Assembly: GCA_963816185.1 (NCBI GenBank)
Contig: CAWFJJ010000028.1
Span: 544,001 to 608,000, forward strand
Direction: 5' to 3'
Origin: Thermoanaerobaculia bacterium
GTDB taxonomy: Bacteria > Acidobacteriota > Thermoanaerobaculia > UBA5066
DNA length: 64,000 nucleotides
Shown: positions 1-64,000 of the stretch, in pieces
How positions within the stretch are numbered: the first letter of the stretch is position 1
How the letters are laid out: the number at the start of each line of letters is the position of its first letter
Translations under genes and position numbers: made by a program
The notes under the pieces: model-generated
Told to the model about the DNA's origin: nothing
Databases searched by the model: none
Seen by the model: the letters and a program-made list of their open reading frames with translations, nothing else

Positions 1-1259
1 AGGACGGACAGGCCGTCGAGACCCGTGATCTCGACGTTCTCGCCTGCGGCGACCGGCGCGGACGACCGCGCCTCCCAGATCGCGCCGTCCACGAAGATCT
101 TGCCCGTCGGTGCGAGGTCCGTCCGGGCGGCGACGATCTGACCCACGAGAACGCCGGCGCCGGTGCGGTCCGGCAGCCTCTTCACGGCGAGGGCCCTGAA
201 GGAAAGCAGGGCGAGAATCGCCGCGGTCGTGACGGCGCCCGCCACGAGCGTCACGAGCTCGCCGCGCGGCGCGCCGGGCCGTTCAGGGAACAGCAGGAGC
301 GCTCCCAGGATGATCGCGACCGCGCCGCCCACGGCAAGGACGCCGTGCGACGCGAGCTTGATCTCGAGAAAGAAGAACAGGGCTCCGAGCACGAGAAGGC
401 CTACTCCGGCGCCGTTCACCGGCAGGACCGACATCGCGAAGAGCGCGAGGAGGAGACAGATCGCCCCGAGGACTCCGGGCAGGATCCCGCCCGGGTGCGA
501 GAGCTCGGAATAGAGGCCTACGAGCCCGACGAGAAACAGGAGTCCCGCGAGCGCGGGGCTCGCGAGGACGCCGAGGAACTTCTCCCGCTTCGTCATCTCC
601 TTGACCTCGGTCTTGAGGCCGGCCGTCTTCAGGATCACGTCGGGCTTTCCGACTCGCTTCGCGGTCCGCCCGTCGAGGCGCGTCAGGAGATCCGGAATGT
701 CGCGCGCGATGACCTCGATCAGCTTTCGCTTCTCGGCTTCGGTCTCGGAATACGACGCCGCGTCGCTCACGGCCTTCACGGCATCGTCCACGGGACGGCC
801 GCGGGGCTCGGTCACCGAGCGCAGGAGCGCCGAGACGTCCTGTCCGATTTTCTTCGCGATCGTCTTCGGTAGGTCTTCTCCGCTGCCGCCCACGGGCGAC
901 GCGGCGCCCGCGTTCGTGCCCGGCGCCATCGCCGCGACGTCGCACGACATCAGGACGATGAATCCGGCGGAAGCCGCCTGCGACCCCGGAGGCGCGACCC
1001 ACCCCACGACGGGCACGCGCGAGCTGAGGATCGCCTGTGTGATCGTCCGTGTGGAATCGAGACGTCCGCCCGGCGTGTCGATGCGGATGATGACGAGCGG
1101 CGCCCGCGCGTCACCCGCCTCGTTGATCGCCTGCACGATGAAGCGCGCGCTGACCGCATTGATGTCCGTGTCGAGGTCCACCACGGGAACCGGCGCGGAC
1201 GGCGGGGCCGCCGAAACCGCAAGCGACCCGAAGAGGAGAACGGCCGCCACGAAGCGCAC
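1..1259 (-). CDS. nfeD: NfeD family membrane-bound serine protease (ClpP-like domain, TM helices, C-terminal OB fold); runs off the window start
   Basis: Manual translation of the minus frame (not in the ORF track): VRFVAAVLLFGSLAV...IRIDTPGG...GSQAASAG...AAMAPGTNAGAASPV...ELSHPGGILPGVLG...GKIFVDGAIWEARS. GTG at 1259 lies 6 nt after TATAAT. Confidence 0.88.
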   Translation of the reverse strand, partial: MRFVAAVLLFGSLAVSAAPPSAPVPVVDLDTDINAVSARFIVQAINEAGDARAPLVIIRIDTPGGRLDSTRTITQAILSSRVPVVGWVAPPGSQAASAGFIVLMSCDVAAMAPGTNAGAASPVGGSGEDLPKTIAKKIGQDVSALLRSVTEPRGRPVDDAVKAVSDAASYSETEAEKRKLIEVIARDIPDLLTRLDGRTAKRVGKPDVILKTAGLKTEVKEMTKREKFLGVLASPALAGLLFLVGLVGLYSELSHPGGILPGVLGAICLLLALFAMSVLPVNGAGVGLLVLGALFFFLEIKLASHGVLAVGGAVAIILGALLLFPERPGAPRGELVTLVAGAVTTAAILALLSFRALAVKRLPDRTGAGVLVGQIVAARTDLAPTGKIFVDGAIWEARSSAPVAAGENVEITGLDGLSV

Positions 1260-1265
1260 GAGGCC

Positions 1266-1286
1266 ATTATAGGTTCGTGCTAGAAC
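1266..1286. promoter_or_regulatory. Divergent -10 boxes for two apparently leaderless genes
   Basis: TATAAT on minus (1266-1271) is 6 nt before GTG 1259. TGcTAGAAC on plus (1278-1286) is 6 nt before ATG 1293. No Shine-Dalgarno on either side. Confidence 0.6.
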
Positions 1287-1292
1287 GCGCCG

Positions 1293-2162
1293 ATGCGCTG
1301 GAAGCCTGTCGACGTTCTGACGACGCTGTTCGCGACCGCCCTCCTGGCGGCCGGGCTGATGCGGTTCGAAGCACTGGAAAACCGGGGGGTGCTTCTGAGA
1401 ATGGGGCTGGTTGCCGTCGTTCCGGCGCTGATCGCCATGCTCCGTGGCCGCAATCCGAACCCGTCTAGGAGTCTTCAAATTCTCCTGGATTTCTACATCA
1501 TCGGCTGCGTCGTCGTGATCTTCGACGGGCTCGGCCCGCTCATTCGTGCCGTCCACCCCGTCGATTACGACGCCGCGCTCATCGCGTTCGACCGCGCGCT
1601 CTTCGGAACGGACCCGACCGTGGCGCTCGAGAAGATCGCGACGCCCTTCCTCTCGGACGTCCTGACGGTCTTCTACGCGCTCTACTACTTCCACCCCATC
1701 GTCCTCGGGACGCTCGTGCTCCTCGACGACCGCGATCGCCCCGCGCTCGAGCGCGATTTCCCCCGCTTCGCGTTCGTCATCGTGTTCGTGTTCTACGTCA
1801 GCTACTTGTGCTACTTCCTCGTGCCCGCGATCGGCCCCCGCTACACGCTCGTACACGCCGGGCCGCTGCCGCGGGGCGCGATCTCGCAGGCGATCGACCA
1901 CACGCTCGACGTCCTCGAGAAGAACAAGCGCGACTGCTTTCCCTCGGGCCACACGATGGTCCTCGTGGCCATCCTCCTCGAGGCGCGTCGCCGATCGAAG
2001 AAGACGTTCTGGGCATTCCTGCCGTTCGCGGTCGGCCTGATTCTCGCCACGGTCTACTGCCGGTACCACTACGTCGCGGACGTGCTCGCGGGCCTTGCCC
2101 TCGCATTCGTGACGGTCCTGCTCGGGAACGCGCTTTACAGGCGCTTCGCCACCAGCCGATAG
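1293..2162 (+). CDS. PAP2 superfamily membrane protein, AUR1/inositol-phosphorylceramide-synthase-like
   Basis: Multiple TM helices; motifs PAIGPRY, RDCFPSGH and YCRYHYVADVLAG. Confidence 0.8.
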   Translation: MRWKPVDVLTTLFATALLAAGLMRFEALENRGVLLRMGLVAVVPALIAMLRGRNPNPSRSLQILLDFYIIGCVVVIFDGLGPLIRAVHPVDYDAALIAFDRALFGTDPTVALEKIATPFLSDVLTVFYALYYFHPIVLGTLVLLDDRDRPALERDFPRFAFVIVFVFYVSYLCYFLVPAIGPRYTLVHAGPLPRGAISQAIDHTLDVLEKNKRDCFPSGHTMVLVAILLEARRRSKKTFWAFLPFAVGLILATVYCRYHYVADVLAGLALAFVTVLLGNALYRRFATSR

Positions 2163-3262
2163 CGCCGGTAGATCCGGCCGCCGAAGATTTCGAGGGGCTT
2201 GAGGATGTCGAGGTTGTCCTCGAGCATCCACGAGAACTCCGCCCATTTGTGGCCGATGCGGAGGCCTTCCTTCATGGCCTCGTAATAGAGGACGGCGTCG
2301 ATGCCCCGTTTGCGGTACTCCGGTAGCACCCCGAGCGCCATCGTGCGGCAGCGGTCGATCTTCTTCTTCTCCGTCAGGAACCTCAGCCAGCCGAAGGGAA
2401 ACAGCGACCCGCCCATCTTCACGAGGACCTGGTTGAAATCCGGAAGCGCGAGATGGAACGCGGCGGGCTTCCCGTCGATCTCGGCGAAGAGGATGTAAGG
2501 CGGGTAAATGACGGGCTTGAGCTTCTTCGCCATCGCGTCGATCTCCTCGGACGTCATCGGGACGAAGCCCCAGTTCTTCTCCCACGCCCCGTTGTAGATG
2601 GTCTTCACGATCGCGAGGTCTTCGTCGAACTTGTTCATGCGGATCGGCCGCACGACGAGGTTCGGCTCGCGTCGCCGCACGCCCTCGGCGATGCGCGCGA
2701 GCCGCTTGAACGAGACGTCGCTCACGGGCGCGAGGATCGCGACGAGGTCTTTCTCCTTCGAATAGCCCGCGTCCGCAAAGAGGTCGAGGTAGTACGCGGG
2801 GTTGTACGTCATCATGAGAAACGGCAGCCCCGGGTCGCTCTCCTGGGGCACGAATGCCCCCACCTCGTCGTTGAGCGATGGGTTCGCGGGGCCGCGCAGC
2901 CGGTCGCAGCCCGGCAGCATCTCGCGCACGGCTGCCTCGGCGGCACGGAGAAGAGCGGTCGAGACCTCCCGGTCGTTCTCACTTTCGAAGAATCCGAAGA
3001 ATCCCGTCTTCTCCCCGTGGACCCTGTTGTGTTCATCGTCGACGATCGCCGCGATTCGCCCGACGACCCGGCCGTCTTTTCGCGCCAGAAACAGTCTTCT
3101 CTTCGCGTGCTTCCAGAAAGGGTTCCTCTTTTCGTCAAGAATCCAGCGAACGTCCGAGCGCAGCGGTGGCGGCCAGCTCGGGTCGCCGGCGTAGATCCGA
3201 TACGCCAGCTCGACGAATTCGCGGAGCGCACGGGGCGAGTCGACGGATTCGATCTTGATCAT
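2135..3262 (-). CDS. GNAT-fold N-acyltransferase (YghO-like), putative bacterial ceramide synthase
   Basis: NPFWKHA, VGRIAA, GFFGFFE, MMTYNPAYY, NWGFVPMT, LGVLPEYRKRGID and EFSWMLEDN. Directly downstream of the spt-like gene. Confidence 0.8.
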   Translation of the reverse strand: MIKIESVDSPRALREFVELAYRIYAGDPSWPPPLRSDVRWILDEKRNPFWKHAKRRLFLARKDGRVVGRIAAIVDDEHNRVHGEKTGFFGFFESENDREVSTALLRAAEAAVREMLPGCDRLRGPANPSLNDEVGAFVPQESDPGLPFLMMTYNPAYYLDLFADAGYSKEKDLVAILAPVSDVSFKRLARIAEGVRRREPNLVVRPIRMNKFDEDLAIVKTIYNGAWEKNWGFVPMTSEEIDAMAKKLKPVIYPPYILFAEIDGKPAAFHLALPDFNQVLVKMGGSLFPFGWLRFLTEKKKIDRCRTMALGVLPEYRKRGIDAVLYYEAMKEGLRIGHKWAEFSWMLEDNLDILKPLEIFGGRIYRRYRLVAKRL

Positions 3263-3294
3263 GCTGCCTTGAGGAAATTCGCCTTCGGATTGAA

Positions 3295-3384
3295 GATTGT
3301 CTTAGAAGGGAGATGAAGCCGCGGCGAACGGGAGCGCCAGAGCGACGCGTGAAGGGCCTCGCCCCTTCATGCTTCTAAGAAATC
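3295..3384. repeat. Inverted pair of the dispersed CTTCTAAGAAATC motif (intergenic)
   Basis: GATTGTCTTAGAAG at 3295-3308 and CTTCTAAGAAATC at 3372-3384, with inner ATGAAG/CTTCAT extending the symmetry. Confidence 0.75.
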
Positions 3385-3405
3385 CGAAAACCCCCGGTCC
3401 CCATC

Positions 3406-4635
3406 CTACGAAACCAGCCCCAGCTCCCGGCCCACCTTGTGGAACGCCTCGAGGGCGCGCGTGAGGTGGGCCTTCGTGTGCGTGGCCATGTAGGACGTCC
3501 GGATGAGGGCGCGGCCGGGGGGCGAGCCGGGGCTGACGACGGCGTTCACGAAGACCCCCTCGTCGTCCAGACGCGCGGCCATCTTGAACGCAAGCTCGTC
3601 CGGCCCGACGACGATCGGGATGACGGGCGTCTGGGAGTTGCCGCAGTCGAACCCGATGGCGCGCAGGGCCGTCAACATGAACCGCGTGTTCTCCCAAAGA
3701 CGCTCGCGGCGCTCGGGCTCGTTCTCGATGATGTCGAGCGCGGCGAGGACGGCCGCGACGCAGGCCGGCGGCGGCGCCGCCGTGAACATGAGCGCGCGAG
3801 CCCTGTGCTTGATGAACTTGATGACCTCCGGCTCGCCGACGACGAAGCCTCCCACGGTCGCGAGCGACTTCGAGAACGTACCCATGATGAGGTCGACTTT
3901 GTGCTCGAGGCCGAAGTGCTCGGCGGTGCCGCGACCGTGCTTGCCGAGGACGCCGACGCCGTGCGCATCGTCGATCATGAACGCCACGTCGTAGTCGTCG
4001 CAGATGCTGACGTACTCGGGGACGGGCGCGATATCGCCCTCCATCGAGAAGACGCCGTCGACTACGAGGATCCGCCCGTTGCGGTCGCCGTTCAGGGCGA
4101 GAAGCCGGCGCAGGTCAGCCGGATCGTTGTGCTTGAACTTCTTGACGTCGGCCCCGACCGCGAGGCGCGCGCCGTCGTAGATGCAGGCGTGGTCCTGCCG
4201 GTCGAGGTAGATCGCGTCGCCCTTGCCCGCGAGCGAGGACAGGACGCCGAGGTTGACGAGAAAGCCCGTCGAAAACGTCACGCAGGCCGGTTTCTCCATG
4301 AAAACGGCGAGGCGCTCTTCCAGCTCGACGTGGATGTCGAGCGTCCCGTTCAGGAGGCGGCTGCCGGCGCAGCCCGCGCCGTACTTCCTGACGGCCTCGA
4401 TCGCGCGCTCCTTGATCTTCGGATGCGAGGTCAGGCCGAGGTAGTTGTTCGACCCCAGCATGACCATCTCCCGGCCCCCCATCATGACGACCGGGTCCTG
4501 GCCCGACTCGATGGTCCTGAAGAAGGTAAACAGGCCGGCGGCGCGAAGCTCGTCGGGTACCGTATAAGTTCGACACTTATCGAAAAGTGAGCGGCTCAAG
4601 GCGGGTTCCGCGATGACATTCGACCGACCAAGCAT
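3406..4635 (-). CDS. spt: Serine palmitoyltransferase-like alpha-oxoamine synthase (PLP)
   Basis: FFRTIESGQD, GSNNYLGL, GSRLLNGT, DHACIYDG, DGVFSMEGD, DDAHGVG and DLIMGTFSKSL (PLP lysine). GAGGA precedes ATG 4635; the ORF is open to 4683. Confidence 0.8.
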   Translation of the reverse strand: MLGRSNVIAEPALSRSLFDKCRTYTVPDELRAAGLFTFFRTIESGQDPVVMMGGREMVMLGSNNYLGLTSHPKIKERAIEAVRKYGAGCAGSRLLNGTLDIHVELEERLAVFMEKPACVTFSTGFLVNLGVLSSLAGKGDAIYLDRQDHACIYDGARLAVGADVKKFKHNDPADLRRLLALNGDRNGRILVVDGVFSMEGDIAPVPEYVSICDDYDVAFMIDDAHGVGVLGKHGRGTAEHFGLEHKVDLIMGTFSKSLATVGGFVVGEPEVIKFIKHRARALMFTAAPPPACVAAVLAALDIIENEPERRERLWENTRFMLTALRAIGFDCGNSQTPVIPIVVGPDELAFKMAARLDDEGVFVNAVVSPGSPPGRALIRTSYMATHTKAHLTRALEAFHKVGRELGLVS

Positions 4636-4718
4636 CGATTCATCCTCTGCGGCTGCGGGCCGCGCCCCGTGGTGCTGTCTCATTTCGTGTCCTCTGTCCT
4701 TGGAATTTTACCACCTCG

Positions 4719-5705
4719 CTACGAGATCCAGCCACGCGCGAGATACCACTCCCAGGTGAGCCGTGCGCCAACCGCAAAATCCGTTCGAAATGGCTGACCC
4801 AGAGCAACTTGCGCATCCGACACATCGCAGATCCAGGCGTTCTGGAGCAGCTCGTTTGCTTTATCGGCGTTGAAGACCGGAGGCCCCTTCGCGAGCGCCG
4901 AAAGGGCGCCGACCAGGGAGCCCGCCGCCCGAATCGCCGCGGCGGGAATCGGAAAGAGCCAAGGGCGCCTGGGAGGAAGGGTCGCGAGCGTCTCGGCGAT
5001 GCCCCGGTATTCGAGGACCTCCGGGTGGGCGACGTAAAACGTCTCCCCTTTTCCTCCCCGGTCGAGCGCTCCGAGGACGGCCCGGGCCACGTCTTCGGCG
5101 TACACCATCTGGATGCGAGGCTTCCCGCCCGCGAGAACCGGCACGAAGCCCCGGGAGGCCGCGACGAACAGGTCCCTGATCGCCGTTTCGCGGGGCCCGT
5201 ACACCGCGCTCGGGCGAAGAATCGTGAAGGCGAGACCCGGCGCGTTTCGGACCGCTTCCTCGCCGGCCAGCTTCGACCGACCGTAGGACGAGACGGGGCG
5301 CGGGGAGTCGGCCACGCACACAGGGGCTCCGTTTCGGCTCGGGCCGCCCGCGGCCTGGGAAGACACGAGGACGATGTGAGCGTCCGGCCCCGCCTTCCGA
5401 ACCGCCGAGACGACGTTTGCCGTGCCGGCCGCGTTCGCGGCCATGTATTCAGCCTCGCTCCGGGCCGACGTCTTCCCGGCGACGTGCACCACGGCACTCG
5501 CACCCGCCACCAGCGCCTCGAGCGATTCCGGCCTCCTCACGTCGCCCGGAACGATCTCGACCGGAGTGTCTTTCAGCCAGCCGGGGTTCTCGGGACGGCG
5601 CGCGAGCGCGCGCACCCGGTAGCCCGCCGCGAGAAGGGCGTCGGAGACGTGGCTGCCCACGAATCCACTCCCTCCCGTGAGGGCGACGAGTTCGCCGCGC
5701 GGCAT
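4719..5705 (-). CDS. NAD-dependent epimerase/dehydratase (extended SDR), candidate ceramide/3-ketosphinganine reductase
   Basis: TGGSGFVGSH, VVHVAG, YGRSK and ILRPSAVYGP. ATG 5705 is 6 nt after TACACT. Confidence 0.85.
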   Translation of the reverse strand: MPRGELVALTGGSGFVGSHVSDALLAAGYRVRALARRPENPGWLKDTPVEIVPGDVRRPESLEALVAGASAVVHVAGKTSARSEAEYMAANAAGTANVVSAVRKAGPDAHIVLVSSQAAGGPSRNGAPVCVADSPRPVSSYGRSKLAGEEAVRNAPGLAFTILRPSAVYGPRETAIRDLFVAASRGFVPVLAGGKPRIQMVYAEDVARAVLGALDRGGKGETFYVAHPEVLEYRGIAETLATLPPRRPWLFPIPAAAIRAAGSLVGALSALAKGPPVFNADKANELLQNAWICDVSDAQVALGQPFRTDFAVGARLTWEWYLARGWIS

Positions 5706-5743
5706 CGGGTGAGTGTATCGCTCGACTATGATGCCCTCCCTCG

Positions 5744-7819
5744 ATGCAAAAGAGCCTGTCCGCAGCCGCCCTGGCCCTCGTGCTCGCCGCGCCCGCCTCA
5801 GCCCTCGAGGCACCCCGCAAGATCGTCGACTACGACATCAAGGTCTCCCTCGACCCTGAGACGAAGGTCGTCGAGGGCGTCGAGACGCTTAAGTGGACGA
5901 ACCCGTCAGACGGACCCGTCGGCGAGCTGCGCTTCCACCTCTACTGGAATGCCTTCCGCAACGACCGGTCGACCTTCTTCAAGGAGTCGGGCGGGCGTCT
6001 CCGATGGGATACCGCGGACACCGTCAAAGGTTGGGGCTATACCGACGTGACCTCGATGAAGTGGGACGGCAAAGAGCTCGTGAAGGCGGCCCGCTTCGAG
6101 AGCCCTGACGACGGCAACCCCGACGACCGGACGGTCCTCGTCGTCCCGCTCCCCCGCCCCGTCGCTCCCGGCGAGACCGCGGCCCTCGCGATCGCGTGGA
6201 AGGCAAAGGTCCCGAGGGTCTACGCGCGCGCGGGCTACGTCCGCGACTTCTTCATGTTCGGCCAGTGGTTCCCTGAGATCGGCGTCTACGAGCCGAAGGG
6301 CCGCCGCCGCCGGACGGACCCGGGCTGGAACTGCCACCAGTACCACGCGAACTCCGAGTTCTACGCGGACTGGGGCGACTACCGCGTCGCGATCACGGTG
6401 CCCGAGAAGTTTGTCGTCGGCTCGGCGGGCGCCCTCGTGGATACGAAGATCGCGGGCGGGAAAAAGACTCTGACGTTCGAGCAGAAGTCGATCCACAACT
6501 TCGCCTTCACGGCCGACCCGCGGTACGTCGTCGTCGAGGACGTCTTCGACCCCGCGAAGGACATTCCGGCCGGCGAGGTCGCGCGCGCCTCGAAGACGCT
6601 CGGGCGCTCCGAGACGGACCTCCGCGCCGGGTTTCACAAGGTCGCGATTCGGCTCTACCTCCAGCCTGATCACCGCGCCTTCGACCGCCGGCACATCGAG
6701 GCGCAGAAGTGGGCGCTCGCGTGGACGGGTCTCTGGGCGTTCCCGTACCCGTACGCGCAGGTCTCGATCGTCGACCCGCCCGAAGACGGCATGGGTGCGG
6801 CCGGCATGGAGTACGAGACGATCTACACGACGCTCTCGCTCAAATGGATGTCGCACTGGCCATGCGACCGGCTCTACTTCCCCGAGATGGTCACGATCCA
6901 CGAGTTCACGCACGGCTACTGGATGGGCCTCCTCGCGTCGAACGAGTTCGAGGAGAGCTGGATGGACGAGGGGATCAACACCTTCACCGAGCAGGTGATG
7001 GTGGACCGCAAATACGGCTCGTACGTGAGCGTTCCTCCGGGAGTCGGTTTCAGCGACGAGGAGGTGAATCGCGCGCAGGCCGCGCTCACGCAGGACCACG
7101 ATCCGATCCTCGCGGCCTCGTGGAAGTACGCGACCGAGAGCTCCTATGGGCGCAACTCCTACCCGCAGACCGGCACGACGATCCAGCAGATCCGCAACCT
7201 CCTCGGCGAGGAGACGTTCTGGCGCGCGTTCCGCGGTTACGCCGAGCGCTGGCGTTTCGACCACCCGGCGTCCGAGGACTTCTTCGACTTCATGCGCGCG
7301 AGCGGGAACCCGCTCGTCGCCGACCTCATCCGGAAAACGTGGTACGGCCCCGGCTGGGTCGACTTCGCGATTCTCGATGCGCGCACGAGGGCCGACGACG
7401 GCTTCACGGGCTTCGACGACGCCGAGAAGGCCGTGAACTTCGACCCGGATCCGAAGAAGAAGCCGAAGAAGGAGCCCGACGGGCAGAAGCACAAGGGCCC
7501 ATGGCAGTCGCTCGTCGTCGTCGGCCGCGACGGCGACATCGAGATGCCGGCCCGCGTCGTGATGACGCTCAAGGACGGCACGAAGATCGAGCGCACGTGG
7601 GACGGCGCGAGCGGGTGGGTCAAGTACCACGTGACGTCGTCGTCGCCGCTCGTGAAGGCCGAGGTGGACCCGGAGCGCCGGACGGTCCTCGACCGCAACC
7701 CCTGGAACAACGCCCGCTATACGAAGAACTACGAAGGCCCGTCGGCCGCCGCCAAAGCCCGGACCTACGCCCTGCATCTCGTGGAGATCCTGCTCTCCAC
7801 TCTGTGGGGCGTTCTGTGA
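5744..7819 (+). CDS. Secreted M1 family zinc aminopeptidase
   Basis: Signal peptide; AGMEY and HEFTH...WMDEG (HEXXH-18x-E). Confidence 0.9.
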   Translation: MQKSLSAAALALVLAAPASALEAPRKIVDYDIKVSLDPETKVVEGVETLKWTNPSDGPVGELRFHLYWNAFRNDRSTFFKESGGRLRWDTADTVKGWGYTDVTSMKWDGKELVKAARFESPDDGNPDDRTVLVVPLPRPVAPGETAALAIAWKAKVPRVYARAGYVRDFFMFGQWFPEIGVYEPKGRRRRTDPGWNCHQYHANSEFYADWGDYRVAITVPEKFVVGSAGALVDTKIAGGKKTLTFEQKSIHNFAFTADPRYVVVEDVFDPAKDIPAGEVARASKTLGRSETDLRAGFHKVAIRLYLQPDHRAFDRRHIEAQKWALAWTGLWAFPYPYAQVSIVDPPEDGMGAAGMEYETIYTTLSLKWMSHWPCDRLYFPEMVTIHEFTHGYWMGLLASNEFEESWMDEGINTFTEQVMVDRKYGSYVSVPPGVGFSDEEVNRAQAALTQDHDPILAASWKYATESSYGRNSYPQTGTTIQQIRNLLGEETFWRAFRGYAERWRFDHPASEDFFDFMRASGNPLVADLIRKTWYGPGWVDFAILDARTRADDGFTGFDDAEKAVNFDPDPKKKPKKEPDGQKHKGPWQSLVVVGRDGDIEMPARVVMTLKDGTKIERTWDGASGWVKYHVTSSSPLVKAEVDPERRTVLDRNPWNNARYTKNYEGPSAAAKARTYALHLVEILLSTLWGVL

Positions 7820-8814
7820 CCCCGCTCTCGACAGGCCTCGGCGCCGCCCTCCGCCACCGGCGGCTCGCCGCCGTCCTGTGGCTCTCGCTGCTCGCGCCCG
7901 CGCTCGTCACATGGCTTCCCCTGAAGGCCCTCTTTGCGGCCTTCGACGAAGGCGCCTTCCGCGAGGCCCTCGTGAAGGGCTGGGACGGCTGGGGAATGCT
8001 GTCTTTCCTGAGGATTCAGAGACCCGAAATCATCGTGGTCCTCGCCTCGGTTCTGTGCGCGTTCCTCGTCTTCGCGCTCCTTCAGCTCTTCCTGACGGGC
8101 GGCGTCCTGCGCGTTCTCGTCGACGGCAGACCTCGATCCGTGTTCGCGCGTGTCGTCGCCGAGTCGGCCGTCCTCTTCAAGGCGAACCTCTGGGCGACGG
8201 CGCGCTTCGCGGCGTCGTCACTCTTCTGGCTCGGCCTTCTCGTCGTCCTGCCGGTGAAGATCCTGGCCAAGCTCGGCAAGGACGCGCCGCCGCACACGTT
8301 TCTTCCGGACCTCGCCTTCTGGTGGGCACTCATCGTCGGGGCGATCGTCCTTCTGAACGTCGGCCTGAGGTTCGACCTCGCCCGCATCGCCCTTGCGCGC
8401 GACGACGCCCGAAATGCCCGCGGCGCCTATCGCATCGCGAAGCAGCGTCTCTCGGGCCGGCGCGCCTCGGGAATCCGCATCCTCCTGTTCTGGCTCGTCG
8501 TGTTCCTCGCGGTGCAGGCCCTCTTCACGAGCGCAGGGCTCCGCATGAACCCCCGAACGAACGGAGCCGTCGCCGGGCTCTTCCTCTTCCGACAGATCGG
8601 GTTCTATCTCCTCGCGACGGCTCGCGTCGGTTTCTTCGCGTCCCTTCTCGCGTGGGAGAAGCGCCGTCGCCCGGCCTATTCCGTCATGGGGAGCGCCACC
8701 GGCGGGACGACGTGGAAAGCCAGCGAACCGATCTCGACAAGGGCGCCCGCGAGCGCTTTTCCGGAAACCGGCTCCAGCGTGACGACGAACGGCAGCGCGC
8801 TCTTGTCCTCGTAA
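7816..8814 (+). CDS. Hypothetical integral membrane protein
   Basis: GTG overlaps the peptidase stop (GTGA); about 6 hydrophobic helices. The 3' end overlaps hom on the opposite strand. Confidence 0.7.
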   Translation: MTPLSTGLGAALRHRRLAAVLWLSLLAPALVTWLPLKALFAAFDEGAFREALVKGWDGWGMLSFLRIQRPEIIVVLASVLCAFLVFALLQLFLTGGVLRVLVDGRPRSVFARVVAESAVLFKANLWATARFAASSLFWLGLLVVLPVKILAKLGKDAPPHTFLPDLAFWWALIVGAIVLLNVGLRFDLARIALARDDARNARGAYRIAKQRLSGRRASGIRILLFWLVVFLAVQALFTSAGLRMNPRTNGAVAGLFLFRQIGFYLLATARVGFFASLLAWEKRRRPAYSVMGSATGGTTWKASEPISTRAPASAFPETGSSVTTNGSALLSS

Positions 8815-9980
8815 GGGGCCTGGAACACGGCGTCGATGTTCGCGCCGTGGTTCGCGAGGATGCGCGCGAGGTCCGCGATGATGCCGGGGCGGTCGCGGAC
8901 GACGAACCTCAGATAGAAGGGCGACACGAACTCTTCGGGCGTCGCAGGCACGCACGGCTCGAGAACGCCGAAACCGAGCGGCGGCGCGGCTCGAGCGCCT
9001 CGACGTGCGATTTCCACGACGTCCGCGAGAACGGCCGTCGCCGTCGGGCCGCCGCCAGCCCCGCGCCCGGAGAAGACGAACGGGCCGCCGCTTTCTCCGC
9101 GCACCTCGACCGCGTTGAAAGGGCCCGTCACTTTCGCGAGGAGCGACGCCTCCAAGACGAGGTGCGTCCGGACCGAGAGGAGGAGGTGTCCGCTCTCGAG
9201 GAGGCGCGCCACCGCGAGCTGGCGGGGCGTGCGCAGGAGCATCCGGGCGTAGACGAAATCGCACGGGAGAAGCCGCCTGATTCCCTCTCGCGCGATCTGG
9301 TCGAACGCCACGTCGCGGCCGAACGCGAGTCGCGCGAGCAGCGCGAGTTTGTACGCGGCGTCGTCGCCTCCGACGTCGCTCGCCGGGTCCGCCTCCGCGT
9401 AGCCGAGCCGCTGCGCCTCGGCCAGAACCTCGGCGTACGGGCGCTGCGTCTTCTCCATCTCCGTGAGAATGAAATTGCACGTGCCGTTCAGGATGCCGGA
9501 CACCGCTGTCACGCGGTCGCCCGTGAAGCTCGCGCGCAGCGCTCGCAGGATCGGAATCCCTCCCGCGACCGCCGCCTCGATGCCGAGACCGGCGCCTTTT
9601 TCTCGCGCGAGCCCCTGCAGCTCGGTCCCGTGCCGGGCGAGAAGCAGCTTGTTCGCCGTCACGACGCTCTTGCCCGCAGCCAAAGCGGCGCGGATGAGAC
9701 CGTTCGCGGGCTCGAGCCCGCCGAGCAGCTCGACGACGAGATCCACACCGGGATCCGTCGCGACGGACGCGAGATCGTCCGTCCAGCGTACGCCGTCGCC
9801 GAGGCCGGGATCGCGCTTTCGATCGGAGCTGCGGGTCGCGACGGCCGCGAGAGAGAGGCGAACGCCGCGCCGGGAATCGAGATCGGGTGCCTCCCTCGCG
9901 AGGAGCTTCGCGAACGCCTGGCCCACCGTGCCGAAGCCGATCAGGCCGACGCGAACGGTCCCTGCGGGGTCGCTTTTCAT
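8676..9980 (-). CDS. hom: Homoserine dehydrogenase with C-terminal ACT domain
   Basis: GLIGFGTVG, VVTANK, EAAVAGGIP, GILNGTCNFIL, GYAEADP, GRGAGGGPTA and ACT motif DRPGII. Confidence 0.95.
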   Translation of the reverse strand: MKSDPAGTVRVGLIGFGTVGQAFAKLLAREAPDLDSRRGVRLSLAAVATRSSDRKRDPGLGDGVRWTDDLASVATDPGVDLVVELLGGLEPANGLIRAALAAGKSVVTANKLLLARHGTELQGLAREKGAGLGIEAAVAGGIPILRALRASFTGDRVTAVSGILNGTCNFILTEMEKTQRPYAEVLAEAQRLGYAEADPASDVGGDDAAYKLALLARLAFGRDVAFDQIAREGIRRLLPCDFVYARMLLRTPRQLAVARLLESGHLLLSVRTHLVLEASLLAKVTGPFNAVEVRGESGGPFVFSGRGAGGGPTATAVLADVVEIARRGARAAPPLGFGVLEPCVPATPEEFVSPFYLRFVVRDRPGIIADLARILANHGANIDAVFQAPYEDKSALPFVVTLEPVSGKALAGALVEIGSLAFHVVPPVALPMTE

Positions 9981-10039
9981 GGGCGCGCAATGTACGGTAC
10001 GCGCGCGCCCCCGGTCAAAGACTCGTCGAGGAGGTCACG

Positions 10040-11611
10040 ATGTCGGCGTCCACGATCCTTCCCCTGATCGCTCTTCTTTCCCTGCCTCAGGCCGCCCGGC
10101 CCCAGGGCAGGCCCGCTCCCGAGCCCAGGCGCTCCGAAGAGGCCGCAGCTGCGAAGGCGAACCCGGCCGAGGGAAAAGAGGAGGACAAGAAGGACGAGAA
10201 GGAAGAGCCGCCCATCGTGACGCACCACGAGCTTCGCGTCGGCGGGAAAGTTCTGAAATACACGGCCACGGCGGGCCTCATGCCGCTGAGGAACGAGGCG
10301 GGCGACCTCGAGGCGCACATCTTCTACGTCGCGTACACGCTCGATCGGGGCGGCGTCCCCGTCGAGAAGCGGCCGCTCATGTTCTCGTTCAACGGCGGCC
10401 CGGGCTCGTCGTCCGTGTGGCTGCACCTCGGCGCCCTCGGACCGAAGCGCGTGAAGATGAAGGACGACGGCATGATGCCGGCGCCCCCGTACGCGCTCGT
10501 CGACAACGAAGAGACGTGGCTCACGGAAACGGACCTCGTCTTCATCGATCCGGTCGGGACGGGGTACAGCCGCGCGGTCAAGCCCGAGCTCGCGAAGAAG
10601 TTCTGGAGCGTGGAGGGCGATCTCGCGTCCGTCGGAGAGTTCATCCGCCTCTACCTCGCGCGCAGCGAACGCTGGGCGTCACCGCTCTTCCTCGTGGGCG
10701 AGAGCTACGGCACGACGCGGGCTGCCGGTCTTTCCGGCGCCCTCGTCGAGAAAGGCATCGCCTTCAACGGCATCCTCCTCGTCTCGTCCATCCTCAACTT
10801 CCAGACGGCCCGCTTCACGAAGGGAAACGACCTTCCCTACCCTCTGTTCCTTCCGACGTATGCGGCCACGGCCTGGTACCACAAGAAGCTGCCCGCCGAT
10901 CTGCAGGCGAAGCCGCTTCGGACCGTCCTCGACGAGGTCGAGAAGTTCTCCGCGTCCGGCTATCCGATCGCGCTCGCGAAGGGCGACGCGCTGACGCCCG
11001 CGGAGCGCAAGGCGATCGCCGAGCGGCTCGCCCGCTACACGGGGCTCGACTCGGCATGGATCGACCGCGCCGACCTGAGGATCGAGATCCAGCATTTCTG
11101 CAAGGAGCTGCTCCTTAACGAACGGCGCACCGTGGGCCGGCTCGACACGCGCTTCCTGGGCATCGACGAGAGCGGCGTCTCGGAGCGCCCCGATTACGAT
11201 CCGAGCAACACCGCCATCCGGCCGCCGTACACGGCCATGTTCAACCAGTACGTGCGCACCTCGCTCGGCTACAAATCGGACTCCCCGTATCAAATCCTCA
11301 TCGACCTCTTCCGGTCCTGGGACTGGGGCGCGCGAAACGGGTTCGCCGACACGAGCGAAGCCCTGCGCCAGGCGTTCGCGAAGAATCCCGACATGAAGCT
11401 CTTCGTCGCGTCGGGCCATTTCGACCTCGCGACACCGTACTTCGCGACGCAGTACACGCTCGCCCATCTGGGCCTCGACCCGAGCCAGCGCGCCCGCATT
11501 ACGACGCACGAGTACGAGGCCGGCCACATGATGTACATCCACCCGGGCGAGCTCGCGAAGCTGCGCAAGGACGTCGGCGCGTTCCTGAAAGCTGCGCTCC
11601 CGCCCCCGTAG
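10040..11611 (+). CDS. Secreted serine carboxypeptidase, family S10
   Basis: GAGGAGG RBS; signal peptide; FNGGPGSSS, FIDPVGTGYS, GESYG, DLATP and EAGHMMY. Confidence 0.92.
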   Translation: MSASTILPLIALLSLPQAARPQGRPAPEPRRSEEAAAAKANPAEGKEEDKKDEKEEPPIVTHHELRVGGKVLKYTATAGLMPLRNEAGDLEAHIFYVAYTLDRGGVPVEKRPLMFSFNGGPGSSSVWLHLGALGPKRVKMKDDGMMPAPPYALVDNEETWLTETDLVFIDPVGTGYSRAVKPELAKKFWSVEGDLASVGEFIRLYLARSERWASPLFLVGESYGTTRAAGLSGALVEKGIAFNGILLVSSILNFQTARFTKGNDLPYPLFLPTYAATAWYHKKLPADLQAKPLRTVLDEVEKFSASGYPIALAKGDALTPAERKAIAERLARYTGLDSAWIDRADLRIEIQHFCKELLLNERRTVGRLDTRFLGIDESGVSERPDYDPSNTAIRPPYTAMFNQYVRTSLGYKSDSPYQILIDLFRSWDWGARNGFADTSEALRQAFAKNPDMKLFVASGHFDLATPYFATQYTLAHLGLDPSQRARITTHEYEAGHMMYIHPGELAKLRKDVGAFLKAALPPP

Positions 11612-11665
11612 GGAGCGGGAACCGAATCGAGGCGCATGGGTCCAATCCCTCGAAGGGAGATTCCG

Positions 11666-12577
11666 ATGCGCCACCAGATCCTGACCGCTCTCCTCCTCGC
11701 CGCCGGGGCCGCGAACGCCTCCTCATCGTCCGGTTTCGGCCTCGAGGTCCTCGTCGACGGACGCGAGCGTCCCGAGTACGAGGCACGCGGCACCGTCTAC
11801 GTCGAGGCCCTTCGCGGCCGCGATTACGCGCTTCGCCTTTCGAACCCGACGGGCACGCGCGTCGCCGTAGCGCTCTCGGTCGACGGGCTGAACACGATCG
11901 ACTCGCGCCGAACTTCGGCCCGGGATGCGCGCAAATGGGTTCTCGCGCCTTACGAGACCGTCGTCATTCCGGGCTGGCAGGTCTCGACCGCGGCGTCGCG
12001 AAAGTTCTTCTTCACGGGCGAGCGCGGCTCCTACGGCGCGGCCCTCGGGAAAACGAAGGATCTCGGCGTCCTCGAGGCGGTGTTCTTCCGCGAGAGGCTT
12101 CCCTACCGCATCGAGAGGCGCTGGAGAAAGGGCAAGGACCAAGAAGAGATTTCTTCGAATGAAAATGAGGACTCTGCCGCCGCGGCACCGGCGGTGCCCA
12201 GCCGAGGCGGCGATCGCGACCTTTCGAAGCAATCGTCCTCTTCGGAGGGTGCCGCCGAGAAGGGTAAGCTCTCGCAGAACGAGCCGTCCGGCACGGCACG
12301 GGACCATTCGCAGAAATCTCTTTCTTCCTCTTCGTCTCCCTCCTCGGCGCTGTCCGACGAGTACGCCGCGACCGGAATGGGGCGAAAGACGCAGTTCGGC
12401 GTGACGCAAGTCGACCTCGACCTCGAGACGGAGCCCGCCGCCGTCGTGCGGCTGCGCTACGAGTTCCGGCCGCAGCTCATCGCGCTCGGCGTCCTGCCCC
12501 GTGACCCGGACTCGTCGCGCATCGCGCGCCGCGAGCGCGCCCGCGGCTTCGAGGAGTTCTGCCCCGAAGTCCGATAG
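11666..12577 (+). CDS. Secreted hypothetical protein with a Ser-rich low-complexity linker
   Basis: Signal peptide; beta-rich YALRLSNPTGTRVAVALSVDGLNTID...IPGW...SYGA...GVLEAVFF; C-terminal TGMG...VRLRYE. Confidence 0.75.
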   Translation: MRHQILTALLLAAGAANASSSSGFGLEVLVDGRERPEYEARGTVYVEALRGRDYALRLSNPTGTRVAVALSVDGLNTIDSRRTSARDARKWVLAPYETVVIPGWQVSTAASRKFFFTGERGSYGAALGKTKDLGVLEAVFFRERLPYRIERRWRKGKDQEEISSNENEDSAAAAPAVPSRGGDRDLSKQSSSSEGAAEKGKLSQNEPSGTARDHSQKSLSSSSSPSSALSDEYAATGMGRKTQFGVTQVDLDLETEPAAVVRLRYEFRPQLIALGVLPRDPDSSRIARRERARGFEEFCPEVR

Positions 12578-12593
12578 CCAGTCGCCACGAACC

Positions 12594-13778
12594 TCACTTC
12601 TCGTTCAGAAGCGCGAGCGCCCGGTCCGCCGCGAGGGGGCCGGGCGCCTTGCCCTGGAAGACGCGGCCCGCGCCGCCGCCCTTCCCTCCGAGAAGCGACG
12701 CGATCGCGCGACCCAGCGCCTGCGCGTCGCCGAAGCCGTCGCCGGCGCCGAGGGCGAAAACGTGCTGGCCGTCTCGCGTCGCCGTGAGGAACGCGGCGCG
12801 CGGCCCGGCTCTTTCGGAGAACCGCCGCGCGACCGCCTGAACGAACGCCATATCGCGCCCGTCGAAGTGCGCGTGCACGACACGCGGACCCGTCGCAAGC
12901 GCCGCTTCCACCGCCGCGGCCACGAGCTCCTCCTCGGCGCGGCGGAGCGCCCTCTGCGCGTCCGCGAGCTGATCCAGCTTCATCTTCGCCGCTGCCGCGA
13001 GGCCGGCGTCCGGCGCGCCGAGCAGTGTCCTCAGCGCGGCGTTCCGCTCTTCGTGGCGCGCGAACCTCCTTCGCGCCCGCCGCCCCGCCACGAAGAAGAC
13101 GCGCGTCCCGCCGCGCAAGGGCTCGGCGGACAGGAGCGCGACGAGCTCGATCTCGGCGGTGTTCGAGAGATGAGTTCCGCCGCACGTGTTGAGGTCGACG
13201 CCCTCGATCTCGACGAGCCGCACGTCGCCCGTGTGGGCCTCGGGCAGGCCACGCGTCCTGACGGGGAGCGCACGGAACTCATCGAACGTGACGCGCCGCG
13301 GGCGCACGGACCGGGCGGCCCGGATTTCCATCGCCACGCCATTCTCGAGCGCCTCGATCTCGGCAGGCGAAACAGAGCGCGCCTCGAGCTCGACGTCGCA
13401 GATCTCGGGACCGAGGTGAAAAGCCTTCGTCGGCCAGCCGAAGCGATCTTGCGCGACGGCCGAGAGCAGGTGCTGGCCCGTATGCTGCTGCATGTGGTCG
13501 AAGCGGCGGTCCCAGTCGAGCCGCACGCGCACGGGCCCGGGCGTCACAGGGGCTCCGACGTAGTGCCGGATCTCGCCGCCCGACTTCTGCACGTCGAGAA
13601 CCTCGACAGCGTCCAGGAAGCCGTGGTCCGAAGGCTGCCCGCCGCCCTCGGGAAAGAGAATGGTGTCGTCGAGAACCGCGTACGCCCGCCCCGCGTCGTC
13701 GCGCACCTCGAGGATCGAGGCGTCGAGCTCCGTGCGGTACGGCTCGCGCTCATACGCGGGAAGCCCGGTTGCGTTCAT
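12594..13778 (-). CDS. Alanyl-tRNA editing protein (AlaX-like) with DHHA1 domain
   Basis: FPEGGGQPSD, HMQQHTGQH (HxxxH), CGGTH and C-terminal GGKGGG. Confidence 0.9.
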   Translation of the reverse strand: MNATGLPAYEREPYRTELDASILEVRDDAGRAYAVLDDTILFPEGGGQPSDHGFLDAVEVLDVQKSGGEIRHYVGAPVTPGPVRVRLDWDRRFDHMQQHTGQHLLSAVAQDRFGWPTKAFHLGPEICDVELEARSVSPAEIEALENGVAMEIRAARSVRPRRVTFDEFRALPVRTRGLPEAHTGDVRLVEIEGVDLNTCGGTHLSNTAEIELVALLSAEPLRGGTRVFFVAGRRARRRFARHEERNAALRTLLGAPDAGLAAAAKMKLDQLADAQRALRRAEEELVAAAVEAALATGPRVVHAHFDGRDMAFVQAVARRFSERAGPRAAFLTATRDGQHVFALGAGDGFGDAQALGRAIASLLGGKGGGAGRVFQGKAPGPLAADRALALLNEK

Positions 13779-13854
13779 GACGCCGGGAAGATTAGCGCCG
13801 CCTCACCGCGAGGCGGTAGCGCCGCCGCCCCTGGAATGACTTTCGGTTCGCTCC

Positions 13855-14430
13855 TCAGGATCTCCTCTGGACCGCGCGCACCGTCCGCAGCCATTTCAGT
13901 CGCGCCTCGAGCTGAAATCGCGCCGCCACGCTCACGCGATAGTCAGCCTCCGACGACCCGCGCTCGGCTGCCGCATAGGACCGAAGTTCTCGAATCATGA
14001 CCCGGGTCAACTCCTCGGCGCGTGAGAGAAACGCGGCTCGGTCGCGCCTCGACTTCAGGCTCTCGAGGAAATAGGCGCGCGTCCGAATTGGATCCGATGT
14101 CGCCCGGGCGGCCCAGGGCTCGAGGTCTCTGATCCAGGCCCGGATCGCGCGCGCGCCCTCCTTCGTCAACGCCAGGTCACGCCGGCCGCGGCGCGCGCCG
14201 ATCCGACTCCTGACGCTCACGAGCCTCAGCCGCAGCAGCCGTTCGATCACGGGATAGATCGAGCCGGCGCTCGCGCTCCATTCCGTCGTCGGCGAGCTCG
14301 CGAAGACGCGCCGGATCTGGTACGTGGAACAGGGCTGGAGGCGCTGGATCAGGCCGAGCGTGCAGCTTTCGAGTTCGGTCAGGTCGCCCGGCATCGCCGT
14401 TCTCCCGGCTCTTCGCGGACGGCTGGACAT
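13855..14430 (-). CDS. PadR family transcriptional regulator
   Basis: wHTH: STYQIRR...WSASAGSIYPVIERL...LTKEG, plus C-terminal helices. Start at 14430 or 14394. Confidence 0.8.
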   Translation of the reverse strand: MSSRPRRAGRTAMPGDLTELESCTLGLIQRLQPCSTYQIRRVFASSPTTEWSASAGSIYPVIERLLRLRLVSVRSRIGARRGRRDLALTKEGARAIRAWIRDLEPWAARATSDPIRTRAYFLESLKSRRDRAAFLSRAEELTRVMIRELRSYAAAERGSSEADYRVSVAARFQLEARLKWLRTVRAVQRRS

Positions 14431-14431
14431 G

Positions 14432-14450
14432 ATAGTACGAATCGTACTAT
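14432..14450. promoter_or_regulatory. Perfect AT-rich palindrome, likely PadR autoregulatory operator
   Basis: ATAGTACGA-A-TCGTACTAT immediately upstream of the PadR start codon. Confidence 0.75.
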
Positions 14451-14597
14451 TTTCGAGGCCGGGACGTCGAGGTCCGGGCGGAACGGGCCCGGCGGGGAAA
14501 GGGAGAGGCAGGGCCGGACCAGGAAGTCCTGACGCTAGAGGTCGACGGATTCGTCGAGGATCGCAGGGTTCTGACGCTTGCCTCCTCGGATCCCGAC

Positions 14598-15569
14598 GTG
14601 CTGCGCCAAGACGTTCGCGCTGACGGGCTCGTCGGTGCCTTCTATTGCCGGAAGAGCGCCAGGAAACTGCCGGTGATCGTGGCCCTTGGGGGGAGCGAGG
14701 GCGGCCTCGATTTCGCCGACTGGATCGGCCCGAAGCTGGCCTCGCGCGGCTTCGCCGTGCTTGGATTGGCCTATTTCGCCCCACGCGGCAGCGCGATCGC
14801 CGGCGTGTCGACCTCTCTGAACAGGATCCCCGTCGAGCTGATCGAGAAGGCGCGCGCCTGGTTGCGCGCCCGCCCGGAAGCGGATGTCGACCGGTTCGGC
14901 CTGGTCGGGCGCTCCAAGGGCGGCGAATTCACCCTCGTCCTGGCCTCGACCTACGAGTGGATTACTGCGGCGGTCGCCTATTTCCCCGCCGACTACGTCT
15001 GGCAGGGCTTCCAATACGGTGGCGGCGGAGACATGGGCTCGTCCTGGACACGCGAAGGAAGAGATCTCGCCTTCCTGCCCTTGACCGGTACACGGGCGGA
15101 GATCGAGAGAGGCCGGCAGCCCGGCGGGAAGACGTATCTCGCGCGCGTGGCCAGGACCAACATCGCGGCGGCTTCGCCCGAGGCGCTCGCCGCGGCAACC
15201 ATCAAGGTCGAGCACAGTCACGCCGCCCTGATGCTGATCGGCGGCGGCGACGACCAGCTCTGGGATTCGGGGGCGAGCGTCGAACGCCTCGCTGCCCGGC
15301 TCAAGAGCGCGGCCTATTCCCACCCGTACGAGACCCTCGTCTATCCCGCCGCGGGCCATGACGTCGTCGGCACCGGGTGGAGGCCGACCTCGACCGAAGA
15401 CGCCGACCCCATCCAGGCAGGCGGCACACCACATGCGGATGCACACGCCCAGGCTGACTCGTGGACCAGGATGCTGAGGTTCTTGGAGCGCGAACTGCGC
15501 CCGCGCCCGAGGCTCCGTTCCTCCCGTCCGACGGGCTCCCCAGGTGAAACCTCTCCGCCACCCAATTGA
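14598..15569 (+). CDS. Acyl-CoA thioesterase/BAAT C-terminal alpha/beta hydrolase, possibly 5'-truncated
   Basis: LGGSEGG, GRSKGGE (nucleophile), GGDDQLW and YPAAGH. The frame continues upstream in protein-like sequence with no start codon. Confidence 0.75.
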   Translation: MLRQDVRADGLVGAFYCRKSARKLPVIVALGGSEGGLDFADWIGPKLASRGFAVLGLAYFAPRGSAIAGVSTSLNRIPVELIEKARAWLRARPEADVDRFGLVGRSKGGEFTLVLASTYEWITAAVAYFPADYVWQGFQYGGGGDMGSSWTREGRDLAFLPLTGTRAEIERGRQPGGKTYLARVARTNIAAASPEALAAATIKVEHSHAALMLIGGGDDQLWDSGASVERLAARLKSAAYSHPYETLVYPAAGHDVVGTGWRPTSTEDADPIQAGGTPHADAHAQADSWTRMLRFLERELRPRPRLRSSRPTGSPGETSPPPN

Positions 15570-15643
15570 GATGAACGATTGGACTTGCGATTCTAGATGT
15601 CTCGCCGGACCTCACGCGCCGCGGATCTCTTCGCCGCAGCCGC

Positions 15644-16678
15644 CTACGAGCGCAATTCGATCGCTCGCGCTGCCGCCGCCTGGAACGCGGGCGACGGCAC
15701 GACGGCATCGAGACGCAGGCATGCCTCCGTGAATTTGATGGCATGCTCGTCGCCGCTCTTTACGGCCCCGGCGATCAGCGCCTCTCGTGACGCGCGGGGC
15801 CCTTCGACTTCCGACTGCGGCGGCTTTCCGAACACGGCGTAGATCGCCGCTCCGGCCTGCCACGCACAGGTCAGGAGGTGCGCCGCCGTCCGCGCCGAAA
15901 CGTGCGGCGCGAGAAGGCCCGCGGCGGCCGGGCCCGTCACCGCGTGAATCAATGCGATCGTACGCCCCTTGGACGTCGTCGTCCCTGCGAGAAAGACGCG
16001 GGCGAAGGCCTCCCCGAGGGCGGGGACGAAAGTCTCGGGCGCGCCCGCGTCGACGAGCGAAACCACTCCGGGGAAGTCCGGCAGCGCGGTCGCGAGCTTC
16101 AGCCCCTGCGCGATCGACCCCGTGCGCTTCACGTCCTCGGACACGCGGGGAACGTGCGTGAGCGCCTGCTCCGGCGTGAGGTGCGCCTGCAAGGTCTCCT
16201 TCCAAGGGAGCGCCTGATACGTCGCGGCCCAATAAGCGAATCCTCGCGCAACCTCCTTTCGCCGCCCCGGCATGTCGTGCCGCGCGAGCGAGCGCACCGC
16301 ATGTCCGGCCCGGATGACGCCGTGCGTCGCGGCCCCGGCAAATCCCGGCGCGAGCTCGTACACCCAGCGGTCCACGGCCGGCTCCCACGGGCCCTCTCGA
16401 AACTCCTTCAGGAAAAGAGCGAGCCAGTCCGGGTATCTCCGCACCTGGCCGAGAGCGTCGCGGATCTCGGCGCCCTTCAGAGGCGTGCCGGGCGCGGGCT
16501 CGTCACCGAGCTTCCGGCGGTACGTCTCCGTCCAGGGCACGATCGCGGCGGTCTGTTCCAGCGCGAAGAGGGCCTCGGCCGCCATCGGGCCGTGATTCGA
16601 GAGGCCGCCGCCGTACTCGGGCGCTGCTCCATCCAGAATCTCGAGGGCGTCGTCGAGGCGGTCCATTACAAGGTCCAT
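15644..16678 (-). CDS. Questin oxidase-like (DUF4243) protein
   Basis: NHGPMAAEAL, ATHGVIR, IHAVTG and DEHAIKFTEAC. Confidence 0.75.
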   Translation of the reverse strand: MDLVMDRLDDALEILDGAAPEYGGGLSNHGPMAAEALFALEQTAAIVPWTETYRRKLGDEPAPGTPLKGAEIRDALGQVRRYPDWLALFLKEFREGPWEPAVDRWVYELAPGFAGAATHGVIRAGHAVRSLARHDMPGRRKEVARGFAYWAATYQALPWKETLQAHLTPEQALTHVPRVSEDVKRTGSIAQGLKLATALPDFPGVVSLVDAGAPETFVPALGEAFARVFLAGTTTSKGRTIALIHAVTGPAAAGLLAPHVSARTAAHLLTCAWQAGAAIYAVFGKPPQSEVEGPRASREALIAGAVKSGDEHAIKFTEACLRLDAVVPSPAFQAAAARAIELRS

Positions 16679-16821
16679 GCCGTCTCACGATACTCCCGAC
16701 GGCGAGAAGCCGAAGGAGCTCCTCGACGAGGACAAGAGTGATCGGCATCAAGGCCGATGCGGTTACGATCACGCCCGTGGAGGACGTCTTCGCGAAGTAG
16801 CCGGCGCCCCCACCTTTCAGC

Positions 16822-18162
16822 ATGAGCGATCCTCTCTTCCTCCACCGCCTCCAGTTCGCCTTCACGATCGTCTACCACTATCTCTTTCCGGTCCTGACGA
16901 TGGGGCTGGCGTTTCTCATCGTCGTCATGAAGGCGCTCGGACTCCGTTCGGGGGGCGAGAGGTGGAATGACGCCGCGCGCTTCTGGATCCGCATCTTCGG
17001 CCTCAACTTCGCGATGGGAGTCGTGACCGGAATCCCCATGGAGTTCCAGTTCGGCACGAACTGGGCGCGGTTCTCCCGCTTCGCCGGAAACGTCGTCGGC
17101 CACACGCTCGCCATGGAGGGGCTCTTCGCGTTCTTCCTCGAGTCGAGCTTCCTCTCCCTGCTCGTCTGGGGCGAGAAACGCCTGGGCAAGAGGGGACATT
17201 TCCTCGCTGCGGTGGCGCTCTTCGTCGGAAGCTGGCTGTCCGGCTATTTCATCGTCGCGACGAACGCGTTTCTCCAGCATCCGACCGGATTTGCGGTGTC
17301 CCCCGACGGCACGCTGCGTCTCGCCGACTTCGGCGCGTTCGTCCTGAACCCGTGGGCTCTCGCCCAATACGCCCACAACATGATCGCCGCGGTCGCGACG
17401 GCGTCCTTCGTCGTCGCGGCCCTGGGCGCGTTCTATCTCCTGCAGGGAAACCACGTGGAACCGGCCCGGCTCTTCCTCAAAGTGGGGACCGTGGCCGGTC
17501 TCGTCTCGAGCGTCCTGCTCGCCTTTCCGACGGGGGACATTCAGGCGAAGCTCGTCGCGCGGTACCAGCCGGTCACGCTGGCCGCGATGGAGGGGCGATT
17601 CGAATCGGGGCCGAGGGCGCAGATCAACATGATCGGCCAGCCGAACGTGCGCGAGAAGCGCCTCGACAATCCGATCGCCGTGCCTGGCGTTCTCAGCTTC
17701 CTCGCCTACGGGCGTTTCTCGGCGGAGGTGAGGGGTCTGGACAGCTTCCCGGCGCGCGACTGGCCTGACAACATCGAGCTCCTCTACTACGCCTTCCACA
17801 TCATGGTCGGGCTGGGAACGATTCTCATCGCGATCATGGCGCTGGCGAATCTCCTGGCCTGGACCGCTCGACTCGAGAAGAGCCGGCCGATGCTCTGGAT
17901 CCTCATGCTTTCCTTCCCCTTCGCGTACATCGCGGTGACTGCGGGCTGGATCACGACGGAGCTCGGACGCCAGCCTTGGCTCGTCTACGGAGTGTTCCGG
18001 ACCGCTCAAGGTTCCAGCCAGATGGTGAGTGCCGGGACGGCTCTCTTCACGCTCATCGGGTTCTGCGGCCTCTATCTCGTCCTCGGCGTGCTCTTCCTCT
18101 TCCTCCTGACGCGAGAGATCGGGCACGGACCGGCACCGGCCTCCGAGGTCGCCCATGTTTGA
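16822..18162 (+). CDS. cydA: Cytochrome bd ubiquinol oxidase subunit I
   Basis: RLQFAFT..YHY, MEFQFGTNW, EGLFAFFLES, FHIMVG and ELGRQPW. Confidence 0.95.
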   Translation: MSDPLFLHRLQFAFTIVYHYLFPVLTMGLAFLIVVMKALGLRSGGERWNDAARFWIRIFGLNFAMGVVTGIPMEFQFGTNWARFSRFAGNVVGHTLAMEGLFAFFLESSFLSLLVWGEKRLGKRGHFLAAVALFVGSWLSGYFIVATNAFLQHPTGFAVSPDGTLRLADFGAFVLNPWALAQYAHNMIAAVATASFVVAALGAFYLLQGNHVEPARLFLKVGTVAGLVSSVLLAFPTGDIQAKLVARYQPVTLAAMEGRFESGPRAQINMIGQPNVREKRLDNPIAVPGVLSFLAYGRFSAEVRGLDSFPARDWPDNIELLYYAFHIMVGLGTILIAIMALANLLAWTARLEKSRPMLWILMLSFPFAYIAVTAGWITTELGRQPWLVYGVFRTAQGSSQMVSAGTALFTLIGFCGLYLVLGVLFLFLLTREIGHGPAPASEVAHV

Positions 18163-19201
18163 GCTCTGGTACGCCGTCGCCGTCTTCACCTTGACCGCGT
18201 ACGTCGTCCTGGACGGCTTCGACCTCGGCGCCGGTGCTCTCCACCTCTTCGTGGCGCGAACCGACCCGGAGCGGCGCCAGGTCCTCGCCGCGATCGGCCC
18301 GTACTGGGATGGCAACGAGGTCTGGCTCCTGGCCGCCGGCGGCGTTCTCTTCGTGGCGTTTCCGAGAGTTCTCTCCGGTGGAATCTCCGGCTTCTACTTC
18401 GCGATCTTCCTCGTCCTGTGGTGTCTGATCCTGCGAGGCATCGCGATCGAATTCAGGAGTCACGTTCAGGACCCCGTCTGGCGCCTCTCCTGGGACTTCT
18501 TCTTCGCCCTCGCGAGCTCCCTCTTGCCCGTGTTCTTCGGCGCGGCGCTCGGTAACCTGATCCGCGGGGTTCCTCTCACGTCCGAGGGCTGGTTCGAGCT
18601 CACCCTCTTCACGGACTTCAGCGCCCGCGCACCGGTCGGAATCCTCGACTGGTACACGTGCCTCGTGGGCGTCTTCGCGCTCGTCGCGCTCGCGGCCCAC
18701 GGATCGGCCTTTCTCGCCTGGAAGACCGACGGGCCCGTTCGGGAGAGAAGCCGACGGGCGGCCCGGCTCCTCTTTGCCGTCTTGACCGTGCTCTGGCTCG
18801 TCGTCACGGCCGCGACATGGAACGTGAACAGGGCGCTCCTCGAGGCGCTCGTCTCCCGTCCCCTCGCCATGCTTCTTGCCGCGCTCGCCCTCGCAGGCCT
18901 CGCCGTCGTCTTTCTGGGGCTCTCGCGGGAGCGCGATCTGTCGACGTTCCTGGGCTCTTCGGCATTTCTCGCCGGCCTCTCGACGGCGACCGCGGCCTGC
19001 GTCTTCCCCATCATGCTGCGGGCGATCCCCGATCCCGCGCTCTCGATGACGGCGTTCAACTCGGGAGGCGATCCGGCCGGCCTGAAGACGGCGGTCCGAT
19101 GGCTGTTCGTGGGCCTGCCGCTCGCGCTCTTCTATTTCGCCGTCGTGTTCCGCATTCACGGGGGCAGGGCTCGGGCGGCCGCCGAGGGCGAAGGCTACTG
19201 A
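18155..19201 (+). CDS. cydB: Cytochrome bd ubiquinol oxidase subunit II
   Basis: LDGFDLGAG, PYWDGNEVW and LRGIAIEFR. Coupled to cydA. Confidence 0.95.
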   Translation: MFELWYAVAVFTLTAYVVLDGFDLGAGALHLFVARTDPERRQVLAAIGPYWDGNEVWLLAAGGVLFVAFPRVLSGGISGFYFAIFLVLWCLILRGIAIEFRSHVQDPVWRLSWDFFFALASSLLPVFFGAALGNLIRGVPLTSEGWFELTLFTDFSARAPVGILDWYTCLVGVFALVALAAHGSAFLAWKTDGPVRERSRRAARLLFAVLTVLWLVVTAATWNVNRALLEALVSRPLAMLLAALALAGLAVVFLGLSRERDLSTFLGSSAFLAGLSTATAACVFPIMLRAIPDPALSMTAFNSGGDPAGLKTAVRWLFVGLPLALFYFAVVFRIHGGRARAAAEGEGY

Positions 19202-19331
19202 TTGGCAAGGTTCACCAGGAGGCGACGGCTACCGGCGCGGTGCGTCGAGGCCGGCAGCCGCCCCTCCCCAGCGCCGCCACTCCACTCGCGCCCGGCGCGC
19301 GACAGGTTCATCATCGGAGGCGAGGAAGGCT

Positions 19332-20420
19332 GTGGAAACCCTCACGGGTGTCGGCCACCCGACGCGGTACTGGCACGCCGTCGAAGACGGACGCATTCAG
19401 TGTGACGTCTGCCCGAAGGAATGCCGGCTCAAGGAAGGGCAGCTCGGCCACTGCTTCGTGCGCGGGCGTACGGGGGACGCGATCGTTCTCACGACCTATG
19501 GCCGGAGCAGCGGCTTCTGCGTCGATCCGATCGAGAAGAAGCCCTTGAACCACTTCCTCCCCGGCTCGTCGGTCCTCTCGTTCGGTACGGCCGGCTGCAA
19601 CCTCGCCTGCCGGTTCTGCCAGAACTGGGACATCTCGAAGTCGCGGGAGATCGACACGCTCGCGGATTCCGCCTCTCCCGAGCGCATCGCCCGATCCGCC
19701 GTCGAGCTCGGGTGCCGGAGCGTCGCCTTCACGTACAACGATCCCGTCGTCTTCATGGAGTACGCCATCGACGTGGCGCAGGCCTGCCGCGAAGAAGGCA
19801 TCAAATCCGTCGCCGTGACCGCCGGCTACATGTCTCCCGCGCCCCGCGCCGAGATGTACAAGTACATGGACGCCGCGAACGTGGACCTCAAGGCCTTCAC
19901 GGAAGACTTCTACCAGAAGATCTGCGGGGCGCATCTCGGGCCCGTGCTGGAAACGCTCGAATACCTCGTGAAGAAGACGGACGTCTGGACCGAGATTACG
20001 ACTCTCCTCATCCCCGGTCTCAACGACTCGGACCAGGAGATCGACGAGATGACGCGCTGGATCGCGGACCGGCTCGGGCCGGACGTGCCCCTTCACTTCA
20101 CCGCGTTTCACCCGGACTGGAAGATGCGCGACCGGTCCGCGACGCCGCCCGCAACCCTCCGGCGCGCGCGCGAGATCGGCCGCACGAACGGGATCCGATT
20201 TGTCTATACCGGGAACGTCTATGACCCCGAAGGGCAGGCCACGGTCTGCCCCGCCTGCGGGAAGACGCTCATCGGGCGCGACGGCTATGAGATCCTCTCC
20301 TGGGGCCTCGCCGGGGACGGCCGGTGCCGCGCCTGCGGCGCTCGTTGTCCGGGCATCTTCGAAGAAGTTCCCGGCGCCTGGGGCGCGCGCAGGCGGCCGG
20401 TGACCCTCAAGACGCAATGA
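19332..20420 (+). CDS. amrS: AmmeMemoRadiSam system radical SAM enzyme
   Basis: CDVCPKEC, DPIEKKPLNHF, CNLACRFCQNWDIS, FTYNDP and C-terminal CPAC...CRAC. Confidence 0.92.
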   Translation: METLTGVGHPTRYWHAVEDGRIQCDVCPKECRLKEGQLGHCFVRGRTGDAIVLTTYGRSSGFCVDPIEKKPLNHFLPGSSVLSFGTAGCNLACRFCQNWDISKSREIDTLADSASPERIARSAVELGCRSVAFTYNDPVVFMEYAIDVAQACREEGIKSVAVTAGYMSPAPRAEMYKYMDAANVDLKAFTEDFYQKICGAHLGPVLETLEYLVKKTDVWTEITTLLIPGLNDSDQEIDEMTRWIADRLGPDVPLHFTAFHPDWKMRDRSATPPATLRRAREIGRTNGIRFVYTGNVYDPEGQATVCPACGKTLIGRDGYEILSWGLAGDGRCRACGARCPGIFEEVPGAWGARRRPVTLKTQ

Positions 20421-21241
20421 CCCCACACAAGGTCCGCACTCCCGCCGTGGCGGGAACGTTCTATCCGGGCCGTCCCGGAGAGCTGAAGCGGATGGTCGAG
20501 GATCTGCTCGCGGGCGCGCCTATCCCGGAGAAAGGCAAGGCGCCCGCGGCCCTCGTCGTTCCGCACGCGGGGTATGTCTACTCGGGCCCTGTCGCGGCGA
20601 CGGCGTACGCCAGGCTCAGCCGCATCGGCGCCTCGATCTCGCGAGTCGTGGCCTTGGGGCCGGTCCACTACATCCCGATCCGCGGTGCTGCGGTTCCGGC
20701 CGCCGGCGCCTGGGCGACGCCGCTGGGCCAGGTGCCGATCGATGATTCCCTGCGCGAGCGCGCGGTCGCGCACGGCGCCGCGGTCGACGACCGGCCGCAT
20801 GCCCCGGAGCACGCCCTCGAGGTGCAGGTTCCATTCCTCCAGTGCGTCCTCGGCGAAGGGTTTTCGTTCCTGCCCGTCGCCGTCTCGGATCAGCCGGCCG
20901 CGGAGACGGCCGATCTCATCGGGGAGTTCCTCGGCGAGGACGGCACGTTGGTCCTCGTGAGCACCGATCTGAGCCATTACCACGACCTCGCAACGGCGCG
21001 CCGCCTCGACCGCCGCACGTCGGACGCGATCCTCGGTCGCGACGCGTCGGCGCTCTCCGGCGATGACGCCTGCGGGTTCTACCCGCTGCGGGGCCTCGTC
21101 GAGCTCGCCCGAAGGAAGAACCTCCCCGTCGAGCTCCTCGACCTCAGAACGTCGGGAGACACCGCCGGCGGCCCGGAACGGGTCGTCGGCTACGGCGCGT
21201 TCGCAGTCGGGAGAGGAACAGAAGGAATTCGGATTTCTTAG
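20417..21241 (+). CDS. amrB: AmmeMemoRadiSam system protein B (MEMO1 family)
   Basis: PAVAGTFYP, PHAGYVYSG, EHALEVQ, STDLSHY and VVGYGA. ATGA overlap with amrS. Confidence 0.92.
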   Translation: MTPHKVRTPAVAGTFYPGRPGELKRMVEDLLAGAPIPEKGKAPAALVVPHAGYVYSGPVAATAYARLSRIGASISRVVALGPVHYIPIRGAAVPAAGAWATPLGQVPIDDSLRERAVAHGAAVDDRPHAPEHALEVQVPFLQCVLGEGFSFLPVAVSDQPAAETADLIGEFLGEDGTLVLVSTDLSHYHDLATARRLDRRTSDAILGRDASALSGDDACGFYPLRGLVELARRKNLPVELLDLRTSGDTAGGPERVVGYGAFAVGRGTEGIRIS

Positions 21242-21360
21242 AAGGCAAGAGGGCCCTGGCGGAGTCCGCGCGTCCACGGCGCCGCCCACGGCGCCGAAGG
21301 GCGGCAAATCGGAGGCCATTGCGCTGAGACGGTGTCTCACTAACCCTTTCTAAGAGAATC
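21232..21360. repeat. Inverted pair of the CTTCTAAGAAATC motif at the amrB stop / suf promoter
   Basis: GATTTCTTAGAAG at 21232-21244 (contains the amrB TAG stop) and TTTCTAAGAGAATC near 21347-21360. Confidence 0.75.
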
Positions 21361-21389
21361 TCTTATCCCCTCCTGTATTGCCGCCTCTA

Positions 21390-21440
21390 CTTCTTGACTA
21401 AATCAGTCCCATTTCATATCGTACTGATTCGGTTCGGTAT
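21390..21440 (+). promoter_or_regulatory. Sigma70 promoter with IscR type-1-like operator(s) for the suf operon
   Basis: TTGACT (21394-99), 17 nt spacer, TATCGT (21417-22). GACT-AAATC-AGTC matches the IscR type-1 core GACTRWWWYAGTC; a weaker copy TACTGATTCGGTT follows. Confidence 0.7.
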
Positions 21441-21460
21441 ACCGGACCGGGGAGAAAACG

Positions 21461-21934
21461 ATGTTCCGGATGACGAAGCTGACCGACTACGGGATCGTGC
21501 TTCTGACGCACTTCGCGGCGCACGAAGACCAGGTGGCGCACACCGCGCGCGAGCTGGCGCTGGAGACGCGCCTGCCTCTCCCCACCGTGGGCAAGCTCCT
21601 CAAGCAGCTCTCGAAGGGCGGCCTCCTCGCCTCCCATCGCGGCACGAAAGGCGGTTACGTCCTCGCGAGGCCGCCGCGCGAGATCTCCGTGTCCTCGATC
21701 ATCGCGACCCTCGAGGGGCCCGTCGCCATTACCGAGTGCAACGGCATGACGCGGTGCGAGCACGAGAGCTTCTGCTCCACGCGCCCGAACTGGCAAATCA
21801 TCAACGAGACGATCCGCGGCGCTCTCGAGGGCCTCACGCTCGCGGATATGACGCGCCCGCTCGCGCGCCGGATATCCCTCCCGACCGCATTCGCCTTACC
21901 CGCGCGATCTCCCGAAGGGAGGAGCGCGTTATGA
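21461..21934 (+). CDS. SUF system Rrf2 family Fe-S cluster assembly regulator
   Basis: [20 protein letters not shown], and three Cys in [16 protein letters not shown]. Confidence 0.9.
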
Positions 21935-23376
21935 GCGACGCCGTTCTCGACAGGCTGACGCGGCAGGAATATCCGCACGGCTTCGTCACGGACATCGACA
22001 CCGACGTCATCCCGGCGGGCCTTTCCGAAGACGTCGTGCGACTGATCTCGAAAAAGAAGGGCGAGCCCGAGTGGCTCCTCGACTGGCGCCTGAAGGCCTA
22101 CCGCCACTGGCTCACGATGGAGGAGCCGAAGTGGGCGCGCGTGACGTACCCGCCGATCGATTACCAGAAGATCGTCTACTACGCCGCGCCGAGGTCCAGC
22201 AAGGAAGGCACTCCGAAGAGCCTCGAGGACGTCGAGCCCGAGCTCCTCGCCATGTACGAGAAGCTCGGGGTGCCCCTGAAGGAGCGCGAGATCCTCGCGG
22301 GCGTCGCGGTGGACGCCGTCATCGACAGCGTGTCGGTCGCGACGACGTTCAAGGAGAAGCTCGGATCTTTGGGCATCATCTTCTGCTCGTTCTCGGAGGC
22401 CGTGCGCGCGCACCCCGACCTCGTGAAGAAGTACCTCGGCAGCGTCGTGCCCTCGAGCGACAACTTCTTCGCGGCGCTGAACTCTGCGGTCTTCTCGGAC
22501 GGCTCGTTCTGCTTCATCCCGAAGGGCGTGCGCTGTCCGATGGAGCTGTCCACGTACTTCCGGATCAACCAGGCCGATACGGGACAGTTCGAGAGGACGC
22601 TCATCGTGGCCGAGCAGGGCGCGAGGGTGTCCTACCTGGAAGGCTGCACCGCCCCGAAGCGGGACACGAACCAGCTCCACGCGGCGGTCGTCGAGCTCGT
22701 CGCCCTGGACGACGCGCAGATCAAGTACTCGACCGTGCAGAACTGGTACCCGGGCGACCGCGAGGGCAAGGGCGGCATCTACAACTTCGTGACGAAGCGC
22801 GGCAAGTGCGCCGGAAAGAACTCGCGCATCTCGTGGACGCAGGTCGAGACGGGCTCGGCGATCACCTGGAAGTACCCAAGCTGCATCCTCCTGGGCGACA
22901 ACTCGGTCGGCGAGTTCTACTCGGTCGCCCTCGCGAACAACTACCAGCAGGCCGACACGGGCACGAAGATGATCCACATCGGGAAGAACACGCGCTCCAC
23001 GATCGTGTCGAAGGGCATCTCGGCGGGACACGGGCAGAACACGTACCGCGGCGCCGTCACGATCATGAAGAACGCCGAGGGCGCGCGGAACTACTCGCAG
23101 TGCGACTCGCTCCTGATCGGCGACCAGTGCGGGGCGCACACGTTCCCGTACATCGAGGTCAAGAACAGCTCGGCCACTCTCGAGCACGAGGCATCCACGT
23201 CGAAGATCGGCGAGGACCAGCTCTTCTACTGCCGCCAGCGGGGCCTCTCGGCGGAGGACGCCGTCTCGCTCATCGTCAACGGCTTCGCCAAGCGCGTCCT
23301 GAAAGAGCTCCCCATGGAGTTCGCGGTCGAGGCACAGAAACTACTCGGCGTGTCCCTCGAAGGATCAGTCGGATGA
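21931..23376 (+). CDS. sufB: Fe-S cluster assembly protein SufB
   Basis: [38 protein letters not shown] and [10 protein letters not shown]. Confidence 0.97.
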
Positions 23377-24170
23377 ATCTTCTCGAAATCTCGAACCTCC
23401 ACGCCTCGATCGAGGAAGACGGCACCGAGATCCTCAAGGGGATCGACCTCGTCATCCGCCCGGGTGAAGTGCACGCGATCATGGGTCCGAACGGGTCGGG
23501 CAAGAGCACGCTCGCGCACGTCCTGTCGGGGCGGCCCGGATACGTCGTGACGCAGGGCACCGCCCGGTTCAAGGGCATGGACCTTCTCGCGATGCCCGCC
23601 GAAATGCGCGCGAGAGAGGGCATCTTCCTCGCGTTTCAGTATCCCGTCGAGATTCCGGGTGTCTCGAACACGTATTTCCTGCGGACCGCGGTCAACACCG
23701 TGCGCAAGCACCGCGGGCAGCCGGAGCTCGACGCGATCGACTTCCTCGCGCTCCTCGACGAGAAGGCGAAGCTCGTGAAGATGGAGGAGGCGCTGTTGAA
23801 CCGTTCGGTGAACGAGGGCTTCTCCGGCGGCGAGAAGAAGCGCAACGAGGTCCTCCAGATGGCGATCCTCGACCCGAAGCTCGCGATCCTCGACGAGACG
23901 GACTCGGGCCTCGACATCGACGCCCTTCGAGTCGCCGCCTCGGGCGTGAACGCCCTCCGTGACGGCGTGCGCGGGATGCTCGTCATCACGCACTACCAGC
24001 GCCTGCTCGACTACATCATCCCGGACTTCGTCCACGTCCTCTCGGACGGAAGGATCGTGAAATCCGGCGACAAGAACCTCGCGAAGGAGCTGGAGGCCAA
24101 GGGCTACTCCTGGATCGAGAAGGAGCCTCCGGCGGCGGAGTCGGCGGTCGCAGGAGCCGCGGCACGATGA
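23373..24170 (+). CDS. sufC: Fe-S cluster assembly ATPase SufC
   Basis: [29 protein letters not shown] and LDETDSGLD. Confidence 0.97.
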
Positions 24171-25549
24171 CGCGCGCCGCGCGGCCGACCGCCCTTTTCG
24201 AGGGAGTCGCGACGCTCACGGAGGCGGCCGCGGACTTCGCGGCGACCCGCCCCGGCCCGCCCTGGCTGCAGAAGCTGCGCCGGAACTCTCTCGCGGCGTT
24301 CGAGAAGCTCGGATTCCCCTCGACGTACGACGAGGAGTGGCGGTTCACGAACCTCGCGCCCCTCGCGCGCGCTCCATTCTCTCTTCCGCCCGACGACGTC
24401 ACCCTCGCCGAGCGCACCGCGGCTTTCGAGCTGGAAGCGCGGCTCGGGACGATCGGGCTCTCGGCCTCGGAGCCGAGGCTCGCGTTCGTGAACGGGCGGC
24501 ACCTACGCCGAAACGTCGGAGCTCTCCCGCCGGGGCTCTTCTTCGAATGGATGGGAACGGTCCTCCGGGAATCGCCGGAGCTCGTCGAGAAGGCCCTCGT
24601 GGCGTCGGTCGCGTCGGAGAACCCTGCGCGGGGCACGTTCGCCGCTCTCGGTGACGCTTTTCTGGACGAAGGCGTCGTCCTTCGTGTCGCCGCCGGCGTC
24701 CGTCTCGAAGAGCCCCTCTTCATCCTCCACGTATCGACGCCCCCCGGCTCCTCGGAGGCGCCGCGAATGGTTCACACGCGGAATCTCTTCACCTTCGAAG
24801 AAGATTCCTCAGCCACCGTGATCGAGGCCTACCTCGGATCAGGCGGGCCGTCCTTCATGAACACCCTGACGGACATTTCTCTCGCGCGGAACGCCCGACT
24901 GCAGCACATCAAGCTCCAGCTCGAGGGCCCCGAGGCGTTCCACGTCGGGCACCTCTCGGTCGTGCACGCTCCGGGCGCGACGTCCGCCTCCCACGTCTTT
25001 TCGTTCGGCGGCAAGCTCGTCCGCAACGAGATCGCGATGGACCTCGCCGGCGAAGGGGCCCGGACGGAGCTGTTCGGTCTCTTTTGCGCGAACTCCGGGC
25101 AGCACGTCGACTGCCATACGCTCATCGACCACGTCGCACCGCGTGCCGACAGCGTCGAGCTGTACAAGGGCGTCCTCGACGGCACCGGCCGCGGCGTCTT
25201 CGACGGCAAGATCGTCGTGCGTCCCGGGGCCGTACGAACGGATGCGCGGCAGACGAACCGAAATCTCATCCTCTCGGACAGCGCCCTCGTCGACAGCAAG
25301 CCTCAGCTCGAGATCCACAACAACGACGTCCGCTGCTCTCACGGCTCCACGACGGGGCGGCTCGACGCCGACGCCGTCTTCTACCTCCGCTCGCGCGGCC
25401 TCTCGCCCGAGGCGGCGCGCGCCCTCCTCACGTACGCTTTCGGCAGCGAGATGATCGAAAAGGTGCCGTCCGCCGACGTCAGGGCCTTCCTCGAGGGCCA
25501 CCTGCGCGCCTGGCTACCCGCGAACCTCGCGGCCCCGGAGAACCGATGA
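24167..25549 (+). CDS. sufD: Fe-S cluster assembly protein SufD
   Basis: [22 protein letters not shown] and FYLRSRG. Confidence 0.93.
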
Positions 25550-26805
25550 GCGCCGTCACGAAGACCGCCCCGGAGGCGCGCACCCGCGCCTACGACGTGG
25601 AGCGCATCCGCGCCGAGTTCCCGATCCTCTCGCGCTCGGTCCACGGCAAGCCCCTCGTTTACCTCGACAACGCGAATACGACACAGAAGCCGCAGATCGT
25701 GATCGACGCAGACCGCCGGTATTACGAGGAGGAGAACGCGAACATCCACCGCGGCACGCACTGGCTCTCCGAGAAGGCCACCGAGGCGTACGAAGGCGCC
25801 CGCGGAAGGATCGCGCGCTTCCTCGGCGCCGCCTCGCCGAAGGAGATCGTCTTCACACGCGGCACGACGGAGGCGATCAACCTCGTCGCGGCAGGTTTCT
25901 CTCGGGAATTCCTCCAGGCGGGCGACGAGGTCCTCATCACGGGGCTCGAGCATCACTCGAACATCGTGCCGTGGCAGCTCGCCTGCGAGAAGACCGGCGC
26001 GAAGCTCGTCGTCGTGCCGATCACCGACGAGGGCGAGGTGCCGGTCGAGGAGTTCGAGAAGCGCCTGTCGAATCGGACGAAGCTCGCCGCCGTGTCGCAC
26101 GTTTCGAACGCGCTCGGCACCGTGAACCCCGTGAAGGCGTTCATCGCGCTCGCGCACGCACGCAAGGTTCCCGTCCTGGTGGACGGCGCGCAGGCCGCAC
26201 CGCATCTTCCGCTCGACGTGAAGGAACTCGGCTGCGACTTCTACGCGATCTCGGGCCACAAGATGTACGGGCCCACGGGCATCGGCGCGCTCTACGGCAC
26301 CGAGGAATGGCTCGAGAAGCTGCCCCCGTATCAAGGCGGGGGCGACATGATCTCCTCCGTCACGTTCGAGAAGACCACGTACAACGTCCTTCCCTGGAAA
26401 TTCGAGGCCGGCACCGCGAACATCGCAGGTGGAATCGGCTTCGGAGTGGCGGCCGACTGGCTGTCCGGGGTGGGGATCGCCGCCGTGGCCGAGCACGAGC
26501 ACGACCTCCTCGTCCACGGCACCCGGCAGCTCTCCGCCATCCCCGGCCTCACGATCGTGGGCCGCGCGAAAGAGAAGGCCGGCGTGATCTCGTTCGTCCT
26601 CGAGAACGTGCACCCTCACGACATCGGGACGATCCTCGACCGCGAGGGAATCGCGATTCGCACGGGTCACCATTGTGCGCAGCCCGTCATGGACCGCTTC
26701 GGCCTCCCCGCAACGGCGCGGGCGTCGTTCGGCCTCTACAACACGCGCGCGGAGATCGACGCGCTCGCGGCGGCGATCGAGAAAGTGCGCGAGGTGTTCG
26801 GCTGA
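25546..26805 (+). CDS. sufS: Cysteine desulfurase SufS
   Basis: YLDNANTTQKP, EHHSNIVPWQ, SGHKMYGPTG and RTGHHCAQP. Confidence 0.96.
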   Translation: MSAVTKTAPEARTRAYDVERIRAEFPILSRSVHGKPLVYLDNANTTQKPQIVIDADRRYYEEENANIHRGTHWLSEKATEAYEGARGRIARFLGAASPKEIVFTRGTTEAINLVAAGFSREFLQAGDEVLITGLEHHSNIVPWQLACEKTGAKLVVVPITDEGEVPVEEFEKRLSNRTKLAAVSHVSNALGTVNPVKAFIALAHARKVPVLVDGAQAAPHLPLDVKELGCDFYAISGHKMYGPTGIGALYGTEEWLEKLPPYQGGGDMISSVTFEKTTYNVLPWKFEAGTANIAGGIGFGVAADWLSGVGIAAVAEHEHDLLVHGTRQLSAIPGLTIVGRAKEKAGVISFVLENVHPHDIGTILDREGIAIRTGHHCAQPVMDRFGLPATARASFGLYNTRAEIDALAAAIEKVREVFG

Positions 26806-27257
26806 TGACGGACCTGCGAGATCTCTATCAGGAGGTCATCCTCGACCACAACAAGTCTCCCCACAACTACCGGGAGATGCCCGACGCCACGCGCCTCGCG
26901 CTCGGCAACAACCCGCTCTGCGGCGACAAGCTGAAGCTCTACGTTCGCCTCGAGGGCGACCGCATCGCGGACGTCGCGTTCCAGGGCTCGGGGTGCGCGA
27001 TCTCGAAGGCGTCCGCGTCGATCATGACCGACGCCATCAAGGGCAAGAGCCTCGCCGAAGCCGAGGCGCTGTACGGGAAGTTCCACGATCTCCTGACCGG
27101 GCCGCCCGACGTCAAGGCCGACGGCGCGGGCCTCGGCAAGCTTGCCGTCTTCTCCGGTGTCCGCGAGTTCCCGGCCCGCGTCAAATGCGCAACGCTCGCG
27201 TGGCACACGCTGGAGACGGCGCTGAAGAACACGCAAGAAGTGGCGAAGACCGAGTAA
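26805..27257 (+). CDS. sufU: SUF system NifU-family scaffold/sulfur-transfer protein SufU
   Basis: LYQEVILDH, NPLCGD, GCAISKASAS and RVKCATLAWH. Confidence 0.93.
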   Translation: MTDLRDLYQEVILDHNKSPHNYREMPDATRLALGNNPLCGDKLKLYVRLEGDRIADVAFQGSGCAISKASASIMTDAIKGKSLAEAEALYGKFHDLLTGPPDVKADGAGLGKLAVFSGVREFPARVKCATLAWHTLETALKNTQEVAKTE

Positions 27258-27289
27258 ATGGAAGATAGAAGAAATGAGAGAAGAGAAGA

Positions 27290-27469
27290 GATTTCTTAGA
27301 AAGTAATCGGGCCAGCGGCAGCGGCGAAGCAGGCGCGGCAACGGCGGAGCGGGAAGCGATGGCCGTCTGAGCGCCTTCTAAGCAATGTATTCGGACAAAG
27401 CTCGGACGCAGCGGACGCGGCATCAGCCGCGCAGACCGCGGCGCCCGTCCACGTGCCTTCTGAGAAATC
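27290..27469. repeat. Cluster of three CTTCTAAGAAATC-type motifs with a long purine tract
   Basis: GGAAGATAGAAGAAATGAGAGAAGAGAAGAGATTTCTTAGAAA (core 27293-27301), CTTCTAAGCAAT (core 27376) and CTTCTGAGAAATC (core 27458). Confidence 0.75.
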
Positions 27470-27851
27470 TTCGTCCCCCGGTCCCTCTTCGGACACCACA
27501 GGCGCGGCACCGGCAGCACAGCCCGCATCGCCCTCTGACGCGCAAAGGAATCCTCTCGAGCAGACGGTCATCGACGAGGCTTTGAAGAAGTGCTTCGACC
27601 CCGAGATCCCGGTGAACATCTGGGAGCTGGGGCTGATCTACGACGTGAGCGTGTCGCCCGAAGGCGTCGCAGACGTGAAGATGACGCTCACGGCACCCGG
27701 GTGCCCTGTCGCCGGATCCCTTCCCGGCGAGGTCGAGACGAAGATCAAAGCCGTCCCCGGCATCACCGACGCGAAGGTCGAGCTCGTCTGGGATCCGCCC
27801 TGGACCGTCGAGATGATGTCGCGCGTGGCCAAAGTCATGCTCGGGATGTGA
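27453..27851 (+). CDS. sufT: SufT/PaaD-like DUF59 Fe-S assembly protein (start uncertain)
   Basis: DPEIPVNIWELGLIY, MTLTAPGCPVAG and ELVWDPPW. Confidence 0.88.
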   Translation: MPSEKSSSPGPSSDTTGAAPAAQPASPSDAQRNPLEQTVIDEALKKCFDPEIPVNIWELGLIYDVSVSPEGVADVKMTLTAPGCPVAGSLPGEVETKIKAVPGITDAKVELVWDPPWTVEMMSRVAKVMLGM

Positions 27852-27893
27852 GCCGGGCCACAGCGCGAGGAGTCGTCCGCGCGGTACCGTTCG

Positions 27894-29747
27894 GTGATGA
27901 TTCGGAGAATCTGCCTGCTGGCAGTCTTCTGTCTGATTGCGAGCGACGTCCAGGCCCAGACGTGCATCGGTCCCCTCGCGACGCTGATCAGCCCGGCACC
28001 CGGGTCGACCCTTCCGGCAGGTGCCGTCACGTTCGCGTGGTGCGATGCCGGGCGCGACTACTTCCTGACCGTGGAGAGCATTCGCGGCGCACACGAGATC
28101 TTCTTTGCGGTCGTCCACGTGACCTCCGTAACGCTTGGTCCGGCGTGCAACCTACCGACGGCCATCAGCCCTTCGACGGGTTGCATCCTTCCAAACGGCG
28201 AAACCATCTACGTAACTTTGTGGACGCAGGTGGGGAGCGGAAAGACGAGCTTTCAAGCCGCTCCGACGGTCACCTATACCGCCGCGAACTCGCTCTTGCC
28301 GACGGGCTTCGTTCCCATCGTCCTCGACGTCACGGGACTCGCGCACTACACGAGCGAGCTGCAGCTCACGAATTTGGGACCTGCCCCCACGACGGTGAAG
28401 CTCTCCTACGTCGGATCGATGGGCACGGGCTCGAGGGATGTGCTGGAGACCGTTCCCGCCGGCCAGCAAGTCGTCTACCCGGATGCCATTTCGTTTCTCA
28501 GGTCCCGTGGCGTTCCAATTCCGGGCGTCGGAAACCAGGGAGGAACGCTCCTCGTCTCGGCGGCCGCGGCGGGCGTCCGCGCCACGGTCCGAACGGGCGC
28601 CGATACCGCGGCTCCTCAGCCGGTGGGGCGCTCTGGCCTGGCATACAGCGACAGTGACCCGGCGCTGTCTTCGGCGGCCACGTACGTCTACGGCCTGAGA
28701 ACGAACGCCGCCGACCGCTCCAACCTCGCCGTCTACAACATGGGGTCGGCTCCCGTCTCGCTCAAGGTCACGCTCGTCTCCGGAGACGACGGGAGCGTCT
28801 TCGACGTGACGGCGGGTCTGCCGCTGGCCCTTCCGGCCCACGGCTGGTTCCAACACGGAGACGCGGATCTCCTGAGGAAGGCCGGCTTCTCCTCCGCATA
28901 CGCGATCGTGGAGAGGGTCGGGGGGACCGGGCCGTTCGGGGCGTATGGCGTCGTCAACGACCAGGTGACGAACGACGGATCGTTCATGCCGGCGCTGCCG
29001 GGCACGTCAGTCGGAAGCAAGGTCACCGTTCCCGTCCTCGTCGAGACAGGGGCCTTCGGGTCGGAGCTGATCCTGGCGAACCGCGGGACCGCCACGGCGA
29101 CGTTCACTCTGCGCTACGTCGAGTCCCTCTCGCCGGCCAACGGACCGGGAGGGACGGCGACCGTCGACGTCGCCGCCGGCCGGCAGACGATCATTCCGGC
29201 GGCCATCGATTTCCTGAGGTCGAAGGGGGTCGCCATCGGCGCCCGCGGCGTGGCTGGCTACGCGGGGAGCCTGCAGGTCCTGGTGAGCGGAGTCGGCCTC
29301 GAAAGCGTCTTCGCGGGAGCGCGGACGTCCGCGAGCTCGCCCGCCGGGGGAGAGTTCGGGGTCTTCTACCCGGGTATCGACTCGAACCAGGAGTTCTCCG
29401 ACCAGGCCTTCGTCCTCGGCTTGAAGGCCGACGCGAACAACCGGAGCAACGTCGCGGTCGTCCACACCGGGGCGGACGGGTCTGGTCCGATCACGCTGGA
29501 GCTCCAGGTGCTGGACGGCTCGAACGGCGGCAGGCCTGTTGGGCAGCCGATCTCGGTGAACGTGAACCCCGGAGGATGGGCTCAGCCTTCCGGGTTCTTC
29601 GCGAGCGCCGGCATACCGAACGGCTACGTGAGGATCCGGCGCACGGCCGGAACGGCACCTTGGTACGCCTATGGGGTGATCAACGACGGAGGCCAGCCAG
29701 GACAAAGGACCGGAGACGGGAGCTACGTGCCCGGCGTGCAGCCGTAA
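27894..29747 (+). CDS. Secreted hypothetical protein with a Cys-containing N-domain and two tandem beta-rich repeats of about 240 aa
   Basis: Signal peptide; repeated SEL.L.N, DAISFLRSRG/AAIDFLRSKG, RSN(L/V)AV, AYGV(V/I)ND and DGS(F/Y). Confidence 0.8.
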   Translation: MMIRRICLLAVFCLIASDVQAQTCIGPLATLISPAPGSTLPAGAVTFAWCDAGRDYFLTVESIRGAHEIFFAVVHVTSVTLGPACNLPTAISPSTGCILPNGETIYVTLWTQVGSGKTSFQAAPTVTYTAANSLLPTGFVPIVLDVTGLAHYTSELQLTNLGPAPTTVKLSYVGSMGTGSRDVLETVPAGQQVVYPDAISFLRSRGVPIPGVGNQGGTLLVSAAAAGVRATVRTGADTAAPQPVGRSGLAYSDSDPALSSAATYVYGLRTNAADRSNLAVYNMGSAPVSLKVTLVSGDDGSVFDVTAGLPLALPAHGWFQHGDADLLRKAGFSSAYAIVERVGGTGPFGAYGVVNDQVTNDGSFMPALPGTSVGSKVTVPVLVETGAFGSELILANRGTATATFTLRYVESLSPANGPGGTATVDVAAGRQTIIPAAIDFLRSKGVAIGARGVAGYAGSLQVLVSGVGLESVFAGARTSASSPAGGEFGVFYPGIDSNQEFSDQAFVLGLKADANNRSNVAVVHTGADGSGPITLELQVLDGSNGGRPVGQPISVNVNPGGWAQPSGFFASAGIPNGYVRIRRTAGTAPWYAYGVINDGGQPGQRTGDGSYVPGVQP

Positions 29748-29766
29748 GGGGGCGAATCGAAACAGC

Positions 29767-31314
29767 CTAGGCGGAACGACTGTCCTGCATCCGCCTGCTC
29801 TCGTTCAGGCGCGGGTCCTCCGTCGCGTGGCGCAGCGAAAGCAGCCAGCCGATCCCGAACGCGATCGTCGAGCCGAGAAGCGAGTACCACGGCCACGCGA
29901 TCTTCTTTCCGAGCTCGAACGACACCCAGCCCTTCGAACCCAGCCACAGGACGAACATGAAGACGGCCGACGTCGCAATGCCGATCATCGCGTCCGTCTG
30001 AGTCGCTTTCCGCGCCCAGAGCGCGAGGAGAAACGCGCCGAGAAGGCCGCCCGCCGTCACGCTCGCCAGGCCCAGGGCGACCTGCACGGCAGGGACGTCC
30101 TGCGGCATGCGCGAAAAGCCCACGGCCAGCCCGGCGAGGACGATCGTCCAGAAAACCGTCAGAATCTTCCCGAGGACGAGGCCGCGGCGTCCCTCGACGT
30201 GCTTGTTCCCGAGCAGGGGCGCCACGATGTCGAGCGAGAGCGCCGAAGCGAGCGAGTTCAGAGCGGACGACTCCGAGCACATCGCCGCCGAGAAGATGCC
30301 CGCGACGAGGTATGCCGAGACGAACGGCGGCAGGCTCTTCACGATGAACGTCGGAAGGATCGCATCGCTGGACGGGAATCCTCCCGCCCCCACGACGCGG
30401 CCTCCGTAGAACGCGAAGAGACCGACGCCGAGCGCGAGAAACAGCGTGAACTGCAGAATGACGAGGACACCCGAACCGATGAGGGCTTTCCGGGCATCGC
30501 GCAGCCCGCGGCACGCGAGGAGGCGCTGGACGATGAGCTGGTCGGCGCCGTGCGAAGCCATGGCGAGGACTGCGCCACCGATGACTCCGGCAAACAGCGT
30601 GTAAGGTTCTGCAAAGTTCCTGGAAAGGTTGATGAGATGAACCGGCCTCCCCTGCTCCGCGCACCTTCTAAGAATCTCTTGAAATCCTCCGAATCCCCCG
30701 CCAAAGGCGCCTAGAAGGACCCAGAGTGCCATCAGCGCCCCCGAGATGTAGACGACGACCTGGATCAGGTCGATCCAGATGACGGCCTTGATGCCCCCCA
30801 GGAACGTGTAGAGAGCCGTGGCCGCCGCGAGCATCAGAATCGCGATCCACACGGGAACGCCGAGGATGAGCGCGATCGGGATCGCGGGTACCGCCAGGCG
30901 GACGCTCGCGGCCATGACGCGCGTGACCATGAAGATGAGCGACGTGAAGCGCCGCGCGCCGACGCCGAAGCGCCGTTCCAAAAGCGCGTACGCGGTCGTG
31001 ATCTCGCCCTGGAAGTAGCCGGGGAGGAGCAGGGCTGCGACCGCGATGCGCCCGAGGAGATAGCCGAACGCGAGCTGCAGGAACGTGAAGCCCGTGCGGT
31101 AGGCGTCGCCGGGAATGGAAAGGAACGTGAGCGCCGAGGTCTCCGTCGCGATGATCGACGCCATCACGGCCCACCACGGCATCGCGTGGGAGCCCAGGAA
31201 GTAGTCCTTCGCGTCCTTCTGGCCCCGCCCGAGCACCGCGCCGAGAAGGTTGATGCCTGCGAGATAGACGGCGATCGCGATCAGCGTCGGCAGCCCGAGG
31301 GAGACGCCTTCCAT
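29767..31314 (-). CDS. Sodium:solute symporter family transporter
   Basis: DYFLG, SIIATETSALTFL, GGIKAVIWID, DQLIVQRLLAC and SALNSLAS; about 13 TM helices. Confidence 0.92.
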   Translation of the reverse strand: MEGVSLGLPTLIAIAVYLAGINLLGAVLGRGQKDAKDYFLGSHAMPWWAVMASIIATETSALTFLSIPGDAYRTGFTFLQLAFGYLLGRIAVAALLLPGYFQGEITTAYALLERRFGVGARRFTSLIFMVTRVMAASVRLAVPAIPIALILGVPVWIAILMLAAATALYTFLGGIKAVIWIDLIQVVVYISGALMALWVLLGAFGGGFGGFQEILRRCAEQGRPVHLINLSRNFAEPYTLFAGVIGGAVLAMASHGADQLIVQRLLACRGLRDARKALIGSGVLVILQFTLFLALGVGLFAFYGGRVVGAGGFPSSDAILPTFIVKSLPPFVSAYLVAGIFSAAMCSESSALNSLASALSLDIVAPLLGNKHVEGRRGLVLGKILTVFWTIVLAGLAVGFSRMPQDVPAVQVALGLASVTAGGLLGAFLLALWARKATQTDAMIGIATSAVFMFVLWLGSKGWVSFELGKKIAWPWYSLLGSTIAFGIGWLLSLRHATEDPRLNESRRMQDSRSA

Positions 31315-31359
31315 GCGACGCGATGATCACACAGCGCCCGCTTCGCTTAAGCTCGCGGC

Positions 31360-34300
31360 ATGGGCGCGGCCGTCGAACGCAACAGGCTCCTTCAGGAGCT
31401 CGCCGCGTTCTGCGAGGCCCACCCCGTCGACGAGAAGATCCTCCTCGTTCCGACGTTTGCGGTCGGCACGCAGATCCTCGACGCGCTCGCGCGCTCGGGC
31501 TGCGCGCACCTGAACCTGAGGCCGGCGACGCCGTTCTCACTCGCGCTTGAGCTGGCGGGGTCGCTCCTCGCGGCCGACGGGCGCCGCCTGCTCTCGCGGG
31601 CGCAGCTCCTGGCCGTCGTGGAGTCCGCCTGCGACGAGGTCCTGAAGGCCGACTCCTACTTCGGGAGACTCCGAGAGCGCGTCGGGCTCCATCGAGCTCT
31701 TCACCGCACGCTGGACGAGCTCAGACGGGCCGGCGTCGCGCCCGGGGCGCTTCCACCCGAGGCGTTCGAGGACGCGCGCAAGGCGAAGGAGCTCGCCGCC
31801 CTCGCGCGCGCCTTCGACGCGGAGCTCGAGAAGATCGGGGCGGCCGACGCCGCCGAAGTCTTCGGCCGCGCGACCCGCGCGTGCGCCGGGTCCGGGCCAC
31901 GCGTCCCGTCGTCCGCCCACGTTCTCCGTCCCGCCGGCCTCGAGCTCGCGCCGCTCGAGGAGCTCTTCCTGGCCAAATGCGCCCCTGTGACCGTGCCGCT
32001 GGCCGAGGATTCTCCGGAGACCGGCAAACTCTCTTCAGGTCTCACGTTCTCGCACGCGTTGAGCGAGGAGAACGAGGTCCGAGGCGTTTTCCGGCGGGTC
32101 CTCGACGAGGGCCTTCGCCTCGACGACGTCGAGATCGCGTTCGACGACGACGCGACGTATCGGCCGCTCGTCCACGAGCTTGCGTCGCAGTACGGCGTCT
32201 CCTGCACGTTCGACGACGGCATCCCGGTCACGTACACGCGGCCCGGGCAAGGCGTCCTCGATTACCTCGACTGGATCGCTCACGATTTCCGGGTCGCGGC
32301 ACTCGAGCGCCTGCTCGCGGACGGGCGCGCCGACCTGAAGCCTTTCCAGCCGGCATCTTCGCGCGTCGGAGGGATCCGCGCCGCGCGTCTCCTCCGGCGC
32401 GCGCGCATCTTCGCAGGCGCCTCGCGCTACACGCCGCGCCTCGACGCGCTCGTCGAGCGCGAGAGGCAGACGGAGTCGGAGGTCGATTCCGGCGGCGTCC
32501 GCGACGCAGCGCGCGCCGAGCGACTCGCCGCCGCCGAGACCCTGCGCTCCTTCGTGAGGAGGCTCTTCGATCTCAGCCCGAAGATCTCGAGGGGCCGCGT
32601 CTCGCTTCCTGCTCTCGCGGCCGCCTGCCGAGAGGTCGTCCGGGAGCTGCTCACGCGGGCCAGCGACCTCGACGGCGCCGCTGCCGAAGCGCTCGGGGGT
32701 CTCTTTCAGCAGCTTGCGGATCTGCCGGAGCGGGCCCTTTCGTGCGCCGAGGCAGCCGACCGGCTGTCGCGAGGCCGTCGTGGGCCTTGCCGTCATTTCC
32801 GCGACACCCGCGCCGGGCCACGTCCACGTCGCGCGAATCTCGCGCGCGGGCTATTCGGCTCGGCCCCGCACCTTCGTTCTCGGCCTCGACGAAGCGCGCT
32901 TCCCGGGGCCTCCTCGCCAGGATCCCGTTCTCCTCGACTCCGAGCGCGACGCCTTGAACCGCACTCTTCCCGCGGCCTCACGCCTCGGCCTCCCGGGCCG
33001 GAGCTCCGCGGACGAGAGGCGCCATGCCCTTCGCGCGCTTCTGTCGCGCGTGCGCGGGAAGGTCGTGCTCTCCTTCTCGAATCGCGACATCCTTCAGGAC
33101 GCAGAGCGCTTCCCCTCGCCCGTCCTCCTCCAGCTCTACAGGGACCGCGAAGGCATCCCGGAGGCCGGATACGACTTGCTCGCGAAGTCGTTCGGCGCGC
33201 CCGCCACGTTCGTGCCGGGAGGCGCGCCACTCGACGAGACCGAGTGGTGGCTCGCGAGGATCCGTGCGGCGGCGGGAGCGCCCGGGCTCGGCTCGGAAGT
33301 CCGACGCGCATACCCGTGGCTCGCGGACGGCGCGCGCGCGGAGGCAGAACGCGAGAGCGAAGCCTTCACTTCCTGGGACGGACGCGTTTCCGCAGCCGCG
33401 GGCGACCTCGACCCGCGCAGGACGAAGCGGCCCCTCTCGGCCTCGCGTCTCGAGAAGCTCGCGAAATGCCCCCGGATGTACTTCTACGAGTACGTCCTCG
33501 ACCTTTCGCCCCCCGAGGAAGAGCGCTCGGAGAGCGAGTGGCTGAACGCCCGCGAATTCGGGAACCTGCTTCACGAGGTGCTCTACGACTTCATGTCGGG
33601 CCTCCGCGCCGAGGGCCTGAAGCTCGATCCCGCGCGCGACGTCGCGCGCCTCAAGGGCGCCGCGGGGAAGCGGATCGCGCGCTGGAAAGAGCTCGTTCCC
33701 CCGCCGAACCTCGCCGCGCTCCGGGCGCAGGAGGACGAGCTCCTCGCGGCCTGCGACATCTTCCTTCGCTCGGAATCCGAGAATCCCGGCTCGACGCCGC
33801 GCTGGTTCGAGGTTCCCTTCGGGATGAAACGCGCGAGATACGACGAGCCGCTCGGATCTCCCGATCCGATCGAGATCCGGACGCCGGCGGGCTCCTTCCT
33901 GCTCCAGGGCCAGATCGACCGGATCGACGAGACCGGGCCCGGCCGGTTCACGGTCTGGGACTACAAGTCGGGCGGCGACTACGCGTTCAAGGAAGAGCAC
34001 CGCGCCGATCGCCCCTTGAACGGCGGGCGGCTCCTCCAGCACGCGCTCTACAAACGGGTCGCCGCCGCTCTCCTCGCGCGCGCCGGCATCCGCGACGCGC
34101 AGGTGACCTCGGGCTACATCCTTCCGACGCGTAAGGGGAAGATGCAGCGATTCAAGCTCGAGGCGCCCGGTGCCCTCGTCGACGAGACGCTCGACGACCT
34201 GTTCGCGCTCGTCGCCTCCGGGTCTTTCCCTCATACTGCGAACGCCGACGATTGCCGGTTCTGTCTCTTCCGGTCGATTTGCGGCGACGTCACCGCCGCC

Positions 34301-34387
34301 GCCGCGCGGGCCGCCCGCAAAAGAGATTCCGAGCCCGGCGACCCCCTCCTGGATCCGATCCGCGCGATCGAGCGGAGAGGCGTCTGA
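31360..34387 (+). CDS. addB: AddB-like helicase-remnant / PD-(D/E)XK nuclease subunit; +1 frameshift near 32767
   Basis: N-half in ORF 31360, C-half in ORF 32714. Removing one T in CGGCTG(T)CGCGAG joins them. Motifs FVLGLDEARFP, LSASRLE..AKCP, GQIDRID, VWDYKSG and CRFCLFRSIC (Fe-S staple). Confidence 0.8.
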
Positions 34388-37300
34388 TGGCTCGCGAGCG
34401 GGCAGCCGCTCTCCCCGACGGGGCCGCCCGCGACGAGATCCGCACCGAACTCGACGTCACGCTGCTCGTGGAGGCCGGCGCGGGCTCCGGCAAGACGACC
34501 ATGCTGGTCGACCGGATGATCGCGCTTCTGGCCGCGGGAAAGGCCGGACCCCATAACCTCGCCGCCGTCACGTTCACGCGCAAGGCCGCGTCGCACCTGA
34601 GACGCCGCTTCCAGAGCGCCCTCGAAGAGGCGGCCCGGGGCGAGCGGGACGCTTCTCGCAGGAGACGGCTCGACGCGGCGCGCGGGGGGCTCGATCGCCT
34701 CACGCTCGGCACGATCGACTCCTTCTGCGCTCTCCTGCTGTCGGAGCGACCCCTCGAGGCGGGAATCGATCCCGCCGCGCTCCGGGTCGAGCTGCAGGAA
34801 GCGGCGCTCTTTCGCGCCCGGACGTTCCGCGAGTACGTCGGCACGCTCGCGGATGCGCGCAGCCCCGTCGCCGCTCTCTTCGCGCTCGGCGTCACGATGA
34901 AGGAGCTCGAGGACAGCTTCGAGCTCTACGCCGAATACCCCGACGTCGTCCCCGTCGTCGCGGATCCGCTCGCACTTCCGGACTTCAGTGGAACGAGGGA
35001 GAAAGTCGAAGATTTCTTAGAAAGAGCAATTCCGCTCGTACCGGCGGAGCCAGGCCCTGAACGGCGCGACGAGCTGCAGACTAAGCTCCTCGAGGCCCGC
35101 AACCTGCTGCAGCTTCCCGAGCACAGCACGCCTGCAGGGTTCGCGCGCCTTCTAAGAACTCTTCGTCCCCACGGCGGAGCCACGCAAAAGAGGTGGCCCG
35201 ACAAGGCGCTGGCGAAACGGCTGGGCCAGGAATACGAAGATCTTCGCCAGAGCGTCATAAAGCCCGCTCTCGCCGAATGGCAGCTCGTGCTGCACGAGCG
35301 AATCTACGCCGTCCTCCGACCCGCGTTACAGCACGTTGCCGCGCGGCGCGCGGGCAGCGGGCCGTTCACGTACGCCGACTTGCTCCTCGCAGCTCGCGAT
35401 CTTCTCCGGGACTTTCCTGCCGTTCGGCGGGCGTTCGGTGCCCGCTTCACGCACCTTCTCGTGGACGAGTTCCAGGACACCGATCCGCTTCAGGCCGAGA
35501 TCCTGCTTTACCTGACGAGCGACGACCTCGACGAGAAGGACGTGTCGCGCCTGAAACCGAGGGCAGGATCCCTCTTCGTCGTGGGCGACCCCAAGCAGTC
35601 CATCTACCGGTTCCGCCGCGCCGACATCGCGGCGTACATGAACTTTCGCCGTACCCTCACCGCCTCGGGCGGGCGCATCGTCCGGCTCGAGGCGAATTTC
35701 CGCGCGGTTCCCACCCTTACAGATCCGGCGAATGCGTGGTTTCGAGCTCTCCTTCCGGCGGAGGCAAACGACCGGCAGGCCTCCTTCGCTCCGCTCGCGC
35801 CCGTGCGCCGGGACCGCTCGGAGAGGTCCGGAGCGTTCCGCCTCCGCACGAAGGCCGGCGACGCGACGGCCGACGAAGTCGTGTGCGCCAACGCGACCGA
35901 CGTCGCGAGCTTCGTCCGACGGGCGGTCGATCACAAATGGCCCGTCGCGTCCGACGGTCCCGAGCGCGCCGCGCGATTCGGCGACTTCCTCGTCCTGACG
36001 CGCACGCGCGACCACCTCGACGCCTACGCGCGCGCCTTCGAGGCGCTCGGCATTCCCGTGGACGTTTCGGGGAGCAGGGCGCTCCCGATCTCGAAGGGCC
36101 TCGCCGAGCTGCGGCCCTTTCTCGCGGCCGTCCAGGATCCGGACGACGACGTCTCGGTCGTCGCGTTTCTTTCCGGCCCTCTCTCGGGAGTCGACGACGA
36201 CGCGCTCTACCGGTTCCACCGGGCGGGTGGACGTTTCTCCTACCTCGTCGATCCACCGCCGGGAACGGACCCGCGGATCGAACGTGGTCTGGACCTCCTC
36301 GCGAAGGCCCGGAGGGACGTGAACGCGCATCCGGCGGGTGCGGCCCTCGGCCTCATCTGCGACAGGCTCGGCCTCGTTGCACGCCTCGCCGCCGGGCCCG
36401 AGGGCCGGACTGCCAGCGGAAACCTCCTGAAAGTCCTGGCGCTCGCGAGGCGCCTCACGAGCGAAGGGCTTTCCTTCCGGGACGTCGTCGAGCGGCTCGC
36501 GGAGGATGCGCCTTCGCTCGATCTCGAGGAGATGAGCGTCGAGCCAGTCGATGCCGACGCGGTCCGGCTGATGAACCTTCACCGGGCCAAGGGTCTCGAG
36601 GCTCCCATCGTCGTTCTCGCCGAGCTCGGCTCCTGGAGGAAGGCGGAGCCGAAGCGTCACGTCGCGCGCGGGGCGGCGGGCTCTCGCGGCTGGTTCACCG
36701 CGGGCTTCTGGATGCGACCCGAGGGCCGTGCGAATCAATGGGTCGTGACGGCGACGCCGCCCGACTGGGAGAACCGGCGGGCGGAAGAGGCGGCATTCGA
36801 GGAGGCCGAGAAGATACGTCTCCTCTACGTCGCCGCCACCCGGGCACGCGACACGCTCGTCGTGAGCCTTCGGGAGGACAAGCCGGAAGTCGGAACCTGG
36901 GCGCCGCTGAGGTCCGGCCTGAAGGAGCTTCCGGTCGCGGTCGCGGAGCCTCGGCGTCTCGCCCCGACGAAGACACCGTCGCTCGCGGCGGAGCTCGCCG
37001 GGGCGCGGAAGTCGATCGCGGAAGCGCGCCTCCGGGCAGCGGCCCCTTCGTACTCGGTCACCCCCGTCACGGCGCTCGCGAAAAGAGAAGGGCCTCGCGC
37101 GCCGGCGGCGGCCGAGAACGCTCGCGGCACCGCTTGGGGACGCGTCCTGCACCAGCTCCTCGAGACGGCGATGCGAACGCCCGGCATCGAGCTTCGTCCT
37201 GTTGCGGAGAACCTCCTCCGCGAGGAAGAGCTCGGGCCGGCGCTTCTCGACGAGGCGCTCCGCGTCGCCGAGTCGGTGACGTCTTCGCCGCTCTGGAAGC

Positions 37301-37749
37301 GCGCGCGAAACGCAAAGCGCCGCTTCGTCGAGGCGCCTTTCGCGATGATGGTCCCGTCGGCCGACCTCGGCGTCCCGGGCGGACCGGAGGAGACCCTCCT
37401 CAGGGGAGCGATCGACCTCGTCTTCGAAGAGGACGGCGTATGGCACATCGTGGACTGGAAGTCCGACGCCGTCGGCGACAACCTTCCCGCGCTCGTCGCG
37501 CACTACGCGCCGCAGATCGCGCACTATCGCAAGGCGTGGGAAGCGCTCACGAAACAGCGGGCGGTCGCTGGGCTCTATTTCATGGACAACGGACACCTGG
37601 AATGGCTGGAAGACGAGGAAAGGAAGAACGAGGAGAAGGGAGAAGATTCTTTGAAAGGGGTTAGGGACACGCCGCCGCCTGAAACGAAGCCTCCCCAGGC
37701 GCCGAGCGGTCGGTTCAAACAAGGCTCTTTACCATTCGAAGAAGATTGA
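34387..37749 (+). CDS. addA: AddA-like UvrD helicase with C-terminal nuclease
   Basis: EAGAGSGKT, VTFTRKAA, VDEFQDT, VGDPKQSIYRFR, HRAKGLE, LLYVAATRAR and GAIDLV...IVDWKS. TGATG-coupled to the addB-like gene. Confidence 0.88.
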   Translation: MARERAAALPDGAARDEIRTELDVTLLVEAGAGSGKTTMLVDRMIALLAAGKAGPHNLAAVTFTRKAASHLRRRFQSALEEAARGERDASRRRRLDAARGGLDRLTLGTIDSFCALLLSERPLEAGIDPAALRVELQEAALFRARTFREYVGTLADARSPVAALFALGVTMKELEDSFELYAEYPDVVPVVADPLALPDFSGTREKVEDFLERAIPLVPAEPGPERRDELQTKLLEARNLLQLPEHSTPAGFARLLRTLRPHGGATQKRWPDKALAKRLGQEYEDLRQSVIKPALAEWQLVLHERIYAVLRPALQHVAARRAGSGPFTYADLLLAARDLLRDFPAVRRAFGARFTHLLVDEFQDTDPLQAEILLYLTSDDLDEKDVSRLKPRAGSLFVVGDPKQSIYRFRRADIAAYMNFRRTLTASGGRIVRLEANFRAVPTLTDPANAWFRALLPAEANDRQASFAPLAPVRRDRSERSGAFRLRTKAGDATADEVVCANATDVASFVRRAVDHKWPVASDGPERAARFGDFLVLTRTRDHLDAYARAFEALGIPVDVSGSRALPISKGLAELRPFLAAVQDPDDDVSVVAFLSGPLSGVDDDALYRFHRAGGRFSYLVDPPPGTDPRIERGLDLLAKARRDVNAHPAGAALGLICDRLGLVARLAAGPEGRTASGNLLKVLALARRLTSEGLSFRDVVERLAEDAPSLDLEEMSVEPVDADAVRLMNLHRAKGLEAPIVVLAELGSWRKAEPKRHVARGAAGSRGWFTAGFWMRPEGRANQWVVTATPPDWENRRAEEAAFEEAEKIRLLYVAATRARDTLVVSLREDKPEVGTWAPLRSGLKELPVAVAEPRRLAPTKTPSLAAELAGARKSIAEARLRAAAPSYSVTPVTALAKREGPRAPAAAENARGTAWGRVLHQLLETAMRTPGIELRPVAENLLREEELGPALLDEALRVAESVTSSPLWKRARNAKRRFVEAPFAMMVPSADLGVPGGPEETLLRGAIDLVFEEDGVWHIVDWKSDAVGDNLPALVAHYAPQIAHYRKAWEALTKQRAVAGLYFMDNGHLEWLEDEERKNEEKGEDSLKGVRDTPPPETKPPQAPSGRFKQGSLPFEED
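35011..35160. repeat. Inverted pair of the CTTCTAAGAAATC motif inside the addA coding sequence
   Basis: GATTTCTTAGAAA at 35011-35023 and CTTCTAAGAACT at 35149-35160. Confidence 0.75.
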
Positions 37750-38531
37750 AGAACGTCGCCCTCGCCCGCCGCTCACTCGACGCGCTTCTCGTCGCGCTCA
37801 TGGCCTCGGGCCTCGCGGGCTGCGCGTCTTCGATGTGGGAAAGGACCGAGAAGATCTCTTCGAGTGGCTTCGAGGCGCGCCTGTACGTCCCCAAGGTCTG
37901 GGCGCCGCTCCTGCCCGGCTCGGCGTATCCGAACAAGCGCGTGCCCGTTCCGGCGAGGGGCCGCCCCTCCGTCGTCGTCGTCTGTCCGGTGTCGGGGAAG
38001 TGCCCGAAGAAGGAGCTCCTCGGGCCTCTCGCGGAGCGAGGGTTCGTCGTCCTGCTCTTCGAGAAGTCGCCGAAAGAGCCGCCGAGGGCGGATTTGCTTC
38101 GAACCCGCGCAGAGAGCAAGGACGCAGCAGTAGGCTGGCTCTTGATCTCGCCCACCGAGGATTTTCTTAGAAAGGGTATGGGGCCGGCAGGGGCGGCTCC
38201 CGCTGCCGTGGCGATTTTGCAGAGCCGCAGGTCCGATGCAGACGCGCTTCCCTCCCTTCCCTCCCCTTCTAAGAAAGTCTTCAGCGACGTTTCCCGCGGC
38301 GCCGACGTGGCCGCCCTGCCCGGGTCCCCCTCCCCCTCTTCCCGTTCTCAGAAACTCCTCGGCGGCGCCACCCGAAGAGTGCTGCTGGAGGCGCTGCTCG
38401 GGTCCGAAGCAAATGTTTCTTCCGACGGCGTGATCGTAAAGCTCTACGCCCCCGACGCCGCCGGACGCCTTCCCCGCGAGGCTTACCGCGACGCCGCTGA
38501 GTGGCTGGCGGGCGAACTCGGGGCGCGTTGA
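37746..38531 (+). CDS. Hypothetical lipoprotein, possibly a degenerate alpha/beta-hydrolase fold
   Basis: Lipobox LAGC; ARLYVP...SVVVV...LAERGFVVL. TTG start overlaps the addA stop. Confidence 0.6.
   Translation: MKNVALARRSLDALLVALMASGLAGCASSMWERTEKISSSGFEARLYVPKVWAPLLPGSAYPNKRVPVPARGRPSVVVVCPVSGKCPKKELLGPLAERGFVVLLFEKSPKEPPRADLLRTRAESKDAAVGWLLISPTEDFLRKGMGPAGAAPAAVAILQSRRSDADALPSLPSPSKKVFSDVSRGADVAALPGSPSPSSRSQKLLGGATRRVLLEALLGSEANVSSDGVIVKLYAPDAAGRLPREAYRDAAEWLAGELGAR
38160..38356. repeat. Three CTTCTAAGAAATC-type motifs inside the lipoprotein gene
   Basis: TTCTTAGAA at 38164, TTCTAAGAA at 38267 and TTCTCAGAA at 38345. Confidence 0.75.
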
Positions 38532-38565
38532 CTTCCGGAATCCCGAGCGATTTAGAATCCGTCGC

Positions 38566-41368
38566 ATGAGCATGAAAAACGAAGGCGCCGTCCGGGCAAA
38601 AGGGGTTCTTCACCCATGGCAGAGGAAGCTCTACGGGCTGCTCCTCCTTCCGCTCGGGCTCATGGCCGCGAACTCGATCTACCTCGTGTCGTTCACGAAG
38701 ATCTCGTCGTTCTACATGGGGATGCTCCTCATGCACCTCGTTCTCGGGGTGCTCATCGCGATCCCGTTCCTCGTCTTCGCCTGCACGCACGGCCCGCGAA
38801 TGCTCGCGAACATCCGCAACCGGAAGGCGAAAGCGGCCGGCATCACGATCGTCGCCCTCGCGCTCATGTGCATCTCGACGGGCGTCTACATGGCTCTCAA
38901 GGGCGCGACGCTCACGCACCGCCCCGTCTATATCGCGCACGTCTGCGCGATTCCGCTCGCCCTGACGGCCTTCATCCTTCACCGCCGCGCGGCCGTTCAC
39001 AAGCTGCACTTCAAGCGTCTCTTCCAGTGGGGCGGGGCCGTGGCGGCGTTCCTCGCGGGAATGGCGGTTCTCCACAAGATGGAGAAGCCGCCACAGCGCA
39101 TCGTGAACAAGAACGGCGACACGCAGTTCTTCCTCTCCTCGGCGGAGACGTTCGACCAGGGCCTGCTCGACGGAAAGAAGCTGGCCGCGAACCAGTACTG
39201 CCAGGAATGTCACCCGGATTCCTACAAGCGCTGGGAGAAGTCCGCGCACCACTTCTCGTCCTTCAACAACCCCTTCTACCGCCGTGCTGTCGAGCTGGTG
39301 GCCGACCGCGTCGGCCGCGAGAAGACGAAGTGGTGCGCCGGCTGCCACGACCCCGTCGTTCTCTTCACGGGTCAGATGGGCAAGGCCACGATGGCGTCCT
39401 TCTCGTACGACCAGTTCGAGGCGCAGCAGGGGCTCACCTGCATGTCGTGCCATTCGATCGCCGAGGTGAAGGACGTCCGCGGCAACGGCGGCTACGTCGT
39501 CGAGGAGAGCAAGCAGTACCCCTTCGCGTTCACGAAGAGCAAGGCTCTCAAGGAGGTCAACAAGCTCCTCATCCGGATGGAGCCCTCCCTCCACCGCCAG
39601 ACTTTCATGAAGCCGTTCATGCGGACGCCGGAGTTCTGCGCGACGTGCCACAAGGTGGCCCTCCTCCCGCCGCTCAACGATTACCACTGGCTGCGCGGCC
39701 AGAACCACTACGACGCCTGGTTCGACTCCGGCGTCTCGGGCGTCGCCGTCCGCTCCTTCTACGACCCGCCGCAGACGAAGGCCTGCCGCGACTGCCATCT
39801 GCCGCCGATCGAGTCGACGGAGTTCGGCAACCGCGACGGAAAGATCCACGACCACCTCTTCCCCGCCGCGAACACGGCGCTCCCGGCCATCCGGAACGAC
39901 CAGCAGACGATCGACGACATCCGGAAGAAGATCCTCGTCGGCTCGCTCTCGATCGACATCTTCGGCATCCGCCGCGGCAACGACCGTCGTCCCGCTCGGC
40001 CCCACGCTGCCCGCGCTGAGGCCGGGCGAGACCGTGGACGTCGAGGTCGTCGTCCGCACGCGCACGCTCGGCCACCCGTACACGAACGGCACCGCGGACT
40101 AGAACGAGACGTGGGTGGAGTTCCACGCCGACGACGGCCCGCGCCGCGCTCTGATGGCGTCCGGCACGCTCGACGCGAACGGGCGCCTCGACCCCGCGGC
40201 CGACAAGATCTCGCAGCTCGTCATCGCCCACGACGGCTCGGCCATGGACCGTCGCCAGCCGCAGGACATCCACGTCCCGCTCTTCAACAACTTCATTCCG
40301 CCGGGCGCGGCCCGCGCCGTGCACTACCGCTTCACGGTCCCGAAGGACGCGAAGGGATCCGTGACCCTTTCGGCCGCTCTCGACTACCGGAAGTTCTCGC
40401 GCGACTATTCGATCTTCGTGGGCGGTCCGAACGCGCCCGAGCTCCCCGTCACGAAGATCTCGAGCGACAGCGTGACGCTCCCGGTCGCGCCGGCCCCCGA
40501 GGGGACGCTCGCGAAAGACGTCAAGCGCGGCAACCCCGACTGGCCCGAGAGGCAGTGGATCCGCTGGAACGACTACGGCATCGGCCTCTTCCTCCAGGGC
40601 GACCTGACGGGCGCCTCGTACGCCTTCGCGAAGGTGGCCGAGATCGCCACGGACAAGCCGGACGGCCCGCTCAACCTCGCGCGTGCGAAGCTGCAGGAGG
40701 GCGATCTCCCGGCCGCCAAGGCCGCGCTCGCGGAATCCGAGAAGCGACGGCCGAACTGGGGGAAGACGCAGATCTTCCGTGCGCTCGTCTCGAAGGAGGA
40801 GGGACGCCTCGACGACGCCCTCGCGGACCTTGGCCGCGTCCTCGCGAAGTTCCCGAAGGACCGGTTCGTCCTCAACCAGGAAGCGCGCGTCCTCTACCTC
40901 GCGGGCCGATACGCAGAGGCGCTGCCGTACATCGACCGCGTCCTCGCGATCGACGGCGAGGACCTCGCGGCGCACTACAACGCGATGCTGTGCCTGAAGG
41001 CGCTCGGCCGCGCCGAGGAAGCCGCCGCCGAGGAGAAGTGGTACCTCTATTTCAAGGATGACGAGGCGTCGCGCGCCGTGCTTGCCGATTACCGAAGGGC
41101 GCATCCGTACGACAACCGCGAATCGCTTCCGGTTCACGTCCACGACGAGCCAACCCCGCCGAAGGCCGAGGAGCCGCCTTGGATCGCCGAAATCGGACCG
41201 AAGGGCTACGCATACAAGGGAGCCGTTCCGCCGAACGAGATGGTCCTGCGCGACGACCGGCCGCCGGGCGCCCCGCGCCCCTTCGCGAGGCCCGAGACGC
41301 CGAAGACGGCCAAGGGACGAGACGCGACCAAGGCCGTGCCGGTCGCCGCGATCCAGATTCCCGAGTGA
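38566..41368 (+). CDS. Membrane-anchored pentaheme c-type cytochrome (c554-like) fused to TPR repeats; frameshift near 39981 and in-frame TAG at 40100
   Basis: About 5 N-terminal TM helices; CQECH, CAGCH, CMSCH, CATCH and CRDCH. After a 1-nt shift it reads VEVVVRTRTLGHPYTNGTAD*NETWVEF, continuing into ORF 40115 (RWNDYGIG plus TPRs). Confidence 0.8.
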
Positions 41369-41402
41369 ACGCGTCCGGAGGGCGCCGGAGTATCGTCGCA
41401 GC

Positions 41403-41900
41403 ATGCGCCGGACGCGCTTTTTCCTGCTGGGCCTCGTCCTCGTGTCTCTCGTCGAAGCGGCCCGCCAGTGGAATTCAGCTCCGGCGCGTGTCCCGTCCCA
41501 TTTCGACTTTGCCGGGCACGCGAACGCCTGGGCCTCCCGTGACGAATTCTTCATGCTCCAGGTCGGCGTGACGCTTCTGATCGCGGCGCTCTTCATCGGG
41601 ATCCCCGCGGTCCTGAAGTCCACTCCCGCGACTCTCATCAACCTTCCGAACAAGAGCTTCTGGCTCGCGCCTGAGCGACGCGAGGAGACGATGGAGCGGC
41701 TCGCGTCGTCGTTCGACGTTTTCGCGTCCGCGACGGTGCTGCTCCTCATCGTCGTCTTCGAGCTGACGTCCCTGGCGAGCCGCGGCGGAGAACTCGCCAC
41801 GAGCTACTTCCTGCCGGTGCTCGTGGCTTATCTCGTGTTCACGGCCGGCTGGACCATCGCGCTCATCCGGACGTTCGCGAGGGTCCCCGGCGGAGGGTAA
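41403..41900 (+). CDS. DUF1648 domain membrane protein
   Basis: PARVPSHFDFAGHANAW motif plus 4 TM helices. Confidence 0.8.
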   Translation: MRRTRFFLLGLVLVSLVEAARQWNSAPARVPSHFDFAGHANAWASRDEFFMLQVGVTLLIAALFIGIPAVLKSTPATLINLPNKSFWLAPERREETMERLASSFDVFASATVLLLIVVFELTSLASRGGELATSYFLPVLVAYLVFTAGWTIALIRTFARVPGGG

Positions 41901-41912
41901 CCCGGCCGACTG

Positions 41913-44624
41913 CTAAATCCCGGCCTGCGGCTTGAGGTCGATCGTGCGCCGCGGCGAATAGTTCTTGAGGAAGCCGGCCACGCTCTCCTCCTGGGCGGCA
42001 CGGAGAGCCGCCTTGAGCTGAATCTGCTCGAGCGTCTGCGCGAGGCGGCGCGGGCCGCCCGTGTAGCTCGGGGCCTTGTCCTTGAAGAACGCCGCGACGT
42101 CCGCGCGGTGCGCCTCGTCGGAGAAGCCGGCCGCGAGCTGCGGGAAGCCGGCGGGCGACTCGCGCGGAAGCCGTGCGGCGAGCACGCTGAAGTTCGCCTT
42201 CAGGAAGGCCCAGACTCCCTCGCGCGTCGCGCGGTCGGAAGCCGCCTCGCGGAGCACGATGAGCGACTCACGCGCGTCGAAATCGGGCGACAGAGTCAGG
42301 TTCAATGCGAGCCTCTGGACGGACGGGTCGCGGAAAGAGCCGAGGGCCGCGAGGAGGCGCCAGCGCTCGCGTCGGTCTTTCGAGGATTTCGCCGCGGCGA
42401 GGAAAGCCGTGAACAGCTCCGCGTCGCCGTGCCGGGCCGCCACCGTCAGCACCGTGGGGAGCATCTCCGGCTCGATCGCGGAGCGATCCGTGAGCCACTT
42501 TCTCGCGAGCGACGTCGCCTCGGAGACGAGAGCGGGATCGTCCGCGTCCTCCGCCACGAGACCGATCACGGCCGACCGCAGGAGCTTCGTGTCCTCGTTC
42601 TCCCCGGGCTTGGACCTGAACCCGAGGGTGTGCGCCCGCGCACCGAACGTATCGGCCACGAAGCGCCGGTAGTTCGGGCGCAGGTCGTCCGTCACGAAGA
42701 GATCCCGCGGCGACGCCGCGATGCGGACCACCGCCTCCACGACCTGCCGGTCCGGGTCGCCGGCGAGAGCGGGCACGAGAGCCAGCGCCGTCGCCATCGG
42801 CACGTCGCCCGTGCGCGCGAGAGCCGCCACGTCCGTGAGAACGCCGACGCGCTCGGCGGTCGAGAGGTGCTTGCCGGAATCGGCGAGGACTTTTCCGAGC
42901 ATGCTCCCCTTGTAGAGGACGCGGTAGTACCCCGTGGAAGCGGCATTCGCGACGACCCGCTCGGGGCAGGGTCCGGCAAGCGGGAGAGCTCCCTTCTCTC
43001 CCGTGAGCAGCGTGCAAGCGGGAGTCGCCCCGGCCTCGCCGGTCCGCGCGCAGACGGGAATCCGCCATGTCTCTTTGGCCGAGCCTGACGAACCGGTCGG
43101 CAGAAAGCGCTTCTGCGAAAGCAGAACGCGCGGCGGGTCTCCGGTGCAGGCCAGCTCGGCCGTCACGAGCGGGACGCCCGGCTGGTCGAGGAACGAGAAG
43201 AAAGCGGCATTGACCGCCGGGTCCTTGGCCGCCGAGGCGATCGATCCGACGAAGTCGGCCGCCGTCGCGTTGCCGTATGCGTGGGCCTTCAGGTAATCGT
43301 GTACGCCCCTCCGGAAAGTCTCCTCGCCGACCCACGCCTCGAACATGTCGAGGACCGCGCTGCCTTTCTGGTACGTGATGCCGTCGAACGCGTTCTCGAT
43401 GTCGTCGTTCGATTCGATGGGCTGGCGGATGCGCCGGGCCGCCACGAGCGAATCCAGGTCCATCGCCAACGAGCGCGATCCCACGCGCGCCACGCGCGAG
43501 CCCCAATCGGGCTTCCAGGCGTCGATGATCTTGCTTCCCATCCACGTTGCGAACGATTCGTTCAGCCACACGTCGTTCCACCAGGCCATCGTCACGAGGT
43601 CGCCGAACCACTGATGTGCGGTCTCGTGGGCGCAGACGGACGCGTATTGCCGGCGGAAGCGGATCGTTTCGTCGGCCGGCTTGGAGAGGATGTAATTCGA
43701 GGCGTACGTGACGAGGCCGGGGTTCTCCATCGCGCCGAACCCGACCGTCTGGGGAATCACGAGATGATCGAGCTTCTCGTACGGGTACGGGGTGTCGAAG
43801 TAGTTTTCGAGCAGCTCGAGGATTCGTCCCGTGGACGCGGCGGCCCAGCGCGCGTCGGCTCCCCGGCCCCTCGGGACGATCATCCGGATGGGCACGCGCT
43901 TCCGGCCGGCGGTGCCCGCGGGCACGATGTCGAACGGGCCGACCCCCAGGGCGATCAGATAGCTCGGAAGCGGCTTCGTCGGCTCGAAGACCACCTTCTT
44001 CATGCCGCCGGCCTCGTTCGTCTCGGAGAGGACCGGCGTGTTCGACACGGCGACGAGGCTCTTCGGAACATGCAGCGTGAGCTGCCACGGGACCTTGAAC
44101 CCCGGCTCGTCGAAGCACGGGAACGCCTGCCGCGCGAAGATCGATTCGAACTGGCTGAAGACGTACCAGTCGTCTCCCTCCCGCTGCCGGAAGAGGCCAT
44201 GGGTGTCTTTGAGCTCGACGCGGCCCTTGTAGGCAAGCGTCACGACATATTCGCCCGGTGGAAGAATTCTTTGGAAATGAATACGGACGAAGTCCATTCC
44301 CGCGGCCGACGCCTCCGCCGGGACCCTGTCTCTCGGTCCGCCCACCGCGACCGCCGACGCCGACTCGACCGTGAGCTCCTTCCCGTTCAGCCACAGCGTG
44401 TCGGATTCCCCTTTCAAGGAAATCCGAATCTCCGTCCTTCCCCGGAACGTGTCCTTCGACGGATCGATCCAGAGCTCCGCCGCGTAGCCGAGCGGCGCGG
44501 CCCCCGCGGGCAGGCGCAGCTTCGGCGCCTCTGGCGGCGCGGGCGATTCAGCCGCGGAAACGGACGCCGTGAAGACGGATAGAAGGACTGCAGCGAAAGA
44601 AAGGGTGTGGACCGCTCGCTTCAT
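41913..44624 (-). CDS. Secreted M1 aminopeptidase N with ERAP1-like C-terminal domain
   Basis: ARQAFPCFDEP, GAMENPGL, HETAHQWFGDLVTMAWWNDVWLNES and ITYQKG. Confidence 0.95.
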   Translation of the reverse strand: MKRAVHTLSFAAVLLSVFTASVSAAESPAPPEAPKLRLPAGAAPLGYAAELWIDPSKDTFRGRTEIRISLKGESDTLWLNGKELTVESASAVAVGGPRDRVPAEASAAGMDFVRIHFQRILPPGEYVVTLAYKGRVELKDTHGLFRQREGDDWYVFSQFESIFARQAFPCFDEPGFKVPWQLTLHVPKSLVAVSNTPVLSETNEAGGMKKVVFEPTKPLPSYLIALGVGPFDIVPAGTAGRKRVPIRMIVPRGRGADARWAAASTGRILELLENYFDTPYPYEKLDHLVIPQTVGFGAMENPGLVTYASNYILSKPADETIRFRRQYASVCAHETAHQWFGDLVTMAWWNDVWLNESFATWMGSKIIDAWKPDWGSRVARVGSRSLAMDLDSLVAARRIRQPIESNDDIENAFDGITYQKGSAVLDMFEAWVGEETFRRGVHDYLKAHAYGNATAADFVGSIASAAKDPAVNAAFFSFLDQPGVPLVTAELACTGDPPRVLLSQKRFLPTGSSGSAKETWRIPVCARTGEAGATPACTLLTGEKGALPLAGPCPERVVANAASTGYYRVLYKGSMLGKVLADSGKHLSTAERVGVLTDVAALARTGDVPMATALALVPALAGDPDRQVVEAVVRIAASPRDLFVTDDLRPNYRRFVADTFGARAHTLGFRSKPGENEDTKLLRSAVIGLVAEDADDPALVSEATSLARKWLTDRSAIEPEMLPTVLTVAARHGDAELFTAFLAAAKSSKDRRERWRLLAALGSFRDPSVQRLALNLTLSPDFDARESLIVLREAASDRATREGVWAFLKANFSVLAARLPRESPAGFPQLAAGFSDEAHRADVAAFFKDKAPSYTGGPRRLAQTLEQIQLKAALRAAQEESVAGFLKNYSPRRTIDLKPQAGI

Positions 44625-44681
44625 GTTACGGACTTTACGATGGTTTCCCGCCGCGCCCGCTGCGATAACATTTCCCCCCTC

Positions 44682-46433
44682 ATGACCATTCTAAGAAATC
44701 TCTCTCTTCTTCTCGCATTCGCGTTCGCCACCGCGGCCTGCCGGAAACCCGAGACGAAACCCGTCTCCCCCACTCCGGCTCCCGAGCCCACGCGCGTCTC
44801 CTCTTCGATCCGGTTCGAGGACGTGACCAAAGCCTCGGGCGTGGCGTTCACGCACGTGAACGGCGCCGCCGGAAAGAAGTGGATGCCCGAGACGATGGGC
44901 TCGGGCGTGGCCGCATTCGACGCCGACGGCGACGGCCGCATCGACCTTCTCTTCGTGAACGGCCGCTACTGGCCGGGCGATCCCCGCGGCGCCGCGGGAC
45001 AGCCAACGCTCGCGTTCTACCGCAACGTCACGGAGAGAGGCGGTGCGATCCGCTTCGAGGACCGCACGAAGGAGAGCGGGCTCGCGGTCTCTCTCTTCGG
45101 CATGGGCGTCGCCGTCGGCGACGTGAACGACGACGGGTTTCCCGACGTCGTGATCACCGGTCTCGACGACATCCGCCTGTTCCTGAACGACGGAAAAGGC
45201 CGCTTCCGCGACGCGACGAAAGGCTCCGGCCTCGTCGGCTCGGGCTGGGGCACGTCGGCGGCGTTCGCGGACTTCGACGGCGACGGCGTCCTCGACCTTT
45301 TCGTCGGCCAGTACGTCAACTGGACGCCGAAGACGGACATGTACTGCTCGCTGGACGGGAAGACGAAGTCCTACTGCACGCCCGAGCGCTATCCCGGCAC
45401 GCCCTCGCGGCTCTACAAGGGCCTCGGCGGCGGGAAGTTCAAGGAGATTACGAAGGAGGCCGGCCTCGTGAACCCGCTCGGCAAGGCGCTCGGCGTCGCG
45501 GTGCGCGACGTCGACGGCGACGGCCGCATCGACATCGTCGTCGCGAACGACACCTCTCCGAATAATCTCTGCCGGAACGAGAAGACCGTGAACGGCATCC
45601 CGGTGTTCCGGGACATCGCCGTCGAGGCCGGCATCGCCGTCGGAGAGGACGGCCGCGCGCGCGGGGCGATGGGCGCCGCGTTCGGCGACACGAAGAACGA
45701 CGGCGGAGTCTCGCTCGTGATCGGCAACTTTTCGAACGAGATGTGGTCCGTCTGGAGCGCCGGGCCGAAAGGCGACTTCTTCGTGGACGAGTCCGTGCAA
45801 AGCGGCATCGGCCGGACCTCCCTTCTGCCGCTCACATTCGGCGTCGCGTTCGCCGACTTCGACCTCGACGGCGTGCTCGATCTCGTGGGGGTTAACGGAC
45901 ACGTGGAGACCTCCGTCCAGGACGTCCAGCCGACCGTGACGTATCGGCAGCCTCCGCTCCTCTTCCGTGGGCTCGGCGCCGGCCGGTTCGCCGACGTGTC
46001 GTCTCAGGTCGGCGCGAGCTTTCTCGTCCCGATCGTCGGGCGCGGCCTGGCCGTGGCCGACCTCGACGGCGACGGACGGCCCGACCTCGTCGTGACCGAG
46101 AACGGAGGCCCCGCGCACATCTTCCGAAACGTCACCGAGACGCCCGCGCACTCCGTGAGGCTCCAGCTCGCGACGAAGACGAAGAATCGCGGCGCCCTCG
46201 GAGCCCGCGTGACGTGCTCGATCGGCGGCAAGACGCGCGTGGACGAGGTGTCGGGCGGCGACGGCTATCTCTCCGTCAACGACCGGACAATAACGCTCGG
46301 CCTCGGCTCGGCTGCGACGCTCGACGCGGTCGACGTCCGATGGCCGGACGGCACGACGGCCTCCGAAAAGGGCCTCGCGCCGGGCCTCTACCGGTGGGTC
46401 GAAGGGGAATCCCCGGCGGCGGTGAAACGCTAG
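44682..46433 (+). CDS. CRTAC1 family lipoprotein (FG-GAP repeats plus ASPIC/UnbV domain)
   Basis: Lipobox TAAC; ETMGSGVAAFDADGDG; repeated DxDGDG; RGLAVADLDGDG; NRGALGARV...GYLS...LGLG...VRWPDG. Confidence 0.9.
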   Translation: MTILRNLSLLLAFAFATAACRKPETKPVSPTPAPEPTRVSSSIRFEDVTKASGVAFTHVNGAAGKKWMPETMGSGVAAFDADGDGRIDLLFVNGRYWPGDPRGAAGQPTLAFYRNVTERGGAIRFEDRTKESGLAVSLFGMGVAVGDVNDDGFPDVVITGLDDIRLFLNDGKGRFRDATKGSGLVGSGWGTSAAFADFDGDGVLDLFVGQYVNWTPKTDMYCSLDGKTKSYCTPERYPGTPSRLYKGLGGGKFKEITKEAGLVNPLGKALGVAVRDVDGDGRIDIVVANDTSPNNLCRNEKTVNGIPVFRDIAVEAGIAVGEDGRARGAMGAAFGDTKNDGGVSLVIGNFSNEMWSVWSAGPKGDFFVDESVQSGIGRTSLLPLTFGVAFADFDLDGVLDLVGVNGHVETSVQDVQPTVTYRQPPLLFRGLGAGRFADVSSQVGASFLVPIVGRGLAVADLDGDGRPDLVVTENGGPAHIFRNVTETPAHSVRLQLATKTKNRGALGARVTCSIGGKTRVDEVSGGDGYLSVNDRTITLGLGSAATLDAVDVRWPDGTTASEKGLAPGLYRWVEGESPAAVKR

Positions 46434-46436
46434 CCG

Positions 46437-48005
46437 TCACCTCAGCCCCATCTCCTCGAGGTCCAGCTCGTACTGGATCCGGTTCAGCACGTCGTCGCCG
46501 ATGACTTCTTCCTTCCTCAGGCGCAGAAGCTGATCGCGCTGCACGTCGAGAGCCTCGCGGCGCAGCGCCTTCGTCGTGCCGACCGTCGCGAGCCCGGCCG
46601 GCGCCTCACCCTCGAGCCCCCTCAGCGCCCGCACCCTCTGCACGTACTCCTGCCTCACGGGATGAACCTGGTGCGCGTGTATCGCGCCCGCATCCAGCTT
46701 CCCGTCGAGATGTCCGATCGCGGCCTCGGCGAGCTTGAGTCGGGCGTGGCGCTCCTCGCGCTCGGCGGTTCGGTCCTCGGCGACCTGAAGCCAGCGGATG
46801 AGGGGCGGCAGCGTGAGGCCCTGGATCAGGAGCGAGCACAGGATGACCGCGAACGTGAGGAAGACGAGAAAGTTGCGCGCCGGGAACGGGCTTCCGTCCG
46901 CGAGGGTGAACGGGAGGGAGAGCGCAGCCGCGAGCGAGACGACGCCGCGCATCCCGGCCCAGCCCACGATCGTCACGCCCTGCCAGGGCGGGTACGGATG
47001 CGTCTTCCGGAAGCTCTCCGAGAGGAATCGCGGCAGATACGCGCCCGGAAACATCCAAACGAGACGGACGAGCACCATGGCGCCGAACGCCGCGAACACG
47101 CCGTCCACGACGGTCGGCCAGGGGCGGTCGAGGCCGCGCAGGATCATGGGAAGCTGAAGCCCGATCAGGACGAAGACGAGCGCGTTGAGCAGGAACACCA
47201 GCGTCTGCCAGACCGCGGCGCCCTCGAGCCGTGTCGCGGACGACCAGATGTGCGGCACGTAACGCCCCTGCAGCAGACCGCCCACGACCACGGCGAGGAC
47301 GCCCGAGACGTGCAGGCGTTCCGCCACGATGTAAATGAGAAAGGAGAAGAGAATCGACGCCGTCGTGGCGAGGATCGGCTCGTCGAGAAAGCGCTGGACC
47401 CAGACGAAGAGGAATCCCATTGCGAGCCCCACCGCAATGCCCCCCGCGACGAGGAGCGCGAACTCGAGCACGCCCGACGCGATCGAGAACGAGCCCGTCA
47501 CGACGGCGGCCGTCGCGAACTTGAGGAGCACGAGGCCCGTGGCGTCGTTCACGAGGCTCTCGCCTTCGAGGATGGTCACGATCTGTCGCGGAAGATGCAG
47601 CCGCTGCGCGATCGCCGTGGCGGCGACGGCGTCCGGCGGGGAGACGATCGCGCCGAGCACGAGGGCGACGGGCCATGCGATTCCCGGGACGAGCGCGTGA
47701 ACGGCCGCCGCGACGGCCGTCGTCGTGGCGATGACGAGGCCCACGGCCAGGAGCGTGATCGAGAACAGATTCGTCCTGAAGTCGCGCCACGAAGTGAAGT
47801 ACCCGGCGGCGTACAGGATCGGCGGCAGAAAGAGCAGGAAGACGAGCTGCGGATCGAGCGTCACGACCGGAAGGGAGGGGATGAATCCCAGGCCCATCCC
47901 CGCGACGACGAGCACGATCGGATACGGCACGTTCACCTTGCGCGCGAGAAAAGCGAGCGCCGTCGTGAGGACGAGAAGGGTCAGGATCGTTTCGACCGTG
48001 CGCAC
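46437..48005 (-). CDS. Na+/H+ antiporter, CPA1 family
   Basis: FLPPILY, SPPDAVA, LEGESLVNDATG and GMRGVVSLAAAL. Confidence 0.93.
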   Translation of the reverse strand: MRTVETILTLLVLTTALAFLARKVNVPYPIVLVVAGMGLGFIPSLPVVTLDPQLVFLLFLPPILYAAGYFTSWRDFRTNLFSITLLAVGLVIATTTAVAAAVHALVPGIAWPVALVLGAIVSPPDAVAATAIAQRLHLPRQIVTILEGESLVNDATGLVLLKFATAAVVTGSFSIASGVLEFALLVAGGIAVGLAMGFLFVWVQRFLDEPILATTASILFSFLIYIVAERLHVSGVLAVVVGGLLQGRYVPHIWSSATRLEGAAVWQTLVFLLNALVFVLIGLQLPMILRGLDRPWPTVVDGVFAAFGAMVLVRLVWMFPGAYLPRFLSESFRKTHPYPPWQGVTIVGWAGMRGVVSLAAALSLPFTLADGSPFPARNFLVFLTFAVILCSLLIQGLTLPPLIRWLQVAEDRTAEREERHARLKLAEAAIGHLDGKLDAGAIHAHQVHPVRQEYVQRVRALRGLEGEAPAGLATVGTTKALRREALDVQRDQLLRLRKEEVIGDDVLNRIQYELDLEEMGLR

Positions 48006-48039
48006 ACCCGATTCTCGCTTACAATCGGAGTTCAACATC

Positions 48040-48736
48040 ATGTCGGGACGCACGGCCATCGTGGCGGGCGCCAGCGGTCTCGTAGGCGGGCAATGCCTGC
48101 GCCGCCTTCTGGCGAGCGGCCTCCACGAGCACGTCGTCGCGTTCGTCCGCGGCCCGCTCAGCGTGACTCACAAGCGGCTGGAGCAGCGGACGGTCGACTT
48201 CGAGAGGCTCGGCCGGATGTCGGCTTTCCCCCGCGTTCAGGATGTCTTCTGCTGCCTCGGCACGACGATGAAGAAGGCGGGTTCCGAGGCTGGCGTTCCG
48301 GAAGGTCGACTACGAGTATGTGGTGCGCCTCGCGGAAACTTCCCTCCGCACGGGCGCGGACCATTTCTATCTCGTGAGCGCCATCGGCGCCGACCCGAAG
48401 TCACGAATCTTCTACAGCCGCGTGAAAGGCGAGGCCGAAGACTCCGTCGCGAAGCTCGGCTTCCAGGGGCTGCACATCTTCCGGCCGTCGTTCCTGATCG
48501 GCCACAGGACCGAAAAGCGCCCGGGAGAGGCGGCCGGGATCGTGGCCGCGCGCCTCTTTTCCTTCGTGCTCGTCGGGCCGGCCCGGAAGTACCGGCCGAT
48601 CAAGGTCGACACGGTCGCGCGCGCGATGGTCGCGGTCGCGCACGAGCGCCCCGCCGGCACGCACATTTACACGGCCGACGAGATGGAGGGGCTCGCGACC
48701 CTTACGAACCCGCTGCCTTTTGGACGGCCGCCTTGA
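48040..48736 (+). CDS. NAD(P)H-binding oxidoreductase (YraR/TIP30-like atypical SDR); +1 frameshift near 48292
   Basis: VAGASGLVG and FCCLGTTMKKAGS, then after removing one G: AAFRKVDY...VSAIGAD...YSRVKGE...FRPSFL. Confidence 0.82.
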
Positions 48737-49319
48737 GATCTCCGTACGCCACGCTTCCCGCCGAAAGGTCGTCGAGCGTGGGAACGGTGAGCGCGTGCTG
48801 CCCCGTCACGAGCGCCTCGAGCTTCGACGTCGGAGGGACGAAGAAGCGCCATTGGCTGAGGTCGAGCGGGTCGACCGTGGCCCGTTCGACGTAATCGAGG
48901 AGCGCGAAGACGTAGACCTGCGCGCGGTGCGCGGTGTGCTGAGGGCCCACCGCCCGGCCGTGCGAGGGGTGAACCTGCGGTACGAAGATGACCTTTGACA
49001 AATCCCGCTGGTGAAACGTCTTGAGAAACGAAGCGGATTTGACCCGAACCTCGACGCCGTCCGGCGTCACGAGGTCGAGCGACGAGTGCTCATCGCGCGG
49101 CCCCTCCGCGTGTGCGCCGAGGGCAGTCGCCACGATGAACTCGGCGAGCCGCGCCCGCGTCAGGCTGTTGAGGAGATCGGACTCGCTCCACCGCCAGAAG
49201 TCCAGCAGTGTCACGCCGAGCGGCCCCCAGGAGCACCGGAAAGGCTCGGAGCCGGTCAGGGCTCCCGAAAGGCCGACCGGTCCGGCCACAGGCTGCTCGA
49301 GGACTTTTTCGGTAGCCAT
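48702..49319 (-). CDS. Hypothetical protein, restriction-endonuclease-like (PD-(D/E)XK) fold
   Basis: DFWRWSESDLL...RARLAEFIVA...DLVTPDGVEVRVKSA...YVFAL...PLDLSQWRF. Confidence 0.6.
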   Translation of the reverse strand: MATEKVLEQPVAGPVGLSGALTGSEPFRCSWGPLGVTLLDFWRWSESDLLNSLTRARLAEFIVATALGAHAEGPRDEHSSLDLVTPDGVEVRVKSASFLKTFHQRDLSKVIFVPQVHPSHGRAVGPQHTAHRAQVYVFALLDYVERATVDPLDLSQWRFFVPPTSKLEALVTGQHALTVPTLDDLSAGSVAYGDLKAAVQKAAGS

Positions 49320-49397
49320 GTAAGTACCAACAGGCTACAAGCTCGGCGCAGAATGAGAATGATCAAGGTGCTCTAGATCTCGGCTTTGAGGTCGCCT

Positions 49398-49733
49398 TCA
49401 ACGACCGTCAGCCGGAGGCAAGAGCGGGGGTTCCGCCGGAGGGCCCTGCGTCGGAGCACCGGTTCGACCCGTTCGCCGGGTGACGAAAAGCACCGCGAGC
49501 GTCCACGTCGGGGCGAGGTCGATCCCTGGGACGAGCTCGGCAAGGAAGGCCGGAAAGAAGGCCCAATGCCATCCGAGAAGAGCGACCATCGCGGCCCCGA
49601 CCGCGAGGTCGAGCGCCGCGTCGACGACCTCGAGGGCGCCTCCGGCGAAGAGCGGCAGCAGCCCGATTTGAACGGCATCGGCCGCGACCGCGATGATTCG
49701 CGCGGCGAGGACGCGGCGTTGCGCTTCTTGCAC
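49398..49733 (-). CDS. Small hypothetical membrane protein
   Basis: Hydrophobic; ELVPGIDLAPTWT. GTG is 6 nt after TAACGT. Confidence 0.6.
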   Translation of the reverse strand: MQEAQRRVLAARIIAVAADAVQIGLLPLFAGGALEVVDAALDLAVGAAMVALLGWHWAFFPAFLAELVPGIDLAPTWTLAVLFVTRRTGRTGAPTQGPPAEPPLLPPADGR

Positions 49734-49797
49734 GCGAGCACGTTAGGCTCGGCGGGCGGCGGCGGTCAACGAGCGCGACCCCGAAGCGGTATCCGGC

Positions 49798-50844
49798 CTA
49801 CTTCAGCCTCGCGAGGATTCCCGTGATGCGCTTTTTCTGGTCCTCCGGGGCCATGGCCAACGCCTTCTGGTAGCTCTCGCGCGCGCCCTTCACGTCGCCG
49901 GCCTTCTCGAGCCCTTCCCCGAGGCTGTCCCAGACGTTCCAGGACTGCGGGTGGTCTTTCGTGTTCTTGCGGAACATTTCGAGGGCTTCGGCGGTCTTGT
50001 TGTCCCCGAGGAGCTGGTACCCGAGGGAGTTCACGTCCACCTCGGTCGCGAGCGGCATCGCCTCGGCCCGTAGCTGGGCGGCGTCCTTCGCGTCGCCCTT
50101 CTTCTCGAGGAGCGCGCCTTCGTGCGCAGGTTCGCGAACGTCTTCTGCATCTTGATCGACCGGTCCACCCACGCCATCGCCTCGTCCGTCGTGACGTCGT
50201 TGCGGGCGCACCAGGCGGCAGCCTGATTCCAGCCCTGCCAGGAGAAGCGCGGCAGTCCGCGAAGCTGCTCGCGAAGATTCGCAAGCGTGACCTGTTTCGC
50301 GTCGATCGCGATCGGGACCGCGACGCGGAGCTTTTCCCAACGCAGCGCGAGGGCCGTGGCGTCGTTCGTGGGCTCGTCGAAGGTGAAGACGAGCCGCTCG
50401 ACGAACTCCGCCGGCTCCGGCCTGACGCTCACGCGGACGACGTCCTCCTTCTGGTCGTAGCTGAAGCTGCCCCAGGCTTTCGACTCCGAGCTCAGGATGA
50501 CCGTCCAGTCGCTTTCCTGAGGCAGCATGTGGAGTCCGTACGTGCCCGCCGGCACCGCCTTCCCGCCGAACGTGAACGGCGTCGAGGCGGTGAGCGTCGT
50601 GTTCTCGTTCGCGCCGGCGCGCCAGACGTCGCCGTACGGCACGAGCGCGCCCCAGATCTTCCGCTTGTTCACGGCGGGGCGGTGATACGTGACTTTGAAT
50701 TCCGCCAGTCCGATCGTCCTGGGTGACGGACGCCTCCGGGCTTGCCTGCGGCAGCACGATCGGCTGCGGCTGGGCGGAGGCGGCAGGGGCAAAAGCGAGA
50801 AAAACGGGGACGAAAGCGATCAGGGCGGTTCGGACGCGTTTCAT
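49798..50844 (-). CDS. DUF2911 domain secreted protein with C-terminal TPRs; two compensating frameshifts (about 50718 and about 50114)
   Basis: Signal peptide and LPQASPEASVTQ in one frame; TIG...YHRP...IWGALVPYGDVWRAGANENT...WG in ORF 50031; TPRs (VNSLGYQLL, NVWDSLGE) back in the first frame. Confidence 0.82.
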   Translation of the reverse strand: MKRVRTALIAFVPVFLAFAPAASAQPQPIVLPQASPEASVTQDDRTGGIQSHVSPPRREQAEDLGRARAVRRRLARRREREHDAHRLDAVHVRREGGAGGHVRTPHAASGKRLDGHPELGVESLGQLQLRPEGGRRPRERQAGAGGVRRAARLHLRRAHERRHGPRAALGKAPRRGPDRDRRETGHACESSRAASRTAALLLAGLESGCRLVRPQRRHDGRGDGVGGPVDQDAEDVREPAHEGALLEKKGDAKDAAQLRAEAMPLATEVDVNSLGYQLLGDNKTAEALEMFRKNTKDHPQSWNVWDSLGEGLEKAGDVKGARESYQKALAMAPEDQKKRITGILARLK

Positions 50845-50995
50845 GGAATGCCTCCCTTCGGGCAATGCCGTTTTTCTTAGAGGGTGAATACGGAATGCTC
50901 TCCGCAGGGTTTCGGCGCAGCGCATGCGGGGCGTGGCGCCTTGGCTCCCTTCCTCGCGGCAGCCATTCACCGACACAGGTCTTATCATCGCGGGC

Positions 50996-51409
50996 ATGGC
51001 TCCTTCCGCGAAGCGCAGATCCGCCTCGCCGGGCAAGCGGACCGCCGGGGCGGCCCCGAAACGGCCCGGGTTGTCGTCGTCCAAGCCGTTCCTTCGTTTC
51101 TATGTCCCGGCGGACCTGAGCAAGAAGACGCTTTCGGTCCTCAACACGCTCGAGGAGGCTCCGGACGCCACCTTGTACCGTGACGCCCTGGCGGACGTCG
51201 TCGTGGAGCTGACGAACAGCGGCATGGACTACTACTTCATGAAGCCGCTGAAGCTCGCGAAGGCCGGCTTCATCGTGCAGCAAACGGCGGACCTCGGCCT
51301 GGCAGGCGCGCTGCGGGTGATGGGATCCGTTATCCGTAACATCATCACCCGCATGGATGGGCCTCAACTGCTGTCGGTCTGCGCCTCCATCCGGCAGTTC
51401 ATGCTTTGA
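50996..51409 (+). CDS. Hypothetical protein
   Basis: Host-like codon usage; helical C-terminal domain. ATG is 7 nt after TATCAT. Confidence 0.6.
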   Translation: MAPSAKRRSASPGKRTAGAAPKRPGLSSSKPFLRFYVPADLSKKTLSVLNTLEEAPDATLYRDALADVVVELTNSGMDYYFMKPLKLAKAGFIVQQTADLGLAGALRVMGSVIRNIITRMDGPQLLSVCASIRQFML

Positions 51410-51424
51410 AGCTCCCGCCGCGCC

Positions 51425-53179
51425 TTACCTTCCGACGAACGTCCTCTTTTCCTCGAGCTTCCCGTCGCGCAGGGTGTAGAGGCGGTCGGCGGCGACGGCC
51501 TCGAAGCGCGCCGCGGGCTCGGTCTTTCCCGGCGGGATGACATCGATCGTCGCCACCGTCGCGTCGCCCAGCCCGAAGTGCAAGGGCACCCATGACCCCG
51601 AGGCGTACGAGGGCCGGAGAATGAACTCCTGCACTTGCCGGACGCCGCCCGCCGTCACGACGACCTTCGTCCCGAGGACGGTCCGGCGGTCGGCCCCCGC
51701 GACCGGCAGGATCTCGAGCGCATGGGTATGCGACGCCGTGGAGTTCCTCATGAGGCGGATGCCGCCCACGATCGCCCCGATCGCGACGTCGAGCCGCCCG
51801 TCGCCGTCCACGTCGCCGGCCGCGAGCCCCCGGGCCGAGAGGCGCAGGGCCGCCCAGTCGCCCGATCCGGCCGTGACATCCGCGAGGCGGCCGCCCCCTT
51901 CGTTGCGCCAGACGAGCGGCGGCTGCTTGTAGTGGTGGTCGCCGAGGCCGTAGACGCCCAGGCCGTTCTTGCGGAAGAACTTCGCGAACGTGAGGAGGAT
52001 GCGTGGTACGAGGTGGCCGGACGCCGCCACGAGATCCACGCGGCCGTCGTCGTCGAAGTCCGCGAAGTCGGCTCCCCATTGGACATACGGGAAAGAGGCG
52101 CGGTCCACCCCGGAAGCCTCCGTCGCATCGTCGAAGAGAACGCCGTCCACGTTTCGATACAGCGTGTCCGGCTCTCCGGCGAAATTCGTCACGAGAATAT
52201 CCGGCCGCTCGTCGCCGTCCACGTCGCCGATCGCGATCCCCATGCCGGCGCGCGCGATCTTCTGCTCGCGCGCGCCCGCGCCAGCTTCCACCGTCACATC
52301 CTCGAAAGTGCCATCTCCGCGGTTGTGGTAGAGAACGTTCGGCACGCGGTCGTTCGTGACGTAGAGATCGGGCCGGCCGTCGCCGTCGTAGTCGAAGAAG
52401 ACCGCGCCGAGACCACGGCCGCCCGCGTTCGTGACGCCCGCGGACTTCGAGCTCTCGTGGAAACGCCCCTCCGAATCCTGCACGAGGAGGGTTGCCGGCT
52501 GGCCGTCGTAGTCTTCCGGCATGCGCACCTGGAGCGACGGAAACGACTGCTCTTTCTTGTAGTCCGTATCGAGATACCCGACGACGTAGAGGTCGACGCG
52601 ACCGTCCCCGTCGATATCACCCGCCGCGAGGCCCACGGCATAGCCCGGCGCAACGAGCCCGCGCGCGGCGCTCTCCTCGCGAAACGTCCCATCCCCGAGG
52701 TTCTTCCACAGCGACGTCCTGCCCACTCCCGTGACGATGAGATCGAGGCGTCCCGAGCCGTCGAGGTCCACCCACGACGCGCCCATCGTCCAGCCGCACG
52801 ATCGGATTCCGGAGTGCGCCGTGACGTCCTCGAACGTCCCGTCGCCGCGGTTGCGGTAGAGGACGCCGCAAGGCCCCGCATCCGGCTTCTTGCCGTTCGA
52901 AACGGAGCCCGTGAAGAAGAGGTCCAGGAATCCGTCGCCGTCGAAATCCCCCATCGCTACGGCCGCGCCCATGGTCCCGAGGTTCCGCCCCCGGCGGAGG
53001 TCGGTGTGGTATTTGAACTTCAGCCCGGCGCGCTTCGTCACGTCGGTGAAGCGGATTGGGGGAAGAGGAGGAGAAGAGGAAGATTCTGTGAATGGGTAAG
53101 AGGGACTGGGCGACAAGAGAAGCGCGGCGAGTGCGGCTGTTGTGAGGGAATTCACCCTTCTAAGAAAAAACATCCTCAC
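51425..53179 (-). CDS. CRTAC1 family protein (FG-GAP repeats plus ASPIC/UnbV)
   Basis: FTDVT, repeated GDxDGDG, LYRNRGDGTFEDVT, ARGLAAGDVDGDG and SYAS...LHFGLG. Confidence 0.9.
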   Translation of the reverse strand: MRMFFLRRVNSLTTAALAALLLSPSPSYPFTESSSSPPLPPIRFTDVTKRAGLKFKYHTDLRRGRNLGTMGAAVAMGDFDGDGFLDLFFTGSVSNGKKPDAGPCGVLYRNRGDGTFEDVTAHSGIRSCGWTMGASWVDLDGSGRLDLIVTGVGRTSLWKNLGDGTFREESAARGLVAPGYAVGLAAGDIDGDGRVDLYVVGYLDTDYKKEQSFPSLQVRMPEDYDGQPATLLVQDSEGRFHESSKSAGVTNAGGRGLGAVFFDYDGDGRPDLYVTNDRVPNVLYHNRGDGTFEDVTVEAGAGAREQKIARAGMGIAIGDVDGDERPDILVTNFAGEPDTLYRNVDGVLFDDATEASGVDRASFPYVQWGADFADFDDDGRVDLVAASGHLVPRILLTFAKFFRKNGLGVYGLGDHHYKQPPLVWRNEGGGRLADVTAGSGDWAALRLSARGLAAGDVDGDGRLDVAIGAIVGGIRLMRNSTASHTHALEILPVAGADRRTVLGTKVVVTAGGVRQVQEFILRPSYASGSWVPLHFGLGDATVATIDVIPPGKTEPAARFEAVAADRLYTLRDGKLEEKRTFVGR

Positions 53180-53231
53180 CCGCGCCCCACTGTAGGTCGT
53201 CGCAGTCGGCCCGGTTCACGAGCGAGCAAGA

Positions 53232-56200
53232 TTATCTTTCCCCCAGAGCCTCTCTGAAGCGTTCCGGCCCGACCTTTCGCGTGAGCGTCTCCTCGAGGAA
53301 CTTCGGATCGGGATGGTGCTCGGAGGGGGGATAGGGGTATGCCGACATCGCATGGAAAGGCCAGGGCTCGTACGACTGGCCCGTGACGGTGTTCTTGTCG
53401 AAGTCCTTGTCCCAGCCGTCGGACACGAGGATCCAGTCGCGGCGCCAGCCGGGCGCGAGCGGCGGCAGGTTGGAGGCGTCGTACGCGATGTGAATCGCGT
53501 CTCCGCCCTTGAACGCGACCCAGCGGTCGTCGGTTTTCGCGAGGAGCTCCGTGACGTCGCCGAGGCGCGTGACGCGGCCGGCCAAGTCCTCCCAGCGCGG
53601 AGCGGTCGAGACGTCGCCGTGGTCGAACACTTCAGGGCCGTCGGGCGTCTCGCGATATCCGCGCGGGAAGCCGCGCTCGGTGAGGACGGCCGAGGACGGC
53701 GCGAGCGCAGTCGTGACGACCTCGACCGCGGGATCGTTCACCGTGACGAACGCCTCGTCCCAGAAAATCGCCATCGTCGTTCGAATGCGCACGCGCGGGT
53801 CTTTCGGGTCGATGAGGCCGGTGAGGTCGACGGGCATCGTCTTGGTCTTGCCCGCCGGGAACCCGAACGACTCCATCGCGACCTTCCAGCCGCCCGCGCC
53901 ATCCGGAACCTCGAGGATCGGGGGAAAATGCTCGAGGTCTTTCCGCTGCGAGAGGGAGACGTTGATGGATGTATCCGTGTAGAAGATCCAGCCGGTGAGG
54001 AAGAGGACGATGCGATCCCCTGCCTTCACGTCGCCGAGGTCGAGCACCAGGGAGTGCTCCTGCCTCACGCCCTGATAGAACATCTCGGGCCCGGGGCCGA
54101 CGTAGACGTGATCGCGGTGCGCGAGGCGAGAGGTCACATCCTCGAGGCGGCCGGAGGCGTCCGAGAAGGCGGCGCGCAAGGGCCTCGGGTGCGCTACCGT
54201 GAAGAGCTTCTTCTCCGGGACGCCTGGAATCGTCCGCTCGTTCGGGACGACGCCCGTGCCCTCGGGATGGTCCACGGCCACGAGCGTCGCCTCGTCGAGG
54301 TACGCGACCTCCCACAGCTCCTCGGTGTAGTCGAGGAGAAGGCGGCGATTCGCGTCCGGCTTCAAGGTCTCGCCGTCGATGAAGAGCCACTCGCGCGTGT
54401 CCGCACCTGCGAGGTGGACCCCGTCGTAGAGGAGACCGATCGGAGAACGCCCGAGCGCGTCCGAGACGAAGGTCCACACTCCGGTCTCGCCGTTGCGAGC
54501 GTAAACGAACGGGCACGAGCCCTTGAGCTGCTGAACCTCCTTCACGACGGATTTCGATCTCTGGTCGAAGATGTTTTGCGGCACGCCGTTCGTCCAGGTG
54601 GCTCGCACGACGTCGGCTTTCGTGCGCGTGCCGAGGCCGAAATGCGTGGGCGGAATTGCCACCGTACGCGCGACGTACAGATTTCCCGCCTTCACCTCGA
54701 CGAGGCTGCCGATGCCGCGCTTGTTCACCTTGCCGGATCCCGTTTGCAGCCCCTCGAGAACGACGTCCAGCCAGCCGTTCGCGTTGCCGCCGTCGTTGAT
54801 GAGGACGCTGGTTCTGCCGCCGGCCGAGACGAGGAGGTCGAGATCCCCGTCCTTATCGACGTCGTATGCGAGGAGAGCCTCGATGTTCGTAAGGCTCGAA
54901 GAGAACGAAGAAGAGGATTTCTTAGAAGGGGAAGAGAAGATGGGCCACGCCGGAAATTCGACCGCCGCCCTCGTTGCGGAAGGCGTGGAGCTCGCCGCCC
55001 GCGGTCGCGGCGATGACGTCCGGGAATCCGTCGTTGTCGAAGTCGGCCAGCACCACCGCGTGCATTGCGACCTGTGCGGGCGCCCCGGTCGCGGCACCCC
55101 GGCCAGCCCGTGCGAATTCCTGCCCCGTGCCTTCTAAGAAACTCCCATCCCCTTTTCCCAACAGCAGCCGTAACCCTTTCGACGTGGCGACGACCATGTC
55201 CGGGATGCCGTCCGCGTTCACGTCCTCGACCGCGAGATCAACCGCGCCTGCCACCCCGAGCGGGACGCTCCGGAAGACGCCCTGGCGGAGATTCAGCCGC
55301 AGGACGAGATCGCCCTTCGTGTCGATCGTGACGAGGTCCGGGTCGCCGTCGCGGTCCACGTCGGAGACGACGACTTTCCTCGAGGTGAACCTCGCGTCGC
55401 CCGTCTTCGCGGTCACGTCCGTGAACGTGCCGTCGAGGTTGTTGCGGAGGAGCTGGTCGGGTTTGCCGCCGCCCAAGAGGTAGACGTCGAGGTCGCCGTC
55501 GAGATCGAAGTCGAAGAAGGCGGCGGCCGTGTACGGCGCGGGAATCGGATAGAGAACGGCCGTGCCGGAGTTCGCCAGATCCACCTTTCTAAGCAATCTC
55601 CCGAGGTCCTCCTCGGACGCAGCCGGCGCACGGAAGGAGACCGGAATAGCCGCACCCGCGCCCGCGCGCAGCCCCTCCTCCACCTTCGGAGAAAACCTCT
55701 CGACGGGCAGGCCCATGACCTGCGTGAAGACCTCTCCGAGCGACTGCTGGTAGCGCGGCGTGACGCGCAGGACGTTCTCGAGGACACGGACCTTGACGCT
55801 AGCGCCTTTGACGTCGCCGCCGCCGACGAGCGCCCTGGCCTGCGCGAGAAACTGGCGCGCTCGGGCGTCGCCGTCCGAGACGAGGGGGTCGAGCTCCGCG
55901 AGACCCTTCGACAGCGCGGCCGCGTCTCCCGCTTCCCCCTCGAGGACGAGCAGCTTCAGGCGCGCGGGCAGGTTCGAGGGCGAGCGGGCGACGATCTCGG
56001 CGAGGCGCGTGCGCCGGGCCGCCTTGTCGGCCGGCGACGCCGCCGGGTCTGTCTCCACGCTTCGCGCGAATCGCCAGCGCGACTCGAGGTCGTGAGGGTC
56101 GAGGGACGCCGCCTTGTCGAACGCGGCGCGGGTGCCCGCGGGCCGGTTTCGCTCGTTCTCGATGACCGCGCGAATCGCGTAGAGGTCCGCCCGCTCTCCC

Positions 56201-56559
56201 AGCGCGAGCGCCTTGCCGAGGAGAGCTTCCGCGCCCGGAAGATCCTTCTCGCGCAGGGCGGCGATCGCGCCGTTCGCGAGCGGCAGCGCTTCGCCCGGCA
56301 CCGCGTCCGCCAGTTTCGCGAACGTCGAGCGGGCCTCCTTCGGCTTGTCCTCCTCGAGCTGAGCGAGCCCCACGTTGCGCAGCGTCAGGATGCGCGACGC
56401 CTGCTCGGGGGAGAAACGGGGAGAAGAGGGATTTTCTGCTGAAGAGGAAGACGACATTCCCACGGCGGCGGCTACGAGGCTCGCGGCGAGCATCGGGAGA
56501 CGTCCGAGGAGAGACCGGTTCTGAGAAGGGGGACCGACGAAGGAGCGAATCCGACTCAT
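53232..56559 (-). CDS. Large TPR + FG-GAP + ASPIC/UnbV protein with an extended C-terminal domain; +1 frameshift near 54957
   Basis: ORF 54922-56559 (TPRs, DxDxDGD repeats) joins ORF 53232-55097 (GIGSLVEV, HFGLG, LKGSCPF, GFPAGKTK, GWDKD, PFHAMSAYPY) after removing one base. Confidence 0.82.
54916..55143. repeat. Inverted pair of the CTTCTAAGAAATC motif inside the TPR/ASPIC gene
   Basis: GAAGAAGAGGATTTCTTAGAAGGG (core 54919) and CTTCTAAGAAACT (core 55132); a further CTTTCTAAGCAATC has its core at 55587. Confidence 0.75.
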
Positions 56560-56584
56560 CGAGACGCATTATTGCCGGAGATGC

Positions 56585-56663
56585 TCCTCGGCCGCCGGGA
56601 GTCAAGGGTCATCGACCGCTACGCGGCGCGCGGAGCGCGCCCTTGACACCCGCCGGCCGAGGA
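56585..56663. repeat. 24-bp imperfect inverted repeat, each arm carrying an outward-facing TTGAC(A/T)
   Basis: TCCTCGGCCGCCGGGAGTCAAGGG (56585-56608) versus CCCTTGACACCCGCCGGCCGAGGA (56640-56663); 2 mismatches. Confidence 0.7.
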
Positions 56664-56678
56664 ACACATTCCAACTAT

Positions 56679-56702
56679 CGGCGGCTGCATTCGCAGCCGC
56701 CG
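56679..56702. terminator. GC-rich hairpin (possible terminator or sRNA stem)
   Basis: CGGCGGCTGC-ATTC-GCAGCCGCCG perfect 10-bp stem, downstream of the 56749 gene's stop codon. Confidence 0.5.
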
Positions 56703-56748
56703 CATATAAGAAGAGTTTCCTCTTCCGTTCTCCCTTCGGCTTCTTTCT

Positions 56749-59037
56749 TCATCTTCTAAGCAGATCTCTCTTCGGCTCTTTCCCCTGAACCCACCTCACG
56801 AGCGAACCCGCCGGAACGTCTTTGAGCTCTTCCTTGGTGCCGTCCGGCCAGCGGACCTCGATGACGTCCGCCGCTTTCGCGCCGCCGAGACCGAAGAGGA
56901 GGTCGTGCGACGACTGCGAGAGGTACGACGAGCCCGCGCGCACCTCGCGAAGCTGCACCTTCCCGCTCACCCGCAGGCGGACCACGGCGCCGAGGGCGTC
57001 GCGGTTCATGCCGTGATCGGCCGAAAGCCGGACGACGACGCGCCCGGCGCCGCTCCCCCACCCGTTGCGATAGACGAGAAGCGGCCCGCGGAAGCACGAG
57101 ACGACGACTTCCGGCGCGCCGTCGCCGTCGAGGTCCGCATACGCGAGGCCGCGCGTGTCCTCGAGCGTGTCGAACCCTTCCACGAACGCCCGCTCCTCGA
57201 ACGTGCCGTCCCCGCGGTTCCAGAAGAGCTTCTTCGGCGTCCGCGAGGCCATGCCGTTGACGCCGAAGTCGATGCCTCCCCACACGCCGTCGTGGAAGTT
57301 CACGCCTTCGCGCCCCATCGCGTTCCAGAACGAGATTTCGTCGTCGACGCCGGTCGTCGCCCGGAACATGCCGTTCACGACGAGAAGGTCCTCGCGGCCC
57401 TTGCCGTCGAGGTCCACGAACTCCGTGCCCCAGGCCCAGCCGCCGTCTGCGACCCCGGCCGCCTCGGACGTGCGTTCGAACTTGAGGCCGCCGAGATTGC
57501 GGAAGAGGCCGTCCCCGTCGGAGCGCCGCTGCATGATCTTCGCCATGTGAGAGCGCACCAGGCTCGCGCCCGGAAGAGGCGGCATGGGCCAACGCGAGTC
57601 GTTCAGGATCCAGCGATAGGGCGTCCAGTAGTCCGAAACATGCAGGTCCCAACGGCCGTCGCCGTCGTAGTCCCCCCACGCGACGCCCATTCCGTAGCCC
57701 TCGTCCTGCGTGCCGTTCGTCCGGGCGATGTTCACGAAGAACGGGTGGCCGGGTGTGGACCGGTTCTCGAAGAATCCGTTCTTGCCGAAGTCGTTCGCGA
57801 CGTAGAGGTCGTCGTCGCCGTCGTCATCCGCGTCGCAAGCTTCGGCGGCCAGGGCCCAGCCCACGTCGCCGAGGCCGGAGGCCGCTGTTTCGTCCACGAA
57901 GAAGGGATGCCCGTCACGCTCCACGTTCCGAAAGAAACGGTCACCCGGGCCGTTGACGCCGTTGTACGCGGGACCCGTGGCGCGTGCATCTCCGTAGCTC
58001 GCGACGAAGAGGTCGACGCGGCCGTCCCGGTCGGCGTCGAAGAGCACCGCGGACGTGAACGGCCCCGAAAGGCCGACGAGCCCCCACTCCTCGGTGACGT
58101 CGCGGAACTTTCCGTGCCCGAGGTTCTTCAGGAGGCGGCACGGGGAAATGTGATTCGAGAGAAACAGGTCCGGCAGCCCGTCCCCGTCCACGTCGGCCGC
58201 GACGCCGCCGGAGGCCTCCATCTCCGGCAGGAGATCGAGTCCGGAGCCCGACGTCGCGTCCCGGAAATGACCGGTTCCGTCGTTCAGGAAGAGCCGCGGG
58301 TGGAGGCCCGGGACGACGACGTCCACGGCGCCGTCCCCGTCCACGTCCACGAGGAGGACTCCCGGGCGGTGGTGCGTCGCGGGGAGGCAGAGATTCGTCG
58401 ACTCCACGGGGTCGAGGGGCTGGTGGGTCACCGCGAGGCCGCGCGAGGCGGCTTCTTCGAAGAGATGCGGCACGCCGCGCTGGATTTCGGCGGGGCCGCC
58501 GACGGCGATCGCCGATCGCAACTGCCAACGCGCCCTCGGAGAAAGATCATCGAATTTGCCTCGAAAAAGAGAGAGATCGAAGAGGGCCAAAGCCGCAACG
58601 CGCTCCAGATCATCCGCGCGCGCGAAACCCTGCAGGCGAACTTCGACGCGCACCGTCACGTTCGAAGAGGATTTCCTCTGAAGGTCGACGATGCGGATCG
58701 CCGAAGCGCAGCGGAGATGACACGCCGAACGCCAGCGTTCCTCCAGGTCTCGCATAGGAAACGCCGCGGCCGACTCCATTGCGCCAGATCTTTCCGTATC
58801 ACCGTCTAAGAAATCCTCTCTTTCTTTCTTACTTTCTAAGAAATCTTCTCTTCTCTCCTTCCCCCGAACCTTCTCTCCCGATCCATCTGCCTGAAAATCC
58901 CTCCTCAACTCGTCGACGAGGGCCGACGTCCCGAACGAGTAGTCCTCCAGCGTCGGCATGGGCCGGGTGCCGCCGCAAGCCGGCGCAAGGATCGCCAGGC
59001 CGAGGAGCCCGAACAACGCGATGGGACGCCTCACCAC
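56749..59037 (-). CDS. CRTAC1 family lipoprotein (N-terminal extra domain, FG-GAP repeats, ASPIC/UnbV)
   Basis: Signal/lipobox ILAPAC from GTG 59037; DxDGDG repeats; GWAWG; RGLAYADLDGDG; RDALGAVV...SSYLSQ...FGLG...VRWPDG. Confidence 0.88.
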   Translation of the reverse strand: MVRRPIALFGLLGLAILAPACGGTRPMPTLEDYSFGTSALVDELRRDFQADGSGEKVRGKERREDFLESKKEREDFLDGDTERSGAMESAAAFPMRDLEERWRSACHLRCASAIRIVDLQRKSSSNVTVRVEVRLQGFARADDLERVAALALFDLSLFRGKFDDLSPRARWQLRSAIAVGGPAEIQRGVPHLFEEAASRGLAVTHQPLDPVESTNLCLPATHHRPGVLLVDVDGDGAVDVVVPGLHPRLFLNDGTGHFRDATSGSGLDLLPEMEASGGVAADVDGDGLPDLFLSNHISPCRLLKNLGHGKFRDVTEEWGLVGLSGPFTSAVLFDADRDGRVDLFVASYGDARATGPAYNGVNGPGDRFFRNVERDGHPFFVDETAASGLGDVGWALAAEACDADDDGDDDLYVANDFGKNGFFENRSTPGHPFFVNIARTNGTQDEGYGMGVAWGDYDGDGRWDLHVSDYWTPYRWILNDSRWPMPPLPGASLVRSHMAKIMQRRSDGDGLFRNLGGLKFERTSEAAGVADGGWAWGTEFVDLDGKGREDLLVVNGMFRATTGVDDEISFWNAMGREGVNFHDGVWGGIDFGVNGMASRTPKKLFWNRGDGTFEERAFVEGFDTLEDTRGLAYADLDGDGAPEVVVSCFRGPLLVYRNGWGSGAGRVVVRLSADHGMNRDALGAVVRLRVSGKVQLREVRAGSSYLSQSSHDLLFGLGGAKAADVIEVRWPDGTKEELKDVPAGSLVRWVQGKEPKRDLLRR
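58803..58870 (+). repeat. Tandem pair of the CTTCTAAGAAATC motif with pyrimidine tracts
   Basis: GTCTAAGAAATCCTCTCTTTCTTTC (58804) and TTCTAAGAAATCTTCTCTTCTCTCC (58834), 30 bp apart. The minus strand encodes EDFLESKKEREDFLD. Confidence 0.75.
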
Positions 59038-59059
59038 GCGGCAATGGTAAAACGGGATC

Positions 59060-60505
59060 GTGACCAGACCCACCCTTTGTGCCTTCGCCGCCGCCAGCTT
59101 CGTGGTCCTCCTTCCCGGGTGCGCCTCTTGGAGCGCCGACGCGCCCGACACGCCCGCGACACGATGGACGCCGCCCGCCGGGGCAGTCCCGCCCGCGCCG
59201 ACGCCCGTGCCACCCCCGCCTGAGCTCGCGCCCGAGAAGCTCAAAGGGCGGACGGTCTCGCTCGCCGAGGCGATCGACGTCGCGCTCCGGAACAGCCCGG
59301 TCACGAGGCAGAGCTGGCTCCTCGCGCGGTTCGCGGCGGCCGGCCTCGGGAGCAAGCGGTCGGCGCTCTTCCCGTCCGTCGAACTCGACGCGCAGGCCGG
59401 GAGGCAGAAACAGACTTCCTCCGGCGGGACGATCACGACGCTCCTGACGACGTACGGCCCGACCGCGTCGCTGAGCTTTCTCGTCCTCGACCTGGGCGGC
59501 CGATCGGCGGACATCGCGGAGGCGCGGGAATCCCTCTACGCGGCCGACTACACGCACAACGCCACGATGAACGACCTGATCCTCCTCGTCGCCCAGAGCT
59601 ACTACACCTACCAGGGCGTGCGGGCTCTCCTCGTGGCGCAGGAGGCGAGCCTCAAACAGGCCGACGAGAATTACGCGGCGGCAAACGAGCGGCACCGGGC
59701 CGGCGTCGCGACGATCGCCGACGTCCTCCAGGCAAGGACGTCCCTCTCGCAGCAGCGCCTCGCGTACGAGACCGTCAAAGGGCAGATCGAGACGGAGCGC
59801 GGCCAGCTCACGACGGCTCTTGGGGTGCCGATCGACCTGCCCGTGGACGCGGCGCCGCTGCCCGAGGACCAGAACGTCGACGAGGTCGTCCGATCCGTCG
59901 ACGTCCTCATCGCGGACGCCGGCCGCCTTCGGCCCGACCTGGCGGCCGCCCGCTCCCGCGCCCTCGCCGCGCAGAGCCACGTCCGCTCCGTGCGATCGGG
60001 CGGCCTGCCGACGCTCTCGCTGGGTGCCTCCGCCAACCGCACTTGGTTCGAAGGATCGGATGCCTTGCGCACCTATGGGGACAACTATTCCCTGAGCCTC
60101 TTTTTCCGCTGGCCCGTCTTCAACGGGTTCAAGACGACTTACGACACGCGGCAGGCGGAAGCCCTCGCCGAGGCCTCCGGCGCCCAGGCGGAAACCGCCG
60201 CCCAGCAGGTCATCTACCAGGTCTGGACCAGCTACTACAATCTCCAGACGGCCGTGCAGCAGGTACGGGCCTCGCGCGATCTCCTCGAGAGCTCGAAGGA
60301 GTCGGCCGAGGTGGCACGGGGCCGCTACAAGGAGGGCGTCGGAAGCATCCTCGACCTGTTGACGGCCGAAAGCGCTCTTGCGACCGCGCTCGCGGAGGAC
60401 GTGCGGAGCCGAGCCGGCTTCCTCCTCGCCGTCGCACAGCTCGCGCATGACACCGGAACCGTCGATCTCGTGCCCGCCGCGGCCGAAAAGAAGGGAACTC
60501 CATGA
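59060..60505 (+). CDS. TolC family outer membrane efflux lipoprotein
   Basis: Lipobox LPGC; SLAEAIDVALRNSP, VAQSYY, RPDL and RYKEGVGSILDLL. Confidence 0.9.
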   Translation: MTRPTLCAFAAASFVVLLPGCASWSADAPDTPATRWTPPAGAVPPAPTPVPPPPELAPEKLKGRTVSLAEAIDVALRNSPVTRQSWLLARFAAAGLGSKRSALFPSVELDAQAGRQKQTSSGGTITTLLTTYGPTASLSFLVLDLGGRSADIAEARESLYAADYTHNATMNDLILLVAQSYYTYQGVRALLVAQEASLKQADENYAAANERHRAGVATIADVLQARTSLSQQRLAYETVKGQIETERGQLTTALGVPIDLPVDAAPLPEDQNVDEVVRSVDVLIADAGRLRPDLAAARSRALAAQSHVRSVRSGGLPTLSLGASANRTWFEGSDALRTYGDNYSLSLFFRWPVFNGFKTTYDTRQAEALAEASGAQAETAAQQVIYQVWTSYYNLQTAVQQVRASRDLLESSKESAEVARGRYKEGVGSILDLLTAESALATALAEDVRSRAGFLLAVAQLAHDTGTVDLVPAAAEKKGTP

Positions 60506-61635
60506 ACCTCCGGCGTCTCGCCGCACTCGTTTCGATCGTCTTTCTCGCGGACTCCTGCGGCGCGAAGGACAAGAAGGCAGCGGCGCCTCCGAGCGTTCCC
60601 GTCACCGCCGGTGTCGTCGAGAACAAGGATGTGCCGCTCGAGGCGGTCGCGGTCGGACACGTGGATCCCTTCTCCACGGTCGCGGTGCGGACGCGGGTCG
60701 GCGGCGAGGTCACCAAAGTCGCCTTCCGCGAAGGGCAGGACGTCAAGGGCGGCGACCTCTTGTTCGAGATCGATCGCCGGCCCTACCAGTCCGCGCTCGC
60801 CGAGGCCGAGGCGAACCTCGAGCGGGATCGCGCCCGCGCCCGCGAAGCGGACGAGAACCTGAAGCGTTACGCCGAGCTCGTCAAGAAGGACTACGTCACA
60901 CAAGAGCAGTTCTCCCAGGCCACGGCGAACGCGGACGCCCTGAAGGCGACCGTGAAGGCCGACGACGCCGCCGTCGAGACGGCGCGCCTGAACGTCTCGT
61001 ACTGCCTGATCAACGCGCCGATCTCGGGCCGGACGGGCGGCCTCCTCGTGCACTCCGGCAACATGATCAAGGCGAACGACGACCGCGCCCTCGTCGTCAT
61101 CAACCAGATCGAGCCGATCTACGTCACATTCGCCCTGCCCGAGGCGGTCCTCGCGGACGTCAAGAAGCGTGCGGCCGCCGGCGCCCTGAAAGTGAGCGCG
61201 CTGCCGAACGGACCCGGCCTGACGCCCTCCGAAGGCACGCTCTCCTTCATCGACAACACCGTGGACACGACCACCGGCACGATCAACCTGAAGGCCACGT
61301 TCCCGAACCACGACCGCGCGCTCTGGCCGGGACAGTTCACGAACGTCTCGCTCACGCTCGCGACGGACGCGAACGCCGTCGTTGCGCCGACGCCCGCGGT
61401 CCAGGCGGGGCAACAGGGCACGTACGTGTACGTCATCAAGCCGGACGACACGGTCGAGGCCCGCACCGTCGTCGTGCGCCGCACCTGGCAGCAGTGGTCC
61501 GTGATCGACAAGGGGCTCGCGCCGGGCGAGCGAGTCGTGACCGACGGGCAGCTCCGCCTCGCGCCCGGGACGAAGGTCGCGATCAAGACCGACCTGGTGC
61601 CCGCTTCCACGCCTCCCGCGGAGAAGAAATCGTGA
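60502..61635 (+). CDS. RND efflux periplasmic adaptor (MdtA-like)
   Basis: GQDVKGGDLLFEID, INAPISGRTG, IDNTVDTTTGTI, LWPGQF and VVTDGQ. Confidence 0.93.
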   Translation: MNLRRLAALVSIVFLADSCGAKDKKAAAPPSVPVTAGVVENKDVPLEAVAVGHVDPFSTVAVRTRVGGEVTKVAFREGQDVKGGDLLFEIDRRPYQSALAEAEANLERDRARAREADENLKRYAELVKKDYVTQEQFSQATANADALKATVKADDAAVETARLNVSYCLINAPISGRTGGLLVHSGNMIKANDDRALVVINQIEPIYVTFALPEAVLADVKKRAAAGALKVSALPNGPGLTPSEGTLSFIDNTVDTTTGTINLKATFPNHDRALWPGQFTNVSLTLATDANAVVAPTPAVQAGQQGTYVYVIKPDDTVEARTVVVRRTWQQWSVIDKGLAPGERVVTDGQLRLAPGTKVAIKTDLVPASTPPAEKKS

Positions 61636-61705
61636 ACCGAAGAGCCGAGCCGCAGGCGAGGATCGCAGGTCCGTGCCGCGCCCGAGGCGGAAGGCGAGGG
61701 CGTGG

Positions 61706-64000
61706 ATGAATATCTCCGAGCTCTTCATCCGGCGCCCGGTCGCCACCACGCTCGTGATGCTGGGGATCCTCTTCTTCGGCATCGTTGGCTACCGGCTCCT
61801 CCCGGTCTCGGACCTGCCGAACGTGGACTTTCCGACGATCCAGGTGACGGCCGCCCTCCCGGGAGCGAGCCCCGAGACGATGGCCTCCGCGGTCGCGACG
61901 CCTCTCGAGCGCCAGTTCACGACGATCGCCGGCCTCGACAGCATGAACTCGACGAGCATCCTCGGCGTCACGCAGGTGACTCTCCAGTTCAACCTCAGCC
62001 GCAACCTCGACGCGGCCGCCCAGGACGTGCAGGCCGCGATCGGCGGGGCCTCGCGCCAGCTTCCTCCGGGGATGCCGAGCCCTCCCACGTATCAGAAGGT
62101 CAATCCGGCCGACCAGCCCATCGTCTACATCGCCCTCACCTCGCCGACGCTCGCCCTCTCGACGCTCGACGAGTACGCCGAGACGATCATGGCGCAGCGC
62201 ATCTCGACGGTCTCCGGCGTCGCGCAGGTGCTGGTGTACGGCGCGCAGAAATACGCCGTACGCGTGCAGGTCGACCCGCGCGCGCTCGCCTACCGGGGCA
62301 TCGGGATAGACGAGGCTTCCGCCGCCGTCGCCGCCGCGAACGTGAACATCCCGACGGGGACGCTCTGGGGCGCGAACACCGCGTACACGGTGGAGGCCAC
62401 CGGCCAGCTCACGAAGGCCGCCGAATACGGTCCGCTCATCGTGGCCTACCGGAACGGGTCGCCGGTGAGGGTGAACGACATCGGCCGCGCGCTCGACAGC
62501 GTCGAGAACGACAAGACGGCTTCGTGGTACGTCGACAAGGACGGTCCGACGCGCAGCATCGTCCTCGCGATCCAGAAGCAGCCCGGCGAGAACACGGTCG
62601 AGGTCGTCTCGAACATCAGGAAGCTGATCCCGGTGTTCCAGGCCATGCTCCCGGGCTCGGCGAAGCTCAACATCCTCTTCGACCGCTCCAAGTCCATCCG
62701 GGAATCCGTCTCCGACGTGAAATTCACGCTCTGGCTGACGCTCGCGCTCGTCGTCCTCGTGATCTTCCTGTTCCTGAGAAACCTCTCGGCGACCGTCATC
62801 CCGTCGTTGGCCCTTCCGCTCTCGATCGCCGGGACGTTCGCCGCGATGTACGCGCTCGGCTACAGCATGGACAACCTGTCGCTCATGGCGCTCACGCTCT
62901 CGGTGGGGTTCGTCGTGGACGATGCGATCGTGGTCCTCGAGAACATCGTCCGGCACATCGAGTCGGGCGAGAAAGTCTTCGACGCCGCCCTGAACGGCAC
63001 GAAGGAGATCGGATTCACGATTCTCTCCATGACGCTGTCCCTCGCCGCCGTGTTCATTCCGCTGCTCTTCATGGGCGGGATCATCGGACGGCTGTTCCGC
63101 GAGTTCGCCGTCACGATCGCGGTCGCGATCCTCGTGTCGGGCTTCGTCTCGCTGACGCTGACGCCCATGCTCTGCGCCCGATACCTGAAGGCGCACGACG
63201 AGGCGAAGCCGCACGGCCACTTCTACCTGGCCTCCGAGCGCGTCTTCGACTCGACGCTCGCCTTTTACGAGCGCGGCCTGAAGTGGGCTCTGAGGCGGAA
63301 ACGGCTGATGCTGGGCTTTTCGGCTCTCGTCCTCCTCGCCACGGTCTTTCTCTTCCGGATCGTTCCGAAGGGCTTCATTCCGACCGACGACACCGGACAG
63401 ATCTTCGCCCCCACCGAGGCGGCGCAGGGCATCTCGTTCGAGGCCATGGTCGAGCATCAGAAGGCGGCCGCAGAGGTCGTGAGGGGCGACCCGAACGTCG
63501 AGGGCTTCATGTCGAGCTGCGGCAACCGCGGCAACAGCGTCCTGAGCGGGAACACCGGCACGATGTTCATGCGCCTGAAACCCCGCAACGAGCGCAAGCT
63601 CTCGGCCGACCAGATCATCCAGCAGCTCCGCCCGAGGCTCGCGCAGATCCCCGGAATCCGGGTCTATCCCCAGAACCTGCCGCCGATCCGGCTGGGAGGA
63701 GTGCTCACGCGGGCGCAATACCAGTTCACGCTGCAGGCGTCCGACACGAAGGATCTCTACCAGGCCGCGCCGCTTCTCGAAGAGAAGATGCACGGGATCA
63801 AGGCCCTCCAGGACGTCAACAGCGACCTTCAGCTCCGCAACCCGACGGCCTATCTCACGATCGACCGCGACCGGACGGCCGCGCTCGGCGTCACGCCGGA
63901 ATCCATCGAGAACGCGCTCTACACGGCATACGGCTCCCGCCAGATCTCGACGATCTACTCTCCCAACAACGAGTACCAGGTGATCATGGAGCTCCTGCCG
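61706..64000 (+). CDS. RND efflux permease (MdtB/MdtC-like); runs off the window end
   Basis: Manual translation: MNISELFIRRPVATTL...LPNVDFPTIQV...PGASPETMAS...DNLSLMALTLSVGFVVDDAIVVLENI...LFREFAVT. Confidence 0.93.
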   Translation, partial: MNISELFIRRPVATTLVMLGILFFGIVGYRLLPVSDLPNVDFPTIQVTAALPGASPETMASAVATPLERQFTTIAGLDSMNSTSILGVTQVTLQFNLSRNLDAAAQDVQAAIGGASRQLPPGMPSPPTYQKVNPADQPIVYIALTSPTLALSTLDEYAETIMAQRISTVSGVAQVLVYGAQKYAVRVQVDPRALAYRGIGIDEASAAVAAANVNIPTGTLWGANTAYTVEATGQLTKAAEYGPLIVAYRNGSPVRVNDIGRALDSVENDKTASWYVDKDGPTRSIVLAIQKQPGENTVEVVSNIRKLIPVFQAMLPGSAKLNILFDRSKSIRESVSDVKFTLWLTLALVVLVIFLFLRNLSATVIPSLALPLSIAGTFAAMYALGYSMDNLSLMALTLSVGFVVDDAIVVLENIVRHIESGEKVFDAALNGTKEIGFTILSMTLSLAAVFIPLLFMGGIIGRLFREFAVTIAVAILVSGFVSLTLTPMLCARYLKAHDEAKPHGHFYLASERVFDSTLAFYERGLKWALRRKRLMLGFSALVLLATVFLFRIVPKGFIPTDDTGQIFAPTEAAQGISFEAMVEHQKAAAEVVRGDPNVEGFMSSCGNRGNSVLSGNTGTMFMRLKPRNERKLSADQIIQQLRPRLAQIPGIRVYPQNLPPIRLGGVLTRAQYQFTLQASDTKDLYQAAPLLEEKMHGIKALQDVNSDLQLRNPTAYLTIDRDRTAALGVTPESIENALYTAYGSRQISTIYSPNNEYQVIMELLP

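Follow-up and report, generated by a model that had tools for sequence, protein, structure and literature searches.

An AT-rich word restricted to two sister genera of soil Acidobacteria forms polar, paired elements mostly at gene borders

The genome of Thermoanaerobaculia bacterium GCA_963816185.1 (5.09 Mb, GC 0.672) carries an AT-rich word family that is maintained by selection, makes up about 460 boundary elements and matches no described repeat family. It is limited to two sister genera of uncultured soil Acidobacteria and nearly absent outside them. Its half-sites flank a unique, rapidly evolving centre of 40-300 bp back-to-back, at least one on each side, and face outward: those on the left point leftward, those on the right rightward. 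Our best, tentative explanation is that these elements represent paired polar binding sites of a lineage-specific DNA-binding protein marking transcription-unit boundaries.

In the window (the whole 64-kb stretch analyzed, GC 0.66-0.69), the 13 exact TTCTAAGAA/TTCTTAGAA cores reported by a first-pass annotation are all present, each at its position and on its strand, against 0.04 expected (mean 0.04 and maximum 1 in 100 dinucleotide shuffles). Its estimate of A=T at about 0.16 was accurate, and the observation is stronger than it had noted, TTCTAAGAA occurring 337 times in the genome, 92 times over the composition expectation and evenly on both strands (172 vs 165). Nearly all single-base variants of the word have 0-29 copies (TTCTAAGGA 1, TTCTAAAAA 0), which fits base-specific recognition. 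A weight-matrix scan of the genome gave 806 oriented sites at 463 loci, and the same matrix had no match in 2 Mb of simulated sequence. Of the 16 imperfect copies also proposed, eleven are matrix matches of at least 14 bits (3303, 12155, 21352, 27462, 37651, 38349, 50878, 53088, 55591, 56758 and 58808) and that near 27376 matches the 13-mer with two substitutions, but four are weaker look-alikes recognised by eye alone (about 1393 and 56519, both TTCTGAGAA; about 12307, TTCGCAGAA; about 30617, TTCCTGGAA). The proposed recurrence every 2-9 kb is borne out for the window. Over the whole genome, successive loci are 9.9 kb apart on average (median 4.9 kb) and cluster (CV 1.47), their density ranging from 1 per 7 kb to 1 per 33 kb depending on the contig. 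The elements of the window are the following:

3273..3407: pair 3303 (-) and 3377 (+), 74 nt apart; matrix scores 26.0 and 23.9
12125..12340: site 12155 (-, TTCGAAGAA type, 30.4 bits) and weak partner at about 12307 (+)
21209..21382: pair 21239 (-) and 21352 (+); exact-core and matrix scans
24780..24830 (+): single weak site (TTCGAAGAAG, 22.2 bits) inside sufD
27267..27492: 27297 (-), weak 27375-27387 (+) and 27462 (+), beyond the NifU-like gene that ends the suf operon (stop 27257)
30587..30700: site 30670 (+) and weak partner at about 30617, inside a sodium:solute symporter gene (29767-31314, - strand)
34988..35184: pair 35018 (-, encodes EDFLER) and 35154 (+, encodes RLLRTL), inside an AddA-like helicase-nuclease gene
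37621..37769: pair 37651 (-) and 37739 (+), where the AddA gene ends (stop 37749) and a lipoprotein ORF begins (37746)
38138..38379: 38168 (-), 38271 (+) and 38349 (+), in or beside the lipoprotein ORF 37746-38531
44417 (+): weak site near 44693
44663..44723 (+): single site 44693, exact core, at the start of an FG-GAP/ASPIC protein gene
50848..50908 (-): single site 50878, 22.4 bits; orthologous match in 3/5 species
53058..53192: pair 53088 (-) and 53162 (+), over the N-terminus of FG-GAP gene 51425-53173 (- strand)
54893..55166: pair 54923 (-) and 55136 (+), 3' end of gene 54922-56559 (- strand)
55561..55621 (+): single weak intragenic site 55591
56489..56788: weak site at about 56519 (-) and site 56758 (+); matrix scan and sequence reading
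58778..58868 (+): tandem sites 58808 and 58838, 30 nt apart; matrix scan

Each half-site combines a conserved block of ~23 bp, CC..TTCaCC-TTCTAAGAA-ATC, with a pyrimidine tract of ~25 nt behind it. The logo of the 337 genomic copies contains the AAATC extension and C/T tract already described, plus a G-poor inner flank (CCCC..TTCaCC) that had been missed. The outer tract has a CTC/TTC-like 3-nt rhythm, a hint of an RNA or translation role instead of reading at the DNA level.

The polarity seen by eye in the window extends to the whole genome: (-,+) neighbours lie within 300 bp of each other in 248 of 272 cases, against 8 of 263 for (+,-) neighbours. Locus patterns are -+ (182), --+ (28) and -++ (22), with several direct copies per end in some (-++++), and the +- order alone occurs at one locus out of 463. 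The claim that most clusters are inverted pairs is borne out at 240 of the 463 loci, whereas 197 are single sites. Pair spacing has a minimum, peaks at 74-78 bp and tails off far towards larger distances. Spacers are not conserved, as had been noted, 206 of 240 being without any other match in the genome, and a separate 135-bp palindromic dispersed repeat is found preferentially in element centres; one copy (~56575-56725) is flanked by 56519 and 56758. Paired cores are frequently not the same (TTCTTAGAA, for instance, is found opposite TTCTAAGAC, TTCTAAGCA or TTCTGAGAA), and we found no co-variation of partners beyond their shared consensus (partner-shuffle z 0.4-1.0). Each site is therefore a copy of the signal in its own right, and partners do not co-evolve as the arms of a hairpin.

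All 24 other genomes of the genus that were searched carry the word (56-346 copies), and the sister genus has 2-45 copies with the same pair polarity. Counts fall to 0-8 in eight other genera of the family and to 0-4 in two other families of the order. In an outgroup genome the word is absent and purine-then-pyrimidine tracts are not in excess (9 vs 10), compared with 23 vs 5 in G000. Across five congeners of 75-88% DNA identity, 15/25, 23/27, 15/24, 19/26 and 19/23 of the mappable window sites have an orthologous match, that is 60-85% against 2.6-3.7% by chance. At orthologous sites positions -14 to +7 are identical at 62-98%, mostly above 70%, values inflated in the core because these sites were picked with the same weight matrix. 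Identity drops to ~50% in the outer tract beyond +16, where composition alone is retained, and to 43-56% in non-coding spacers (79% in the closest species). The first-pass claim of a DNA-level code kept against GC pressure stands as a nucleic-acid-level signal, 92 times over expectation, specific at nearly every position and retained at orthologous places while spacers decay.

Most sites are at the borders of genes and operons, whatever the gene direction, although these border statistics are approximate because genes were called with a crude codon-usage caller (80% coding density). No ORF crosses 141 of the 248 pairs, 68 are inside long ORFs and a further 39 overlap a possible gene start. The left half-site often begins 11-60 nt past a stop codon or includes it. 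Single sites face gene starts in 51 cases and gene ends in 42, tandem sides in 16 and 12, respectively, and pairs are not clearly enriched in any intergenic class (3.5-6.8% of each). In the window, the Rrf2-sufBCDS-nifU operon is bracketed by pairs: 21239/21352 precedes its promoter, 27297-27462 follows its last gene, and the interior has only one weak site. The left core at 21239 contains the TAG stop of a Memo-like gene (20447-21241), and the operon's sigma70-like promoter and IscR-like box (21394-21422) are outside the pair, downstream of 21352. Both sites are kept in 5/5 congeners, with a spacer identity of 79% in the closest and 43-56% in the other four. Sites are also present upstream of an efflux operon, where 58778..58868 lies between an FG-GAP gene (- strand) and the divergently oriented OEP-MFP-AcrB genes (59102 onward).

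Comparison between species indicates how individual elements changed. The element 3273..3407 lies between an aminotransferase stop (3406, - strand) and a GNAT start (3262, - strand; genes by Pfam); among 18 orthologous loci extending past the stop, the pair of sites was found solely in the closest relative, L024, with a diverged spacer, and the two genes abut in L014, L021 and L023. Alignment of 12125..12340 with four congeners showed both ends retained and a spacer differing by ~40 nt in length. At 27267..27492 the core-to-core stretch is missing from G008, where the purine and pyrimidine tracts remain, and there is an additional left unit in G046 and an additional right unit in G000. Site 30670 is conserved in 5/5 species. 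G011 and G046 also carry the AddA pair; G009 encodes FLLR/LLGL there, differing by point substitutions, and orthologues from two other genera align nearly gap-free over the region, so this in-gene pair arose via substitutions and not by insertion. Point changes, together with small duplications or deletions, account for the origin and decay of sites.

Under the preferred reading, a sequence-specific protein present in the two genera would recognize the half-sites in double-stranded DNA and bind them in fixed polarity, in an arrangement like that of paired transposon ends or polar Ter barriers, and the elements may mark or insulate transcription-unit borders in a genome without detectable hairpin-plus-T terminators (14 hairpins in 20 kb vs 12.1 expected, no enrichment). 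We only infer the protein reader, the reading of DNA and not RNA, and the insulating or terminating effect. A candidate binding protein was not found, a roadblock model alone does not force the divergent polarity, and a border function is hard to see mid-gene (AddA, symporter). The Tus-Ter fork trap and the KOPS around dif likewise have oriented sites, several per side and in opposite orientation across a centre, but here the scale is ~100 bp, repeated ~240 times per genome instead of once per chromosome, and the elements have no link to replication.

A rather unlikely alternative is that the pair acts as RNA, as a bidirectional terminator, Rho entry site, processing site or 3'-end stabiliser: in either direction the transcript would read purine arm plus GAUUUCUUAGAAGG, spacer, and CCUUCUAAGAAAUC plus a U/C-rich, G-poor tail, forming a long hairpin followed by a pyrimidine tail, and in 5' leaders, single or tandem sites would influence translation. 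The positions just past stops, the suf promoter outside its pair, as would be expected with a terminator, and the lack of enrichment of canonical terminators in the genome sample are in line with this. Whole elements also fold better than shuffles (mean z -1.74; spacer alone -0.58, random DNA 0.0), yet sense-strand RNA folds no better than the antisense strand, partner-specific complementarity is absent, and no compensatory changes were seen in six-species alignments read by eye. The 197 single-site loci are unable to form a hairpin, and site orientation is independent of gene direction. A bidirectional intrinsic terminator shares with these elements the position after stops and before the next promoter, the symmetric purine-rich arm, structured middle and pyrimidine/T-rich tail; however, here the stem base would be A/U-rich, unlike that of known intrinsic terminators, no G+C-rich stem abuts a U run, loops span 40-300 nt and many copies are in genes, and the intrinsic terminator failed the tests run. 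For translation, the inner flank AGAAGGUGA is Shine-Dalgarno-like, the site resembles the 3' end of this genome's 16S (CACCTCCTTTCTAAGG), a four-site tandem array directly precedes an ATG lacking a Shine-Dalgarno sequence, and Shine-Dalgarno words are rarer downstream of sites (16/70, 23%, vs 995/2854, 35%; p=0.04), a hint of an RNA or translation role. A global invertase using the half-sites as recombination sites, with centres that flip, is very improbable: inverted repeats around short unique segments in and outside genes, with one motif shared by many loci, recall invertons, but alignable spacers are always in the same orientation between species at the two loci read (21239/21352 and 27297/27375), the cores of a pair are often unlike, half-sites also occur singly and in tandem, and only one layout exists where head-to-head and tail-to-tail would both be usable.

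Ends of ancient cut-and-paste elements, kept for a host purpose or slowly decaying after a burst in the ancestor of both genera that left hundreds of small insertions, with diverged interiors and persisting terminal binding sites, are an unlikely origin. The strict inside/outside polarity with direct copies per end, the spacing distribution, the palindromic repeat in element centres, the absence of the ~140 bp aminotransferase-GNAT block where the genes abut, and the gain of ~80 nt units and loss of a core-to-core stretch between species would all suit it. Against it stand the unique interiors, the lack of visible target-site duplications, the AddA pair and the conservation of -14 to +7 beside decaying spacers, not expected of neutral relics; nor was a matching transposase found, the search having covered Y1/RAYT (absent from G000 and 20/24 other genus genomes, present in 4/24 and in 26/28 genomes of other genera). 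REP/BIME/REPINs of Proteobacteria, mobilised by RAYT transposases, are similarly lineage-specific, present in hundreds of short copies, mostly intergenic and often just past stops, form inverted doublets with preferred spacing (roughly 70-110 bp in REPINs) and receive insertions of further small elements; here, in contrast, the half-site is not a hairpin, doublet interiors are not copies of each other, and sites overlie coding sequence through substitutions. MITEs such as the Correia elements of Neisseria are also small, mostly intergenic, with inverted ends of fixed polarity and some units co-opted into coding sequence, whereas our copies lack internal homology, some arose in place through point mutation, and positions are conserved across the genus. 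Both identities, REP/RAYT and MITE, failed the tests run. We consider it quite improbable that the word spreads through biased uptake or repair as a self-recognition signal of USS/DUS type or like HIP1 of cyanobacteria, devoid of local function. Like the USS of Pasteurellaceae and DUS of Neisseriaceae, it is an oriented, over-represented, strand-equal and lineage-specific word (9-11 bp core with compositional flank), in tolerant gene positions and inverted pairs near gene ends, conserved at orthologous places between species, overlying genes via point substitutions, at least once in a stretch variable between species; ComEC is present. The first-pass suggestion of uptake is nevertheless weakened because loci are clustered, not regular, and ComEC is found across the whole family (50/53 genomes), equally in motif-free genera, and the group is not known to be competent. 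Site density is ~1 per 6 kb, far below that of USS/DUS, and divergent pairs 40-300 bp apart, instead of tight hairpins, with purine/pyrimidine tracts have no counterpart in uptake sequences; support for either an uptake signal or an inverton was not found.

An origin of the motif in codon or amino-acid usage, or in errors of assembly or polishing, has negligible probability, and both are excluded for the bulk of sites by the shuffles and simulation, the pairs uncrossed by ORFs, the rare codons (TTA, CTA, AGA) with which in-gene copies are written, and the motif's presence in 24/24 other genus genomes and at orthologous positions. Some matches are plain coding, in part those to TTCGAAGAA (FEE): a paralogous Ser/Thr-kinase family (FFE...FEE) accounts for most of the 13 pairs whose spacing is exactly 93 nt, and the weak site in sufD (24167-25549, Pfam SufBD), matched in 2/5 species, is probably coding for FEE.

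As had been noted, sites within genes fall in different frames. Those in 38138..38379 read EDFLRKG and PSPSKKVF; the TAA stop of gene 54922-56559 is the centre of the 54923 core, 55136 encodes SFLEG, and both are found in 5/5 species; 56758 encodes the C-terminal DLLRR-stop of a - strand gene whose lowest coordinate is 56749. The pair 53088/53162 reads FFLRRVN, signal-peptide core, then YPFTESSSSPPLPP. In the FG-GAP/ASPIC protein, codons 3-6 (ILRN) of its lipoprotein signal peptide (MTILRNLSLLLAFAFATAAC) are formed by site 44693, whose pyrimidine tract encodes the hydrophobic core, and orthologues have ATTCTAAGAAATC, ATTCAAAGAAATC or ATTCAAAAAAATC at this place.

The first-pass annotation had listed 13 exact copies of the 9-mer TTCTAAGAA (TTCTTAGAA on the opposite strand) in the window, and all were found at its positions. 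The strong enrichment that it had estimated by eye is borne out: 100 dinucleotide-preserving shuffles of the window, whose GC content is 66-69% along its whole length, gave a mean of 0.04 cores and never more than one. Of the 16 variant copies also proposed, 11 are clear by weight matrix and one matches the 13-mer with two substitutions; the remaining four are weak look-alikes. The excess extends to G000, the genome that holds the window (5,088,052 bp in 30 contigs, 67.2% GC), where the core occurs 337 times, 92 times the expectation from composition, on both strands alike (172 forward, 165 reverse), and is exceeded only by a poly-A run among 9-mers with at least 100 copies.

A logo built from the 337 copies aligned in one orientation defines a site made of the core, an inner flank and an outer pyrimidine tract. 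The inner flank is G-poor and C-rich, roughly CCCC..TTCaCC, with a C two bases upstream of the core in 92% of copies. The invariant core is followed on its 3' side by A (71%), T/A and then a run of pyrimidines, poor in G as far as about +30, with a 3-nt rhythm and CTCTTC as most frequent hexamer. Variant counts in G000 indicate that the core is base-specific at almost all positions: the common variants are TTCGAAGAA (287 copies, in part plain coding for Phe-Glu-Glu), those with C or G at the centre (64 each), TTCAAAGAA (60) and TTCTAAGCA (48), and among the rare ones TTCTAAGGA occurs once and TTCTAAAAA never. Only TTCT.AGAA is symmetric in the logo. Against the 287 copies of TTCGAAGAA, changes at the mirror positions give just 17 (TTCTACGAA), 15 (TTCTAGGAA) and 14 (TTCTATGAA); tolerance is thus not mirror-symmetric, and the site is truly oriented despite its palindrome-like part. 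With a weight matrix that covers -12 to +26 and a threshold of 14 bits, G000 has 806 sites, 27 of them in the window, and 2 Mb of sequence simulated with a second-order Markov model has none.

We write (-) for a site pointing left and (+) for one pointing right, and name sites by their centre coordinates in the window. The proposed common polarity of neighbouring copies holds genome-wide, since 248 of 272 (-,+) neighbours lie within 300 bp of each other, as against only 8 of 263 (+,-) neighbours. Chaining sites within 300 bp yields 463 loci, of which 182 are -+, 112 single +, 85 single -, 28 --+, 22 -++, 13 --, 8 ++ and one +-, and a few have longer patterns such as -++++. These patterns follow a simple rule: any number of left-pointing sites, a centre, and any number of right-pointing sites. 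Single sites resemble paired ones. Within pairs, the centre-to-centre distance has a minimum of 40 nt, a peak at 74-78 nt and a tail to 300 nt, and copies in tandem are separated by about 30 or about 77 nt. The 13 pairs spaced at exactly 93 nt form a spike that should be discounted, as it comes mostly from a paralogous Ser/Thr-kinase family whose FFE...FEE residues mimic a site pair (for example C24:602903, C24:616385 and C28:51687); these paralogues inflate the pair count by about a dozen.

The spacers are as little conserved as the first-pass annotation had suggested, 206 of 240 having no other match in G000. The 34 that do match elsewhere are mostly kinase paralogues and a dispersed repeat of about 135 bp, and their small number speaks against an origin of the spacers as filler DNA. 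The loci are clustered along the genome (CV of the gaps 1.47), with a density by contig from 1 per 7 kb (C24, C28) to 1 per 33 kb (C29). Possible causes of this roughly fivefold difference between large contigs are a second replicon, an effect of binning or the contrast between core and accessory regions.

In five congeners the window has a syntenic counterpart, with DNA identities of 66-91% (mostly 72-90%) in individual aligned blocks. We counted as orthologous a matrix match in the same relative orientation at most 60 nt from the orthologous position of one of the 27 window sites, for which the chance rate is 2.6-3.7%.

Window sites with an orthologous site in each syntenic congener
G003: 15 of 25 mappable sites
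G008: 15 of 24 mappable sites
G011: 23 of 27 mappable sites
G045: 19 of 23 mappable sites
G046: 19 of 26 mappable sites

Across 48 orthologous site pairs, identity is mostly 0.71-0.98 at -14 to +7, core values being inflated by selection with the same matrix, and falls to about 0.5 beyond +16. Non-coding spacers are 0.43-0.56 identical between species in global alignment (0.79 in the closest species). Multi-species alignments directly show the same pattern. The sites are therefore maintained and not merely present.

Change in whole blocks also occurs. The element after nifU has an extra left unit in G046 and an extra right unit in G000, and in G008 the whole core-to-core stretch is missing while both tracts are retained. 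Between an aminotransferase and a GNAT gene, a pair is confined to G000 and the relative closest to it; three other species have the two genes directly next to each other, and two more have a single word of TTCTCAGAA or CCTCAGAA type before the GNAT start. Memo homologues from outgroup genera, at 35-44% identity, are too distant for comparing the orthologous intergenic region.

A search of related genomes for the core, as had been proposed, found it in the genus of G000 (g1) and its sister genus (g11), with near-absence in the other groups searched.

Copies of the core per genome in related lineages
Own genus g1, besides G000: 24 genomes searched, 56-346 copies
Sister genus g11: 6 genomes searched, 2-45 copies
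Eight other genera of the family: 22 genomes searched, 0-8 copies
Two other families of the order: 12 genomes searched (including the unpublished G019 and G024; the result holds without both), 0-4 copies

Sites in g11 have the same flanks and form the same (-,+) pairs as in g1. In 400 kb of the outgroup genome G062, we found no comparable word or 'dialect' of the same architecture, nor any excess of neighbouring purine-then-pyrimidine tracts (9 vs 10), which number 23 vs 5 in 400 kb of G000 and 4 vs 0 in 75 kb of a congener.

Gene context was derived in part from Pfam and in part from our own crude codon-usage caller (80% coding density), so that genome-wide figures are approximate. No ORF runs through 141 of the 248 pairs; of the others, 68 are located inside long ORFs and 39 coincide in part with a possible gene start. 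Where a site follows a gene in the gene's reading direction, it often includes the stop codon or begins 11-60 nt beyond it. Pairs are found alike in convergent, divergent and co-directional intergenic regions (in 3.5-6.8% of each class), single intergenic sites face 51 gene starts and 42 gene ends, and tandem sides face 16 and 12, respectively: site orientation is independent of gene direction. Pairs stand on either side of the Rrf2-sufB-sufC-sufD-sufS-nifU operon in the window. At its upstream end, the TAG stop of a Memo-like gene (ending at 21241) falls within the left core of the pair 21239/21352, and at its downstream end the next element begins 40 nt past the nifU stop. Outside the pair 21239/21352, downstream of its right site, lies the sole sigma70-like promoter within 20 kb (TTGACT-17-TATCGT, 21394-21422), which overlaps the IscR-type palindrome GACTAAATCAGTC. 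This promoter/IscR-type box is itself conserved in five congeners. An OEP-MFP-AcrB operon is preceded by two tandem sites and contains none.

Within coding sequence, the elements show in practice how protein-coding information can be overlaid by a signal at the DNA level, which provides genes with stops, C-terminal ends and portions of signal peptides. Sites supply the TAA or TAG stop codons of the genes ending at 54922 and 21241, and site 56758 supplies the C-terminal tail DLLRR-stop. In one lipoprotein signal peptide, both the charged start and the hydrophobic core come from site 44693, and the pair 53162/53088 provides the two ends of another signal peptide. A general link with signal peptides, which several window genes suggested, was rejected genome-wide (69/229 vs 789/2906, 30% vs 27%, p=0.36). 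In an AddA-like gene, the pair is read as EDFLER and RLLRTL, written with rare codons. AddA orthologues of two other genera align almost gap-free through it, which indicates that the pair is not an insertion; it is present in two congeners, and a third has FLLR and LLGL at its position, differing by point substitutions.

We compared the element with known classes of dispersed repeats and signals. REP/BIME-REPIN units are their own hairpins, which the asymmetry of the site in logo and variant counts rules out here; doublets copied with their spacer are ruled out by the 206 of 240 unique spacers; and the cognate RAYT family (PF01797) has no match in G000 and matches in 4 of the 24 other g1 genomes. 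This family is present in 6/6 genomes of g11 and in 14/14 of the motif-free genus g17; its occurrence in 26/28 genomes of the other genera of the family against those 4/24 is the inverse of the motif distribution. Like transposon ends or MITEs, the elements have the fixed inside/outside polarity of terminal inverted repeats (248 vs 8; -+, --+, -++), but their interiors are unique, the AddA pair is not an insertion, and by eye no direct repeat marks a target-site duplication at their borders. Intrinsic terminators, with a G+C-rich stem, short loop and T run, were rejected by a consensus scan (14 matches in 20 kb vs 12.1 expected); from their coordinates, two matches (38146-38160 and 35048-35031) touch a half-site, so none forms a pair. 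Spacers fold only marginally better than random DNA (z -0.58), and the z of -1.74 for whole elements is what any inverted repeat would give. Transcripts of the strand that carries the gene show no better folding than those of the opposite strand. Complementarity between the partners of a pair does not exceed that with sites from other pairs (z 0.4-1.0), which speaks against a co-evolving hairpin.

A poxvirus-like TopIB site, considered for the CCCTT-like flank, was discarded, PF01028 being found in 1/53 genomes of the family and absent from G000. So was a sigma70 promoter, with no position-specific signal at -40 to -13 and no enrichment of promoter patterns within 300 nt of 804 sites. Small ORFs fare no better: the spacer between sites 3303 and 3377 can be translated as MKGRGPSRVALALPFAAASSPF-stop, but the closest relative, L024, does not preserve this reading, nor are multiples of three favoured among the most frequent spacings (74-78 nt). 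Neither the Rfam nor the tRNA scan of the window gave a match. The element fails the defining tests run for each of these families, and its broad class is that of lineage-specific, over-represented, oriented genomic words. In a non-exhaustive full-text literature search, the core word returned only eukaryotic STAT/GAS-type and unrelated matches, and no description of the word or of such elements in Acidobacteria was found.

As the best-fitting reading, we tentatively infer that these are protein-read boundary elements delimiting transcription units, a reading of reader, level (DNA or RNA) and effect that we hold to be possible rather than probable. A putative sequence-specific protein would bind the half-sites as double-stranded DNA, each in one orientation, in an arrangement that may be likened to transposase sites at paired ends or to the polar Ter sites of a fork trap. 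Such a protein would be in keeping with several features taken together: the footprint of ~23 bp is base-specific and has a compositional tail, the direction of transcription makes no difference, inside and outside are strictly polarised, with back-up copies on each side, and the phylogenetic boundary is sharp. The elements lie between stops and the promoter that follows, and ordinary terminators are not detectable, which together suggest a role in delimiting transcription units. More specifically, and more doubtfully, a lineage-specific protein on back-to-back polar half-sites might make each element a factor-dependent bidirectional insulator or terminator, a miniature Ter-like trap repeated about 240 times, which would be a new kind of bacterial chromosome punctuation. 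The main rival, a role at the RNA level, is one that we also consider rather doubtful. Hints in this direction are that the inner flank AGAAGGUGA is like a Shine-Dalgarno sequence, that the tail has a 3-nt rhythm, that at one place four sites stand in tandem immediately before an ATG with no Shine-Dalgarno sequence of its own, that Shine-Dalgarno words are less frequent behind sites (16/70 vs 995/2854, p=0.04) and that the 16S 3' end of G000 resembles the site. With its flank, this 3' end reads GGATCACCTCCTTTCTAAGGGATC (C1:445546), like TTCACC-TTCTAAGAA-ATC with four bases missing, a likeness that may be coincidence.

The protein-read boundary reading overlaps with another, unlikely on its own, in which the ends of an ancient paired-end element have been kept for host use. 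Uptake or repair drive appears more improbable still: an over-represented, strand-equal, lineage-specific word (337 copies, 92x; 172/165; genus and sister genus) is what USS/DUS would share with the core, but the even and dense spacing of such signals contrasts with clustered loci (CV 1.47; 1 per 7 kb to 1 per 33 kb), and ComEC (PF03772), found in 50/53 genomes of the family regardless of the motif, does not discriminate motif-bearing genomes from others. Finally, we give very little credence to invertons. Spacer orientation, read from contigs only, is the same at the two non-coding loci alignable between species, and the alignments bear no sign of inversion.

REP, USS/DUS, Chi, KOPS and HIP1 words have led to RAYT transposases, uptake receptors, RecBCD, FtsK and methylases, respectively. 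Here, a very sharp anatomy (806 sites, 248-to-8 polarity) occurs in an uncultured class of Acidobacteria, and the sharp on/off boundary at two sister genera should allow phylogenetic profiling to find the putative reader protein. Should the elements insulate or terminate transcription, they would reveal by what means operons are delimited in a GC-rich lineage where classic terminators are not detectable.

Several other features were noted besides the elements. The dispersed repeat of about 135 bp is palindromic and lies in the window at 56575-56725, as a long hairpin CTCGGCCGCCGGGAGTCAAGGG...CCCTTGACACCCGCCGGCCGAG followed by GGCGGCTGCATTCGCAGCCGCC. It has 56 BLAST matches in G000 (an estimated 45 or so copies, 70-92% identity) and none in Rfam, and recurs in other genomes of the genus, including at the 53162 locus in G007 and G008. 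It prefers the centres of paired elements: within 200 nt of the repeat, 20 matches have a left-pointing site on the left, 31 a right-pointing site on the right, and 13 both. The poly-A 9-mer count in G000 is accounted for by a run of 1028 T then 65 A on a 15.6-kb contig (C10:1147-2239), probably an assembly artefact. The 617-aa ORF at 27894-29747 encodes a signal peptide, matches no Pfam family and has no aligned counterpart in the five syntenic congeners, the flanking blocks being only 22 nt apart in G003. The window also holds FG-GAP/ASPIC-UnbV (CRTAC1-like) genes, one at 44682-46433 and four in tandem on the minus strand from 51425 to about 58870, and most genes of this cluster carry signal peptides.
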